In this document: positions 1-32,000 of the stretch, piece by piece | Numbering within the stretch: position 1 is the first letter of the stretch | Layout of the letters: each line of letters opens with the position of its first letter | NCBI RefSeq assembly: GCF_000023965.1 | Contig: NC_013202.1 | Span: 1,170,001-1,202,000 of the forward strand | Reading direction: 5' to 3' | Length of the DNA: 32,000 nucleotides | DNA from: Halomicrobium mukohataei DSM 12286 | Lineage (GTDB): Archaea; Halobacteriota; Halobacteria; Halobacteriales; Haloarculaceae | Program-made: the position numbers and the translations under genes | The notes under the pieces: generated by a model | Database searches by the model: none | The model's input: the letters and a program-made list of their open reading frames with translations, nothing else | Told to the model about the DNA's origin: nothing

Positions 1-207
1 CGACGCATCGTCCGTGTCGGCCGCCGGAGCGTCCGCCGTGGCCGCGTCCTCTGTGGGAGCGGCGTCCGTCTGTTGGGCACCGCTCTCGGGTGCCGCGCTG
101 TCGGCCTCGGCAGCGTCTTCCTCGATGGCCTCCTGTGCCTCGTCGTCGACGTCTTCCTCGACGTCGGAGGTGAAGCTACCGAGCTTGTCTTTCAGTCCGT
201 CGAACAT
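1..207 (-). CDS. ftsY: Signal recognition particle receptor FtsY, N-terminal part (continues beyond the window start)
   Basis: Reverse-strand ATG at 207..205 reads MFDGLKDKLGSFTSDVEEDVDDEAQEAIEEDAAEADS..., open to the window edge. The acidic N-terminus and the position just downstream of pfdA match the conserved archaeal pfdA-ftsY order. Absent from the ORF track because it has no in-window stop. Confidence 0.65.
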   Translation of the reverse strand, partial: MFDGLKDKLGSFTSDVEEDVDDEAQEAIEEDAAEADSAAPESGAQQTDAAPTEDAATADAPAADTDDAS

Positions 208-214
208 CGGCCCC

Positions 215-673
215 TTACTCGTCGTCGCCTTCTTCCTGCTGTTGCATCATCTGCTGCATCTGCTGTTGTTGCATCTGCTGGGCCTGCTGTTGCATCTTCT
301 CGGCCTCGGTCTCGAGCTCGGCGATGTCGGATTCGAGGTCCTCGATGCGGTCGTCGATGGTGTCTTGCTTCGTTTCGAGGCTGTCGATGGCTCCGGCTTC
401 CGCGCGCTCTGCGGCGTAGCCGCCACCGAGCGAGACGATGACCTCGTCGATGTCCTGAATCTCGGCGCGGAGGTAGGCGTCGCCACCCAGCGGGACCTGC
501 ACCGTGTCGCCGCTGTCGAGCGTCTCGATGGCCTCGATGGCCTCGTCGATCTCGGTCTGCTCGTTGCGCAGGGACTCGATCTCCTCTTCGATGGCTTCCT
601 GCTCCTGTTCGATCTGTTCGATCTCCTGCTGGATCTGCTGCATCTGGCCGCCACCGCCGCCACCGCCCATCAT
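215..673 (-). CDS. pfdA: Prefoldin alpha subunit
   Basis: 152 aa. Two Q/E-rich coiled-coil arms flank a beta-hairpin core ([15 protein letters not shown]...[12 protein letters not shown]). Sits between rplX and ftsY as in other Euryarchaeota. Confidence 0.88.
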
Positions 674-843
674 TGTGCCACCTCGCTGATCTCGACCTGC
701 GTGCGCTTGAGGCCGTGCTCCGAGCCGAAGGCGGCGAACGCTCGGTCTCGCGCGACGTTCTCGTTCGGTGCTTCGACCGTCTTCTCGAAGGGCTGGTTGC
801 CGTCACGGGATTCGAACGTCCCGGTGACCGTAAATTCACTCAT
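670..843 (-). CDS. rplX: 50S ribosomal protein LX (L18Ae family), 57 aa
   Basis: Hand translation gives [57 protein letters not shown]. Its stop overlaps the pfdA start (ATGA). It lies at the expected position between eif6 and pfdA. Too short for the ORF track. Confidence 0.78.
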
Positions 844-1016
844 GCCTCTGGATGCGGCGGGGATAGGGAAGTATCTTCTCCTTGCGCGACAGCGAACGGG
901 CGTCGCCGATCGATTCGCGCCCAGCGCACGGCGTTCGTCTGAGACTGACGGTACGTGCGAAACGGTGTGGCCAGAGCGCCACCAAGAGAACGGCAGAGCC
1001 GATCGCCGACGGAAAA

Positions 1017-1682
1017 CTAGTCGATGTATCCCAGTGCGTCCTCGATCCGACCCAGCTCCGGACCGGACGTGTCGTCGCCGACGACGTAGCCGTTGGTGTT
1101 TGCCAGCAGGCCAGAGCCCACCAGCGGTCCGCCGTAGTTGACCGTTCCAATGTCGGCGGGCACGCCCAGGAGCGCTTCGAGGGCGTCGAGCTCCGGGTCC
1201 GTCGACTTGGGGTGACAGAGGACGCCGCGGTTCGTCGCGACGGCGGCGGTCCCGACAGTCTCGACGTCGGCGAGCGTCCCCCGCTCGACCGGCACGTCGA
1301 GTGCGTCCTCGACGACCGAGACGGCTTCGTCCGAGAGATTCGCGTGGACGTACGCACCGGTGTCGTTACAGAGCACCACGTTCCCGGCGGCGTTGATCCG
1401 GCCGGGGAGTTCGTAGACCGGGAGGTCGACGGCGTCGATGATCCGGTCGATCTCCCGGTCGCGGACGCGACTGGAGACGAGGAGTCCGTTCTCGTTGCCG
1501 GTCGCGAGTGCTCCGACGGTGCCGGAGCCGCCGACGTTAGTCGGGACGACCGGCACGTCGAGTTCGGCACCGAGTGCGTCCTGTAGCGACTGCTCGATGT
1601 CGGGGCGAACCAGCAGACAGTCGTCCGTCGCCCGTGCGAAGACACCGACGTACGACGAACCCGAGAAGGCCGCGCGGAGCAA
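1017..1682 (-). CDS. eif6: Translation initiation factor 6 (aIF6)
   Basis: 221 aa, [21 protein letters not shown]... with the repeated eIF6 pentein-type units ([24 protein letters not shown]). Conserved position after rpl31e. Confidence 0.9.
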
Positions 1683-1685
1683 GAT

Positions 1686-1964
1686 TTACTCTGCAGTCTC
1701 GGCTTCCACGACGTTCTCGCCCTCTTCGTCGAATCGGGCGGCGCGTACGCGGAGCTTGCTCGGCGGGTTCGACCGACCGCGTTCCCAGATCGCTTCGTTG
1801 ATCGATGGGTCGAGGCGGACGGCGTCCTCGTCGACGGCGAAGTGCTTCGCGAGGTGTTCGCGGACGATGGACATCGCCTTGTCTGCCTTCTTGTGGTTCG
1901 CTTCTGCGTCTGCGTCGCGGAGCGGAACGGTGACGACCCGTTCCTCGAAGTCGTTAGCGCTCAT
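1686..1964 (-). CDS. rpl31e: 50S ribosomal protein L31e
   Basis: 92 aa, ...ERVVTVPLRDA...KKADKAMSIVREHLAKHF...IWERGRSNPPSKLRVRA. The start overlaps the rpl39e stop by 1 nt (TAATG). Confidence 0.92.
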   Translation of the reverse strand: MSANDFEERVVTVPLRDADAEANHKKADKAMSIVREHLAKHFAVDEDAVRLDPSINEAIWERGRSNPPSKLRVRAARFDEEGENVVEAETAE

Positions 1965-2116
1965 TATTCGTCAGTGTTGCCTCGTCGCCAGTTGCGACGC
2001 TTGTGGTTGCGCTGGACATCGCGGTCGGTCTTGAGCATGACCCACGCGGGGATGCGGCTGTTCTGGCGGTCGAGCTTTGCCAGGCGCTTCTTCTGGGCTT
2101 TCGATTTGTTGCTCAT
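1964..2116 (-). CDS. rpl39e: 50S ribosomal protein L39e (50 aa)
   Basis: Internal ATG at 2116 gives [50 protein letters not shown]. The upstream extension in the ORF track (to 2179) is non-basic and not expected. Confidence 0.88.
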
Positions 2117-2269
2117 GATGTGCGTCTCTTCCGCGCCGTAGCTTAAATGTGTGTTCTTTTCGGTCAGCGTCGGTCCCACCGTCGACTGCCACGGCGCTGT
2201 GCAGGGAGTTATCAGAGATGGAAACTGGCCAGACAGTATTATGCTGTTGTGATCGTGATAGTATCAGCA

Positions 2270-2779
2270 ATGAAAAGGCGGAGATTTCTGCGTTCTACCG
2301 GCGTCGCAGTGTCGCTTGGAGCCACCGGTTGTCTGGGACTGGGTGGAGAAGCGATCGTGAGCGTTCAGGAGAGCGTCCGCGTCGAGCCCGGTAGCGGCTG
2401 GGTCGAGAAGATACCGGACGTATCCGACACCGGCGGTGCCGTCTCGTACACGGTCCGGTCGGACGACCGCCGCTTCGACGTGTATCTGTTCGTGGGCGAC
2501 GACCAGTACGAGCACTACGACGCGTACGTCAAAGACGAGGAGCCCACCGAGACCCCGGGCGGCCACGAGGAGTTCAGCAAGGCCGCGGTCCCGAAGCCGG
2601 ACGACGAGTCGACCTACGAGGCGTCGACCCAGAACGGCGCACGGGAGTCACTCGACGTGGCCGGCCCGTACTACTTCGTCGTCGACCACTCGAACTATCG
2701 GATGGAGAACCGCGTCGACGAGTACGGCGAGCCCCTCAGCGCGTTCGTCGACCTCGAAGTCGTCAAGAATCGCATCTAG
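2270..2779 (+). CDS. Tat-signal lipoprotein, function unknown
   Basis: ATG at 2270 gives MKRRRFLRSTGVAVSLGATGCLG: a twin-arginine motif plus a lipobox Cys. The mature part is acidic. The ORF-track start at 2147 adds a basic, non-haloarchaeal extension. Confidence 0.7.
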   Translation: MKRRRFLRSTGVAVSLGATGCLGLGGEAIVSVQESVRVEPGSGWVEKIPDVSDTGGAVSYTVRSDDRRFDVYLFVGDDQYEHYDAYVKDEEPTETPGGHEEFSKAAVPKPDDESTYEASTQNGARESLDVAGPYYFVVDHSNYRMENRVDEYGEPLSAFVDLEVVKNRI

Positions 2780-2852
2780 GCGACGGGAGTCGCCGAAATC
2801 GCGGCCCTCGCCGTCGTGTGGTCGACCGGCCAAATTCCGACGACCGTCCGTC

Positions 2853-3656
2853 TCAGACGAACGCCAGTGGCACCATCAGGAGGACGCCGGCAACCGCTCC
2901 GGTGACGAGTTCCTTCCGACCGCCGTCGGGGAGGTCGCGCCCGTATTCGAGGGCTTCCGGAACGAACTCCGTGACGACGAGATACACCATCGCCCCGGCT
3001 GCGAAGCCGAAGCCGAAGGGCAGAAACTCCCGTGCCAGTCGGACGAACGCGAAGGCGATGACCGCACCGATGGGCTGGGGCAACGACGAGAAGACGGCCC
3101 ACCACACCATCTTCCACTCGCTGACCCCCAGCGTCCGCAGCGGGATCGAGATGGCGACGCCCTCGGGGACGTTGTGGATCGAGATAGCGACGGTCATGAA
3201 CACCGCGAGCACCGGGAGTCCGAGCCCGAGGACGGTGACGGTCTCAGCGCCGGCCAGCCCCAGTTCGGCGAAGCTCACGCCGACGGCGACGCCCTCCGGG
3301 AAGCTGTGGACCGTCAACACCCCGAGGATGAGGACGAGCTTCTTGAAGTCGGCCTCCTCGAACGCCTCGGGGTGGTGGTCGTAGGAGTCGACGACGCGGT
3401 GACCGACGACCACGAGCACGACCCCCGCCAGCAGTCCGGGCACCAGCAGAATCGGCGACCCGTAGGCGAGCCCCTCCCGGACGAGTCCGAACAGCGACGC
3501 CGAGACCATGATCCCGGAAGCGACGCCCCACAGCGCGACGTTCCAGCGATCGCTGAAGTCGTCGACGACGAAAAACGGGATCGCGCCGAGCCCCGTGGCC
3601 AGCGCCGTGAGCAATCCAGCGACGAAGACCAACACGAGATTCTCGACGAGGGCCAT
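2853..3656 (-). CDS. ZIP family metal (zinc) transporter
   Basis: 267 aa multi-TM protein with HSFPEG and HNVPEG motifs typical of ZupT/GufA-type ZIP permeases. Confidence 0.85.
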   Translation of the reverse strand: MALVENLVLVFVAGLLTALATGLGAIPFFVVDDFSDRWNVALWGVASGIMVSASLFGLVREGLAYGSPILLVPGLLAGVVLVVVGHRVVDSYDHHPEAFEEADFKKLVLILGVLTVHSFPEGVAVGVSFAELGLAGAETVTVLGLGLPVLAVFMTVAISIHNVPEGVAISIPLRTLGVSEWKMVWWAVFSSLPQPIGAVIAFAFVRLAREFLPFGFGFAAGAMVYLVVTEFVPEALEYGRDLPDGGRKELVTGAVAGVLLMVPLAFV

Positions 3657-3852
3657 ATCGGATCTTGCGGATACGACGCCATAAGACCTATCACGAATCC
3701 GATGTTTTTGGGAGCCCTAAATCCGGCGGCAGTCCTAATACACTTTCAACTGTTACGTCGTCCTTGTACTGGTGGATCCCGGTATAATACATCGAACTGT
3801 ACTAACCCCCTATTGGAGAACGCTTATACAAGATTTCGTGGAATTCAGAAAC

Positions 3853-4119
3853 ATGTCTACGGTGAAGCCGCCGAATAGTGAAGGTACGTTCGTTATCGAG
3901 AGTGCAGTCAGAGACGACGGCTCGGTGACGGTCCGGGAGGCCGGCACGACCACGACGCACCACGTCGTCGACTACGCCGACTCGCTCGTCCGCGAGAAGT
4001 TGGCGGCCCGGCCGGTCGGCACCACGGTCAGGCTCGCACTCGCACCGGCCGACCCGACGGGCCAGGAGTGGATCGCGACCCGGATCAAGCCGGGCGCACC
4101 ACTCGGGCTGGGTCCCTGA
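3853..4119 (+). CDS. Hypothetical protein (88 aa)
   Basis: ATG at 3853 follows an AT-rich promoter-like spacer. The product is acidic. No recognisable motif. Confidence 0.5.
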   Translation: MSTVKPPNSEGTFVIESAVRDDGSVTVREAGTTTTHHVVDYADSLVREKLAARPVGTTVRLALAPADPTGQEWIATRIKPGAPLGLGP

Positions 4120-4127
4120 TCGGCCGG

Positions 4128-4688
4128 TCACGACAGCGGCACCGACGCGATCGTCGAGTACAGCGGCCCCGCGTCGGTGTGGACGCTCTCGGTCAGTCGG
4201 ATCTCCTCGACGCGGCGCGTGCCCGCAGTCGGATCGCGCTCGCGAACGAGCTCCTGGACCAGTTCCTTGTCACCGGCGTGGTTCATCCGGGCGAGCGTGA
4301 CGTGTGGCGTGAACTCGTGGTCGGACGGTTCGAACCCCATCGCGGTGGTCCGGTCCTCGATCGCGTCGTGGAGGCGAGTCAGCTGCTCGCTTCCGGCGTC
4401 GACGCCCAGCCACACGACGGTGATGTAGTCCAGACTCGGGAAGACGCCGAGCCCCTCGAAGCTGACGGTGAACGGACCGACGCCGCTGTCGGCGACGGCC
4501 GCGTGTAGCTCCTCGACGAGCTCGTCGACGCGGTGGGGCTCGGTCTCTCCGAGGAACTGCAGGGTGACGTGGGCCTGCTCCGGGTCGACGTGGTTCAGGC
4601 CGCTGGCGTCGACGAAGGGTTCCTGGACCGTGGCGACCGCCTCGGCCAGCCCGTCCAGTCCGACGCTGACGAACAGTCGCTTGCTCAT
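4128..4688 (-). CDS. thpR: RNA 2',3'-cyclic phosphodiesterase (2H phosphoesterase, ThpR/LigT family)
   Basis: Two H-x-T-x motifs (HVTLQF and HVTLAR) with the spacing expected of the 2H superfamily. Start taken at MSKRLFVSV (4688). Confidence 0.8.
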   Translation of the reverse strand: MSKRLFVSVGLDGLAEAVATVQEPFVDASGLNHVDPEQAHVTLQFLGETEPHRVDELVEELHAAVADSGVGPFTVSFEGLGVFPSLDYITVVWLGVDAGSEQLTRLHDAIEDRTTAMGFEPSDHEFTPHVTLARMNHAGDKELVQELVRERDPTAGTRRVEEIRLTESVHTDAGPLYSTIASVPLS

Positions 4689-4758
4689 ACGGAACGATCG
4701 GGCGTCGCTGACTTGAGTCTTCCACAACCACTATTTCGCCCGCCGCACACGAGCCGAT

Positions 4759-4971
4759 ATGGAAGACGTTGCCGCCCTGCAACGGACCGTCCGCCGCTGT
4801 ACGGCAGTCGTCGTGGTCGCCGTGGGACTCCTGGTCGGGGCCGTCAGTCCGGGAAACGTCCCCGTCGCCGCGCTCCTCGTCGTCGGTAGTCTCCTGTACC
4901 TCGCTGTGAGTGCCGTCTACGTTTCGCCAGACGCCGCCGAGCCCGACGCGACCGCCGCGGACGGCGAGTGA
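4759..4971 (+). CDS. Small membrane protein (70 aa, two predicted TM helices)
   Basis: Two hydrophobic segments and an acidic tail. No family recognised. Confidence 0.4.
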   Translation: MEDVAALQRTVRRCTAVVVVAVGLLVGAVSPGNVPVAALLVVGSLLYLAVSAVYVSPDAAEPDATAADGE

Positions 4972-5008
4972 CGTAGCCCTTAACCATCCTGACCGCCAAC
5001 CCCGGAGT

Positions 5009-5785
5009 ATGACTGATCCAGAGCGCGACGACCACGAGTTCTCCTCGGGGCAGGGTTTCGACGAGCCCTACGAGGGGTTCGACATCGATCCGCCCGAGCT
5101 GGCCGTCGACACGGACAAGGTCGATCCGGTCGACTCCCGAGTCGTCACCGACATCCTCGACGAGCAAAACGTCCCGACCGACGCGGTCGACGCCGAGAAA
5201 CTGCTCGACGTGGGCGTCTCGTACGTCCACATCAACCGCCACGAACAGGCCGCCGAGACCTTCGAACGGGCCGCCCGATTCGCCGACGACGAGCGGATCG
5301 AACAGGAGGCCTGGACCAACAAGGGCGCGGCCCACGCCGAGATGGAAGAGTGGGACGCCGCCATCGGTGCCTACCGGGAAGCCCTCAACGTCGAGGAAGA
5401 GAGCGACGCTGGCGGTGCGCTCGGGGACGACGCGCCGAGCGCGAGCAACGAGCACGCGGCCACGGCCGAGACGAACCTCGCGTACGCGCTGTGGGAGTCC
5501 GGGCGGACCGAACAGGCGCTCGAACACGCCGAGCGGGCGGTCGAGATCGATCCACGGTTCGCCGAAGCCTGGTACAACCGCGGTTTCTTCCTGCTGGAGC
5601 GTGGGCTGGCCGAGGACGCCGTCGACGCCTTCGACAACGCCACCCGCCTGGGCTTTCGCAACCCCGACATCCTCGAAGAGAAGGCCCGCGCATTAGAGGA
5701 GATGGAAGAGTACGAGCGCGCCGAGAAACTGGTCGAGGAAGCCGAAGAGATGCGCGAAGAGGCCGAACAAGAACTGCTCGAATGA
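5009..5785 (+). CDS. TPR repeat protein
   Basis: ATG at 5009 (MTDPERDD...). Several 34-aa TPR-like units (e.g. AWTNKGAAHAEMEEWDAAIGAYREAL, AEAWYNRGFFLLERGLAEDAVDAFDNA). The stop overlaps the next gene start (ATGA). Confidence 0.75.
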   Translation: MTDPERDDHEFSSGQGFDEPYEGFDIDPPELAVDTDKVDPVDSRVVTDILDEQNVPTDAVDAEKLLDVGVSYVHINRHEQAAETFERAARFADDERIEQEAWTNKGAAHAEMEEWDAAIGAYREALNVEEESDAGGALGDDAPSASNEHAATAETNLAYALWESGRTEQALEHAERAVEIDPRFAEAWYNRGFFLLERGLAEDAVDAFDNATRLGFRNPDILEEKARALEEMEEYERAEKLVEEAEEMREEAEQELLE

Positions 5786-6072
5786 TCCTCAACGAACGCG
5801 AGACCGACGAGGGGACGCTGGTCTCCGTGTGCGATCCCGACATCATCGGCGAGACCTTCGACGACGGCGAGATCTCGCTGACCGTCGACGAGGGGTTCTA
5901 CGACGGGGAGGAAGTCGACGAGCAGACCGTCCTCGACAGCCTCTCGCAGTGTACCGTCGCCAATCTCGTGGGCACCGAGACCGTCACGCTGGCAGTCGAA
6001 CACGGGTTCATCGACGAGGAGAACGTGCTGGACATCGACGGGACGCGGCACGCACAGCTGCTCTGGATGTGA
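5782..6072 (+). CDS. DUF424-like small protein (96 aa)
   Basis: MILNERETDEGTLVSVCDPDIIGETF...NLVGTETV...IDGTRHAQLLWM resembles archaeal DUF424 proteins. Translationally coupled to the TPR gene. Confidence 0.65.
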   Translation: MILNERETDEGTLVSVCDPDIIGETFDDGEISLTVDEGFYDGEEVDEQTVLDSLSQCTVANLVGTETVTLAVEHGFIDEENVLDIDGTRHAQLLWM

Positions 6073-6250
6073 CGGGACAGGGATCGTCGAGTGGGTGGCC
6101 GGCGGCGGCTCGTACTGCCGTCCGTCCGTCTGGGCGGCATCTCGCGTCCGGAGTCGCGGACGCCTCGAAACAGTGCGAACCGGCAGCACAACGTGGCAAC
6201 GAACCGACGAACCGAAGGAAAGTTCCCCGTCGGGGCCTACGCTGTAAGTA

Positions 6251-7495
6251 ATGAGTCACAGTGAGACAGAGGCCCTCGACGTCGAGTCCATCCGGGACGA
6301 GTTCCCGATCCTCGACCGGGAGTTCGACGGAACGCCGCTCGTGTACCTCGACAACGCGGCGACGAGCCAGACGCCGGACCAGGTCATCGACTCGATCAGT
6401 CACTACTACCGACACTACAACGCCAACGTCCACCGCGGCCTCCACCAGCTGAGTCAGGAGGCCTCGATCGCCTACGAGGAGGCCCACGACCGGGTCGCGG
6501 AGTTCATCGGGGCGAGCGGCGGGCGCAAAGAGGTCGTGTTCACGAAGAACACGACGGAGTCGATGAACACGGTCGCCTACGCGTGGGGGCTCGCCGAGCT
6601 GGGCCCCGGCGACGAGGTCGTCCTCACGGAGATGGAACACCACGCCGCGCTCGTGACCTGGCAACAGATCGCCAAGAAGACCGGCGCGACGGTGAAGTTC
6701 GTGGAGGTCGACGAGGACGGACGCCTCGACATGGACCACGCTCGCGAGCTGATCACCGACGACACCGAGATGGTCAGCGTCGTCCACGTCTCGAACACGC
6801 TGGGGACCGTCAACCCCGTCTCCGAGCTGGCCGACATCGCCCACGATCACGACTCGCTGATCTTCGTCGACGGGGCGCAGTCGGTGCCACACATGCCCGT
6901 CGACGTGGAGGCCATCGACGCGGACTTCTTCGCCTTTTCGGGCCACAAGATGTGTGGTCCGACCGGCGTCGGCGTCCTCTACGGCAAAGAGCACCTGCTC
7001 GACGCGATGCAGCCGTACCTCTACGGGGGAATGATGATCGAGAAGGTGACCTTCGAGGACTCGACGTGGCACGAACTCCCCTGGAAGTTCGAGGCCGGCA
7101 CGCCGGTCATCAGCGAGGGGATCGCACTCGCCGAGGCCTGTGACTACCTCGATTCGATCGGGATGGAGCGCGTCCACCGCCACGGCACGGAACTGGCGGC
7201 GTACGCCTACGACCGCCTCCAGGAGTTCGACGACATCGAGATTCTGGGGCCGGGCGGCGACGAACGGGCCGCGCTGGTCTCGTTCGACATGGACAACGTC
7301 CACGCCCACGACGTTTCGGAGATTCTCAACGCCAACGGCGTCGCCGTCCGCGCGGGCGATCACTGTACGCAGCCGCTACACGACAAGCTCGGCGTCTCCG
7401 CGTCGACGCGGGCTTCGTTCTACATCTACAACACTCGCGAGGAAGTGGACGCGCTGGTCGACGCACTCGATCAGGCCCGCGAGCTGTTCGCGTAG
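6251..7495 (+). CDS. sufS: Cysteine desulfurase, SufS type (class V aminotransferase)
   Basis: 414 aa with a PLP-lysine motif (FSGHKMCGPTGVG) and a catalytic Cys motif (RAGDHCTQP). Confidence 0.9.
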   Translation: MSHSETEALDVESIRDEFPILDREFDGTPLVYLDNAATSQTPDQVIDSISHYYRHYNANVHRGLHQLSQEASIAYEEAHDRVAEFIGASGGRKEVVFTKNTTESMNTVAYAWGLAELGPGDEVVLTEMEHHAALVTWQQIAKKTGATVKFVEVDEDGRLDMDHARELITDDTEMVSVVHVSNTLGTVNPVSELADIAHDHDSLIFVDGAQSVPHMPVDVEAIDADFFAFSGHKMCGPTGVGVLYGKEHLLDAMQPYLYGGMMIEKVTFEDSTWHELPWKFEAGTPVISEGIALAEACDYLDSIGMERVHRHGTELAAYAYDRLQEFDDIEILGPGGDERAALVSFDMDNVHAHDVSEILNANGVAVRAGDHCTQPLHDKLGVSASTRASFYIYNTREEVDALVDALDQARELFA

Positions 7496-7497
7496 CG
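7429..7497. repeat. Direct repeat copy A: last 65 nt of sufS, including the stop codon, plus 2 nt
   Basis: 69/69 nt identical to 7683..7751 (caacactcgcgaggaagtggacgcgctggtcgacgcactcgatcaggcccgcgagctgttcgcgtagcg). Confidence 0.97.
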
Positions 7498-7682
7498 GAC
7501 GAGCATCCGCGCCATAGGCGCGGTTCACCGGTCCGACTGCAGGAGGTCCGGCGTTTTTCGCCCACGTTCGCAAGAGCGCCGCTCTTGCGAGCTCATCAGA
7601 GATCGAAGATTTCTGAGGACGTTTTTGCGCAAGCGGTTCGCGAGTACAGCGAGCGAACCCGCAGAGCAAAAAGGTGGTCTCG
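7498..7682 (+). repeat. Structured intergenic repeat element, copy 1 (plus orientation)
   Basis: Blocks in order:
- GC hairpin at 7507-7523 (ccgcgcc-ata-ggcgcgg).
- TTTTTCGCCCAC.
- Palindrome at 7569-7589 (cgcaagagcg-c-cgctcttgcg).
- Long hairpin module at 7622-7672 (TTTTTGCGC..GGTTCGC-loop-GCGAACC..GCAAAAA).
The block order matches the element at 15306-15464. Confidence 0.8.
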
Positions 7683-7751
7683 CAACACTCGCGAGGAAGT
7701 GGACGCGCTGGTCGACGCACTCGATCAGGCCCGCGAGCTGTTCGCGTAGCG
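7683..7751. repeat. Direct repeat copy B: orphan copy of the sufS 3' end
   Basis: Perfect 69-nt copy of 7429..7497, located 254 bp downstream and not attached to any gene body. Confidence 0.97.
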
Positions 7752-7837
7752 AGTGGTCCCCCTCACGAGTCGCGGTCCCGCGAGCGAGGTGACACGATCC
7801 GTGGGCGAAGGCAGCGGCCGCCGGCCTGAGGGCGGCG

Positions 7838-8857
7838 TCAGCCGCCGTCACCGGGCTGGTGGCGCTCTCGGGCGACGTACTGCCACTCGTCCCGGCCGAG
7901 CCCATCCGTGCCGTTCGAGTAGGCGAGCTGGTCGTACAGCCCGTTGTAGTTCATGACGCTGTCGTACTCCTCGGTGGAGTACGTCTTGCTGTCGACGCCT
8001 TCGGCTCGGCCGTCGAGGCCGAAGGCGTGTCCCAGTTCGTGCATGAACAGCGACGCGGTGAGTTTCGGCGCGTCGAAGGTCTGCATCGCGACGATGCCGG
8101 GGCGGCCGGCACCGACGTAGCGGGGCTGTCCGTCGTAGGCCACGTCGTCGGCCAGGACGACGTAGTAGTACGCCGAGCCGCTGGCGTCGAAGTGGTCCTC
8201 GCGGAAGTCGTACATGTCGTCGCGCGGTCCGGGCCTGTCGGTAGAGTAGACGGTGGCGTTGCTTTCGAGCCCCCGGTCGTCAACGAGGACGTGTATATCG
8301 ATCCCCGACCCACCGCTCGGGTTCTCGACTGGGGCGTCCGCGAACGTCCGCTCGATCAGGTCGACGGCGGCCTCGCTCAACCGATTCTCGCCGGTCGCGT
8401 CGACCTCGACGTAGATGTCGTGTTCGAGCGGGTCGGCGTCGGGGTACAGCGGGTCGTCGACCTCGGTACCGTCCGGGATACCGTCACCGTCCGTGTCGGG
8501 ATCTGTCGGGTCCGCTCCCAAGCTGCGTTCCCGCTCGTCGATCAGCCCGTCGGCGTCGGTGTCCGTCGCGTTCACCGACGCGGTCGAACCGTCGGGCTCG
8601 GTGGTACCGCCGACGCGCTGTCGTCGAATCGCGGCTCCGTCGGTTTCGGCGTCGTCGGCGTCGACCAGCCGCTCGGCCACTGTCGCGCCGCCGGCAGGGC
8701 GGACCTGCGTCTCGTCGTCGCTGACCGACACCGCCAGTGTGCCGCTGGCGACCGCTGCGACGACCAGCAGGGCGGTGACGACGTGGATCGGACCCACGCT
8801 CACGGCGTCGACGGGCGCGGCGAGTCGACCGCGACCGCCTCGTGGCCGGCTAGCCAT
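7838..8857 (-). CDS. Secreted or membrane-anchored zinc metalloprotease-like protein with calcium-binding repeats
   Basis: N-terminal hydrophobic anchor. DxDxDG thrombospondin-type-3-like repeats (DTDADGLID, DPDTDGDGIPDG). HELGHAFGLD zinc motif followed by a Met-turn-like SVMNY. Confidence 0.7.
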   Translation of the reverse strand: MASRPRGGRGRLAAPVDAVSVGPIHVVTALLVVAAVASGTLAVSVSDDETQVRPAGGATVAERLVDADDAETDGAAIRRQRVGGTTEPDGSTASVNATDTDADGLIDERERSLGADPTDPDTDGDGIPDGTEVDDPLYPDADPLEHDIYVEVDATGENRLSEAAVDLIERTFADAPVENPSGGSGIDIHVLVDDRGLESNATVYSTDRPGPRDDMYDFREDHFDASGSAYYYVVLADDVAYDGQPRYVGAGRPGIVAMQTFDAPKLTASLFMHELGHAFGLDGRAEGVDSKTYSTEEYDSVMNYNGLYDQLAYSNGTDGLGRDEWQYVARERHQPGDGG

Positions 8858-9127
8858 CGCTCTCCCCCAGGTGGCTATCAGAACCGATACTAGTGCCCGA
8901 GACGGCGTGGTTCGACCACCGACGGCGAACGGGTCCTGTCGCCGCCCAAGCGAGTGAGCGGGCCGACAGAGCGATACGCATACGAATAGAAGGAGGTGAC
9001 TAACGGGACATAAGACACGCCGTCAAATTATCGGAGCTGATACTGCATCGCTCCGAGCGTCCCGAGCGGGTGGGCACGGCGCGGCGAGTGGCGCTACTTT
9101 TTTCCGGGGTGTCGTAAATCACACAGT

Positions 9128-9808
9128 ATGAGCCTGAGTGAGCGGTTGCGGCGCAGTTTCGTCGCCGGCCTGATCCTCCTCGCGCCGCTGGTCGTGACCG
9201 TCTACGTAATACGGACACTCGCCAACTGGACGCTCCAGCTCGTGGAACCGATCGTCGCCAGTACGCGACTGGCGAGCTACACCGGCGACGACCAGCTGCT
9301 GGCCCAGTTCGTCGCGATCGGTGCCGTCCTCGTCGCAGTGGTCGTGCTCGGCTCGCTCGCACAGCGCAACGCCGGTCGACAGCTGTTCGGCAACGTGGGG
9401 CGGATCGTCAACGTCGTGCCGCTCGTGAACACGATCTACACCAGCGTCCGACAGGTCGCCAACTCGCTCGTCGACCGCGACGAGGCCTACGAGAGCGTCG
9501 TCCTCGTGGAGTACCCCCGCGACGGGATCTACTCGATCGGTCTCGTCACCGGCGACAGCCCGGTCGACGTAGACGCCTTCGGCGGGGAATCGGTGTACAA
9601 CGTCTACTTCCCGAACAGCCCGAATCCCACCGGCGGGCGTCTCGCGCTCGTCCCCGAGAGCGATCTCCACGAGACGGACATGAGCGTCAAGGCCGGGCTG
9701 CGCCTGCTCGTGACGACCGGCGTCACCGAAGACGGCGAGCCGAAGTCGGTTCCGGCCGTGTCAGGCGAGACAGTTGCGACCCGCGACGAGACCCCAGACC
9801 ATCGGTAG
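9128..9808 (+). CDS. DUF502 family membrane protein
   Basis: 226 aa. N-terminal TM pair (FVAGLILLAPLVVTVYV...) and a conserved core (YPRDGIYSIGLVTG...FPNSPNPTGG) typical of DUF502. Confidence 0.78.
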   Translation: MSLSERLRRSFVAGLILLAPLVVTVYVIRTLANWTLQLVEPIVASTRLASYTGDDQLLAQFVAIGAVLVAVVVLGSLAQRNAGRQLFGNVGRIVNVVPLVNTIYTSVRQVANSLVDRDEAYESVVLVEYPRDGIYSIGLVTGDSPVDVDAFGGESVYNVYFPNSPNPTGGRLALVPESDLHETDMSVKAGLRLLVTTGVTEDGEPKSVPAVSGETVATRDETPDHR

Positions 9809-9882
9809 CGGCGGTTCGCCAGCCGACACACCAGTCTTTCTGGACAGACTGTCGAACAGATGCCCGATCGGCACCGGCCGAA

Positions 9883-10698
9883 CTACGTCCTCGCACCCTC
9901 GCCACGCAATCGATGACCGAACACCGCGAGCACCGTCCCCAGAGCGAATCCGACGGCAATCGGTCCCGCCCAGGACAGCACCACGGGTACCGTCCAGCGC
10001 CAGATGACTGGCCCGAGCAGTGCGAACAGGACGGCGAGGGTGCCTCCCCGAACGATCACCGTCCGGGGCATCGCGAGGCGACTGCCCCCGAGCACGCCCA
10101 TACCGTACGCGAGGACCGCGCCCACGCCACAGGCCAGACAGAAGCGAACGACGTGGAGGAGCCACTGAAACGGGTGCAGCGGCGGCAGGTCGCCACGGAC
10201 GACCGCCCGAACGACGGCGGCGTCGAGGAGCCACGACGTGAGCGGCCAGTACGCGACCGCGACCGCTCCCGCGAACGCGACGACACCACCAGTGAGAAAC
10301 GAGGCGAATCGGCGGCGTCGCCGCCACGGGCCCGGGAGCGTCGCACGCTGCCACCACTCGAAAGCGAGACGTACCGTCCCGACACAGAGGCCGAGGACCC
10401 CGGCGACCAACAACTTCGAGATCAGCACGTCGAACGGCGTGACCGTACCGAGAGTGACAACGGTCGCTTCCGGAAGCCGTCCGGCGAGCGGATCATCGAC
10501 GAGTGCCGGCCAGACGAACCGGTGGAAGACGACGAGGGAAACGCCAGTCGTGACCAGGCCCTCACGGAACGCGCGCCGGACCACGCCTGGATAGTGCAAC
10601 GGAGTCGTGAGCAACCGAAAGAGGGCGTCGAGGCGGCCGCAGAGGGAGTGGTCGCTACCGCGACGAGGACACATACCCGTCAGTTGCCCCGAACACAC
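9883..10698 (-). CDS. Multi-pass membrane protein, function unknown
   Basis: About 6 hydrophobic segments. No confident family assignment. Start codon uncertain. Confidence 0.5.
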   Translation of the reverse strand: MCSGQLTGMCPRRGSDHSLCGRLDALFRLLTTPLHYPGVVRRAFREGLVTTGVSLVVFHRFVWPALVDDPLAGRLPEATVVTLGTVTPFDVLISKLLVAGVLGLCVGTVRLAFEWWQRATLPGPWRRRRRFASFLTGGVVAFAGAVAVAYWPLTSWLLDAAVVRAVVRGDLPPLHPFQWLLHVVRFCLACGVGAVLAYGMGVLGGSRLAMPRTVIVRGGTLAVLFALLGPVIWRWTVPVVLSWAGPIAVGFALGTVLAVFGHRLRGEGART

Positions 10699-10780
10699 CC
10701 ATCAATTTTCTGTTGTGTCCGGTCGTGACGACGACCAGGAATTCGATGCCGACTAGTAGCGTCGGCGGCTTGCTCCGGGT

Positions 10781-11101
10781 ATGACCGCGTTCGATCCCGA
10801 AAAGTTCGAGGACAAGTACGAACACTACTTCACAGAGCTACAGAAGGCCTACAAGCAGGCCTTCGAGGTGATGAACGACCGCTACGACTCGGAGCTGATC
10901 CACGCCATCGACCAGCAGATCCTCAACGAGTCCGAACCGGTCTACGAAGGTGACGGCGAGTTCGGGATCGACCTCCCGGAGGACCCGACCGAACGCCTGA
11001 CCGCGATCGTCGTCGACGACGAGAAGCTGGAGACCGTCCTGGAGCGCTACGTCGAGGAACTGGAGTCCCAGCATCGGACGATCTTCGGATTCGAGGAGTA
11101 G
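10781..11101 (+). CDS. Conserved acidic hypothetical protein (106 aa)
   Basis: MTAFDPEKFEDKYEHYFTELQKAYKQAFEVMNDRYDSELIHAIDQQILNE.... Strongly acidic with clean codon usage. I recall similar proteins across haloarchaea but cannot name the family with certainty. Confidence 0.68.
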   Translation: MTAFDPEKFEDKYEHYFTELQKAYKQAFEVMNDRYDSELIHAIDQQILNESEPVYEGDGEFGIDLPEDPTERLTAIVVDDEKLETVLERYVEELESQHRTIFGFEE

Positions 11102-11172
11102 CGAGACGCCGACCGAAGTGCGGTCTCGAAAACGCGAGCGGAGGGCGACCCGCGGGAGAGCGGGCGGTGACA

Positions 11173-11389
11173 CTCCCGCTCGCCGCTTCCGAGGGCCGTG
11201 ACTCACTCCGTTCGTCACGCCCCTCGCTGCTCACGTGTCGTTCACTTCATTCGCTCCCGCTCGCCGCTTTCGAGGGCCGTGACTCACTCCGTTCGTCACG
11301 CCCCTCGCTGCTCACGTGTCGTTCACTTCATTCGCTCCCGCTCGCCGCTTTCGAGGGCCGTGACTCACTCCGTTCGTCACGCCCCTCGC
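11173..11389. repeat. 81-bp tandem repeat, about 2.7 copies, carrying the element core hairpin (minus orientation)
   Basis: GTGACTCACTCCGTTCGTCAC recurs at 11198, 11279 and 11360 (period 81). The copies differ at one position (c/t in cgccgctt[c/t]cgaggg). The array ends 45 nt before the RFC start codon. Confidence 0.95.
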
Positions 11390-11434
11390 GCGCATCCGGA
11401 AAATCCATACCCGTCGCTGGCCAACGACGATTCG

Positions 11435-12457
11435 ATGGACGCACCCCTGTGGACCGAGAAACACGCCCCATCGCTCGCAGATATCCCCCAGCCACAGGCT
11501 CGCGAGCACCTCCAGGGCGCGATCGAGGAGCCGATGAACCTCCTCGTTCACGGACCGATCGGGGCGGGCAAGACCGCGGCCGTGCGGGCGCTGGCCGAGG
11601 AGACCCACGAGAACCCCGACGCCGACCTCGTCGAGATCAACGTCGCCGACGTGTTCGATCTGAGCAAGAAGGAAGTCGCCAACGACCCCCGGTTCTCGTC
11701 GTTTATCGACTCGAAGCGCCGACGTGACTCCTCGAAGGCGGACCTGATCAACCACGTCCTCAAGGAGTCGGCGAGCTACACGCCGATGTCGGGCTCGTAC
11801 AAGACGATCCTGCTGGACAACGCCGAAGGGATGCGAGAGGACTTCCAGCAGGCGCTGCGTCGCGTGATGGAGCAGTACTACGAGGCGACGCAGTTCGTGA
11901 TCGCGACGCGCCAGCCCTCCCAGCTCATTCCGCCGATCCGCTCGCGGTGTTTCCCGATCGTGATGCGTGCGCCGACCCACGAGGAGACCGTCGGCGCGCT
12001 CGAACGAGTCGCCGAGAGGGAGGGGGTCGACTACGACGCGGACGGCCTGGAGTACGTCGCGGGCTACGCCGACGGCGACCTCCGCCAGGCGGTGCTGGCC
12101 GCCCAGACAACCGACGAACAGGCGGGCGAGATCACGATGAACACCGCCTACGAGGCTCTCAACGCCGTCGAGGCCGACGACCAGGTCGAGTCGATGATCG
12201 CGGCCGCCGAGGCCGGCGAGTTCACCGACGCGCGTGCGACCCTCGACGATCTGCTCGTCGACGAGGGCCACAGCGGCGGAGACGTGCTCGAAGACGTACT
12301 CGCGGTCGTTCGGGCTCGCTACTCGGGCGATCGCGTCGCCGAGATCCATCGGATCGCCGGCCGGATCGACGCCGACCTCGTCGAGGGGACAAGCGACCGG
12401 ATCCACGTCTCACATCTGCTGGCCGAGATCGGCGAACTCGCCCGGACGGGAGAGTGA
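11435..12457 (+). CDS. rfcC: Replication factor C small subunit (divergent RfcC-like paralog)
   Basis: Start at MDAPLWTEKHAP (the RFC N-terminal LWxEKxxP motif). Walker A GPIGAGKT, LLDNAEGM in place of the DEAD box, and an SRC motif (IRSRCF). The symbol is tentative. Confidence 0.82.
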   Translation: MDAPLWTEKHAPSLADIPQPQAREHLQGAIEEPMNLLVHGPIGAGKTAAVRALAEETHENPDADLVEINVADVFDLSKKEVANDPRFSSFIDSKRRRDSSKADLINHVLKESASYTPMSGSYKTILLDNAEGMREDFQQALRRVMEQYYEATQFVIATRQPSQLIPPIRSRCFPIVMRAPTHEETVGALERVAEREGVDYDADGLEYVAGYADGDLRQAVLAAQTTDEQAGEITMNTAYEALNAVEADDQVESMIAAAEAGEFTDARATLDDLLVDEGHSGGDVLEDVLAVVRARYSGDRVAEIHRIAGRIDADLVEGTSDRIHVSHLLAEIGELARTGE

Positions 12458-12461
12458 TCGC

Positions 12462-12647
12462 ATGACCTACTGGGAGAACGTCCTGACGGTCGCCCTCGGA
12501 GCGACCCTCGCGTTCGGCGTGGTCGATCTGAGCGGTCGATTCCTCGCGGTCCCGCTGTTCGCCGGCAGTGCTCTCCTCGCGTGGGGCTTGTTTGGCGGGA
12601 TCGAGGAGGCAGTCAGGCGGGGTCGCGCCGACGAGTCCGAGGACTGA
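12462..12647 (+). CDS. Small membrane protein (61 aa)
   Basis: MTYWENVLTVALGATLAFGVVDLSGRFLAVPLFAGSALLAWGLFGG... has two TM helices and an acidic tail. It starts 5 nt after the RFC stop. Confidence 0.45.
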   Translation: MTYWENVLTVALGATLAFGVVDLSGRFLAVPLFAGSALLAWGLFGGIEEAVRRGRADESED

Positions 12648-12748
12648 TCGGGACCGCGCGGTCGAGACTACTCGACGCTGCCAGGCATGAGCGATATTCA
12701 ACATTTCCAGCAATACTTTTCAATTGAGTATCAGTAGTACCAGCCGGA

Positions 12749-13201
12749 ATGAGTCAGGTTTCCACCGCGGCGGGATCCGTACAGATCTGCATGCGACGCT
12801 TCGCACCGGACGCGGCCCAGCAACGGCAACGAGACGTCCTCGAACGGGTGGAGAAACTGGCCGAGGAGGGCCTCGTCGAGGAGGTGACCCACGAGTGGTG
12901 GAGCACGCGCGTCTGTACGCCGGGGACAGACGACAGCGAGGGCTCTTCCTGTCCGATGATCGTCGAGGAACTGCTCGACGCCGCCGATGGAACGTCGATC
13001 TCGTTGCAGCCGGCCTTCCGTCGCGCGACGGGCCACGAGACCGCGGACTCGGACGTGCTCTACCTCCCGGTGATCTGCCTGGTCGTGCGCGAGGACGGCG
13101 AAGTCGCGGGGATCTATCCGGCCTGTGACGGCCAGACCCACCACCGCGTCGAGGACGCACTCGACCGGATCGAGTCCGGCGAAGGCGTCTCGAACCTCTA
13201 G
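12749..13201 (+). CDS. Conserved hypothetical protein (150 aa)
   Basis: Acidic, Cys-containing (VCTPG, SSCPM, VICLVV, PACDG). Preceded by an AT-rich promoter-like spacer. The start could instead be the internal MRRFAP at 12791. Confidence 0.58.
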   Translation: MSQVSTAAGSVQICMRRFAPDAAQQRQRDVLERVEKLAEEGLVEEVTHEWWSTRVCTPGTDDSEGSSCPMIVEELLDAADGTSISLQPAFRRATGHETADSDVLYLPVICLVVREDGEVAGIYPACDGQTHHRVEDALDRIESGEGVSNL

Positions 13202-13286
13202 ATAGCGGGCCACGGCGGAGGCCGGTATCGGCCACCCGTGGCTCGACATGGGAAGCTTCCTTAGGATCGAAGCAGTAGCTACGGTC

Positions 13287-15305
13287 ATGAAACGAGAGCC
13301 GCCACAGACCGAAGAGGGCTGGTACGTGTTGCACGACCTGCGCCACGTCGACTGGGACGCCTGGCGGGCGGCCCCCGAACGGGACCGCGACCGAGCGTTG
13401 ACCGACGGGATCGACTATCTGGAGTACTTCGAGGCCGTCGAGGACAGTTCGGAGGGGCAGTCGGCGGTCTACACCGTGCTGGGCGACAAGGCCGATCTCA
13501 TGATCTTGCACCTGCGGCCGACGATGGCCGACCTGGACGCCGCCGAGCGGCAGTTCGAGCAGACCGAGTTCGCCCGCTACACCGAGCAGGCCACCTCCTA
13601 CGTCTCCGTGACGGAGGCCTCGGGCTACACCGAGAAGGCCCGCGAGTACTTCGACGGCGAGGTCGACGACGACTCCGGGCTGGCACAGTACATCCAGGCC
13701 CGTCTACACCCCGACATCCCCGACGAGGAGTTCGTCTGCTTCTACCCGATGAGCAAGCGTCGCGAGCCGGACCAGAACTGGTACGACCTGCCCTTCGCCG
13801 AGCGGGCCGAACACATCAAGCGCCACGGTGACATCGGCCGTCAGTACGGCGGCAAGGTCGAGCAGATGATCGCCGGCTCGATCGGCTTCGACGACCACGA
13901 GTGGGGGATCACGCTCTGGAGCGACGACATGACCCACGTCAAGGACCTGCTGACTCAGATGCGCTTCGATCCCTCGACCTCGAAGTTCGCCGACTTCGGG
14001 CGCTTCTACGTCGGTCGCCGATTCGCGCCGTCGGACCTGCCGGCGATGATGAACGGCCAGCGCGTCCCGTCCGCGGGCGCGAACGCATCGGGAGCGACGA
14101 CCGACGGACGCGCCCAGCCCACCGACGGAGACCATCCCGGTACCCGCGAGACCGCGACGGCCGGCCAGTCCGGCGACGCGGGCAGTCACGGCGGCGTCCA
14201 TCCGGGCAGTTCCGCCGAGGGCGACCACCCCCACGACGGCGGCGACGTGGCCAGCCGAGACGGGGAAGCCGACGAGGCGAGCGAGAGCGGCGACGGCCAC
14301 CCCGATGGCGGCGGCCGTCCAGACCCCGGTGACGCGTCCTACGAGGAGACCGACGACCTCGCACAGCGCCTCGCCACGATGGGGCTGTCCGAGGGCGAGG
14401 ACTACGACGCTGGCGACTACGGACTGCTGTTCTACTCGGAGAGCGACGCCGAGGCACTGGCCGACGAAGTCGCGGATCTCCGGGAGAGCTTCGACCACTA
14501 CGACCGCCACGTCGCGACGACCGTGCGCGCCCAGAGCGGCCGGGCGGCCGTCGTGAGCATCTGGACCGCACAGGAAGCCGCCGAGACCGCCGCCGGGTTC
14601 CTGGGCGACGTGTCCGGGGTCAGCGACACCTACGGGGGCCGCCTCGGCGAGGGAGCCGCCGACGAGCCCGAGCCGACGACGGCGAACTCCAGCGAGGAGA
14701 TCCAGCAGCAACTTGCCGATGCAAACGTCTACGCCGGACAGCCGAACGGAGAGGACGTGTTCGCGCTGGTGCTGTACTCCGAGGCCGACCCCGAGACGCT
14801 GTCTACCGAAGTGACCGAGCTCACGGAGAGTTTCGATCACTACGACACACACGAGGGCACTGCGGTCTACGAGGCCGGCGAGCCCCTCGACGCCGCGACG
14901 GCGGACGCCGACCAGCCCCGAGCGGCCGTCGTCAGCCTCTGGGAGACCCAGAGCGCCGCCGACACGGCGAGTGGCTTCCTCACCGACCTCCCGGGGATCG
15001 TCGGCCGCCCCGACGAGGGCGACGGTTTCGGCACGATGGGGATGTTCTACACCGTCGAGCCGGACCACCGCGAGGAGTTCGTCGAGACCTTCGACGAGGT
15101 CGGCGAGCTACTCGACGAGATGGACGGCCACCGAGAGACGACGCTGCTGGCGAACCGCGACGACGTGAACGACATGTTCATCGCGAGCCAGTGGGACAGC
15201 AAGGAAGACGCGATGGCGTTCTTCCGGTCGGACGAGTTCGCCGAGACCGTCCAGTGGGGCCGAACAGTGCTCGCAGACCGTCCTCGGCACGTCTTCCTCG
15301 CCTGA
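13287..15305 (+). CDS. Chlorite dismutase-like (HemQ/Cld family) domain fused to a C-terminal ABM monooxygenase-like domain (PitA-like), with a long acidic insertion
   Basis: The N-terminal about 250 aa are Cld-like (WYVLHDLRHVDW...FYPMSKRR...RHGDIGRQYGG...). The C-terminal about 95 aa form an ABM fold (GMFYTVEPDHREEFVETFDEV...FIASQWDSKEDAMAFFRSDEF). About 300 aa of D/E/G/H-rich linker plus two internal repeats lie between them. An alternative start exists at 13248. Confidence 0.8.
   Translation: MKREPPQTEEGWYVLHDLRHVDWDAWRAAPERDRDRALTDGIDYLEYFEAVEDSSEGQSAVYTVLGDKADLMILHLRPTMADLDAAERQFEQTEFARYTEQATSYVSVTEASGYTEKAREYFDGEVDDDSGLAQYIQARLHPDIPDEEFVCFYPMSKRREPDQNWYDLPFAERAEHIKRHGDIGRQYGGKVEQMIAGSIGFDDHEWGITLWSDDMTHVKDLLTQMRFDPSTSKFADFGRFYVGRRFAPSDLPAMMNGQRVPSAGANASGATTDGRAQPTDGDHPGTRETATAGQSGDAGSHGGVHPGSSAEGDHPHDGGDVASRDGEADEASESGDGHPDGGGRPDPGDASYEETDDLAQRLATMGLSEGEDYDAGDYGLLFYSESDAEALADEVADLRESFDHYDRHVATTVRAQSGRAAVVSIWTAQEAAETAAGFLGDVSGVSDTYGGRLGEGAADEPEPTTANSSEEIQQQLADANVYAGQPNGEDVFALVLYSEADPETLSTEVTELTESFDHYDTHEGTAVYEAGEPLDAATADADQPRAAVVSLWETQSAADTASGFLTDLPGIVGRPDEGDGFGTMGMFYTVEPDHREEFVETFDEVGELLDEMDGHRETTLLANRDDVNDMFIASQWDSKEDAMAFFRSDEFAETVQWGRTVLADRPRHVFLA
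15255..15305. repeat. Diverged direct repeat copy A: last 16 codons plus stop of the pitA-like gene
   Basis: Encodes WGRTVLADRPRHVFLA*. Pairs with 15465..15515. Confidence 0.85.
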
Positions 15306-15464
15306 GAACGGCCACGAGTGACGCGAGTGGCCGCTTTTTCGCCACCGGGAGAGCAAGCTCTCCCGAGCCCACACTCGCTTTGCTCGCGTGGACCGCGTTT
15401 TTGCGCGAGGGTTCCCGCAACGAACGGAGTGAGTGAAGAAACCCGACGCGGAAAAAGGAGGAGT
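15306..15464 (+). repeat. Structured intergenic repeat element, copy 2 (plus orientation)
   Basis: Blocks in order:
- Hairpin at 15310-15332 (ggccac..gtggcc) followed by T5 at 15335-15339.
- TTTTTCGCCAC.
- Palindrome at 15346-15365 (cgggagagc-aa-gctctcccg).
- Hairpin module at 15398-15456 (TTTTTGCGCGAGGGTT...CGAACGGAGTGAGTGA...AACCCGACGCGGAAAAA). Confidence 0.8.
15310..15339 (+). terminator. Possible transcription terminator (GC hairpin followed by T5)
   Basis: ggccac-N11-gtggcc, then gcTTTTT, beginning 5 nt after the stop codon. Oligo-T tracts are the known archaeal termination signal. Confidence 0.4.
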
Positions 15465-15515
15465 TGGGGGCGGACGGTGCTGACCGACCGTCCGCGCCAC
15501 GTCTTCCTAGCATAG
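15465..15515. repeat. Diverged direct repeat copy B: orphan 3' end encoding WGRTVLTDRPRHVFLA*
   Basis: 39/51 nt identical to copy A. The differences are almost all third-position synonymous, and an in-frame stop is retained (TAG versus TGA). Confidence 0.85.
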
Positions 15516-15593
15516 CGAGGGGGCACCACGGTCACTCTAACCGCGTTTTGAGCGACGGAACGTACTTTGTCGGTCGAGGCGGTGCGTGCGTGT

Positions 15594-16145
15594 ATGAACC
15601 GACGCGGCTTCCTCGCGGCACTGACCGGCGGCGGCCTCGCCGCGGCCAGTGGCTTCTCGACGCATCGACCGCGCCTGATCGATGGCGCGCGGCGCGGTCG
15701 GGGTGACCCCGTCTCGGTGACGCGGACGATCACCGACGAGTCGATCACGTACGACGCCGATCGAGGAACGGTCCGCTATCCGACGCTGGTCGGGAGCGAC
15801 GGGCCGATCGAACACGAGTCGGAACCGTTCGTGCTGTGGGCGAACCGGCGCTGTGCCAGCGTCGGCTCGGAGGTCGTGCTCCCGGCGATCGCGGATCGCG
15901 TCGACGGAGAACCGACCGGGATCGGGAAGGGAGTCAGCGGTACGTCCTTCGGGCTGGCGATCACCGTCTCGGCGACGACGACACGCGACCGCGATGGGAC
16001 CGTCGTCAGCGAACCGAGCGTCCCGCTGGAGCGACTCGTGGCAGTGACGCCAGCGAGCGTCTCCGCCACGATCCAGTTCGACGGGCGAGAACACACCCGC
16101 CACGTCCCGGTGTTCGTCGAGGAGAGCGAAGTGAGCTACCTGTAG
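15594..16145 (+). CDS. Tat-signal secreted protein, function unknown
   Basis: ATG at 15594 gives MNRRGFLAALTGGGLAAASG (twin-arginine signal). No family recognised for the mature part. Confidence 0.62.
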   Translation: MNRRGFLAALTGGGLAAASGFSTHRPRLIDGARRGRGDPVSVTRTITDESITYDADRGTVRYPTLVGSDGPIEHESEPFVLWANRRCASVGSEVVLPAIADRVDGEPTGIGKGVSGTSFGLAITVSATTTRDRDGTVVSEPSVPLERLVAVTPASVSATIQFDGREHTRHVPVFVEESEVSYL

Positions 16146-16168
16146 CGAGGCGAGCGAAAAGTCGGGTG

Positions 16169-16621
16169 CTACTGGGCGTCGTCGGGCACGTCGGCGTCGT
16201 CCTCTTCGGTTCTGGTCGTTTCCACGTCGAGTTCGCCGAAGTAGATGTCCGCGCCGTCCTGTGCGACCTTCTCGGCCAGCACGGCACATTTGACCCGCAT
16301 CGGGGAGATATCGACGCCGAGCATGTCGACGACGTCGTCGCGGTCCATCTCGTCGAGTTCCTCGATGGACATACCGTGGAGCTGTTCGGAGAGCATCGAG
16401 GCCGAAGCCTGGGAGATGGCACAGCCGTCGCCCCGGAACGCCACCCGTTCGATCGTCTCTTCGGCGTCGTCGAGGACGACGTCCATCTCGATGGTGTCGC
16501 CACACATCGGGTTCTCGCCGACGTGGGTGAACGTTGGCTCCTCGATCTCCCCGTAGTTGCGAGGACTCTTGTAGTGATCGAGGATCTGCTGTCGGTACAT
16601 ATCGGAGCCGCCAAGACCCAT
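16169..16621 (-). CDS. sufU: SUF-system NifU/IscU-like Fe-S scaffold (SufU type)
   Basis: QILDHYKSPRNYG...NPMCGD...GDGCAISQASASM...RVKCA carries the three conserved Cys of the SufU/IscU fold. An acidic C-terminal tail is present. The start could instead be the MYRQQ codon at 16600. Confidence 0.85.
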   Translation of the reverse strand: MGLGGSDMYRQQILDHYKSPRNYGEIEEPTFTHVGENPMCGDTIEMDVVLDDAEETIERVAFRGDGCAISQASASMLSEQLHGMSIEELDEMDRDDVVDMLGVDISPMRVKCAVLAEKVAQDGADIYFGELDVETTRTEEDDADVPDDAQ

Positions 16622-16797
16622 TGTTGGAGGCGAGTAGGGGAGTCCCGGGCAAAAGGGTTCCGGGGCCGCCACAGTCCCGAACCTCCCAGATCGTCCGGCG
16701 AAGCCGTCGGATCTGTCGACACGACGACAGACGTTCACGGACGATCACCGAAGAGTATAATTGCAACAGCGTTGTTAATAGTTCTCAAGGGACTTCG

Positions 16798-18057
16798 ATG
16801 TTCGATCGAATCAGTGAGCTGTCGAATAAGTCGCTGTCGAACGGTGAGACTCCGTCGGCCGACGAACTCGATGGTGGGCCGCTGGCGTCGCTGCTGGGAG
16901 AGGGGGAGACACTGCAACACGTCGTCGCCGGGAACGGTGGGCTCGATCACACGACCAACGGACGCTCGACGTCGATCGAGCCAAGCGGCGGCCACACGGC
17001 GTACATGGTGGTCACGGACCGTCGCGTCTACTTCGTGCTCGGCGACGACCCGGAGACGGCCGAGGTAACCTTCCCCCACGCGGAGATCACGAGTGCGGAG
17101 TTCAACAGCGGACTCCTCAACGCGACGATACTGGTCAAGATCGCCGACGGCTCCGTCCGGTTCACGCCCAAAGACGCCGATCAGGGGGCGACGGTCACCG
17201 ACTACATCGAACGGATGGCCACCGCCTGGGGGGAGTTCGACGCCGCTCTGACGGACGCACGGAACACGATCGAGGAGATCGAACAGCGACTCGCCAGCGG
17301 CGAGGAGACCTCGCGGCTCGTCCAGGGTGCCAGATCCTACATCTCGAACGCCCACCACGCCGCCACCCACGACGACGACGCGCCCACGGAGCGCATGACC
17401 GAGCTGATCGAACCCGTCGAGAACCGACTCGACCAGCTCTGTGTGGCCATCGACACCGAGCAAATCGAGTCGCTGCTGGCCGAGGCCCGCCAGGCCAAGG
17501 TCGAGGGCGACCACGAGACGGCTTTCGGAACGCTCGCTCGCGCTCACTCGACGATCGCCGACGGGCGCAAGGCCGTCACCGACGGCGGGGTCCTCGACGC
17601 GATCAACGAACTGGGATCGACCTACGACGAGCTCGTACAGATGACCTTCGAGGACGCGACGGCGGCCTGCCACCGCGGGCAGTCGACGGACGATCCCGCG
17701 GACGCGGTCGACGCCTGGCGGGAGGCACGCCAGCGCTACCGGGCCGCGCTCTCTGCGGACTGGGACGGCGAGGCGAGCGTCAGCGCCAAGGCCCTCGAAT
17801 TCCAGCTTGCGTGGGTGACCCAGCGCCTGATCGACGCCCACATCGACTACGGCGACGCGCTCGAAGCCGAGGGCGACGAGATCGACGACAGCGACGAGGC
17901 GACCGACCGCTACGAACGAGCCAAACGACAGCTCACCCGCGCACGAGAGCTCGCGAGCCAGCACACGTACGCGACCGCGCCGGTCTCGACGGAGCGACTC
18001 GACGGCATCGAAGAGAAGATCGAGCTCGGAGCGTGGCAGTGGGGCGGGACCGAGTAG
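16798..18057 (+). CDS. PH-domain (bacterial/archaeal PH, YokE-like) protein with a long alpha-helical C-terminal region
   Basis: The N-terminal about 140 aa (GETLQHVVAG...AYMVVTDRRVYFVLG...ITSAEFNSGLLNATILV) resemble a bPH fold. The rest is helical and acidic. ATG at 16798 follows an AT-rich spacer. Confidence 0.6.
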   Translation: MFDRISELSNKSLSNGETPSADELDGGPLASLLGEGETLQHVVAGNGGLDHTTNGRSTSIEPSGGHTAYMVVTDRRVYFVLGDDPETAEVTFPHAEITSAEFNSGLLNATILVKIADGSVRFTPKDADQGATVTDYIERMATAWGEFDAALTDARNTIEEIEQRLASGEETSRLVQGARSYISNAHHAATHDDDAPTERMTELIEPVENRLDQLCVAIDTEQIESLLAEARQAKVEGDHETAFGTLARAHSTIADGRKAVTDGGVLDAINELGSTYDELVQMTFEDATAACHRGQSTDDPADAVDAWREARQRYRAALSADWDGEASVSAKALEFQLAWVTQRLIDAHIDYGDALEAEGDEIDDSDEATDRYERAKRQLTRARELASQHTYATAPVSTERLDGIEEKIELGAWQWGGTE

Positions 18058-18083
18058 CCCATCGTTGTCGGTACAATATCCCG

Positions 18084-19084
18084 AACGCTCTTGTGAAGCA
18101 CGTTGTTGATTTTCAGAGTGCGGCGTTGAGAGCATGTTTGAGTGCTTCGTCACCTGGTTTTCTGTAGAGTTCACGGCGGAGTTCGAAGGCTCTGAGATAC
18201 GGCGTTAGCTTGTCTTTCGAGACGCCTCGATGGGGGCGAGAGCCACCGTCGCGTCAGCGACGCGTGGCTCTCGCAGCCGTTGACGTGTACTTCGCCATCA
18301 GCGTATTCACCGTCGCTGTGGACGACGTATTTGCGGGTGAATGAGTCGTCGTCTTCTAGTGGGTCGTAGGCCCGAAATCCGTCCGTATAGACGGTCAGTG
18401 ACTCCTCTTCGTGGTCAGCAAGCAGGAGTCGAACGGTCGATTCGTCAGCGGATTTCGCTGGCACGACGTACCGCTCGTCCGAACCACGATCGACGAGCGT
18501 GAACACCGGCGGTTTGTCGCCGTCGTACGATCCCCGTCCACGCGTGGACAGGCCACGCGAGCGCGACTCCTGGTCACGCTCGCGGCCTTTGAGACCAGCA
18601 GAGACGTACACTTCGTCGATTTCGACCGGTCCAGACAGCGTAATCGAAGGCGCGTCGAGAGTTCTGGCGAACTGCTCGACGTGCCGTCTCACCGTCCGGT
18701 AGGAACAATCAAGCTCTGCCTCGATTTGCCGAATACTCGTGTTGAACCGTAAGAACACGTAGATCGTGAAGTACCATTCTTTGAGCTTCAGCTTCGAGTG
18801 AGCGAAGATCGTGTCGGTCTTGTCGTTGAACGTGCGACCGCAATTCTTACACAGATACCGTTGATACACCCGGTAGCTGCCGTTTCTGACCGTCAGGTCA
18901 GAACGGCAGCGGGGGCACTCGACGCCATCACGCCAGCGAACCTGTTCCAGCAGGTCCGCTGCAGCCGATTCCGACACGAACCGGCTTATTGGGAACATAT
19001 CGGGCACCGCTAGCGCGGTGCCCTTGCCCTCTTCGACTTTCAGCTCCAGCCATCGCTATCAACAATCTCCTTCGCAAGAGCGTT
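18084..19084 (-). mobile_element. IS1595-family insertion sequence (ISH4-like size, about 1.0 kb)
   Basis: Imperfect terminal inverted repeats: AACGCTCTTGTGAAGCACGTTGTTGAT (left) versus the reverse complement of the right end, AACGCTCTTGCGAAGGAGATTGTTGAT. It encloses a transposase gene. I found no matching target-site duplication. Confidence 0.85.
18113..19007 (-). pseudogene. IS1595-family transposase, interrupted by a 1-nt frameshift in a C5 run
   Basis: N-terminal zinc ribbon (CPRCRS...CKNCGRTF) and a DDE core. The ORF-track reading ends ...RRWLSPPSRRLERQ.... Removing one C of the run at 18232-18236 restores ...WLSPHRGVSKDKLTPYLRAFELRRELYRKPGDEALKHALNAAL*, ending at 18113. Confidence 0.8.
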
Positions 19085-20327
19085 GAGCTCTTTTTCCCGG
19101 TTTTCAGAACACTTCACCGCGGAGCTGAAATGCTTGGAAATACGGTGTACGCTCGTGTGAAGCACGTTGTTGGTAAATCAGAGGACGGTTCGAACGATTT
19201 CTTTGAGCGCTTCTTCACCGGGTTTGCGTAGGATTCGTCAGCGAAGTTGGAATACTCTGAGATACGGCGTCAGTTTGTCTTTGGAGACTCCTCGCAGGTA
19301 TTCACGTGTGCGTCTCCATCCACGTATTCACCCTCGCTGTGAATGACCGCTTCTCGCTGGTAGTGCTCGTCGTCTTCGAGTGGATCGTACGCTCGAAATC
19401 CATCAGTATAGCTGGTTAGCGACTCTTCCTCGCAGTCGCCGAGGAGGAGTCGCACGGTCGATTCGTCAGCGGATTTCGCCGAGACAACGTAGCGCTCACC
19501 CCTGCCACGATCGACCAACGTGAACACCGGTGGTTTGTCACCATCGTACGATCCTCGTCCACGCGTGGACAGACCACGCGAGCGCGACTCTTGATCGTGC
19601 TCGTGGCCCTTCAGCCCCGCAGTCACGTAGACTTCGCCGATTTCGGCCGGGCCAACGAGGCTGATGGCTGGCGCGTCGAGCGTTCTGGCGAACTGCTCGA
19701 CGCGCCGCCATAGTGACCGATACGAAACGGGGAGTTCAGCGTCCAACTGGTGGATACTCGTGTTGAACCGAAGAAACGAGTAGAACGCGAACAAGAGCTT
19801 GTCGGGAGCTTGTCCTCAGCGTATGTTCCACGTCCGCTCGTGAACAGGTCGCACTCGTGGCCCTTGAGACCCACTTTCATGTAGAACTCGTCGGTCTTAA
19901 CGGGGCTTTCGAGGTATGGTTGAGGCAAGCGCGTTCAGCGCTTGCAGGAAGCGCTGACACGCCGGTGGACCGTCTTGTAAGAAACGTCAATTTCTGCGTC
20001 TAGCTGCCTGAGACTCGTGTTCAAGCAGATGTGGATGTAGACGGCGAGAACTCACTTTCTGAGCGCGACCGTATAGTATTCGAAGATTGTGCCAGTCTGA
20101 TCGTTGAATGTGCGGTCGCAATTATCCCATAGAAGCTCTGAAACACTCGATAACTGCCGTACCGAATCACAGATCGGCACAGTAGCGTGGGAAATAGGCC
20201 GTCGCGCCGAGACGAACGCCTTGATTGGCATCATCGTTTGTCGGGTGATACGGTCACGTCACCCTTGCCTGCTGTGACTTCCAGTTACTGGTGAGAACTG
20301 ACCAACAATCTTCTACCCAAGAGCGTC
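19085..20327 (-). mobile_element. Mosaic of degraded IS1595-family copies (at least two)
   Basis: Components:
- 19085-19148: C-terminal remnant (TPYFQAFQLRGEVF*KPG).
- About 19149: a second left IR (ACGCTCGTGTGAAGCACGTTGTTGG).
- 19270-19794: truncated transposase core.
- 19800-20234: a more diverged copy with stops (NTSLRQLDAEIDVSYKTV..., CDRTFNDQTGTIF).
- About 20303-20327: right IR (reverse complement ACGCTCTTGGGTAGAAGATTGTTGGT). Confidence 0.75.
19270..19794 (-). pseudogene. IS1595-family transposase fragment lacking the zinc-ribbon N-terminus, with a C-terminal deletion and frameshift
   Basis: 174 aa, closely similar to residues about 80-250 of the 18171-19007 ORF (FLRFNTSI.Q..AEL..SYR...R.VEQFARTLDAP...GLKG.E.DQESRSRGLSTRGRGSYDGDKPPVFTLVDRG). 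It ends abnormally after VNTCE. The downstream frame has an internal stop (QLR*RILRKPG). Confidence 0.8.
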
Positions 20328-20463
20328 CAATCATTGTCCTATAGTGTATTGGAATTCAATATTAAACACTCAACACCACCTAGTTAATTCTTCTATATTA
20401 CTTATACTAAATTATTTGAAGAATAGTTCGAATAGGCGTTAAATATATTCTCCCGGAAATACA

Positions 20464-20628
20464 ATGTACGCTATGAATAGTGAGAAGATACTTATTATCG
20501 TGGGTCTGGGCTTCTTTGTCGTAGGGTTGGCTTCGCTCTACGAACCAAAACTCGACATGGCTCTCTCAATGGGATATTTTGTGCTTTCGTTCTATGCCTT
20601 TTTCAAATACGTTAGATACAATAGGTGA
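20464..20628 (+). CDS. Possible small membrane peptide (54 aa) inside an AT-rich island
   Basis: MYAMNSEKILIIVGLGFFVVGLASLYEPKLDMALSMGYFVLSFYAFFKYVRYNR has two hydrophobic helices. Its codon usage is AT-rich, unlike the rest of the window. No homology recognised. Confidence 0.3.
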   Translation: MYAMNSEKILIIVGLGFFVVGLASLYEPKLDMALSMGYFVLSFYAFFKYVRYNR

Positions 20629-20879
20629 ATTGAGTGTGTGAATGAAATGTATAGAAACTCTCAATAGAATACATTTGACTGTCGTTTTGTTGTTGGTGAA
20701 GATGCTGGGTGCTTCTTGAATTGCTGTCTCTCGATCGCCGTTACGTGTGCGTCGATGCGTGGCGTGGATGAGACGGCCCTCACCGAAGGCTCGAATCACA
20801 GTCCTGTCCTCCCGCCCGTCTGATCGTCGACTGTATCGAGCCACGGGTGTTTTTGTTGGACCCAACCGTTCGGTCGTCA

Positions 20880-21458
20880 ATGACGGTCCGCGAGGTCGCC
20901 GCGGAGGCCTACCGGGAGACGCTCCCGGTGCTGGTGTTGAGTGCGATCGGCGGCCTGTTCGCCGGGCTCGTCCTGGTGGGGATGGAGGCAGAGCTCGCGG
21001 CCGTTCCCGGCCTGCTGGTCCTGGTGCCGGCGCTGCTCGCGACGCGGGGCAACGTCTACGGTTCGCTGGGCGCGCGGCTCGGCTCTGCGCTCCACCAGGG
21101 TGTCATCGAACCCACGCTCGACTTTGGCGACGAGCGGCTCAACGCCGCCATCGCCGCGGCACTGGCGAACGGCATTCTCGTCAGCGGGTTCGCGGCCGTG
21201 CTGGCTGTGGTCGTGCTCCGCGTGCTGGGTAGCGAGTCGGCCGGCCTCGCGACGCTCGTCGCGATCGCGCTGATCGCCGGCCTGCTCTCCGGGCTCTTGC
21301 TGACAGTGGCCGTCGTCACGGTCGTCGTCGTCGGCTACCGTCGCGGGCTCGACCCGGACACGCTCGCCGGGCCGGTGGTGACGACGACGGGCGACGTGGT
21401 CGGCATCGCGACGATGCTGGTGGCCGCTCGGATCGTGCTCGCCGTCGGGGGTGGCTGA
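20880..21458 (+). CDS. MgtE-like divalent cation transporter, membrane domain only (half-size)
   Basis: ATG at 20880. PALLATRGNVYGSLGARLGSALHQG and PVVTTTGDVVG motifs match the MgtE/SLC41 TM domain. No N-terminal or CBS domains. Confidence 0.78.
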   Translation: MTVREVAAEAYRETLPVLVLSAIGGLFAGLVLVGMEAELAAVPGLLVLVPALLATRGNVYGSLGARLGSALHQGVIEPTLDFGDERLNAAIAAALANGILVSGFAAVLAVVVLRVLGSESAGLATLVAIALIAGLLSGLLLTVAVVTVVVVGYRRGLDPDTLAGPVVTTTGDVVGIATMLVAARIVLAVGGG

Positions 21459-21459
21459 G

Positions 21460-22026
21460 ATGGTCGAGGGGTCGGCCGAGTGGTCGGTGTCCGGCATCGT
21501 GCGGACGATGCTCCCGCTGCTGTGCGTGTTGACCGCGATCGAACTGGTCAGCGGACTCGTCCTGGAGTCCTTCGAGGCGACGCTGCTGGCCGCGCCGTCG
21601 CTACTCCTGCTCGTCCCGGTGACCATCGGGATGGGCGGGAACCTCGGCAGCGTGCTCGCCGCGCGGCTCTCGACGGCGTTTCACCTCGGCCTGCTCTCTT
21701 TTTCGCCGACGGACGACCGCCTCGCGGGCAACGCCGTCGCGACGATCGGGCTCTCGCTGACGGTCTTTCCGCTGGTCGGTGCCGGCGCGTGGGGGCTGAC
21801 CGCCGTCGTCGGCGAGACGGGGCTCACACTGGCCACCGTGGTCCTGATCGCGCTCCTGAGCGGCCTCGTACTGTCGGTGCTTGCCGTCGTCGTCACCGTC
21901 GTCACGACCTACGCGGCCTACCGCTATCGGCTGGACCCGGACGACGTGGTCGTGCCCGTCGTCACCAACGTCTGTGACGTGCTGGGCGTGCTGGTGCTGT
22001 TCGGCGTCTACCGGGTCGTGGCGTGA
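21460..22026 (+). CDS. MgtE-like divalent cation transporter, membrane domain only (second paralog)
   Basis: PVTIGMGGNLGSVLAARLSTAFHLG and PVVTNVCDVLG motifs. It starts 2 nt after the upstream stop at the ATG, or overlaps that gene if the GTG at 21451 is used. Confidence 0.78.
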   Translation: MVEGSAEWSVSGIVRTMLPLLCVLTAIELVSGLVLESFEATLLAAPSLLLLVPVTIGMGGNLGSVLAARLSTAFHLGLLSFSPTDDRLAGNAVATIGLSLTVFPLVGAGAWGLTAVVGETGLTLATVVLIALLSGLVLSVLAVVVTVVTTYAAYRYRLDPDDVVVPVVTNVCDVLGVLVLFGVYRVVA

Positions 22027-22073
22027 TCGGCCGGGACTGACGCGCCTTTGCTCGTCAGGTCCTCAGCACCGCC

Positions 22074-23123
22074 GTGCAGTCACACGTCGCCCTCCAGTCG
22101 GTCGGGCCGGTCGTCGATCTGCTCTGGGGGACGGTGCTCCCGCGGGTGGGAACCATCGCCGTCACGCTGGCGCTGGGCGTGTTCCTCGCCGACCTCGCCG
22201 TCGCCTTCGGGATCGTCGAGTACATCGCGACGCTCTCGAAGTACCTCACCGAACCGGCGAATCTCCCTCGCGAGGTCGGGACGGCGATCCTGGCGACGAC
22301 GGCCTCGCCGACCGCGGGCTACGGGATGCTCGCGGAGTTTCGCGAGTCGGGCGTACTCGACGACCGCGCGACGCTGGTGGCCGTCACCATCAACACGTTC
22401 TTCGGGTTCGCCCAGCACATCTTCACCTTCTACGCGCCCGTCCTGATCCCGATTCTGGGGCTCCGAGTGGGACTGCTGTACGTCGGCGCTCGCGCGGCCA
22501 TCTCGCTGGCGATCACGCTCGTTGGCATTCTCGCAGGCGCACTCTTGCTCTCGAATCGCAACGTCGACCGCAGCCGGATGCCCGAGGTGGCGGACCCGAC
22601 CGAGGAGCACGGCACCGCTCGCGAGAAGCTCCGGGACGCGGCGGCGTCGACCGCCGAGAAGCTCCGGGACATCCTGCCGCGCCTGCTGGTCATCTACGCG
22701 ATCGTTGCGGTGCTGGTCGCGTGGCGCGAGATCCCCGCACTGGTGACGCTCGTGGCGGTGCTGAGCGAGTCGAGCGCTGGGGGTATCGTCCCGTCGCTCT
22801 CCGAAAGTGTCGGCACGTTCACAAGCGCCGTCGGGCTGCCAAGCGCCGCCGTCGGCGTCGTCGCGGTCTACACCATCGACACCACCAACGGCTCGATCGT
22901 CCTCGCGCCGTTCGTCGAGAACGGGACCTTCACCCCTCGTCAGGCCGTCGCGACGATGCTCGTCGGCGGGATCGTCTCCTTCGCCGTCTCGACGTTCAAG
23001 CGCTCGATCCCGTTCCAGTACGGCATCTGGGGCGCGGAGTTCGGTTCGAAAGTGATCGCCGTCAACACGACGCTGAAGATCGTGTTCATCGCACTCGCGG
23101 TGGTCCTGTTGCTCGTCCCCTAG
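22074..23123 (+). CDS. Nucleoside-recognition (Gate) domain membrane protein
   Basis: 349 aa polytopic protein with two Gate-like halves (ILATTASPTAGYGMLAE..., TMLVGGIVSF...) separated by a charged loop. The GTG start from the ORF track is uncertain. Confidence 0.65.
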   Translation: MQSHVALQSVGPVVDLLWGTVLPRVGTIAVTLALGVFLADLAVAFGIVEYIATLSKYLTEPANLPREVGTAILATTASPTAGYGMLAEFRESGVLDDRATLVAVTINTFFGFAQHIFTFYAPVLIPILGLRVGLLYVGARAAISLAITLVGILAGALLLSNRNVDRSRMPEVADPTEEHGTAREKLRDAAASTAEKLRDILPRLLVIYAIVAVLVAWREIPALVTLVAVLSESSAGGIVPSLSESVGTFTSAVGLPSAAVGVVAVYTIDTTNGSIVLAPFVENGTFTPRQAVATMLVGGIVSFAVSTFKRSIPFQYGIWGAEFGSKVIAVNTTLKIVFIALAVVLLLVP

Positions 23124-23533
23124 ACGAGCGGCCCCAGTCCGCCCCGATCGACGAACCGATCGGTCCCGTACCGGACGAGCGCCTCGGCGAGGCCGGGCAC
23201 CAGTGCGAACCCCAGCAGCAGCGGCCAGACGACGAGGTACGAACTGAGCGGATGGAGGTGGGTCCCGTAGGCCCACTGGTGCACCGTCTTGCCCAGCAGC
23301 CAGAGCGTCGCGGCCGCCGGTGTGACCAGCGACAGTCGGACGAGCAGGTACAGCGGGACGGCACCGATCAGGAAGAGGCCGACGAGGGCGTAACCGACGC
23401 CGAAGGCGGTCGCGGCCACGTCGTCGGTCGCCCAGTACACGCCGTTCGCGCGCAGCCACGCGAACACGACGGCCGCGTAGACGATACCACCGACGGCGGC
23501 GATGACGCGAGGGTCGCGGAGCCTGGAGGGCAT
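23120..23533 (-). CDS. Membrane protein, function unknown (137 aa)
   Basis: Four hydrophobic segments. Convergent with the previous gene, and the two stop codons overlap in a CTAG. Confidence 0.5.
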   Translation of the reverse strand: MPSRLRDPRVIAAVGGIVYAAVVFAWLRANGVYWATDDVAATAFGVGYALVGLFLIGAVPLYLLVRLSLVTPAAATLWLLGKTVHQWAYGTHLHPLSSYLVVWPLLLGFALVPGLAEALVRYGTDRFVDRGGLGPLV

Positions 23534-23613
23534 CGTCCGTCACTGCAGCCCCCTCGCACATCAATCTCGTCCCGACGCTAGAGCTTTGGGTCTCCCCGGC
23601 CACCGGCCATACG

Positions 23614-24519
23614 ATGGACCGTCGGCGCTCACTGCTCGTCGCCCTGGTGGCCCTGGCCGCCCTCGCCGGCTGTCTCTCGGGCGGGCCACAGACGCCAGCC
23701 GCGCCCGGCGACGCCGTCCCGGCAGGGAGCGACACCGTCAACGCCACGGTCACCCGCGTCGTCGACGGCGACACCGTCGAGATCCGATACGACGACGGGA
23801 CGTTCGACACCGTCCGGCTGCTCGGGATCGACACCCCCGAGACCCGCGGCGGGACGAACCCCGCGGAGTTCGAGGGCGTCCCCGACACCGCGGCCGGCCG
23901 GGCCTGTCTCGAACGGGCCGCCGGCAACGCGACCCGCGCCCTCGAAGCCCTCGTCGGCGGCGAGCCGGTCGTCGTCGCTGTCGACCCGCAAGCCGACCGA
24001 CGGGATCGCTACGATCGACTGCTGGCTCACCTCGTCGTCGACGGCGTCGACGCCAACGAACGGCTCGTCGAGCGGGGCCACGCGCGGGTCTACGACAGCG
24101 CGTTCTCGCGCTCGGACCGGTTCTACGAGCACGAACGGGCCGCGCGGGACGCCGGCCGCGGCGTCTGGGCCTGTGTGGACCCCGCCACGCCGACTGGCGG
24201 CGTCGGCCTCCGGGTCGTCGCCGACGCCCCGGGCGACGACCGCGAGAACCCCAACGGCGAGTACGTCGTCGTCTCGAACTCCGGGGGCGACCCGCTCGCG
24301 ATCGGCAACTGGACGGTCACCGACGAGGCCGGCCACAGGTACACCTTCCCGCCGGGCGCGACGGTGCCCGCGAACGGTTCGGTCCGACTCTACTCCGGTT
24401 CGGGGACCGACACCGCCACCGAGTTCTACCGCGGGAACGGCCCGATCTGGAACAACGACGGCGACACCGCCACCCTGCGCGCCGCGAACGGCACGGTCGT
24501 CGCCGCGGCGTCGTACTGA
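23614..24519 (+). CDS. Secreted thermonuclease (staphylococcal nuclease, SNase) fused to a lamin-tail domain; lipoprotein
   Basis: Signal peptide with lipobox (LAALAGC). SNase core (VVDGDTVEI...VRLLGIDTPE...DRYDRLLAHL...ERLVERGHARV). C-terminal LTD (ENPNGEYVVVSNSGGDPLAIGNWTVTDEAGHRYTFP...NNDGDTATL). Confidence 0.85.
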   Translation: MDRRRSLLVALVALAALAGCLSGGPQTPAAPGDAVPAGSDTVNATVTRVVDGDTVEIRYDDGTFDTVRLLGIDTPETRGGTNPAEFEGVPDTAAGRACLERAAGNATRALEALVGGEPVVVAVDPQADRRDRYDRLLAHLVVDGVDANERLVERGHARVYDSAFSRSDRFYEHERAARDAGRGVWACVDPATPTGGVGLRVVADAPGDDRENPNGEYVVVSNSGGDPLAIGNWTVTDEAGHRYTFPPGATVPANGSVRLYSGSGTDTATEFYRGNGPIWNNDGDTATLRAANGTVVAAASY

Positions 24520-24580
24520 CCGTCCGCGCGCTTCGCGGGCCGCGCGACACCCACAAACCGATCCAGTCCCAAGCGCAGGT

Positions 24581-25684
24581 ATGCGCCGGCCGGACTGGCT
24601 CCCGACGCGGCCGCTCCCCAGACTCGAACCTGGCCCGCGAGTCCTCGACTGGAGCCTCGCGGCCGCGGTCGCCCTCATTCTCGCGACGGGTGTCTACAGC
24701 CTCGTCGCGGGCCGGCCCGGACAGGCGTGGGTGTTCGATCTCCACGCGATCGGCGGGCTCGCGCTCGTGGTCCTCCTGGTCTTCAAGCTCCGCAGAGTCG
24801 CGCCACGGGTCACGCCCGATCGGCTCACCGCTCCCAGAGTGCTCTCGCTATCCCTCGCATTCGTCACCGCGGCGGCGCTCGCGACGGGGCTGTGGTGGGT
24901 GCTTGGCGGTTCCGTCTCGATCGGCCCGTGGGGGCTGTTGAACCTCCACGTCGGCGTCGGGCTGGTCGTCCCGGTCGTCCTCCTCTTGCACCTGCGCCAT
25001 CGGTTTCACGACCCACGGAACGTGCCGAGCCGCGACCGCCGCACAGCACTGCGGTACGCCGGCATCGCCGGCATCGCGGCCCTGACCTGGCGGAGCCAGC
25101 GAGTGCTCAACGACGCCCTCGATACGGCCGGCGCGGACCGGCGGTTCACCGGCTCTCGCGAGGTCGGGACGGACGAGGGCAACGCCTTCCCGCCGACGAG
25201 CTGGATGGCCGACGACCCCGATCCGATCGACAGCGACGAGTGGGTCCTGTCGGTCACCGGCCGGGTCGCCAGTCCCGCGACGTTCGGCGTCGACGACCTG
25301 GAACTGGACGATCTCGAGGGTGCCGACGAGCGGCGGGCCGTCCTCGACTGCACCAGCGGCTGGTACTCCGAGCACGACTGGCAGGGCGTCGCGGTCGCGG
25401 ACCTGTTGGCGGCGGTCGAACCGGACGACGCCGCCCGGTGGGTCCAGTTTCGCTCCGTGACGGGCTATCGCTGGTCGCTCCCCATCTCGGAGGCCGAGGA
25501 CGCACTGCTGGCGACCCACGTCGACGGCGACCGCCTCACACACGGTCACGGCGCGCCGATGCGACTGGTCGCGCCGGCACGACGCGGCCTCCAGTGGGTC
25601 AAGTGGGTCGACGAGGTCCGGCTCTCTCGCCGCCGCGAGATCGGCGAGTCGGTCGCGATCTTCGTCAGCGGCTTCGAGGAGTGA
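24581..25684 (+). CDS. Membrane-anchored molybdopterin-dependent oxidoreductase (sulfite-oxidase / YedY-MsrP fold)
   Basis: ATG at 24581. N-terminal TM helices, then a Moco-binding domain (RAVLDCTSGWYSEHDWQGV...FRSVTGYRWS...GHGAPMRLVAPARRGLQWVKWV). Confidence 0.8.
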   Translation: MRRPDWLPTRPLPRLEPGPRVLDWSLAAAVALILATGVYSLVAGRPGQAWVFDLHAIGGLALVVLLVFKLRRVAPRVTPDRLTAPRVLSLSLAFVTAAALATGLWWVLGGSVSIGPWGLLNLHVGVGLVVPVVLLLHLRHRFHDPRNVPSRDRRTALRYAGIAGIAALTWRSQRVLNDALDTAGADRRFTGSREVGTDEGNAFPPTSWMADDPDPIDSDEWVLSVTGRVASPATFGVDDLELDDLEGADERRAVLDCTSGWYSEHDWQGVAVADLLAAVEPDDAARWVQFRSVTGYRWSLPISEAEDALLATHVDGDRLTHGHGAPMRLVAPARRGLQWVKWVDEVRLSRRREIGESVAIFVSGFEE

Positions 25685-26317
25685 TCACAGCATCGCGGTG
25701 AGGATCGCGAACAGGTCCGTCTCGGCGTCCTCGTACTGCACCGGCACGAAGCCGGCCTCGCGGGCGGCCACCACGTCCGACTCGTGGCTGTCGCCGACCA
25801 TCACGTACTCCTCGGCGTCGACACGCTCGCGGACGGCGTCGTAGGGGTCGCCGTCGGTCTTGTGCCCGCCCACGTCGTAGGAGATCACCGTCTCGTCGAA
25901 GTCTGCGAGGTCGTGGCGGTCGATCTTCGCGCGCTGCCACTCGCCGACGCCGTCGCTACAGACCACGAGCGTCGTCGCCTCGTCCGCGCCCAGTTCCGAG
26001 AGGCAGTCCCGCGCGGCCGACGACACGCCGGTCGCCGCGAGCTCCTCGTCTCGCAGCGCCGCCACGAGCGCGTCGACGTTCACGTCGTCGGTGTCGATCT
26101 CGGCCTCCGCCAGCGCGGCCCGCATCCCCGCGTGGTACGGCTCCGGCTCACACTCCTCGAACGTATCGAAGAAACCGGTCTCGTAGGCCTCGACCATCTC
26201 CTCGGTCGCGGTCCCGATCTCGCGTTCGAAGGCCGTCGTCAGTATCTCGTCGAACGAACGATCGTACTGGACCAGCGTCCCGTCGAGGTCGAAACAGATC
26301 GCCGTCGTGGTGGTCAT
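25685..26317 (-). CDS. HAD superfamily hydrolase
   Basis: MTTTTAICFDLDGTLV (DxDGT motif I) and a C-terminal MVGDSHESDV (motif IV). The start overlaps the upstream stop (ATGA). Confidence 0.85.
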   Translation of the reverse strand: MTTTTAICFDLDGTLVQYDRSFDEILTTAFEREIGTATEEMVEAYETGFFDTFEECEPEPYHAGMRAALAEAEIDTDDVNVDALVAALRDEELAATGVSSAARDCLSELGADEATTLVVCSDGVGEWQRAKIDRHDLADFDETVISYDVGGHKTDGDPYDAVRERVDAEEYVMVGDSHESDVVAAREAGFVPVQYEDAETDLFAILTAML

Positions 26318-26730
26318 TCGGTGTCGATGGGTGCGCCGTCCTCGGTCGGCGGTGCGATGGCGTCGATGAAGGCCTCGGCCGACGGCTCGGTCACGCGCAC
26401 CTGGACGTGGATGTCCCCGAGCTCTGCGGGCCCGCCCACCGAGAAGTTGATCCGCCCCTCGAAGGCCGCCTGCTTGTTCAACTCGAATGTGAACGTGTCG
26501 TCGTCGAGCGTGTCGAAGAAGACGCCCCGGGCCGTGTCGAGGATCTCCTCGCGGTGGAGCAGCTCCGAGACGTGGCTCATGTCGTGACACTCCGCGACGA
26601 TCTGGTCGCCCTCGTAGCTGGGATCGGCCGTCGGGAAGATGTTCGTGACGGCGTCGGCGACCCGATCCGTCACCTCGGTGTCGTGGACCGGCGCAGTTAC
26701 CCGCACGTCGACGCTGTAAACCGCGCTCAT
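26314..26730 (-). CDS. UPF0201/DUF54-like putative RNA-binding protein
   Basis: 138 aa (VRVTAPVHDTEV...FTFELNKQAAFEGRINFSV...). Its size and pairing with a UPF0200-type P-loop protein match the conserved archaeal gene pair. Confidence 0.65.
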   Translation of the reverse strand: MSAVYSVDVRVTAPVHDTEVTDRVADAVTNIFPTADPSYEGDQIVAECHDMSHVSELLHREEILDTARGVFFDTLDDDTFTFELNKQAAFEGRINFSVGGPAELGDIHVQVRVTEPSAEAFIDAIAPPTEDGAPIDTE

Positions 26731-27317
26731 GCGTCCCCCTCCGCGGCGTCGTACTGGCTCCGGTAGGCGTCGATGCCGTCGGCCAGCAGCGTCCGCACCT
26801 TCGACTGGAACGCCTCCAGACTGTCGGTGTTGTCGATGTGTACGTCGGCCCGTTCCATGGCCGCGTCCATTCCGAAGCCTCGCTCGCGTTCGTCGCGCTC
26901 TTCGAGGGATTCACCGCCGTCGTCGCGATCGCCGTCTCGGCCCCGTTCTGCCAGCCGCGCTTCCCGGACCTCGAACGGTGCCTCGATGCTGACCAGCGAG
27001 AACGACGCCCCGAACGCCTCCTCGAAGGCGTCGACCTCCACGTCCGACCGGACGCCGTCGACCAGCACCGCGTCGCTCGACGCGAGCTCGTCTTCGATCA
27101 GCGGGAGCGACCGCTCGGCGATGGCCGCCGGCCCGTTCTCTTCGCGAAGCGCCGTCGCCACGCGGCCGTGCTCGGTCGCCGGATCCAGCCCGCGGTCCCG
27201 ACACTCCGCACGGATCACGTCTCCCATCGTCACGACCGGCACGTCCAGCTCGCGGGCGACGTTGGCGGCCTCGCCCTTGCCGCTGCCCGGTAGCCCGACC
27301 GTCGCGAGTACTCTCAT
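26727..27317 (-). CDS. UPF0200-type P-loop NTPase / nucleotide kinase-like protein
   Basis: Start at MRVLATVGLPGSGKGEA (Walker A). Adenylate/dephospho-CoA kinase-like fold and an acidic C-terminus. ATGA overlap with the downstream gene. Confidence 0.7.
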   Translation of the reverse strand: MRVLATVGLPGSGKGEAANVARELDVPVVTMGDVIRAECRDRGLDPATEHGRVATALREENGPAAIAERSLPLIEDELASSDAVLVDGVRSDVEVDAFEEAFGASFSLVSIEAPFEVREARLAERGRDGDRDDGGESLEERDERERGFGMDAAMERADVHIDNTDSLEAFQSKVRTLLADGIDAYRSQYDAAEGDA

Positions 27318-27369
27318 GGTGCTGGGATAGTCGCAGCCGTCGCTTAAGCACTGTGCTCCACCCGCGACA

Positions 27370-27450
27370 GCAAGCATATACCTGCCCGCGATCTACCGCA
27401 GACTATGGCTCAACGCTCTCTGGTCGTCTGTGCTCTCTGGTTCGTCTTCG
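27370..27450. repeat. Direct repeat copy A: orphan copy of the yccF-like promoter plus the first 46 nt of its CDS
   Basis: Aligns with 27574..27654 at an offset of 204. It includes the TATA-like catata (27375-27380) and an ATG at 27405, which opens a 39-codon decoy ORF (MAQRSLVVCALWFVFDDRFPRR...*, stop at 27522-27524). Confidence 0.9.
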
Positions 27451-27573
27451 ACGACCGTTTTCCGCGTCGGGTCTCCTCGCTCGCTCCGCTCGCTGCGGGG
27501 ACCCTCGCGCAAAACCGTCGATGAAAAAGGCAGCCACTCACTCCGTTCGTGGCTGATGCTGCTCTCCTCGCCC
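27451..27573 (-). repeat. Structured intergenic repeat element, copy 3 (minus orientation, short form)
   Basis: Read as the reverse complement:
- GAGCAGCATCA.
- Hairpin gccac-GAACGGAGTGA-gtggc (27533-27553), followed by CTTTTTC.
- Hairpin module GTTTTGCGCGAGGGTC...GACCCGACGCGGAAAAC (27458-27514).
It lacks the central palindrome block of copies 1 and 2. Confidence 0.8.
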
Positions 27574-27654
27574 GCAAGCATATACCTGCCCGCGATCTAT
27601 CGCCCGACATGGCTCAACGCTCGCTGGTCGTCCGTGCTCTCTGGTTCGTCTTCG
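27574..27654. repeat. Direct repeat copy B: functional promoter and 5' end of the yccF-like gene
   Basis: Differs from copy A at only 2 positions within the 46 coding nt (one synonymous, one Cys/Arg). Several more changes lie in the about 15 nt before the ATG. Confidence 0.9.
27579..27584 (+). promoter_or_regulatory. TATA-like box for a probably leaderless yccF-like transcript
   Basis: catata is centred about 27 nt upstream of the ATG at 27609, the spacing expected for haloarchaeal leaderless mRNAs. An identical box lies upstream of the decoy ATG at 27405. Confidence 0.35.
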
Positions 27655-27986
27655 TCGGCTGGTGGCTCACGCCGATTCTGGTCAACGTCGCGTGGCTGTT
27701 GAACGTTACCGTGATCTTGCTTCCGTTCGGGATCAAGCTCATCAACCTCGTCCCGACGGCGCTGACGCTGGCCGAACCCCGATCGCTGGCCGAGGGAACC
27801 GGCGCGTCACAGCCGTCGCTCGTGGTGCGGGCGATCTACTTCGTGCTCGTGGGCTGGTGGCTCTCGTGGCTGTGGGCCAACGTCGCCGCCGCGCTGTCGA
27901 TGACGATCGTCGGCATTCCGATCGCGATCTGGCTGTTCAACCGGCTTCCGTACGTCACGTCGCTGTACCGATTCCACGGGCGATAG
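27609..27986 (+). CDS. YccF-like (DUF307) inner membrane protein
   Basis: Two internal repeats of the YccF motif (RALWFVFVGWWL... and RAIYFVLVGWWLSWLW...GIPIAIW). Confidence 0.8.
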   Translation: MAQRSLVVRALWFVFVGWWLTPILVNVAWLLNVTVILLPFGIKLINLVPTALTLAEPRSLAEGTGASQPSLVVRAIYFVLVGWWLSWLWANVAAALSMTIVGIPIAIWLFNRLPYVTSLYRFHGR

Positions 27987-28832
27987 CTACCGCTCGCGGA
28001 CGACGACGAACTCCGCCAGATCCTGCAGGTACTCCGTCGCCTGGCTGTCGTCGGTGTCGACGGTCGCGAGCGCTTCGAGCGCGGCGTCGGACTCCGCGCG
28101 AGCCCGTTCGTTGGCCTCCGCTGGCGTGAGATCGGTCACCTCGACGAACGAGGGGCGGTCCATCTCGGCGTCCTGGCCGGCGGGCTTGCCCAGTTTCTCC
28201 GCGTCGGCCGTCGCGTCGAGCACGTCGTCGCGCATCTGGAAGGCGACGCCGACCCGCTCGGCGTACTGGCCGAAGGCTTCGACCGTGTAGGCGTCGGCGT
28301 CGGCCGCGATCGCGCCCAGCTCCGCCGCCGCCCGGAACAGCGCGCCGGTCTTCCGGCGGGCCAGCTCGATGTACTCGGTCTCGTTGGTCGGTTGGCTGAC
28401 GAGCTCGGTCGCTTCGCCCTCGCCGAGTTCGACCATCGACTCGGTCACGGCCTGCATGGCTCGCTCGTCGCTGGAAAAGAGTGCGAACGCTTCGCCGAGC
28501 AGCCCGTCGGAGGCGATGATGGCTGGCCCGTGGCCGAAGGCCGCCCACGCCGAGGGCGTCCCGCGACGCACGTCGGACTCGTCGATGATGTCGTCGATCA
28601 CCAGCGAGGCGTTGTGGACCAGTTCGATCCCGACCGCGAACTCCACCGCGTCGGCGGGCTCTCCGCCCAGCGCCTCACAGACCAGCACCGTCACTGTCGG
28701 CCGAACGCGCTTCCCTCCGGCCAGGGCCACGTGGCGGACTTCGTCGGCGAGTTCGTCGGGTTCGACCCCGTCGAGGACGGCCTCCAGCCGTTCCTCGACG
28801 CGGTCCCGACGCCGCTGTAAGTACTCCATCAT
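27987..28832 (-). CDS. idsA: Polyprenyl diphosphate synthase (geranylgeranyl diphosphate synthase type)
   Basis: First aspartate-rich motif LVIDDIID and second motif MRDDVLD. KRVRP near the N-terminus. The symbol is tentative. Confidence 0.85.
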   Translation of the reverse strand: MMEYLQRRRDRVEERLEAVLDGVEPDELADEVRHVALAGGKRVRPTVTVLVCEALGGEPADAVEFAVGIELVHNASLVIDDIIDESDVRRGTPSAWAAFGHGPAIIASDGLLGEAFALFSSDERAMQAVTESMVELGEGEATELVSQPTNETEYIELARRKTGALFRAAAELGAIAADADAYTVEAFGQYAERVGVAFQMRDDVLDATADAEKLGKPAGQDAEMDRPSFVEVTDLTPAEANERARAESDAALEALATVDTDDSQATEYLQDLAEFVVVRER

Positions 28833-29059
28833 CGGTCTTTAGGACTACCCCAAAAAGTACCTACTCATCCGTCTGCTTCTGGCCTCGTCTCTGTGCCGGC
28901 TTCTGCGGGCCTCGACACCGGAGCCCTCTTGTACCCGCGGCACTGACGAGCACACGACGGCACGGTCGGCCAGCGATCTTTCGGCCCGCGTGGTTTCCAC
29001 GCGTGGTTCTCGCTGGCTTTCCTACCCCGTCTCTCGAACACCGACGAGCGACGGCGTTC

Positions 29060-30010
29060 TCACTCGAACTGCTCTATCAGCGCCGGTACCACGTCGAAGA
29101 GGTCGTCGACGATCCCGTAGTCGGCGATGTCGAAGATCGGCGCGTTGGGGTCGTCGTTGATCGCGACGATCGTGTCTGCGCCTTTCATCCCGGCGACGTG
29201 CTGTACCGCGCCGGAGATGCCGATGGCGATGTACACGTCCGGCGTGACGACCTTGCCAGACTGGCCGACCTGCCTGTTTTTGGGCAGCCAGCCGTTGTCG
29301 ACGATCGGGCGGGACGCCGACAGCGTCGCGTCGAGTGTGTCGGCCAGGTCGCGGATCAGATCGAGGTTCTCCTCCTCCTCGATCCCGCGACCGATCGAGA
29401 CGAGCACGTCGGCTTCCGAGATGTCGACGTCGCCGCCGCCGACCTCCTGGAAGCCGGTGACCGTCGATCGAATCGCCGATTCGTCGATCGTCGCCTCGAA
29501 GGGCTCGACCGTGGCGTCGCCGTTGCCCTCGGCCGCGGGCCACTCGGCGGGTCTGATCGTGACTGCGGTGCTGTCGGCGTGACTGTCGATCGTGGTCTCG
29601 ACCTTCGAACCGTACAGCTCTCGGGTGGCGGTCAGTCCGTCGTCGTAGGCGAGATCGACGGCGTCGGTGATCAGCGGTAGGCCGACCCGGTTCGCGACGG
29701 CCGGCGCGTAGTCGAGCCCGTTGACGCTCTGGGGCATGAGCAGTACCGTGGGATCGACCTCTTCGGCCAGTTGCGTGACCGCTTGCGTGTACACGTCGTG
29801 GTTGAACTCCTCGCCGTGGGCGACCGTGTGGATCACGTCGACGCCGTCGCGGTCGAGCCGATCGGCGTACTCCTCGACCGAGCCGCTGACGACGGCCACG
29901 TGGAGGTCCCCGTCGGTCGCGTCTGCCAGCTCGCGGCCGGCGGTCACGAGTTCGTGGCTCACGTCTCGCAACTCGCCGCGGCGGTGTTCGGCGACGGCCA
30001 GGACCGTCAT
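29060..30010 (-). CDS. etfA: Electron transfer flavoprotein alpha subunit
   Basis: 316 aa. C-terminal FAD-binding signature (PDVYIAIGISGAVQHVAGMKGADTIVAINDDPNAPIF). ATGA overlap with etfB. Confidence 0.9.
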   Translation of the reverse strand: MTVLAVAEHRRGELRDVSHELVTAGRELADATDGDLHVAVVSGSVEEYADRLDRDGVDVIHTVAHGEEFNHDVYTQAVTQLAEEVDPTVLLMPQSVNGLDYAPAVANRVGLPLITDAVDLAYDDGLTATRELYGSKVETTIDSHADSTAVTIRPAEWPAAEGNGDATVEPFEATIDESAIRSTVTGFQEVGGGDVDISEADVLVSIGRGIEEEENLDLIRDLADTLDATLSASRPIVDNGWLPKNRQVGQSGKVVTPDVYIAIGISGAVQHVAGMKGADTIVAINDDPNAPIFDIADYGIVDDLFDVVPALIEQFE

Positions 30011-30798
30011 TGGCCCACCCCCCGTTCGGCGAGCAGGCCAGCCAGCTCACCGGCCGTCTCCTCTGGCGTGCCTTCGTACAGCGTCGCGTCACCCTCGGAT
30101 TCTGGCTCGTACAGGGCGGTCTGTTCGATCGGGCTGTCCAGCGCCGTCGCGTCGAGCCCGATATCGTCGAGCGTCTTCTCGGCCAGCTCCTTGCTCTGGG
30201 CCTGTCGAATCCCGCGGAGGCTGGCGTAGCGGGGGTCGTTGATCCCGGTCTGGATCGTCAACACGGCGGGCAGCTCCACGTCGGTCAGCTCTTCGACGCC
30301 GCCTTCGAGTTCGCGGTGGACGTGTGCGACGCCCGCTTGGGCGTCGAGATCGAGCGCGTTGACGACGGCCGCCCACTCGGTCCCGAGCTGGTCGGCAAGC
30401 GTCACGCCGGTCGCGCCGAGGCTGTCGTCGGCCGACTGGACGCCCGTGAGTATCAGGTCGGGGTCTTCCTGTTCGGCAACGGCCGCAAGCAGGCGCGCTT
30501 TCGTCGCGGGATCGAGCATCGCGTCGTCGTCGAGGGCGTCGTCCCAGACACGAATCGCGCGATCGGCACCCTTCGCCAGTGCCTGTCGGATCGTCTCCTC
30601 GGCGTCACTGGGGCCGATCGTCACCGTCACGACCTCGACGTCGTCGAGGGATTCGGAGAGCTGGACGGCTTCCTCGACGGCGTACTCGTCCCACTCGTTG
30701 AGGTCGGCCGTGACGTACCGATCGTCGATGTCGAGTCCGTCGATCTCGAACTCGTCGTCGACTGCGGTCACCTCCTTTACCGTGACAAGGACTTTCAT
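30007..30798 (-). CDS. etfB: Electron transfer flavoprotein beta subunit
   Basis: Start at MKVLVTVKEV (30798). Typical ETF-beta features (NEWDEYAVEEA, DLILTGVQSAD, RYASLRGI). Confidence 0.9.
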   Translation of the reverse strand: MKVLVTVKEVTAVDDEFEIDGLDIDDRYVTADLNEWDEYAVEEAVQLSESLDDVEVVTVTIGPSDAEETIRQALAKGADRAIRVWDDALDDDAMLDPATKARLLAAVAEQEDPDLILTGVQSADDSLGATGVTLADQLGTEWAAVVNALDLDAQAGVAHVHRELEGGVEELTDVELPAVLTIQTGINDPRYASLRGIRQAQSKELAEKTLDDIGLDATALDSPIEQTALYEPESEGDATLYEGTPEETAGELAGLLAERGVGQ

Positions 30799-30913
30799 AC
30801 CACGCAGTGGGGCCGGCCGCCCGATAAACGTTTCCGAACCACTGGCCACGCGACGAGAGTTTTTTCGGAGGGCCGGCACTCCCCGCGGTGTTCTCCTGGG
30901 GTTCGCGACGGTC

Positions 30914-32000
30914 TCAGTTCTCGATGTCCGTGACGTCCTCGTCCGGGAACGAAATCAGGTTCTCGCGTCCGATCCTGAGCTTGTCGATCTGGCCGTCCTC
31001 TTCCATCGAAGAGAGCAGCTGTGAGACTTTCGCGTTCGACCAGCCGGTCTCTTTGACGATGTTCGCCTGCTTCATTCGTCCGCCGTTGCGCTCCAGCAGC
31101 AGTTCGACGCGTTCCTCGTCGCTGAGCAGCTCTTCGTCGATTTCCTGGTCGGGCGCTTCGTCGGTCTCTGCCGGGGCCGCCGTCGGCACGGTCGCAGGCG
31201 GCTCGTCCCCGTCGTCCTCGGACTCGGTCGCGAGGGGACCGGCGTCGAACGCGTCGCGGTCGATGACGCTGTCGTCCCGAAGCAACAGCACGTAGACGCC
31301 GGAGGCGGCGACCACGGCACCCAACAGGGCGAGCCCGCCCCAGAGCAGCGACGACCCGCCGTCGGGGTCCCCATCGGGGCCTCCACCGGGGGACGACGGC
31401 GAGTTAGAGGGTCCCTCCGCTCCGGGAGTGTAGGCGAGTTCGAGTTCGGACTCCGTGAACGTCGTCGGACCCTCCCAGACGATCTGGCCGTCCCGCACCT
31501 GTTTCGGGACTGTCCGGATCCCGGCTCCCGGCGGCAACTCGAGGACGAGCGTCTGGTCCGCTTCCAGGCCGGTCAGCCAGGGATCCGTGGTGTTGTACAC
31601 GTCGTCGACGTACCGGGTCTCACCCTCCGAGCGCGCGAAGTTGGTCCAGGTAAAGGACAGCGTCAGCGTCCCGTTGGTGAGATTGCTGCTTCGTCGTACG
31701 TCGCGCAGTTCCATCGGGCGGCCGGTCGCTTCGCTCGCGGCCGCGTTCGCCCGCCGGAACGCCGACAGCCCGAGCGTGTCCGCTTCGCCCTCGGTGAACC
31801 GCTCTGCCGTCGTTTTGAAACTGTTTCGCTCCTGCTCGTTCGCGACGTCGAAGCCACTGGCGGTGACAGAAAACGTGGCGTTACCGTCAGACCGAAGCTG
31901 TATCAGGATCGTCGTGTGGCTGGCGGTCGACGACGCTGTCGGCGGGGGCGTTTGCTGGGCGTCGACACCGCCGACCACGCCACTGGTGGCCGCAACTGGT
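30914..32000 (-). CDS. Membrane-spanning protein with a C-terminal winged-helix DNA-binding domain (5' end outside the window)
   Basis: Extracellular-like N-terminal region, one TM helix (LLWGGLALLGAVVAASGVYVLLL), an acidic linker, then a wHTH (ERVELLLERNGGRMKQANIVKETGWSNAKVSQLLSSMEEDGQIDKLRIGRENLI). The reading frame stays open to position 32000. Confidence 0.65.
   Translation of the reverse strand, partial: PVAATSGVVGGVDAQQTPPPTASSTASHTTILIQLRSDGNATFSVTASGFDVANEQERNSFKTTAERFTEGEADTLGLSAFRRANAAASEATGRPMELRDVRRSSNLTNGTLTLSFTWTNFARSEGETRYVDDVYNTTDPWLTGLEADQTLVLELPPGAGIRTVPKQVRDGQIVWEGPTTFTESELELAYTPGAEGPSNSPSSPGGGPDGDPDGGSSLLWGGLALLGAVVAASGVYVLLLRDDSVIDRDAFDAGPLATESEDDGDEPPATVPTAAPAETDEAPDQEIDEELLSDEERVELLLERNGGRMKQANIVKETGWSNAKVSQLLSSMEEDGQIDKLRIGRENLISFPDEDVTDIEN

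Follow-up and report, generated by a model that had tools for sequence, protein, structure and literature searches.

A modular hairpin cassette appears to have been copied in behind sufS of Halomicrobium mukohataei DSM 12286 together with a duplication of the gene end, its history since then being one of gene conversion between the two gene-end copies, deletion through them and provision of transcription terminators. We assign this reading, which as a whole explains the data best, a probability of approximately 0.6. Its parts differ in strength: membership of a cassette family, old age, conversion and deletion at sufS are very probable, and arrival by being copied in with a long target duplication is probable. 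The locus lies in a stretch of 32,000 nucleotides (contig NC_013202.1, positions 1,170,001 to 1,202,000), referred to here as the window, whose relevant features are collected in Table 1.

The product of the sufS reading frame scores 575 bits against the TIGR01979 SufS model (cut-off 475), and exactly the same protein was found in H. mukohataei DSM 12286, H. mukohataei JP60 and Halomicrobium sp. ZPS1. A preliminary description of this DNA had reported a perfect 69-bp duplication that leaves sufS intact and its second copy an orphan, and we recovered both; the two copies, X1 and X2, are identical at 69/69 positions and lie 254 nt apart, start to start. The composition of the repeat, given there as 65 nt of sufS plus 2 nt, had to be corrected to the last 67 nt of the coding sequence, including the TAG, plus 2 nt.

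Table 1. Features of the window that bear on the sufS cassette (positions counted from the first nucleotide of the window).
Feature	Position	Strand	Basis or remarks
sufS CDS (cysteine desulfurase)	6251-7495	+	414-aa ORF; stop TAG 7493-7495
X1, gene-attached repeat copy	7429-7497	+	final 67 nt of sufS with its TAG, followed by CG
Hairpin cassette E, 185 nt	7498-7682	+	sequence, fold, covariance-model match, family architecture
E, linker GACG	7498-7501	+	
E, 5' motif AGCAT	7502-7506	+	
E, h0 hairpin	7507-7523	+	
E, TTCACC	7524-7529	+	
E, h1 hairpin	7528-7551	+	
E, first T5	7554-7558	+	
E, nested 55-nt module (hpA 7568-7590, hpB 7596-7616)	7569-7623	+	bounded by ACGTT/ACGTT (7564-7568, 7619-7623)
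E, second T5	7622-7626	+	
E, long hairpin h2	7623-7671	+	
E, fixed 3' end AGGTGG	7672-7677	+	
E, five junction nt TCTCG	7678-7682	+	
X2, orphan copy of sufS 3' end	7683-7751	+	69/69 identical to X1
Convergent gene downstream, 339-aa hypothetical protein	7838-8857	-	called gene in locus L001 and cluster members
81-nt x 2.7 tandem array, upstream of RFC small-subunit gene	11173-11415	+	
Case B, 3' end of heme-binding/chlorite-dismutase-like gene (13248-15305)	15255-15511	+	X1 ~15255-15305; cassette 15306-15464 with hpA-hpB
Case C, minus-strand cassette (27454-27565) at gene 5' end	27362-27657	-	between two 92-nt copies, 87%

The segment between the two copies folds into 5-6 hairpins. On the plus strand the RNA fold reaches -95.7 kcal/mol (z = -5.8), a value matched by 0/200 shuffles, and on the minus strand z is -2.7. 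The nested hpA-hpB module is missing from the orthologous cassette of H. katesii and of the L005 and L006 genomes, and modules like it occupy the same internal position at 15330-15395 of the window and at loci L016, L021, L033, L059, L135 and L139.

The cassette belongs to a family with the architecture AGCAT-h0-GTTCAC-h1-T5-h2-AGGTGG, hpA-hpB being optional between T5 and h2. We collected 130 distinct copies, every one from Halobacteria or hypersaline metagenomes. An exact-pattern scan, for which ~0.1 matches are expected by chance, identified 37 genome loci, all in Halobacteria and spread over ~15 genera, and 96 more stretches in hypersaline metagenomes. Copies adjoin gene 3' ends and carry the modules h0, h1, hpA-hpB and h2 in varying combinations; among copies of one genome the stem sequences vary, and loops and junctions are conserved. 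The structure itself is conserved: 91.5% of the cells in the stem of h2 are paired, double-sided compensatory cells number 77 versus 27 +/- 3.5 in shuffles, and the covariation score is 0.27, while shuffles reach 0.07 and slid controls 0.03-0.08. A covariance model trained on 37 cassette copies from other genomes gave 57-80 bits on one strand versus 11-29 on the opposite strand, indicating that the cassette has a polarity. In their full-length form the cassettes make up the 3' end of a larger non-coding, structured element. The possibility that full-length copies share a conserved upstream protein gene was rejected, as the ORFs at those sites are unrelated.

Annotation resources are silent on the family. 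The whole window gave no Rfam 15 match at E <= 1, and at seven cassette loci, including the full-length L062 and L115, only a neighbouring tRNA reached its gathering score, the remaining four matches falling far under theirs. IMG/VR returned no matches, so that a viral origin is not favoured; cassette modules do match haloarchaeal plasmids, where they carry no annotation. We found no account of the family, nor the name NmIRS, in the literature searched, in which subscription journals were thinly covered, and an earlier report is possible. Identity with the HqIRS, which are IS-related sequences of Haloquadratum, was ruled out because their target duplications are short or absent (PMC3119063).

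The covariance model finds exactly three cassettes in the window, at 7605-7679 (+, 64 bits), 15381-15463 (+, 57 bits) and 27450-27532 (-, 73.5 bits), and thereby bears out the earlier proposal that the 185-bp insert is homologous to inserts at two other gene termini. Behind the heme-binding/chlorite-dismutase-like gene the orphan copy is degenerate (15465-15511, 47 nt, 81%); at the same gene end in HArc-gm2 (L031) there is a cassette whose 46-nt repeat is perfect. The minus-strand cassette lies between an orphan copy (27362-27453) and a gene-attached copy (27566-27657) of the promoter and first 49 nt of a YccF-like gene (27609-27986). It was found in all assemblies, its H. katesii ortholog being L011. 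The array upstream of the RFC gene follows the same X-insert-X logic as the cassettes, its filler being 26 nt and its flank 55 nt long, and H. katesii has one unit only at that place. Elsewhere in the window, the ORF at 23502-24941 corresponds to no called gene.

Duplication of gene ends is a trait of the family. Flank duplications of 25-108 nt accompany 45 of the 118 evaluable copies, with medians of 57 nt for length and 98% for identity, and 13 of them are perfect. When 300 random positions of comparable loci were inspected, flank repeats of at least 25 nt turned up at just 1, which rules out chance. The layout is gene-X1-cassette-X2, with X2 starting 0-14 nt past AGGTGG. The inserted part varies continuously between 53 nt, when it consists of h2 only, and ~185 nt, when the cassette is complete, with a median of 107, and where a resident 5' part is present the new copy is joined to it in register. 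Polarity is strict: all callable duplications (37/37, p = 5.5e-10) derive from the 3' ends of co-oriented genes. Among the 73 copies that have no duplication, none shows direct or inverted flank repeats, and 37 lie 4-16 nt from the stop codon of a convergent gene. Duplication was never seen in copies that stand behind convergent genes at 0-10 nt from the stop codon. The 39 copies with a full 5' module likewise all have none. The duplicated genes are unrelated housekeeping genes, and one, a tRNA-Ser gene (L075), stands in the same X-insert-X layout. On its right side the duplicated segment often ends at the stop codon. In several X1/X2 pairs TGA or TAA gives way to TAG right at this border, as if the cassette supplied the stop codon, an effect that is not separable from edge erosion. 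Neither a target motif nor microhomology is evident at the upstream edge. Orphan copies at loci other than sufS have decayed to 81-93% identity.

These regularities could be accounted for with no mobility at all, if the cassettes were native terminators and the long palindrome h2 had provoked replication slippage, template switching or unequal recombination on the spot, with tandem partial duplications as the outcome. Palindromes are known hotspots of replication errors, tandem arrays exist both in the window and as multi-unit arrays at L015, L036 and L074, which could alternatively be products of unequal recombination, and several copies joined in register to a resident 5' part are followed by a second, degenerate h2. 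We nevertheless regard this explanation as improbable. At sufS and at many other sites unrelated flank follows directly after X2, with no second cassette, and a tandem duplication would thus also need a precise deletion; the cassettes of one array carry apical-stem indels and differ far more than their X copies do; re-entry points show no microhomology with GGTGG; and the same conserved cassette stands behind dozens of unrelated genes in many genera.

A second alternative is a miniature non-autonomous DDE transposon, mobilized by an IS1634/IS1549-type transposase whose long variable stagger, once filled in, would leave long repeats. The preliminary description had judged the duplication too long for the known IS transposases; the misfit with ordinary 2-15-bp target duplications stands, but the long repeats of these elements had been overlooked. 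IS1549 and IS1634 make variable direct repeats of the target of 8-514 bp, long and of variable length like those of the cassette, and their family is common and enriched in Euryarchaeota (PMC2266710). Moreover, in Halobiforma the cassette is enclosed by a unit of ~190 nt whose terminal inverted repeats measure 15 bp (GTGCTGAATACAGAG/CTCTGTATTCAGCAC), and so can travel inside a classical MITE. These TIR-bounded copies, however, have no long repeats. The IS elements measure 1.5-2 kb and carry a DDE transposase and terminal inverted repeats, whereas the cassette measures 50-190 nt and has no such repeats in the lineages that make duplications, the Haloarculaceae included. By MITE criteria, too, its ends (AGCAT or variable versus AGGTGG) form no inverted repeats, Halobiforma excepted, and its flank repeats are variable or absent rather than of a fixed 2-15 bp. 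Unlike IS1634 and IS1549, the cassette combines a fixed 3' end with a variable 5' end and duplicates only co-oriented gene ends (37:0), when a symmetric staggered cut should yield both orientations. The transposase genes of the window are of the IS1595 family only, which makes duplications of about 8 bp, and none of the IS1634 family lies nearby. We therefore consider a transposon of this type a poor candidate. The fixed 3' end, the variable 5' extent, the long variable duplication and the strict polarity point instead to a polar copy-in rather than to classical cut-and-paste.

The insertion at sufS is old. Identical junctions and the same cassette occur in four genomes, namely the window genome, H. 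katesii, GCA_012726095 and KBTZ05, which fall into two sufS clades that differ at 7 of the 69 positions within the repeat; the cassette diverges between clades by ~5%. Between X2 and the X1 of the same genome there are 0-2 differences, between the X2 copies of the two clades 5-7, and X2 remains identical while the adjoining sequence diverges strongly. X1 and X2 thus evolve in concert, and since each orphan follows the sufS of its own clade, the perfect identity very probably reflects homogenisation by gene conversion and not youth. The earlier view of a recent event fails on the same grounds, the insert being common to H. katesii and two more Halomicrobium genomes. Its strongest form, a very recent insertion in the window strain with L002 as the pre-insertion site, would fit the 69/69 identity and the existence of a near-identical strain or run lacking exactly one repeat and the insert; the presence of cassette and junctions in H. 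katesii and in the second clade, whose sufS end differs at 7 positions and whose orphan has that clade's variants, makes it highly unlikely.

The empty alleles that had been proposed as a check do exist (L002 and L003), but are best read as secondary deletions and not as pre-insertion sites. L002 is 100% identical to the window genome over 14.7 kb except for the precise absence of 254 bp, and one 'empty' allele, that of LC1Hm, keeps h0, the first hairpin of the cassette. The L002 and L003 alleles each correspond to the leftover expected from recombination between the repeats of the sister allele, and L002 is most simply a loss because the sister species is in the filled state. Elsewhere, Haloarcula salina MBLA0135 lacks a unit common to three relatives, and deletion via repeats has already been described in haloarchaea (PMC3119063). 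No identical donor for the sufS cassette was found among the scanned loci, nor any unambiguous recent gain with an empty outgroup among the loci examined.

Selection on a functional orphan, serving as a DGR-like template repeat or as a spare for 3'-end repair, could also hold X2 identical beside strongly diverging neighbours, and a gene 3' end followed by a hairpin and a near-identical copy resembles the VR/TR layout of DGRs. This is very implausible: there is no reverse transcriptase among the called genes in ~46 kb, X1 equals X2 in the window and the X1/X2 differences in other genomes are not adenine-specific, the orphans elsewhere decay, and the duplicated genes are unrelated. An assembly artefact, a misjoined or collapsed repeat, may be set aside even though the short-read assembly L002 lacks the unit and two contigs with the neighbouring gene, at just 2-5 kb, look as though a repeat had broken them, because the arrangement recurs in four independent assemblies, a complete genome and three from other species or strains, with clade-specific substitutions.

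In the copy-in reading, the cassette would have entered directly past the stop codon of sufS in an ancestor from which several Halomicrobium species descend. As in about 40% of the family, the terminal tens of bases of the co-oriented gene would have been copied a second time with it, to a position right after the fixed 3' end. A possible but tentative scheme for this step is a target-primed template switch on an RNA or single-stranded DNA template. Synthesis would be primed at a break at the gene end, 25-110 nt of the gene end would be re-copied, and synthesis would then switch to the cassette template, entering at its 3' end and running a variable distance toward its 5' end. Gene conversion would subsequently keep X2 identical to X1, and recombination between them would remove the cassette and generate the 'empty' alleles. 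The called genes around the window (~46 kb) include neither a reverse transcriptase nor a dedicated transposase. No T run follows AGGTGG, and an RNA 3' end at this point would need processing; in addition, the internal T5 runs should stop much of the transcription through the cassette. Priming by tRNA-CCA via the TGG end of the cassette was considered and rejected, the CCACC end lying 2 nt beyond the discriminator base. A still bolder proposal, which we think unlikely, is that Haloarculaceae harbour a polar target-primed copy-in system, possibly RNA-mediated, that spreads the 3' part of ~0.5-0.7-kb structured non-coding 'master' elements to gene ends and duplicates the last 25-110 nt. If true, such a system would naturally give rise to new terminators and 3' UTRs.

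After its insertion the cassette would supply oligo-T terminators on both strands between convergent genes. Both T5 runs of the plus strand follow a hairpin, and the single T5 run of the minus strand is the complement of 7668-7672; a simple terminator scan flagged only hpB with its T5. Judged from these sequence signals, the odds that the cassette is a transcription terminator are about even.

Gene ends and transcription boundaries are shaped by small structured repeats, which for archaea are barely catalogued; the present family extends over ~15 named genera and many metagenome contigs, unannotated and precisely at gene ends. It offers a testable handle on the birth and loss of archaeal terminators and 3' UTRs, on gene conversion at ectopic sites and deletion through repeats in the polyploid haloarchaea, and on the existence of a target-primed or template-switch insertion pathway in Archaea. 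In practical terms, orphan gene ends and perfect repeats are places where assemblies from short reads can break and annotation can go astray. The combination of traits seen here, with long, variable duplication of co-oriented gene ends only, a fixed 3' and a variable 5' end, and homogenisation of the orphan, was not found described for any prokaryotic element.

Several known systems share a part of it. The haloarchaeal MITEs, PATEs and SMRs (HqIRS) are, like the cassette, transposase-free intergenic repeats with nested insertions and loss by repeat-mediated deletion; MITEs, however, make short target duplications and PATEs and SMRs none, and no report describes any of them as duplicating gene ends or abutting stop codons (PMC3119063). 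We found no sequence relation between them and the cassette. The bacterial REP/BIME, BOX and ERIC elements are also small, modular, multi-copy hairpin units restricted to intergenic DNA just after genes, often between convergent ones, with variable and nested modules and roles as terminators or mRNA stabilisers. Their sequences are unrelated to the cassette, they lack long flank duplications, and REPs are tied to RAYT transposases. Integrase-mediated insertion at att sites likewise leaves a gene 3' end twice, one copy attached and one orphan, with the gene intact, as in the tRNA-Ser case, but integrative elements are kilobases long, encode their own integrase and use one specific att site, whereas the cassette consists of 50-190 nt of hairpins behind dozens of unrelated genes.

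Further likenesses are to SINEs and non-LTR retroposons. To our knowledge, nothing of the kind of SINE-like target-primed elements is known in archaea, and the proposed copy-in system, if real, would be the first SINE-like or retroposon-like family described there. In comparison with SINEs, the cassette has no poly-A tail and makes longer duplications (25-110 nt), which are bound to the 3' ends of genes. It shares with these elements a constant 3' end, variable 5' truncation, a variable target duplication and extra nucleotides at the junction, and their organization into 'master' structured-RNA genes with shorter dispersed copies is possibly mirrored by the cassette family.

The 69 nt at 7429-7497 recur with every position identical at 7683-7751 (starts 254 nt apart), on either side of the 185-nt insert, here called the cassette. 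The repeat consists of the final 67 nt of the sufS coding sequence including its TAG, followed by CG; the preliminary description had rightly placed the gene end with TAG plus 2 nt in the repeat, but had counted 65 coding nucleotides. The same SufS protein is found in H. mukohataei DSM 12286, JP60 and Halomicrobium sp. ZPS1. The insert forms five to six hairpins, with a plus-strand energy of -95.7 kcal/mol (z = -5.8, 0/200 shuffles equally stable) and a minus-strand z of -2.7; the noted 69/69 repeat around a hairpin-rich insert holds up, and it is non-random. Situated between convergent genes, the cassette carries a T5 run preceded by a hairpin twice on the plus strand and a single T5 on the minus strand, and because these occur on both strands it is a plausible, putative bidirectional terminator, a function read from sequence. 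Its nested hairpin pair, hpA-hpB, is missing from the orthologous sufS cassette of three relatives, and similar modules lie at the same internal position in other cassette copies, a pattern that indicates either site-specific nested insertion or else ectopic gene conversion between copies.

Features of the window discussed in the text (positions in nt)
Feature	Position	Strand or orientation	Description
sufS ORF	6251-7495		414 aa; 575 bits on SufS model TIGR01979 (cut-off 475)
Nested hpA-hpB module of sufS cassette	within 7564-7623		55 nt; bordered by 5-nt repeat ACGTT/ACGTT
Array D	11173-11415		81-nt x 2.7 tandem; upstream of RFC small-subunit gene; flank-filler-flank layout
Case B cassette	15306-15464		behind heme-binding gene (13248-15305); then decayed copy of the gene's end (47 nt, 81%)
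Intact IS1595-family transposase	18171-19007	minus	278 aa
Truncated IS1595-family transposase	19270-19794		
Case C cassette	27454-27565	reverse	between two 92-nt copies (87%)

With a covariance model trained on the copies of other genomes, exactly three cassettes were recovered in the window (sufS, B and C), in agreement with the homologous inserts reported at two other gene termini, and no further one in ~46 kb of the window's chromosome. Each of the 92-nt copies in case C comprises the promoter of a YccF-like gene and the gene's initial 49 nt. The orphan copy there retains the YccF promoter region, ATG and 16 codons and runs on into the reversed cassette, which gives a 38-codon open frame (27405-27521), beginning MAQRSLVVCALWFVFDDRFPRR, possibly a de novo small ORF, as predicted from sequence. 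Tandem array D, inside which the L002 contig described below ends, repeats the layout of the cassette sites. H. katesii has a single 55-nt unit at this site; in the window genome two more have been gained, both made up of a 26-nt filler (TGCTCACGTGTCGTTCACTTCATTCG) and the 55-nt flank, and the array unit includes the reverse complement of the cassette family's GAACGGAGTGA-loop hairpin. The window also holds two IS1595-family (ISH4-like) transposase genes (18137-19928), which lie in a diverged duplication of ~1 kb (81% over 300 nt, 77% over 93 nt) and have no relation to the cassette.

The sufS 3' region was compared across the assemblies of H. katesii, GCA_012726095, KBTZ05, L002 (a contig of run SRR017873) and LC1Hm. 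H. katesii has the same cassette, junctions and 69/69 repeat, and differs only in missing the nested 55-nt two-hairpin module. In a second clade (GCA_012726095, KBTZ05), the cassette is present with its right-hand junction unchanged, and the repeat spans 95 nt, taking in the sufS end and the cassette's first hairpin. Between the clades the sufS end differs at 7/69 positions and the cassette by ~5%. Each clade's own orphan copy carries that clade's variants of the sufS end, with 0-2 differences from its own sufS and 5-7 from the other clade's orphan. The simplest reading is that a single insertion took place in an ancestor and that gene conversion then homogenised both repeat copies. Because the orphan tracks its own gene, the perfect identity of the two copies is no sign of youth; the insertion is old and its repeat evolves in concert, which overturns the proposal of a recent event.

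Empty sites had been suggested as a check, and relatives do provide them, but they are best read as losses. L002 is 100% identical to the window genome over 11,247 + 3,537 nt and lacks exactly 254 nt; since the contig is unbroken across the repeat, the insert is absent or rare in the SRR017873 reads. LC1Hm is without the cassette but keeps a hairpin, identified as the h0 module by family comparison. Both alleles are the expected product of recombination between the sister allele's repeats (69-nt for L002, 95-nt for LC1Hm), and given that the sister species H. katesii is filled, they most simply represent repeat-bounded precise losses, not pre-insertion sites. Repeat-mediated deletion is documented in haloarchaea (PMC3119063), and a similar loss of a cassette unit was seen between two Haloarcula salina strains.

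The sufS insert belongs to a conserved, structured, multi-copy family. We scanned for the pattern TTTTGCGCRAG...ACCCGMMGMGSAAAA, common to all three window copies and expected by chance ~0.1 times in 596 Gb. With one genome per species, this yielded 37 stretches, in Halobacteria only (Halomicrobium, Haloarcula, Halorientalis, Halosimplex, Halorhabdus, Halapricum, Halovenus, Haloglomus, Halobiforma, Haloterrigena, Halostagnicola, Natronococcus, others and MAGs), metagenomes added 96, and viral contigs gave zero matches; de-duplication left 130 distinct copies. Copies occur on plasmids, without annotation. The consensus runs AGCAT, h0, GTTCAC, h1 (loop GAGCGAAGCGA or GAACGGAGTGA), CTTTTTCRCCCAYGT and the optional hpA-hpB, then TTTTGCGCRAG, the h2 apical stem and ACCCGMMGCGGAAAAAGRTGG. 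Stem sequences vary between copies while pairing is retained: in h2, 91.5% of alignment cells are paired, with 77 double-sided compensatory cells (shuffles 27 +/- 3.5) and a covariation score of 0.27 (shuffles 0.07, slid registers 0.03-0.08). G-U intermediates are nearly missing in h2, so the palindrome pairs on both strands; despite this, cassette model scores are strongly strand-specific. A purine-rich motif of 11-12 nt, either GAGCGAAGCGAG, which is a perfect mirror repeat, or GAACGGAGTGAG, recurs throughout the family in the h1/h0 loops and at some h2 apices, on freely varying stems (for example window 15320-15330 and 27530-27545; loci L031 and L036); it may be a putative protein-binding or structure-specific recognition site. 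No Rfam family matches the window or the cassette in the seven cassette-bearing loci scanned, and no description of the family was found in the full-text literature searched; it is an undescribed haloarchaeal element family within the known class of small structured non-autonomous repeats.

Halobiforma carries the cassette within a ~190-nt unit that has 15-bp terminal inverted repeats (GTGCTGAATACAGAG / CTCTGTATTCAGCAC) and is present in near-identical copies (L023, L026, L034, L035 and L037 of Halobiforma haloterrestris, L032 of H. nitratireducens) with no long flank repeats around them; from its sequence, the unit looks like a conventional MITE, amplified recently, that carries the cassette as cargo. 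Elsewhere, in many genomes, ~300-600 nt of additional conserved non-coding sequence precede the full-length cassette, which forms their 3' end (L013:2129-2520, L111:1375-1850, L129:3507-3972 and 15 or more other loci); conserved stretches include ACTGAACGCCCTCG, CTGTGCGGGATATCCTC, TCGAATAGTGCCCGCGCAG, CCTCGCCCGTTCATTCCACCAGG, ACAGCACCGCnCCACACGCCTCCCCAACCGATTC and CATCCCTCGCACAGTGT, and the genes upstream are mutually unrelated. On the cassette's plus strand, this block shows compensatory changes, covarying helices and G-U pairs that are conserved, as in structured RNA, and it has no match in Rfam; it may be a candidate for a haloarchaeal family of large structured RNAs not yet described. It is present in H. 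katesii, was not found in the 46 kb examined of the window's chromosome, and block and cassette also occur apart.

Direct repeats of 25-108 nt bracket 45/118 evaluable copies (38%; median 57 nt, median identity 98%, 13 perfect), compared with 1/300 positions drawn at random from these loci. In 37/37 callable cases (binomial p = 5.5e-10), what is duplicated is the 3' end of a gene co-oriented with the cassette, the convergent gene's end never being the sole one (0/37), and in about 20 of the 37 the high-identity repeat stops -3 to +5 nt from the stop codon. The orphan copy begins 0-14 nt past the invariant cassette 3' end AGGTGG, and erosion is often stronger in its first few bases than in the middle. 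The inserted part forms a continuum from h2 alone (53 nt, junction CCCACGT followed by TTTTGCGC) up to the whole cassette, and where the target held a resident 5' cassette part, the new copy was joined in register. Among copies without duplication, the core of 37/73 ends 4-16 nt from a convergent gene's stop codon (AGRTGG end 0-10 nt from it, often 0-1 nt), only 4/73 lie behind a co-oriented gene and 0/73 have inverted flank repeats; all 39 copies that have the complete 5' module belong here. Among named genomes, duplication-type copies are confined to Haloarculaceae genera and the unclassified HArc-gm2, with none in 10 Natrialbaceae or 5 Haloglomus copies. A gain at tRNA-Ser(GGA) in two metagenome contigs (L075:3647-3910, L124), compared with the orthologous site L115:156-250, shows the order tRNA, ~155-nt hairpin insert, 22-nt orphan of the tRNA 3' end and resident cassette, the latter reverse-oriented; since a tRNA gene shows the duplication layout, the process is independent of translation. 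Duplication is polarity-dependent, with a fixed 3' end and variable 5' extent.

The repeat had been set apart from the target-site duplications of insertion sequences. It is indeed not an ordinary one, but this overlooked IS1634/IS1549 (PMC2266710), a precedent for a DDE transposase of the classical kind that cuts with a long stagger; that reading is disfavoured, as there are no inverted repeats and duplication obeys the polarity rule. Against purely local slippage stand the lack of a second cassette after the orphan in most copies and the cassettes of single arrays, which differ among themselves far more than their repeats do.

We infer instead that a polar copy-in event at the end of the gene made the duplication. 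The sufS observation generalises to a haloarchaeal element family with unusual polarity-dependent gene-end duplication. In one scheme that reproduces every junction, the complement of the gene's sense strand would be nicked at the gene end, and synthesis starting there would re-copy 25-110 nt of that end by strand displacement. A cassette, as RNA or single-stranded DNA, would then take over as template; it would be entered at its 3' end and copied toward the 5' end for a variable distance, after which the new strand would be rejoined to the displaced one. The scheme accounts neither for opposite-orientation cassettes without duplication nor for the frequent stop-codon edge. A retroposon-like pathway new to Archaea behind the gene-end duplication appears unlikely, at roughly one chance in five. 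Formally, the nick-primed scheme resembles target-primed reverse transcription or template-switch repair.

Follow-up and report, generated by a model that had tools for sequence, protein, structure and literature searches.

Mosaic palindromic intergenic DNA elements of Halobacteria and the duplicated gene ends that accompany some of their copies

Introduction

Terminator-forming MITEs such as the Correia elements of Neisseria insert at gene ends as small, palindromic, non-autonomous units; they can act as terminators, and their presence differs between strains. In Correia elements proper the inverted terminal repeats are defined and the target duplication is always TA. Elements of the IS200/IS605 type, or PATEs, carry subterminal hairpins, use a fixed 4-5 nt target without duplication and have a TnpA/TnpB partner. 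The bacterial REP, BIME and REPIN sequences, connected with RAYT transposases, are short, GC-rich imperfect palindromes of high copy number, strictly intergenic and often located behind gene 3′ ends, which form mosaics of hairpin modules with covarying stems; they have been associated with termination, with the stability of mRNA and with end-points of recombination. The hallmark of REPs is a palindrome of 20-40 nt, one end of which carries the conserved tetranucleotide GTAG or CGTC (PMC3733652). The MITEs described from haloarchaea (MITEHsal series, ISH2) are IS-derived and have terminal inverted repeats homologous to a transposon, with target duplications of 5-7 bp in the examples and one insert of 411 bp (PMC7002104). 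T5C is a validated terminator motif of Haloferax volcanii (PMC7237163), and in yeast without FEN1, flaps that are not removed give rise to duplications that can reach about 100 bp (PMC13493898).

The three loci presented here, located in a stretch of 32,000 nt from Halomicrobium mukohataei DSM 12286 (the window), belong to a widespread and apparently undescribed family of intergenic DNA elements of the class Halobacteria, which are mosaics built of nested palindromes. The hairpin mosaic known from REP-type repeats is met with again in 103 exact-pattern copies at 101 hypersaline metagenome loci, all of identical layout, a count that does not cover copy number per genome. However, the host is archaeal, the GTAG or CGTC head is absent from our alignment of 84 cores, in which T5-GCGC..CCCG..A5 is conserved instead, and the conserved ends are a T5 arm and an A5 arm, with GCGCRAG/CGMNGCGS as the internal loop; polar duplications of 25-130 bp of upstream gene ends, as found here, are not known for REPs. 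Unlike Correia elements, the family has one defined end, nested modules and either long, variable duplications or none. Its duplications are long and no fixed tetranucleotide flanks it, which speaks against membership in the IS200/IS605-type or PATE group. With the haloarchaeal MITEs it shares the host organisms and the nature of non-autonomous mobile DNA, and in its behaviour the 55-nt double-hairpin module, with its target duplication of 3 nt, resembles a very small MITE, but the family members are 60-190 nt long, built of hairpins and without IS-like termini. The closest parallel to the duplications is offered by the flap duplications of FEN1/rad27 mutants and by hairpin template switching, which are likewise local, direct and tens to about 100 bp long and are tied to unprocessed 5′ flaps and secondary structure (PMC13493898); whereas these belong to a yeast mutator phenotype with random sites, those of the family recur at one hairpin base, in archaea that are wild type, and are retained from species to species. 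The sense-strand T5C that directly follows a GC hairpin, the CCACC-T5C of the opposite strand and the distance of 3-125 nt from stop codons resemble the intrinsic terminators of archaea (PMC7237163), but terminators of the ordinary kind do not form a sequence family that is repeated, mobile and equipped with conserved arms.

Results and discussion

The left part of a full copy reads (AGCATCCG-hairpin h1)-TTCACC-hairpin h2-T5C, placing a GC hairpin and T5C ahead of the core, N5-G-T5-GCGCRAG-NGGT-apical hairpin-ACCCGMNGCGS-A5-G-N5′, whose closing N5′ pairs with the N5 preceding T5. The ordered blocks that the original prediction had recognized in elements A, B and C are real, as judged by alignment and by folding (z = -4.9, -2.9 and -2.85), and the family is large. 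A covariance model (R1) found exactly three cores in the window (68, 64 and 59 bits for the forward orientation of the model, compared with 21, 18 and 15 bits in reverse). As R1 was trained on 81 metagenome copies plus the three window copies, these scores indicate family fit and orientation and are not an independent discovery; furthermore, the search pattern fixed the invariant columns of the 84-core alignment, so that the conservation of T5, GCGC, CCCG and A5 is overstated. The recurrence of the loop motif CGANCGGAGNGAGNGA was also borne out, with six occurrences at ≤1 mismatch against 0.43 expected, and GCGAGGG..CGANCGGAGNGAG occurs five times against 0 expected. Four loci had been assigned to the family; three have a core, and the fourth, a tandem array of which H. 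katesii has only one unit at the site, shares nothing but the loop motif. The family is also present in Halococcus and on a Haloferax plasmid, and 19 plasmids from 10 haloarchaeal genera carry copies, none of which is annotated as such. In the proposed database look-up, the window and 14 loci had no family match in Rfam 15 at gathering scores, the only hits being a leuA motif and an unrelated tRNA, and relaxing the E-value to 1 brought none for element A or the composite repeat either. An IS-derived MITE was rejected for the main element, whose left junction is unconserved and whose duplications are absent (62 of 94 copies) or 25-130 bp long. The transposases among ten scanned window ORFs were only of the IS1595 type, and no RAYT-like partner was recognized there.

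Table 1 Positions and make-up of the elements, duplicated gene ends and related features in the window
Feature	Positions	Strand	Parts or content	Evidence
Left copy of duplication A (functional)	7429-7497	+	last 66 nt of sufS, stop codon, 2 more nt	69/69 identical to 7683-7751
Element A, long form	7498-7682	+	GACG-AGCATCCG, hairpin h1 (CCGCGCC/GGCGCGG), TTCACC, hairpin h2, T5C (7554-7559), CGCCCACG, nested 55-nt module, core, GGTGG, TCTCG	shared-block alignment, fold
Nested 55-nt double-hairpin module	7567-7621	+	TTCGCAAGAGCG..CGCTCTTGCGAGC.CATCAGAGATCGAAGATTTCTGAGGACG, ACG on either side	
Core hairpin of element A	7614-7680	+	T5 (7622-7626), GCGCAAG, apical hairpin, CCCGCAGAGC, A5 (7668-7672), GGTGG	model R1, 63.6 bits forward, 18.4 reverse
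sufS-end orphan with decayed hairpin h1	7683-7780	+	orphan 7683-7751, then decayed copy of h1 7752-7780	
81-nt tandem array	11173-11415	+	2.7 units, hairpin GAGGGCCGTGAC-TCACTCCGTTC-GTCACGCCCCTC	
Left copy of duplication B (functional)	15255-15305	+	3′ end of chlorite-dismutase-like/ABM gene including stop TGA	
Element B	15306-15464	+	hairpin GGCCAC..GTGGCC (15310-15332), T5C (15335-15340), nested modules (~15344-15394), core 15390-15464 with T5 (15398-15402) and A5 (15452-15456)	alignment, fold, model R1 59.3 bits
Gene-end orphan at B	15465-15515	+	stop-like TAG	~79% identical to left copy
Copy 1 of duplication C	27362-27450	+	shared divergent promoter region and first 56 nt of yccF; orphan for yccF, contiguous with AAA-kinase-like gene	
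Element C, 115-nt insert	27451-27565	-	core 27449-27523, T5C as GAAAAA (27523-27528), hairpin GCCAC..GTGGC (27533-27552), left edge GAGCAGCAT	model R1 68.4 bits; absent from L232, L233, L234
Copy 2 of duplication C	27566-27654	+	promoter and 5′ end on functional yccF (27609-27986)	

Element A is located behind sufS, identified via Pfam Aminotran_5, and the two copies of the 69-bp duplication around it are 100% identical. H. katesii and a further two Halomicrobium genomes have the same element at the same junction, and in L235 and L236 the sufS orphan continues into CGGACGAGCATCCGCGCCGGAGGCGCGGT, which equals the left part of the element. The 55-nt module is missing from the congeners L235, L236 and L237, which read TTTTTCrCCC-ACG-TTTTTGCGC, and because these sister-genome sites are empty, its separate insertion with a 3-nt target duplication is proven. 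The module ends show this duplication and no inverted termini. The same module is found at the same position in L138, L215 and L220, directly before the core T5 in L206, and at other positions in L123 and L124. The perfect palindromes noted earlier in the two long copies belong to such separately inserted modules, absent in sister genomes.

The gene ending at 15305, at first taken to be pitA-like, encodes a chlorite-dismutase-like/ABM fusion instead. Its 3′ end matches the orphan over 47 bp (15255-15301 versus 15465-15511), at about 79% identity, and the match reaches the stop codon (GCCTGA versus GCATAG). H. katesii has an element at the same junction, without the ~50-nt nested modules and with a different core between flanks that are 97-100% identical to those of the window, and its orphan of 84 nt is near-identical to the left copy and includes the left hairpin of the element. 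The nested modules of element B were found again in L140, L174 and L181.

Element C sits between divergent promoters, outside any 3′ UTR. In three Halomicrobium congeners the yccF locus has an 87-nt spacer with neither element nor duplication, and the window locus equals this spacer plus the 115-nt insert and an 89-bp direct duplication; the empty sites of the sister species prove the insertion of the element together with the duplication. Within the window the copies align at 27351-27453 versus 27553-27657 with ~87% identity, and the empty-site comparison, in which L232 positions 1158-1246 match both copies, sets the duplicated target at 81-89 bp. At sites that are otherwise conserved, whole elements as well as the 55-nt sub-module can be present or missing, and the family is therefore non-autonomous and is mobile or was so until recently. 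Modules were swapped or inserted between nearly identical strains (97-100% identity) and recur singly and combined across metagenome loci.

The duplicated gene ends described as bracketing the three elements were confirmed (69, about 50 and 81-89 bp at A, B and C), and in a tally over the family long flank duplications accompanied 32 of 94 copies compared with 2 of 328 random positions, an approximately 50-fold enrichment. Their lengths range from 25 to 130 nt. The predicted polarity held as well, as 25 of the 32 duplications copy the gene 3′ end on the upstream (T5-GCGC) side and none the other side. The right copy begins, without exception, 0-13 nt past A5, and the left junction, 4-214 nt from the core, has no conserved terminus. 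The orphan ends before the element begins in ~21 of the 32 cases, about 7 duplications are full tandems with the same junction, and orphans holding the left part of the element were observed in L164/L229, L158, L165 and L203, at locus B of H. katesii and in L235/L236 at sufS. For two of the three loci of the window, part of the element lies within the orphan; the duplication there is therefore younger than the element and not a simple target-site duplication. One orphan junction is common to three genomes, with copies that are alike within and diverged between genomes, indicating concerted evolution.

The compensatory stem changes first suspected from three copies were strongly supported by the 84-sequence alignment, which has 143 cells with two-sided changes, where shuffles gave 39.5 +/- 4.4 and slid controls 6-33, and a covariation score of 0.250 versus 0.060 in shuffles and ≤0.057 in slid controls. 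Two-sided changes affect 8 of 18 pairs (columns 26/56: UA 35, GC 30, CG 5, AU 3); related sequences can, however, inflate shuffle-based scores. Furthermore, we noticed 11 flip/flop pairs of apical hairpins that are exact reverse complements of each other, one of them over 28 nt with the bulge on the opposite side, as well as GCGCTTCGCGC versus GCGCGAAGCGC at one orthologous locus, while G-U (G-T) pairs make up only about 1-4% of pairs. Because of these exact inversions, the scarcity of G-T pairs and the module swaps from strain to strain, the compensatory changes probably reflect the maintenance of a DNA palindrome and not RNA selection.

A T5 plus C run is present on both strands in nearly all copies. 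In 30 of 34 called cases a + strand gene has its end 35-125 nt to the left, and for 31 cases the end of a convergent gene lies 3-15 nt beyond A5. This position directly behind gene 3′ ends, together with T5C on both strands, suggests that the element is most likely a compact two-way transcription terminator or insulator, a function that we infer in the absence of transcript data. In the window, 7 of 17 T5/A5 runs fall within the three elements, and a simple hairpin-plus-T scan flagged one hairpin only.

For the origin of the gene-end duplications we favour one-ended, hairpin-anchored copying over transposition with long target duplications, a preference that is inferred and not shown. A nick or 5′ DNA end would arise at the A5-GGTGG base of the core, for which there are no nick data, and strand-displacement or template-switch synthesis, for which there are no enzyme data, would re-copy 25-130 nt of upstream DNA, passing through the folded element or skipping over it. 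The displaced 5′ flap would start with a hairpin, resist flap removal and be ligated back. If nothing were skipped, the product would be X-E-X-E (X, gene end; E, element), and a bypass of the hairpins would give X-E-X, to which a piece from the left part of the element may or may not be added; gene conversion may later hold the two X copies alike. A one-sided nick at a near-palindrome remains unexplained by this mechanism, and at yccF, where the relatives have neither element nor duplication, a single step that inserts the element and duplicates 89 bp of target is simpler than an insertion and a later duplication. Classical cut- or copy-and-paste transposition, with transposase nicks 25-130 bp apart that generate long, variable target-site duplications and with selection keeping only those gene-end insertions in which the duplication restores an ORF or promoter, would fit this clean empty site in three relatives and the duplicated blocks that end before the element starts; selection alone would yield the gene-end bias, and the clear insertion of a sub-module with a 3-nt target duplication indicates that transposition machinery for small hairpin elements probably exists. 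We nevertheless consider it unlikely, as the right end alone is defined (A5-GGTGG plus 0-9 nt), the left hairpins of the element lie inside the orphan at at least six loci, full tandems exist, most copies have no duplication at all, and random orientation predicts both polarities where 25:0 was observed. We know of no transposase that makes duplications so long and variable.

The original prediction had also allowed for a structured RNA, that is, a 3′-UTR stability or termination hairpin or a small RNA under selection for its fold, with the duplications as unrelated by-products. The strong covariation, the fixed orientation that most copies keep downstream of a co-directional gene, the hairpin followed by a U-run and the low folding energies are all compatible with this, and tandem G-A and GNA motifs as in the loops stabilise RNA as well as DNA hairpins. 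It has become rather improbable, however, given that apical hairpins, loops and bulge side occur as exact reverse complements, which changes an RNA sequence but leaves a DNA palindrome as it is, that G-U pairs are scarce, that copy C lies between divergent promoters, that Rfam lacks a match even at the relaxed E-values given above, and that the core is replaced wholesale between strains of 97-100% identity. Least credible to us is a Campbell-type spread, in which recombination between X copies would pop out a circle of X plus element that host homologous recombination re-integrates, without a transposase, into a naive copy of the same gene on another chromosome copy or in a mated related cell. 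Although X-E-X is the exact single-crossover product of such a circle and a chromosomal X, the duplicated yccF tract looks imported (~70-86% identity to relatives, with flanks at 94-99%) and X-E-X occurs on the same genes across lineages (sufS in the window and L229; one gene in L151, L198 and L223), this route leaves the first X-E-X, the constant junction at the A5-GGTGG end and the full tandems unexplained, no circle junction was observed, and circles of 200-250 bp are poor recombination substrates.

Conclusions

The idea of a directional, structure-dependent mobile or recombinogenic element is supported by the family, its covariation, polarity and enrichment of duplications, and the empty sites. 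As a whole, the evidence is best explained by a mosaic palindrome family that acts as a two-way terminator and whose gene-end duplications arise by one-ended, hairpin-anchored copying, a combined reading that we consider somewhat better than an even bet.

Three hairpin elements between duplicated gene ends

The three elements of the window, named A, B and C (table), have ordered blocks in common when aligned and fold well below shuffled controls. Each lies between two copies of an adjoining gene terminus, and sequence comparison upheld this part of the original prediction at all three loci, while the gene at locus B, called pitA-like there, turned out to encode a chlorite-dismutase-like/ABM fusion. 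The SufS protein is also encoded, with identical sequence, on CP045142.1 (GCA_009217585.1), and the orthologue of the AAA-kinase-like gene is called at 196 aa in relatives, by which its start would fall near 27318. The loop motif of the elements is in excess in the window (6 matches vs 0.43 expected; 5 vs 0 for a second pattern) and forms a mini-hairpin, GA-NC-GGA-GN'-GA, whose N/N' positions covary (G/C, A/T, C/G) in haloarchaeal matches.

Coordinates of the elements and neighboring features in the window
Feature	Position	Strand	Remarks
sufS	6251-7495	+	ends just left of element A
Element A	7498-7682	+	flanked by 69-bp copies of the sufS end, identical to each other
Tandem array	11173-11415		2.7 units of 81 nt, between the DUF5783 gene and the RFC small-subunit gene
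Chlorite-dismutase-like/ABM fusion gene	13248-15305		adjoins element B
Element B	15306-15464	+	between 47-51-bp copies, ~79% identity
ORF after element B	15567-16145		twin-arginine-like signal (MNRRGFLAAL)
IS1595-family transposase ORF	18171-19007
IS1595-family transposase ORF	19270-19794		truncated
AAA-kinase-like gene	26727-27377	-	ORF scanned; left of element C
Element C	27451-27565	-	between copies of the yccF promoter and 5' end, ~87% identity
YccF-domain gene (yccF)	27609-27986		right of element C

A simple tandem duplication was rejected for locus A, because the sequence beyond the orphan (the right, non-functional copy of the duplicated flank) is not a second element; comparison with two other Halomicrobium strains (L235 and L236) identified it as a decayed piece of an element. 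The hexamer GTGGTC stands at the end of element A (GGTGGTCTCG, 7673-7682) and again right behind the orphan (AGTGGTCCCC, 7752-7758); none of the other loci compared has a repeat of this type on both sides of its orphan, and the unexplained repeat may be chance or junction microhomology. Elsewhere in the window, the two adjacent IS1595-family transposase ORFs (within 18137-19794) contain DNA blocks that are 77-81% identical and ~1 kb apart (18346-18645 vs 19367-19666); the ORFs look like tandem or degraded IS copies.

A mosaic hairpin repeat of Halobacteria

The elements belong to a real family of mosaic hairpin repeats of Halobacteria that extends far beyond the window. A terminal-module pattern (TTTTTGCGCRAG..CCCGMNGNGNAAAAA) retrieved 103 copies in 101 metagenome loci, nearly all from hypersaline samples, and no copy from the viral contigs searched with it. 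Every metagenome copy consists of a GC hairpin, often with TTCACC ahead of it, then CTTTTTC, five variable bases, G, T5 and GCGCRAG, followed by NGGT, the apical hairpin, ACCCGMNGCGS, A5, G and five last bases that are complementary to the earlier variable five (CCCAC/GTGG, CCCAT/ATGG, TCGAC/GTCG, TGAAC/GTTC). The same design is found on Halococcus chromosomes and one Haloferax plasmid, and BLAST placed the family on 19 plasmids from 10 genera and three orders, in none of which a feature is annotated under the match. The pattern used for collection fixes the arms of the core, the unit from the five variable bases to their five complementary ones, and gene calls around the metagenome copies were heuristic (GC3-based). 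A search of Rfam, proposed in the original prediction, matched no known RNA family at gathering or permissive thresholds (E-values up to 1), and neither topic nor literal-sequence searches of the literature retrieved a description of the family, which is apparently undescribed in the sources searched.

In 32 metagenome copies (L126, L128, L131, L135, L143, L146, L155, L162, L179, L192, L224 and others) the element is the right end of a larger conserved repeat of ~450 nt, which extends to the left of the core with the blocks ACTGAAmGCCCTCGGC, GGATATCCTC, CCTCCCCArCCG and AGCATCCGGGCGACCGAGCGGTCCG.AGGACCCGG. In reverse complement it includes GCGCGAGGGA-hairpin-GGCTGGGGAGGTGTGAGG, a motif also matched in Halorubrum, Natrinema, Halosimplex and other genera. 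This larger repeat matches nothing in Rfam and is absent from the window. Of the matches listed (at least 120) for a looser loop pattern in the genome collection, about three quarters were chance hits in GC-rich bacteria. Several actinobacterial matches of that scan (L009, L088, L091, L098) share a near-identical hairpin, GCGAGGGTGCkCCGAGCGGAGCGAGGmGCAACCCG, which looks like a separate conserved structured motif unrelated to the haloarchaeal family.

Empty sites and nested modules

Mobility of the family is demonstrable from empty sites, in agreement with the mobile-element branch of the original prediction. In three Halomicrobium relatives without element C, 87 nt separate the AAA gene from yccF, and the window reads there as their sequence plus a 115-nt insert and a second copy of the 89 bp target. 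At the sufS locus, the flank-element-flank arrangement recurs with the same junction in H. katesii and two other strains, which read TTTTTCrCCC-ACG-TTTTTGCGC where the window has 55 nt extra (7567-7621). This 55-nt module is a double hairpin with ACG on both sides; three further elements have it at the same position, and a fourth has it immediately ahead of the core T5. H. katesii also lacks the extra modules of element B, which are found again in other elements. Since modules of A and B are absent from sister genomes, the ordered blocks, although indeed shared, are in part nested insertions. The double-hairpin module (52-55 nt) also occurs alone elsewhere, in one case flanked by ACG on both sides on the Natrinema zhouii plasmid NZ_CP084883.1 (L123, 1505-1560), within what by eye resembles an IS-type transposase frame; this would be an insertion into the coding DNA of another mobile element.

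Locus B could be compared with H. katesii (L240), in which synteny is kept, whereas in two Halomicrobium strains (L238, L239) synteny is broken after the DUF5783 gene, at the site of the tandem array. H. katesii has a single unit at that site, and each extra unit of the window consists of 54 nt of ancestral sequence and 27 nt (CTGCTCACGTGTCGTTCACTTCATTCG) not found in H. katesii. The stretch after element B (15343-16079), which contains an ORF with a twin-arginine-like signal, measures 736 nt in the window vs 170 nt in H. katesii, from which a segment of ~1 kb (9757-10741) is also missing; repeat elements lie at or near the borders of such strain-specific indels.

Polar duplication of gene ends

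Long duplications are strongly tied to the family: they exceeded the 99th percentile of mismatched controls at 32 of 94 non-identical copies vs 2 of 328 random positions on the same contigs, the other 62 copies having none. The right copy starts 0-13 nt past A5, while no sequence is conserved at the left junction, whose distance from the core is 4-214 nt (full tandems excluded). In 25 of the 32 duplications the left copy carries the stop codon of the gene arriving from the left, and in none is the right copy joined to a gene from the right, although convergent genes abut there in one third of all copies. The predicted polarity, with the functional copy at the hairpin end and the orphan at the A-run end, stands at 25:0.

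About seven loci are complete tandems of flank and element, repeated with the same junction. The orphan often includes part of the element, namely the first GC hairpin left of the core (h1) with half of the second (h2; L164/L229), the hairpin up to the T-run (L158, L165, L203), h1 alone (sufS orphans in L235 and L236; window 7752-7780 is the decayed remnant of this hairpin copy) or the left hairpin (locus B of H. katesii). As these orphans contain element sequence, the element must already have been present when the duplication arose. Orphans are long-lived and undergo concerted evolution with their source: for one gene, three genomes share the orphan junction, and the copies are 50/55 to 52/52 identical inside each genome but clearly diverged from genome to genome; the locus B junction is common to the window and H. 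katesii, the orphan being 79% identical to its source in the former and near-identical in the latter.

The duplicated yccF tract is 70-86% identical to that of the relatives, in flanks of 94-99%, which suggests an imported recombination tract or a locally raised mutation rate. Over 27370-27800, compared with L232/L233, both duplicate copies and the first ~200 nt of yccF are ~70-90% identical within flanks of 94-99%.

Compensatory changes, probably not from RNA selection

The compensatory stem changes seen in the window are real. Among 84 aligned cores, 8 of 18 pairs changed on both sides (for example UA 35, GC 30, CG 5, AU 3 in one pair and GC 54, CG 27 in another), and the covariation score was 0.250 vs 0.060 for shuffles and ≤0.057 with slid partners. 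Invariant arm columns, being fixed by the search pattern, were not counted as evidence; the pattern leaves the flanking N5 pairs and inner stems free. These changes probably did not arise from selection on an RNA, because some apical hairpins are exact reverse complements of others (11 pairs, one of them 28 nt long with a bulge that switches sides), G-U pairs are scarce (~1-4% of pairs), and at locus B the entire core differs between the window and H. katesii despite 97-100% identity over the surrounding 18 kb. Two genomes differ at one orthologous site, with GCGCTTCGCGC in the first and GCGCGAAGCGC in the second. Such a pattern would be expected from palindrome inversion, arm-to-arm templated correction and gene conversion among repeat copies. 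The conserved GAG/CGAA internal loop was considered as a k-turn (L7Ae site), which was rejected by inspection, as the non-bulged strand lacks the required G-A beside the stem.

A possible two-way terminator

TTTTTC (T5C) is an experimentally confirmed terminator of Haloferax volcanii (PMC7237163). A gene on the left of the element meets a hairpin followed by T5C, and anything arriving from the right meets CCACC-T5C. In the metagenome loci, 30 of 34 called cases have the end of a co-directional gene 35-125 nt ahead of the core, and in 31 cases a convergent gene ends only 3-15 nt past A5; 7 of the 17 T5/A5 runs of the window fall inside the three elements. Given T5C on both strands and this position at gene ends, a two-way terminator or insulator is our best functional guess, termination being inferred without expression data. 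Copy C is a counter-case, as it lies between divergent promoters, where no terminator is needed. The simple sigma-70/terminator scan flagged only one of the hairpins, most element loops being larger than its limits.

Origin of the duplications

As an inferred origin of the duplications we favor a one-ended process from the A5-GGTGG base of the core over classical transposition. A nick or 5' end at this base would be followed by displacement or template-switch synthesis that re-copies the upstream DNA; passage through the folded element would yield full tandems, and skipping of hairpins would yield orphans ending at h1, inside h2 or at the T-run. The displaced flap, starting with a stable hairpin, might escape flap removal and be ligated back. 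In yeast without FEN1, unremoved flaps lead to duplications of up to ~100 bp (PMC13493898).

The yccF locus fits insertion in one step, with a target duplication of 89 bp, equally well, and transposition by long staggered cuts is kept as a rival, but it is disfavored by the undefined left end, the orphans holding element sequence, the full tandems, the 62 copies without any duplication and the 25:0 polarity. A Campbell-type spread of circles carrying flank and element is also retained, the divergence of the yccF tract relative to its flanks hinting at import by recombination. The core could be the recognition site of a dedicated, unidentified structure-specific nuclease/recombinase of Halobacteria that nicks the A5-GGTGG base, a single nick driving spread, module swapping and polar one-ended copy-paste of the upstream gene end; we put this forward as a speculation that is more probably wrong than right. 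If true, this would amount to a mobile terminator system of a new type, which duplicates gene termini and promoters and is able to renew them.

Discussion

The closest kinds of known element are bacterial REP/BIME elements and terminator-type MITEs, but the family lacks the defining sequence features of either. Described haloarchaeal MITEs are IS-derived, with inverted terminal repeats and, in the examples given, target duplications of 5-7 bp (PMC7002104). Polar, hairpin-anchored duplication of adjacent gene ends is unusual.

We know of no well-described archaeal equivalent of bacterial REP/BIME elements, a gap that this family would fill for Halobacteria. Many intergenic hairpins without annotation, remnants of gene ends and small "pseudogene" fragments of haloarchaeal genomes would find an explanation in it. 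The family also bears on annotation and assembly, its orphan gene ends and strain-variable modules lying where indels between strains begin or end. The polar duplications are a natural test bed for secondary-structure-driven template switching, flap processing and gene conversion in polyploid, recombination-prone archaea. If the elements are portable two-way terminators, they would show how compact archaeal genomes gain and exchange termination signals.

Follow-up and report, generated by a model that had tools for sequence, protein, structure and literature searches.

The pitA-like gene of Halomicrobium mukohataei is followed by an orphan copy of its own 3' end, and the question that this locus raises is why a duplicate with no gene attached should differ from the functional end almost only at synonymous positions, as if it had been under selection itself. 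A reading made from the sequence only had claimed that both copies were shaped as functional ends before they were juxtaposed, and had offered three explanations: replacement of the resident allele with a breakpoint at an inserted element, an element that travels with a gene-end cassette, or continued translation of the orphan. We have analyzed the window, i.e., the whole stretch of 32,000 nt that contains the locus, together with related genomes and metagenomic contigs. The coordinates of all the features are collected in Table 1.

Table 1. Features of the pitA-like locus and of the two further element loci in the window.
Feature	Coordinates	Strand	Description
PitA-like gene (chlorite-dismutase-like + ABM fusion), functional	13248..15305	+	PF06778 + PF03992; 100% identity to Halomicrobium protein
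Copy A	15255..15305	+	Functional end of 16 codons + TGA; direct repeat, left copy
Terminator-like hairpin	15306..15346 (stem region 15310-15332)	+	GGCCAC-GAGTGACGCGA-GTGGCC; from sequence and fold
T5 at 15335-15339, then CGCCACC	within 15306..15346	+	Degenerate left-end motif of element
Nested two-hairpin mini-insert, ~51 nt	15347..15397	+	Within the element's CGCCCACG motif
Element palindromic core	15398..15461	+	T5, GC-rich palindrome with loop CGAACGGAGTGAGTG, A5, GGAGG
Junction AGT+T	15462..15465	+	Repeat of the 3 nt that precede copy A, then one extra pyrimidine
Copy B	15465..15515	+	Orphan end of 16 codons + TAG; direct repeat, right copy
Recombination patch, L148-like ancestry	15465..~15605, ~140 nt		Copy B, intergenic flank, first codons of next gene
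Downstream gene	15594..16145	+	183 aa from ATG 15594; listed 192-aa ORF starts at TTG 15567
Second locus, left repeat copy, 69 nt	7429..7497	+	Functional 3' end of aminotransferase gene
Second locus, full-length element	7498..7682	+	AGCAT, hairpin, TTCACC, hairpin, T5-CGCCCACG, nested insert, T5-palindrome-A5-GGTGG
Second locus, orphan copy	7683..7751	+	100% identical to 7429-7497
Third locus, orphan copy	27362..27453	+	Promoter, 5' UTR, first 16 codons of YccF-domain gene
Third locus, element, opposite orientation	27454..27565	-	
Third locus, functional copy	27566..27657	+	Promoter and start of YccF-domain gene; ATG 27606

Copy A is the genuine end of a 685-codon ORF, the product of which has 100% identity with a 'heme-binding protein' of Halomicrobium. 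As in PitA-type fusions with an N-terminal Cld-like and a C-terminal ABM domain, the precomputed domains of this identical protein and of all its close homologues are PF06778 and PF03992. The name pitA-like given in the sequence-only reading is thus correct, since the product matches Pfam Chlor_dismutase plus ABM. The positions of the two copies (51 nt each) and the 12 differences between them were reproduced, and these differences fall on codon positions 1/2/3 as 1/1/10. The mostly synonymous divergence that had been noticed also held when its significance was checked, with at least 10 of 12 differences on the 17 third positions having a hypergeometric P of 7.1e-5. The translations are WGRTVLADRPRHVFLA and WGRTVLTDRPRHVFLA, each with its stop kept as originally described, TGA in copy A and TAG in copy B. 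At the start of copy B the sequence runs GGAGG-AGT-T-GGGGG. The AGT is a repeat of the three bases that precede copy A; the following T, the first base counted in copy B, is an extra base outside the duplication proper. The original duplication was longer, the repeat of the relatives spanning also the terminator hairpin (~83–95 nt in total).

The 159 nt between the copies consist of the terminator-like hairpin and one member of a palindromic-element family. In other Halomicrobium genomes this hairpin trails both repeat copies. The nested mini-insert is missing in H. katesii, WOYG01 and L147, is represented by a diverged homologue at the corresponding point of strain KBTZ05 (L145), and resembles an insert found at 7567–7621 in the second locus; nested inserts of this family measure 51–57 nt. 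As for the palindromic core, it is 86% complementary to 27455–27517 and differs from the core that all the remaining Halomicrobium copies of the pitA locus have in common. The sole ORF that crosses the insert, at 15318–15515, gave no Pfam match, and Rfam gave no match at the gathering score in the whole window and only chance-level ones (E>1) in 15200–15600.

The ancestry of the sequence changes along the locus. The upstream gene is similar to that of H. katesii (~3% divergence at third positions), and the haplotype of copy A is the one carried by both copies in that species, with 2 of 51 nt different. At copy B the relationship switches to the contig L148. In a three-way comparison, the 46 informative sites at 15465–15614 supported L148 in 31 cases and WOYG01 in 15, while among the 31 sites at 15615–15764 the figures were 2 and 29 (Fisher P = 7e-8). 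The peptide encoded by copy B is the exact C-terminus of the functional PitA of L148 (P0005); over 51 nt the gene ends have 8 differences, every one of them synonymous, and in the L148 lineage PitA has a TAG stop and no element. A TAG directly followed by CGAGG, without hairpin, and the flank CCGCGTTTTGAGCGACGGAACGTACTTT are common only to this genome and L148, with a flank identity of 86% to L148 and 66% to WOYG01. Those 8 nt and the 86% of the flank make L148 a donor-like contig and not the donor itself. From ~15606 the sequence is again typical of Halomicrobium and from 16079 it is 99% katesii-like, the genome-wide divergence between H. mukohataei and H. katesii being ~1–3%; the gene downstream of copy B is deleted in H. 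katesii. The lineage check on both ends that had been proposed therefore yields a katesii-like copy A and an L148-like copy B matching the C-terminus of a functional PitA. That both copies were shaped as functional ends before their juxtaposition is upheld by this result, copy B being the P0005 C-terminus within a recombination patch. A second short and highly divergent patch, located at 12708–~12860 and remote from any element, shows that imports of divergent tracts occur in this genome away from elements too.

We have found the same module at the same junction (GGTGGAGTC / GGGG) in five other Halomicrobium genomes and in the Halobacteria archaeon HArc-gm2, and a Halobacteriaceae MAG contains it with the first 9 nt of the orphan lost at the junction. 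PitA is only 42–66% identical among the three genera with this junction. When all the copies were compared in a distance matrix over 48 nt, they grouped by genome and not by position, with 0–2 differences within katesii, KBTZ05, WOYG01, L147 and HArc and 9–14 between haplotype groups, copy B alone representing a third haplotype. Such near identity of the copies inside most genomes, combined with difference between genomes, is concerted evolution, and the homogenising process is probably gene conversion. The functional copy has a deep patch of its own that begins at the repeat start, where the IBSBa-type haplotype is different at 9–10 of 16 third positions, compared with ~10% in the neighbouring 900 nt (P = 1e-5).

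The element belongs to a family that we have defined from at least 54 complete copies, found in the window and among the matches listed in a metagenome scan. Its consensus form is TTTTCG-CCCACG-T5-palindrome-A5-GGTGG, the elements are 44–190 nt long and non-coding, and they sit at gene 3' ends, where they resemble a bidirectional terminator. The ends of the core form an imperfect inverted pair (CCACG-T5 / A5-GGTGG), and the full-length form begins with AGCATCC, without a matching inverted end. Like a MITE, it is a short non-coding element present in many copies, three of them in the window. Among the matches listed, 23 of 53 copies (43%) were flanked by repeats of 23–114 nt and 30 had no flanking repeat; a short target-site duplication of fixed length was absent from these 53 copies. 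Where a scan match listed lacked the right end, it was an interrupted copy, a degenerate end or a chance match in DNA that was low in GC or came from a non-halophile. No partner IS, including an IS605-type element with these ends, was present among the loci fetched, and no autonomous version carrying genes among the 120 DNA stretches listed as matches in the scan. Covariation in the palindrome was weak (compensatory changes in 4 of 14 pairs in an alignment of 20 sequences), and we do not claim a selected RNA structure. Searches of the literature for the element motifs and for similar descriptions found no match, and the T5-palindrome-A5-GGTGG family is apparently previously undescribed. A simple tandem duplication of gene end plus element was rejected as the origin of the repeats, as only L099 and L109 had a second element after the orphan and L028 a tandem array (n = 21 loci).

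The synonymous pattern is general. Over 18 repeat-bearing loci the copies showed 67 differences, located at codon positions 1/2/3 as 7/7/53; of the codon changes, 49 were synonymous and 10 non-synonymous. Frame and stop were retained in every one of the 18 orphans, 7 of them with a switched stop codon, and pooling these loci gave P = 1e-7 against a model of a neutral orphan and a constrained gene. Many repeat pairs among the surveyed loci were 100% identical, as in the aminotransferase locus of the window. There the copy offset is 254 nt, and the rise in divergence, tested for a jump bounded by the repeat, was modest (8 of 69 nt vs. a ~2–5% background, with other peaks nearby). The third locus involves the 5' end of a gene, and its orphan does bear non-synonymous changes.

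The best explanation, which we consider probable, is a module under concerted evolution in which a foreign import of ~140 nt overwrote copy B and its flank. A small non-coding palindromic element just 3' of the pitA-like gene is flanked by the two copies of a long direct duplication, comprising the last 16 codons with their stop and at first also the terminator hairpin, and copy B is the right-hand one. The resulting module, which runs from gene end through hairpin and element to gene end, is old and shared among genomes, and in most of them gene conversion between the copies would keep the orphan matched to the functional copy, on which selection acts. In the lineage of this genome, homologous recombination with DNA of another lineage would then have replaced copy B and its flank, in a tract starting where homology starts, at the junction of element and copy B, and ending ~10 nt into the next gene. 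The donor lineage would have no element and a functional PitA ending in WGRTVLTDRPRHVFLA-TAG, its gene end being expected to continue as TAG-CGAGGGGG. The copies would thus be alleles of two lineages, and purifying selection would have acted on each of them as long as it served as a gene end or was kept in line with one; such filtering would explain why the differences are almost exclusively synonymous and why both stops are kept. Since the patch matches a lineage whose functional PitA has the peptide of copy B, this copy would be the import of a once-functional gene end, and hence neither a decayed duplicate nor a translated ORF. What we observe directly is how the module is built and distributed, that its copies vary in concert and that a foreign patch is present; the direction of the transfer and the origin of the long duplications we infer. 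Some observations fit less well. L148 has no element, so that an import leaves the difference of the core from the other Halomicrobium copies unexplained, and this sampled contig is not the donor; the deep patch of the functional copy needs an additional conversion from orphan to gene, or else favours an element-borne gene end; and gene conversion is deduced from the pattern rather than seen.

Long and variable target duplication is reported for the haloarchaeal ISH2 (55 bp; PMC7002104), but an ordinary target-site duplication that decayed, its synonymous excess being due to chance or to constraint on copy A alone, has a negligible probability here. The third-position statistics, local (P = 7e-5) and pooled, and the foreign patch contradict it, and the divergence between H. 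mukohataei and H. katesii is far too small for a decay of 24%. A diversity-generating retroelement was discarded as well: by inspection, A is found at only 4 of the 12 differing positions in copy B and at 4 of 12 in copy A, and by eye no reverse-transcriptase-like product appears among the translated ORFs of 12–19 kb. We also think it very improbable that copy B is itself selected, either translated (as the C-terminus of the ORF at 15318–15515 or as a micro-ORF from an in-frame GTG) or as a functional RNA. The frame and stop retained by all the surveyed orphans would fit, as would the GGAGG before copy B and, read from the sequence, the in-frame position of the copies with no stop between them at 15306–15515 until that of copy B. 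However, the copy offset is 143 nt in katesii and 151 nt in MAG L017, neither a multiple of 3, nor is that of the aminotransferase locus; neither the upstream ORF nor its frame is conserved in the other genomes, the hairpins that it crosses are not conserved, and Pfam and Rfam give no family. The pattern recurs at many unrelated genes, even at a gene 5' end with non-synonymous orphan changes, and the foreign patch accounts for it without selection on copy B. The translation proposed in the sequence-only reading is hence not sustained. Read-through of the stop joining copy A to B was rejected on similar grounds, the copies being in frame here and in HArc-gm2 and not in katesii, MAG L017 or other loci.

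More serious rivals concern the direction of replacement, which we have judged from six genomes. With the polarity reversed, copy B and its flank would be the fossil of the old resident, the left side having been overwritten by a katesii-like allele with its right crossover inside the element. This predicts the same juxtaposition of two lineages and the same breakpoint at the element. Yet the L148-like ancestry is only a short island, and therefore the old allele would need to have been replaced from the left and from the right, with exactly copy B and ~90 nt surviving, so that we find this polarity improbable. Of the original explanations, allele replacement came closest, as the breakpoint does lie at the element, but the side replaced is the orphan with its flank and not the resident gene, and the concerted evolution of both copies, which is required too, had not been foreseen. 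The cassette is a rather unlikely but coherent possibility. The element would move between genomes with a replacement gene end and integrate at the homologous position. Integration could proceed through a Campbell-type crossover in which the element is an excised circle, or through break-induced copying from one end only, halted once the palindrome is passed and sealed by microhomology joining. In either case the element would bring the functional left copy, and the right one would be the displaced resident end, as with e14 and phage 21 in icd. The same module and junction in three genera with such divergent PitA proteins agree with this, as do the jump in divergence of the functional copy at the repeat start and the gene body being on the CCCACG side of the element at no fewer than 19 of 22 loci. 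So do the junction signature of 3 target nt plus 1–2 extra pyrimidines at 11 loci (pitA and 10 further), the left copy of L099, with its own differing hairpin and even one extra codon, and locus 4 of IBSBa, where the empty-site allele of katesii resembles the orphan more than it does the functional copy. Opening of hairpins (P-nucleotides) was rejected as the source of the extra junction bases, which are mostly not complementary to the neighbouring base. Against the cassette, the foreign side at the pitA locus, relative to the closest relative, is the orphan, and the nearest relative of this orphan has no element. A single Campbell crossover predicts one switch; by eye the A-, B- and IBSBa-specific sites are interleaved, although 4 runs in 10 sites are no significant departure from chance, so that this comparison does not discriminate. 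No circle, integrase or nuclease was found for these short non-coding elements, and the many identical pairs fit local duplication or conversion. An import on the orphan side, acting on a module under concerted evolution, remains our preferred reading.

Several known systems share parts of this arrangement. Prophage e14 and phage 21 integrate in the icd gene of E. coli, and they are 20–40 kb long, have an integrase and a fixed att core, and use one gene. The likeness is an insert between two versions of a gene 3' end that differ mainly synonymously, one functional and one orphan, as we have found here. Unlike them, the insert of this family measures 60–190 nt, is non-coding and is found at many genes. 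The pitA locus further differs in that it is the orphan that is foreign, that the 159-nt insert contains no genes, and that the repeat copies differ along their full length instead of sharing an identical att core. REP/BIME sequences are GC-rich extragenic palindromes of bacteria, present in high copy just after gene 3' ends and often between convergent genes. Placement after gene 3' ends and terminator-like architecture are similar, but REPs are not known to have flanking duplicated gene ends, and the T5/A5 tracts of the element suit archaeal termination. Haloarchaeal lineages undergo mosaic homologous recombination, and repeats evolve in concert via gene conversion. Short divergent imported tracts and repeat copies that co-vary within genomes are also what we see, with the difference that one tract end is here fixed by the edge of the repeat, so that what enters the non-functional copy is variation that selection has already screened in a working gene. 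The PATE/SMR elements of Haloquadratum walsbyi are small repeats that have neither a transposase nor a short target duplication and carry palindromes near their termini, and other mini-elements insert into the palindromic ends (PMC3119063). Our nested inserts are comparable in this respect, and near-terminal hairpins without short duplication are found here too. No long gene-end duplications are reported for them (PMC3119063), in contrast with the 43% of copies with long repeats here, and the supplements of that work contain none of the conserved motifs of this family. ISH2 of Halobacterium salinarum is a 520-bp IS with terminal inverted repeats and variable target duplication, the 'exceedingly long' one of 55 bp among them and, in one case, a duplication of 18 codons (PMC7002104). 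It is likewise a small haloarchaeal element with an occasionally very long duplication, but it belongs to another sequence family, and what is exceptional there affects 23 of the 53 copies among the matches listed here.

The puzzle of a 'dead' duplicate that appears selected is probably solved at the pitA locus by a mapped import of ~140 nt from the working gene of another lineage. It would be a clean example, at the sequence level, of inter-lineage recombination making a non-functional segment mimic purifying selection. We suggest tentatively, as a conjecture, that the element and its long gene-end repeats may form an undescribed mobile module of Halobacteria. It would spread by homology among orthologous genes of different genera, through break-induced copying or through excision and re-integration via its repeats, with the spare gene end keeping the target intact and the orphan serving as a port for foreign alleles into the functional gene. 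The locus has led to an apparently undescribed element family that is abundant in hypersaline genomes and metagenomes, and whose repeat pairs are natural markers for the rates of gene conversion and inter-lineage recombination and for the mechanism of insertion and duplication.

The pitA-like gene of the window codes for a product identical (100%) to a Halomicrobium 'heme-binding protein' with Pfam Chlor_dismutase and ABM domains, and the Halomicrobium assembly GCA_003992375.1 (L003) matches the window at 100% identity across 14.9 kb, PitA likewise. The acidic linker of the gene contains an internal 72-nt repeat (14433-14504 and 14775-14846, 75% identity) that is found in all relatives and is therefore an old internal duplication. 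The functional gene end (last 16 codons plus stop, copy A) and its orphan second copy downstream (copy B) differ at 12 of 51 nt, with 1, 1 and 10 differences at codon positions 1, 2 and 3, and encode WGRTVLADRPRHVFLA and WGRTVLTDRPRHVFLA, respectively. The pair of copies and their mostly synonymous divergence, noticed in the sequence-only reading, are real, and the third-position excess is significant (hypergeometric P=7.1e-5). The spacer between them measures 159 nt and has three parts.

Features of the pitA locus and of related element loci (window positions unless a locus is named)
Feature	Position	Size	Remarks
pitA-like ORF	13248-15305	685 codons	terminates in copy A
Copy A	15255-15305	51 nt	end of the 685-codon ORF, stop TGA
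Hairpin GGCCAC...GTGGCC, then T5 and CGCCACC	15306-15346
Nested two-hairpin insert	15347-15397	~51 nt
Element core: T5, GC-rich palindrome, A5, GGAGG	15398-15461
Copy B	15465-15515	51 nt	stop TAG
Second occurrence of element core	27455-27517		reverse orientation, 86% identity
Full-length element	7498-7682		with the same 69-nt aminotransferase gene 3' end on either side
3-nt plus pyrimidine junction, examples	15462-15465; L001, L012, L031, L033, L084, L097, L099, L100, L112

Three loci of this type, the pitA locus being one, are found in 32 kb; at the one with the reversed core, the element lies between two copies, 92 nt each, of a YccF-domain gene's promoter and first 16 codons. A smaller two-hairpin insert (~51-57 nt) sits within or beside the CGCCCACG motif of the element (15347-15397, 7567-7621 and ~4553-4610 of locus L145), varies in presence among close relatives and recalls the SMR elements of Haloquadratum, which target PATE palindromes. 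Hairpins with 11-nt loops and variable stems, followed by C or GC and T5, recur at gene 3' ends in the left spacers of many loci (window 15310-15339 and 27522-27550; L031, L084, L099), their loops being similar to one another (GAGCGGAGCGA, GAACGGAGTGA, GAACGGCGTGA). These hairpins are possibly a separate mobile or selected terminator module.

Metagenome contigs were scanned for TTTTCGCCCACGTTTT and the matches pooled with genome loci, giving at least 54 complete elements (CCCACG-T4-6-palindrome-A4-6-GGTGG) in high-GC (hypersaline) contigs and genome loci; longer versions add AGCATCC-hairpin-TTCACC-hairpin-T5-CG at the left. Among the matches listed and the genome loci, direct repeats (23-114 nt) flank 23 of 53 copies: the right unit begins 0-13 nt past GGTGG, and the left one spans an ORF end with its stop. 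Of the 21 distinct loci with such repeats, 18 have a co-directional ORF terminating just left of the element. Where the repeat is lacking (loci L021-L140), about every second element is followed, 0-17 nt past GGTGG, by the stop codon of a convergent gene, the distance being 0-4 nt in 10 cases; the right end thus abuts a gene end at near-fixed spacing. Variants include a tandem array of element, repeat, element, repeat (metagenomic L028), a degenerate second element past the orphan (L099, L109) and a 24-nt unit repeated three times in a left spacer (L033). Directly upstream of the replication-factor-C small-subunit gene, an 81-nt unit is repeated in tandem about three times (11173-11415); each unit holds a hairpin, GTGAC-TCACTCCGTTC-GTCAC, with a loop complementary to the element loop motif, and it is apparently single in H. 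katesii, judging by blast coordinates.

The synonymous pattern is general. Comparing in frame the functional copy and the orphan at 18 loci carrying the element, we found 7, 7 and 53 differences at codon positions 1, 2 and 3, and 49 synonymous against 10 non-synonymous codon changes, with a divergence per locus from 0% to 24%. In none of the 18 orphans is the frame lost or the in-frame stop displaced, although seven use a different stop codon. Position 3 takes 79% of the differences, against ~47% expected under a model in which the orphan decays neutrally and only the gene copy is constrained (P=1e-7). Neutral decay of copy B is excluded by this excess, as by that at the pitA locus itself.

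Regarding the origin of copy B, a functional metagenomic PitA (P0005, 80% identical) ends exactly in its peptide, threonine included, so the earlier claim that both copies had been shaped as functional coding ends before being juxtaposed was right. The contig of this protein, L148, lacks the element: its pitA ends in TAG, directly followed by CGAGG and the flank CCGCGTTTTGAGCGACGGAACGTACTTT, an arrangement common only to L148 and the window among the sequences compared. Copy B differs from the L148 gene end at 8 nt, all eight synonymous. In a three-way alignment with L148 and Halomicrobium strain WOYG01, the informative sites group the window with L148 in 15465-15614 (31 of 46) and with WOYG01 in 15615-15764 (29 of 31; Fisher P=7e-8), and from 16079 on it is 99% katesii-like. 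This switch, together with the L148-like end and flank, therefore places copy B in a foreign patch of ~140 nt, with its left end at the element/repeat junction, where homology to an element-free donor begins. Thus the proposal of allele replacement with a breakpoint at the element stands as to the recombination of two lineages, but in mirrored form, the orphan side being the foreign one.

Other irregularities were seen nearby. Between 12708 and ~12860 the window differs by ~25% from both H. katesii and strain IBSBa, which differ from each other by 2-8%; this is likely another import from a divergent lineage, away from any element. H. katesii has a ~520-nt deletion (L001 12195-12226, window ~15560-16078) that begins directly past the conserved GTTTTGAGCGACGG motif and removes nearly the whole downstream 192-aa gene. 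Synteny with relatives stops at ~18085, just before a minus-strand ORF at 18171-19007 that, judged by eye, encodes a protein resembling a zinc-finger insertion-sequence transposase; 300 nt of this ORF (18346-18645) recur at 19367-19666 with 81% identity (region ~19190-20030).

The module (gene end, hairpin, element, orphan gene end) is found at the identical junction GGTGGAGTC|GGGG in H. katesii, strains KBTZ05 and WOYG01 and metagenomic contig L147, all four with a hairpin after both copies and a common palindromic core. The junction is also identical in the Halobacteria archaeon HArc-gm2 (PitA 66% identical to that of the window), and a Halobacteriaceae MAG (L017, PitA ~42%) has the module with the first 9 nt of the orphan missing at the junction. 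IBSBa has one gene-end copy and the hairpin only, most simply explained if the repeats recombined and the rest was lost, because the IBSBa sequence nests among filled relatives, those with element and second gene end. Gene-end copies group by genome and not by position: within a genome they differ at 0-2 sites, and between the three haplotype groups (window copy A with both katesii copies; IBSBa-type copies; copy B alone) at 9-14. We infer gene conversion as the cause of this concerted evolution.

Of the 16 third positions in copy A, 9-10 differ from the IBSBa type, against ~10% of third positions in the adjacent 900 nt of pitA (P=1e-5). That this patch begins at the repeat start would be better accounted for by a mobile module carrying its own gene-end cassette, a reading that we otherwise consider unlikely. 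More doubtful still is the literal reading of copy B as a relic of the old allele, as this needs overwriting on both flanks of a 140-nt island. Translation of copy B, also raised from the sequence, is unsupported and very improbable: neither the frame nor the upstream ORF is conserved, this ORF has no family match, and the identical pattern recurs at unrelated genes.

From what was observed here (the module, its occurrence across genomes, the concerted evolution of the copies and the foreign patch), we propose that the gene end became duplicated around the element in an ancestor and that gene conversion would hold the two copies alike, while functional alleles of other lineages could overwrite either copy by recombination, the tract being clipped at the repeat edge when the orphan is overwritten. 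Variation reaching the orphan would already have been filtered by selection in a working gene, hence a synonymous bias without translation of the orphan. As to the first duplication, the repeats vary in length, and the element keeps one orientation, its CCCACG side towards the gene body. In 11 loci GGTGG is followed by the 3 nt that stand before the left copy; 1-2 extra pyrimidines (C, T or CC) come next, and then the repeat, probably the signature of a joining reaction. Copying may have stalled just beyond the palindrome and resumed upstream at the 3-nt microhomology, either within the chromosome or from a homologous donor.

Searches of Rfam with the element and window sequence gave no family match, literature searches found no published description of the family, and haloarchaeal plasmids carry similar, unannotated sequences. 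The puzzle of the pitA locus has an ordinary cause: gene conversion combined with recombination between lineages. What appears to be undescribed, and merits genome-wide study, is the element family with its long gene-end repeats.

Follow-up and report, generated by a model that had tools for sequence, protein, structure and literature searches.

A probable long target duplication around a non-coding, hairpin-rich element inserted in a yccF-like gene of Halomicrobium

The promoter and 5' end of a yccF-like gene occur twice, as direct repeats of 81 nt, on either side of a short hairpin element in the window (the whole 32,000-nt stretch of Halomicrobium mukohataei DSM 12286 analysed here). We consider it fairly probable that the repeat is a long target duplication, produced when a non-coding, hairpin-rich, terminator-like element was copied in 46 nt inside yccF.

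Read base by base, positions 27370-27450 and 27574-27654 are direct repeats of 81 nt with 8 mismatches. A repeat search of the window returned the pair as 92 nt (27362-27453 and 27566-27657, 87% identity, spacing 204), and BLAST of the window against itself aligned the 81-nt segments at 92.7% identity over 82 columns (E = 1.4e-26). All three agree with the preliminary description, which had placed an 81-bp segment twice, 204 bp apart, around the third copy of the element. Each repeat carries a TATA-like CATATA box 30 nt ahead of an ATG (boxes at 27375-27380 and 27579-27584, ATGs at 27405 and 27609), a spacing that we take to fit the TATA box of a leaderless mRNA, and 46 coding nt fall within the repeat, as that description had held. 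It had also named two coding differences, one synonymous (TCT/TCG) and one exchanging Cys and Arg (TGT/CGT), together with greater divergence just before the ATG. Direct reading recovered both: of the eight mismatches, six fall after the TATA-like box and ahead of the ATG, and the other two are coding. The upstream, orphan copy keeps box and ATG and opens the short reading frame that had been assigned to it. An A/T-rich box at the equivalent distance (-30 to -24) is kept in all nine aligned sequences, all relatives included.

The yccF-like protein is identical in CP045142.1 (a 3.09-Mb Halomicrobium chromosome in GenBank) and in three independent read-set assemblies. The arrangement of repeat, element and repeat is present in these four and in H. 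katesii, five independent assemblies in all, which rules out an assembly artefact. Given this recurrence and an E value of 1e-26, chance or artefact as the origin of the repeat is excluded.

Table 1. Positions in the window of the duplicated target, the inserted element, the neighbouring genes and the other family copies.
Feature	Position	Strand	Remarks
Orphan target copy (yccF promoter, ATG 27405 and first 46 coding nt)	27370..27450	+	opens a 39-codon ORF, 27405-27524
Functional target copy (promoter with CATATA 27579-27584, and yccF 5' end)	27574..27654	+	
yccF-like gene	27609..27986	+	125 aa, PF03733, intact
Divergent AAA-kinase-like gene	26727..27320	-	start region outside the duplicated segment
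Polyprenyl synthetase gene (idsA), convergent with yccF	27987-28832	-	stop abuts the yccF stop, no spacer
Hairpin element copy 3, truncated family member	27451..27573	-	123 nt, inserted 46 nt inside yccF
Core palindrome of copy 3	27455..27517	-	T4/T5 and A-runs at the base of the long hairpin
T5C motif GCCTTTTTC	27524..27528	-	no other minus-strand T5 run from the idsA stop (27987) to the kinase operon
Family copy 1	7429..7751	+	185-nt element at 7498-7682; more divergent match at 7610-7679
Family copy 2	15253..15516	+	element at ~15307-15462, after a chlorite-dismutase-like gene

An empty site, sought in the upstream regions of relatives as the preliminary description had proposed, was found at seven loci and links the duplication to the element. 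At these loci the target is single, the element is missing and the sequence is exactly 204 bp shorter than in the window (an alignment gap of 204 columns); the 204 bp consist of the 123-nt element and one 81-nt target copy. Kinase gene and yccF are 87 nt apart in Halomicrobium sp. HM KBTZ05 (L005) and in a different H. mukohataei assembly (L007) versus 291 nt in the window, and four further empty loci from two metagenome lineages (L037-L040) have a spacing of 83-84 nt. The outgroup, H. salinisoli (L008), is likewise without the insertion; in the alignment it shows, as do L005 and L007, one copy and no element. In H. katesii DSM 19301, the sole return of a genome-collection scan with a strict pattern, the site is filled by the same element at the same position. 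The orphan copy joins native upstream sequence, identical in relatives. Since the seven empty loci lack element and duplicate alike and H. katesii has both, element and second copy come or go together; among the eight lineages examined, none has the element without the duplicate at yccF. By parsimony, the window's Halomicrobium strain and H. katesii would have inherited the insertion from their common ancestor. A perfect empty site could also be recreated if the two copies recombined, so the direction of the event rests on parsimony, with the seven empty loci, the outgroup included, as its basis.

The inserted element is non-coding, and the segment duplicated around it is derived from the target. 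On the minus strand it reads 13 nt, AGCATC, hairpin-1 (CAGCCAC-GAACGGAGTGA-GTGGCTG), GCCTTTTTCATCGA, the core palindrome CGGTTTTGCGCGAGGG...CCCGACGCGGAAAA and CGGTCG. The 123 nt fold as two strong hairpins (-56.3 kcal/mol, z = -3.4) and match the family profile with 65 bits (nhmmer, E = 1e-18). Copy 3 had been called inverted and indeed is, 63 nt of it being 86% complementary to 15396-15458.

The family follows a canonical order of one or more hairpins, GCCTTTTTCGCCCA, a long palindrome CGTTTTTGCGCGAG...GCGGAAAAA and then GGTGG. Longer copies show a full unit of ~170-190 nt, made up of AGCAT, a large hairpin, TTCACC, hairpin-1, GCCTTTTTCGCCCA, the core palindrome and GGTGG, and at six loci this unit closes, on the right, a longer composite (400-540 nt) that holds further conserved blocks. 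Hairpin-1 has a variable stem around the loop GAACGGAGTGA, and the core has an inner stem of variable length and sequence. In the alignment of the metagenome loci GCCTTTTTCGCCCA before the core and GGTGG after it are near-invariant though both lie outside the scan pattern. The right end of the element lies at the base of the long palindrome, ...GCGGAAAAAGGTG(G).

Three copies of the family lie within the window, and a pattern scan of public metagenome contigs gave 23 loci at different genes, several of them within one sample. BLAST of plasmid records (PLSDB) found pieces of the element in Haloferax, Haloarcula, Natrinema, Natronorubrum, Halorussus and others, always unannotated; on Haloferax alexandrinus pBNX82-3 the element lies behind a gene's stop codon, flanked by a 40-nt repeat containing that stop. 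The core pattern had no match in 2.9 million viral contigs, and a virus or provirus origin of the family was rejected on this basis. Rfam at gathering thresholds returned no RNA family from the window or ten related loci except tRNAs, and no tRNA was found in the window itself. The literature searched, including by conserved motif strings, yielded no description of the element family or its duplications, and on NmIRS and HqIRS it yielded only Haloquadratum elements without such duplications; its coverage is incomplete, and novelty is thus unproven.

To score duplications, 300 nt left of the core were aligned with 170 nt right of the core for each copy. Long direct repeats were present at 11 of the 22 scored copies, which represent nine distinct sites, with scores of 24.5-101.5; random positions in the same DNA gave a median of 10 and a 95th percentile of 14. 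The duplicated stretches measure ~32 (L033), 43 (L021), 45 (L017), 53-66 (L036), 69 (SufS in the window), 81 (yccF), 88-90 (L030) and 109-110 nt (L023). Each of the three window copies lies between direct repeats of the end of its neighbouring gene. Copy 1 lies between two stretches of the SufS 3' end, stop codon included, that are 100% identical (7429-7497 and 7683-7751). Copy 2 combines a long core with a decayed duplicate of the 3' end of the chlorite-dismutase-like gene (~47-55 nt, 81%). At the same gene the H. katesii core is short and the duplicate, of ~84 nt, almost identical to its partner, and Halomicrobium sp. IBSBa has hairpin-1 and the T-run only. Roughly half of the copies, for the most part full-length or composite, lack a detectable duplication, L021 and L032 carry A-E-A-E-A arrays, and the right-hand copies in L023, L033 and H. 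katesii contain part of the element itself.

At all duplicated sites but yccF the stop codon of the left gene is inside the repeat, and yccF is the only duplicated site at a gene 5' end; the duplication process is therefore not limited to 3' ends, as had been proposed. The companion proposal, that it copies whatever terminus lies on one side of the element, was right about polarity, the gene body lying left of the element at all nine duplicated sites. What is copied is better described as ~30-110 bp of target duplicated around the insert. We infer that insertions survive only where their duplication rebuilds a gene end, or between genes, so that gene termini are what is seen.

The right end is also where the duplicates are anchored: at every duplicated site the right copy immediately follows ...AAAAAGGTG(G) and starts -3 to +5 nt relative to where the profile match ends. 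The left end varies, starting at AGCAT, at hairpin-1 or inside the T-run, or carrying additional hairpins or modules. A fixed right end with a variable left end argues for polar copy-in rather than for a classical two-ended transposase. Where the target already had a hairpin and then a T-run, the junction falls in the T-run, and at L030 and the chlorite-dismutase-like gene of H. katesii the T-run junction rebuilds the canonical order of hairpin, T5 and core. Microhomology at the exit junction, read by eye, is inconsistent, with 6 nt in L036 (AAGGTG) and weak or absent matches elsewhere. Copies with a co-directional left gene have their core 22-115 nt from its stop codon; in a second class, which lacks duplications, the right end directly adjoins a convergent gene's stop codon or a tRNA gene's 3' end. 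The polarity could come either from selection for terminator orientation or from a polar copying mechanism.

Our preferred guess is copy-in through template switching during DNA synthesis. A nascent 3' end would leave the target and enter a donor element at a variable point, often by T-run microhomology. The nascent strand would then copy rightwards to the palindrome end, where it would be released as the new palindrome folds back, and would re-anneal to the original template ~30-110 nt behind its point of departure, so that this stretch is copied twice. Polar copying of this kind is favoured by the fixed end at the palindrome end, the entry by T-run microhomology and the duplications of tens of bases. 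A length of 30-110 bp lies within the range of archaeal Okazaki fragments. The partial element within the right-hand copies of L023, L033 and H. katesii calls for an element already partly in place beforehand, or else for a different course in which local tandem duplication is followed by loss. A dedicated enzyme may also play a part.

The main rival, which we hold to be unlikely, is a trans-acting transposase that inserts the element as a MITE, cutting 30-110 nt apart so that fill-in of the overhangs duplicates the target. The inconstant left ends weigh against such a route, and so does the apparent lack of terminal inverted repeats in the whole element, although the inverted arms of the core could act as ends and the duplication here does adjoin the insert and vary in length. 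IS1549/IS1634, with long and variable direct repeats of 8-514 bp, provide a precedent, yet most members of the IS1634 family duplicate 5-6 bp (PMC2266710). No IS with matching ends was seen in the window or the fetched loci, and the one transposase gene in the window is of the IS1595 type.

A history in two steps seems to us still less plausible. Here the element would have inserted outside the gene without duplication, slippage or unequal exchange provoked by the palindrome would later have copied the left flank to the right side in a tandem duplication of flank and element, and the second palindrome would have been lost. The family has features that suit this course: the gene body left of the element at every duplicated site, left-hand element sequence inside some right-hand copies (L023, L033, H. 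katesii), full A-E-A-E arrays in L021 and L032, and many copies without duplication. At yccF, however, the orphan (right-hand) copy ends exactly at the ancestral junction, the intermediate with an element and no duplicate is absent from the eight lineages examined, and two or three events are needed where one is enough.

Gene conversion homogenises the two copies of a duplication, which evolve in concert. In the stretch from the TATA-like box to the ATG, CCTGCCCGCGATCTA stands in both copies of the window strain and CCGCTTCGTGATCTA in both H. katesii copies, and five differences between the window strain and H. katesii are common to both yccF copies within each species. As the insertion predates the split of the two, the yccF copies have been homogenised. 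Likewise, in the related L023 and L026 a polymorphism (GAGAGCTG/GAGAACTG) is swapped between left and right copies. The SufS duplicates are identical in the window and 97% identical in L023, gene ends differing by ~14-20% between organisms, which suggests that the SufS duplication is old and has been kept alike by conversion. Window and L023 clearly share a homologous left part of the element at SufS; homology of the right flank of the duplication is marginal, its score being reached by 15 of 500 shuffles, and we therefore put forward an ancestral SufS duplication as likely and no more. With conversion possible at SufS, the identity of the two copies does not date the event. The orphan yccF copy has Cys for a conserved Arg and six changes ahead of the ATG, all missing from the gene copy and from all relatives, as would be expected of a copy without constraint.

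Without the duplication, the insertion would sever yccF from its promoter and first 15 codons. Downstream of the element, the duplication restored promoter and 5' end intact, and yccF thus survived, with an orphan promoter and 15 codons left upstream. Judged by its sequence, the orphan promoter probably still fires. On its strand the T-runs before yccF amount to a single T4 (T4C, 27458-27461), one T short of the T5C motif that terminated 95% of transcripts in Haloferax volcanii (PMC7237163). Because T4C is a weakened T5C, a short RNA and read-through into yccF are both possible, and a firing orphan promoter would be expected to give a mix of a ~55-nt RNA and a yccF mRNA whose 204-nt leader includes the 39-codon upstream ORF.

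T5C motifs lie beside hairpins on both strands of the element, GCCTTTTTC and CCACCTTTTTCC both being present, and the family copies hold 7 of the 17 runs of at least five T or A in the window. Relatives without the element have no run of at least four T between the idsA stop and the kinase operon. The only co-directional gene upstream of copy 3 is idsA, 460 nt away across yccF. It is possible that the T5C of the element ends idsA read-through running antisense across yccF, and such a terminator or insulator role would fit the family's usual place behind stop codons. The yccF locus itself is a tolerated insertion. That the orphan promoter is instead a selected decoy start driving transcription of the element, in an arrangement that exists to regulate yccF or to express the element, is very improbable: its TATA-like box and ATG are intact in the window, the box is kept at -30 to -24 in all relatives and only a T4 lies ahead on that strand, but the orphan copy gathers changes absent from the gene copy (the six before the ATG and Cys for Arg), close relatives do without it, its 39-codon ORF is mostly element sequence, and the same kind of duplication occurs at 3' ends with no promoter involved.

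Three further routes were rejected. An integrase/att model is excluded, as the duplicated sequence is target-specific and different at every locus and the element has no coding capacity. CRISPR/Cas1-type or casposon-type integration, whose duplications have a fixed length (that of the repeat, or 14-15 bp), was set aside, and the insert sizes do not fit it either. Rolling-circle, one-ended transposition of the IS91-like kind was set aside too, since it makes no duplication and its far end is extended, not shortened.

The yccF locus alone is of more modest interest: the orphan promoter may add a transcript with a long leader, and the T5C may shield the kinase operon from transcripts that read through from idsA. 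What is of interest is the family, terminator-like palindromes that on insertion duplicate 30-110 bp at many genes. It is conceivable, though we hold it with some doubt, that Halobacteria possess mobile palindromic 'terminator cassettes' bearing T5C, which enter by a polar and probably replication-coupled copy-in, have no transposase of their own and duplicate 30-110 bp per event; hits inside gene ends would be tolerated, new terminators and orphan promoters seeded, and the duplicates kept alike by gene conversion in polyploid cells. If true, this would be a route by which T-poor, GC-rich haloarchaeal genomes gain terminators. Should the family picture hold, it would offer a sequence-defined system for how very long, variable target duplications arise, a question open since IS1549/IS1634. 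It would also account for annotation oddities such as duplicated gene ends, spurious short ORFs (of 39 and 62 codons here) and orphan promoters, and the duplicates would be natural gene-conversion reporters in polyploid archaea.

Among known systems, REP/BIME/REPIN elements and the PATE and SMR elements of Haloquadratum resemble the element in being extragenic palindromes, often at gene 3' ends, mosaic, and possible terminators or stabilisers. REP elements, to our knowledge, make no target duplication, and palindromes of the REP and PATE type insert beside a short target motif and depend on IS200/IS605-type Y1 enzymes. PATE and SMR are without target duplication as well (PMC3119063), whereas 11 of 22 scored copies of the element are flanked by long duplications. 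SINEs and non-LTR retroposons share with it variable target duplications, a fixed 3' end, 5'-truncated copies and an occasional disturbed junction. Unlike these, the element has no A-rich or other RNA 3' tail (it ends ...AAAAAGGTGG), no transcript is expected to end at GGTGG, and no reverse transcriptase is known to take part. Furthermore, the yccF duplicate includes promoter DNA that is not transcribed and is therefore not RNA-derived.

Haloarchaeal MITEs (HqIRS of Haloquadratum) are, like the element, small, non-coding, multi-copy, intergenic and present in some strains only, and the three window copies and 23 metagenome loci do lie at unrelated sites. MITEs have terminal inverted repeats matching an IS and a short duplication of fixed length (PMC3119063). 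The element differs in its duplications, which vary from 32 to 110 nt, and in a left end that is not fixed; its core is a long palindrome (CCCACGTTTTTGCGCG / CGCGGAAAAAGGTGG), but the inserted unit, from AGCAT... to ...GGTGG or truncated, has no matching ends. With T5C terminators, which stand downstream of a gene and often have a hairpin upstream, it shares a T5C beside hairpins, and most copies stand directly after stop codons. Such terminators are normally not repeats conserved across genera with flanking duplications, as the element is, and copy 3 departs from the usual terminator by lying in a divergent promoter region and not behind a gene on its own strand. IS1549/IS1634 show the feature seen here, long direct target duplications of variable length, for which there is no mechanistic model, and the IS1634 family is frequent in Euryarchaeota (PMC2266710). 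They measure 1.5-2 kb and have a DDE transposase and two defined ends, whereas the element is 60-190 nt long and non-coding, with one fixed and one variable end. In the literature searched, IS1549/IS1634 are the only documentable prokaryotic precedent for long variable duplications.

The convergent yccF and polyprenyl synthetase (idsA) genes of the window abut end to end with no spacer, and no T-run was found at their junction on either strand. Judged from the sequence, each of the two transcripts must extend antisense into the other gene, unless it would be stopped by non-canonical signals. The same junction in two metagenome relatives (L037 and L039) contains a fold-back element, ~250-300 nt in length, whose inverted ends are long (ACCGAAAGCCCTCGGCGCGCT...). 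We compared its left arm with the 400-540-nt composites, runs of conserved blocks that all end in the hairpin element (loci L014, L016, L019, L022, L027 and L031), and found it to be homologous to their leftmost block.

At four distinct sites (L014, L015, L024 and L027) a convergent gene has its stop codon no more than ~5 nt from the right-hand GGTGG end of the hairpin element, suggesting a tighter proximity than chance insertion would be expected to give.

The site behind the chlorite-dismutase-like gene is shared by the window's strain and H. katesii (L041), whose chlorite-dismutase-like proteins are 98% identical. The cores differ strongly: one is short, and the other is long and carries two additional hairpins. 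The flanks on either side of the cores are common to both. Both lineages have a destroyed T-run in their right-hand duplicate. On Haloferax alexandrinus pBNX82-3 (L011), the orphan and gene copies of a duplicated gene end differ by six substitutions, all of them transitions; at the same site in a metagenome relative (L030) the duplicate is far longer (88-90 nt) and cleaner.

A long-arm tRNA gene of 82 nt, a putative tRNA-Ser, has its final 22 nt duplicated ~150 nt downstream in L022 and L031, and the duplicates bracket a further hairpin insert with the loop GAACGGAGTGAG. In a third locus, L028, the tRNA immediately adjoins the element and the insert with this loop is absent.

Two further repeats lie in the window. 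A pair of ~600-nt segments, 80% identical and 1021 nt apart, overlaps a gene whose product has zinc-ribbon and DDE domains of the IS1595 type. Ahead of an RFC-like gene stand three tandem 81-nt units, the third divergent in its last 27 nt; every unit contains a hairpin on the minus strand, GAGGGGCGTGAC-GAACGGAGTGA-GTCACGGCCCTC, whose loop motif is shared with the element's hairpin-1.

Coordinates of the features described, in the window or in the fetched loci (L-numbers)
Feature	Sequence	Position
yccF/idsA junction	window	27986/27987
Fold-back element	L037	1920-2228
Fold-back element	L039	1922-2168
Site behind chlorite-dismutase-like gene	window	15306-15530
Site behind chlorite-dismutase-like gene	L041	3519-3800
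Duplicated gene end	L011	1146-1299
tRNA gene and duplicate	L022	3648-3902
tRNA gene and duplicate	L031	9030-9285
tRNA adjoining element	L028	156-304
Paired ~600-nt segments	window	18085-19707
IS1595-type gene	L001	506-1390
Gene end before tandem units	window	11101
Tandem 81-nt units	window	11173-11415
RFC-like gene start	window	11436
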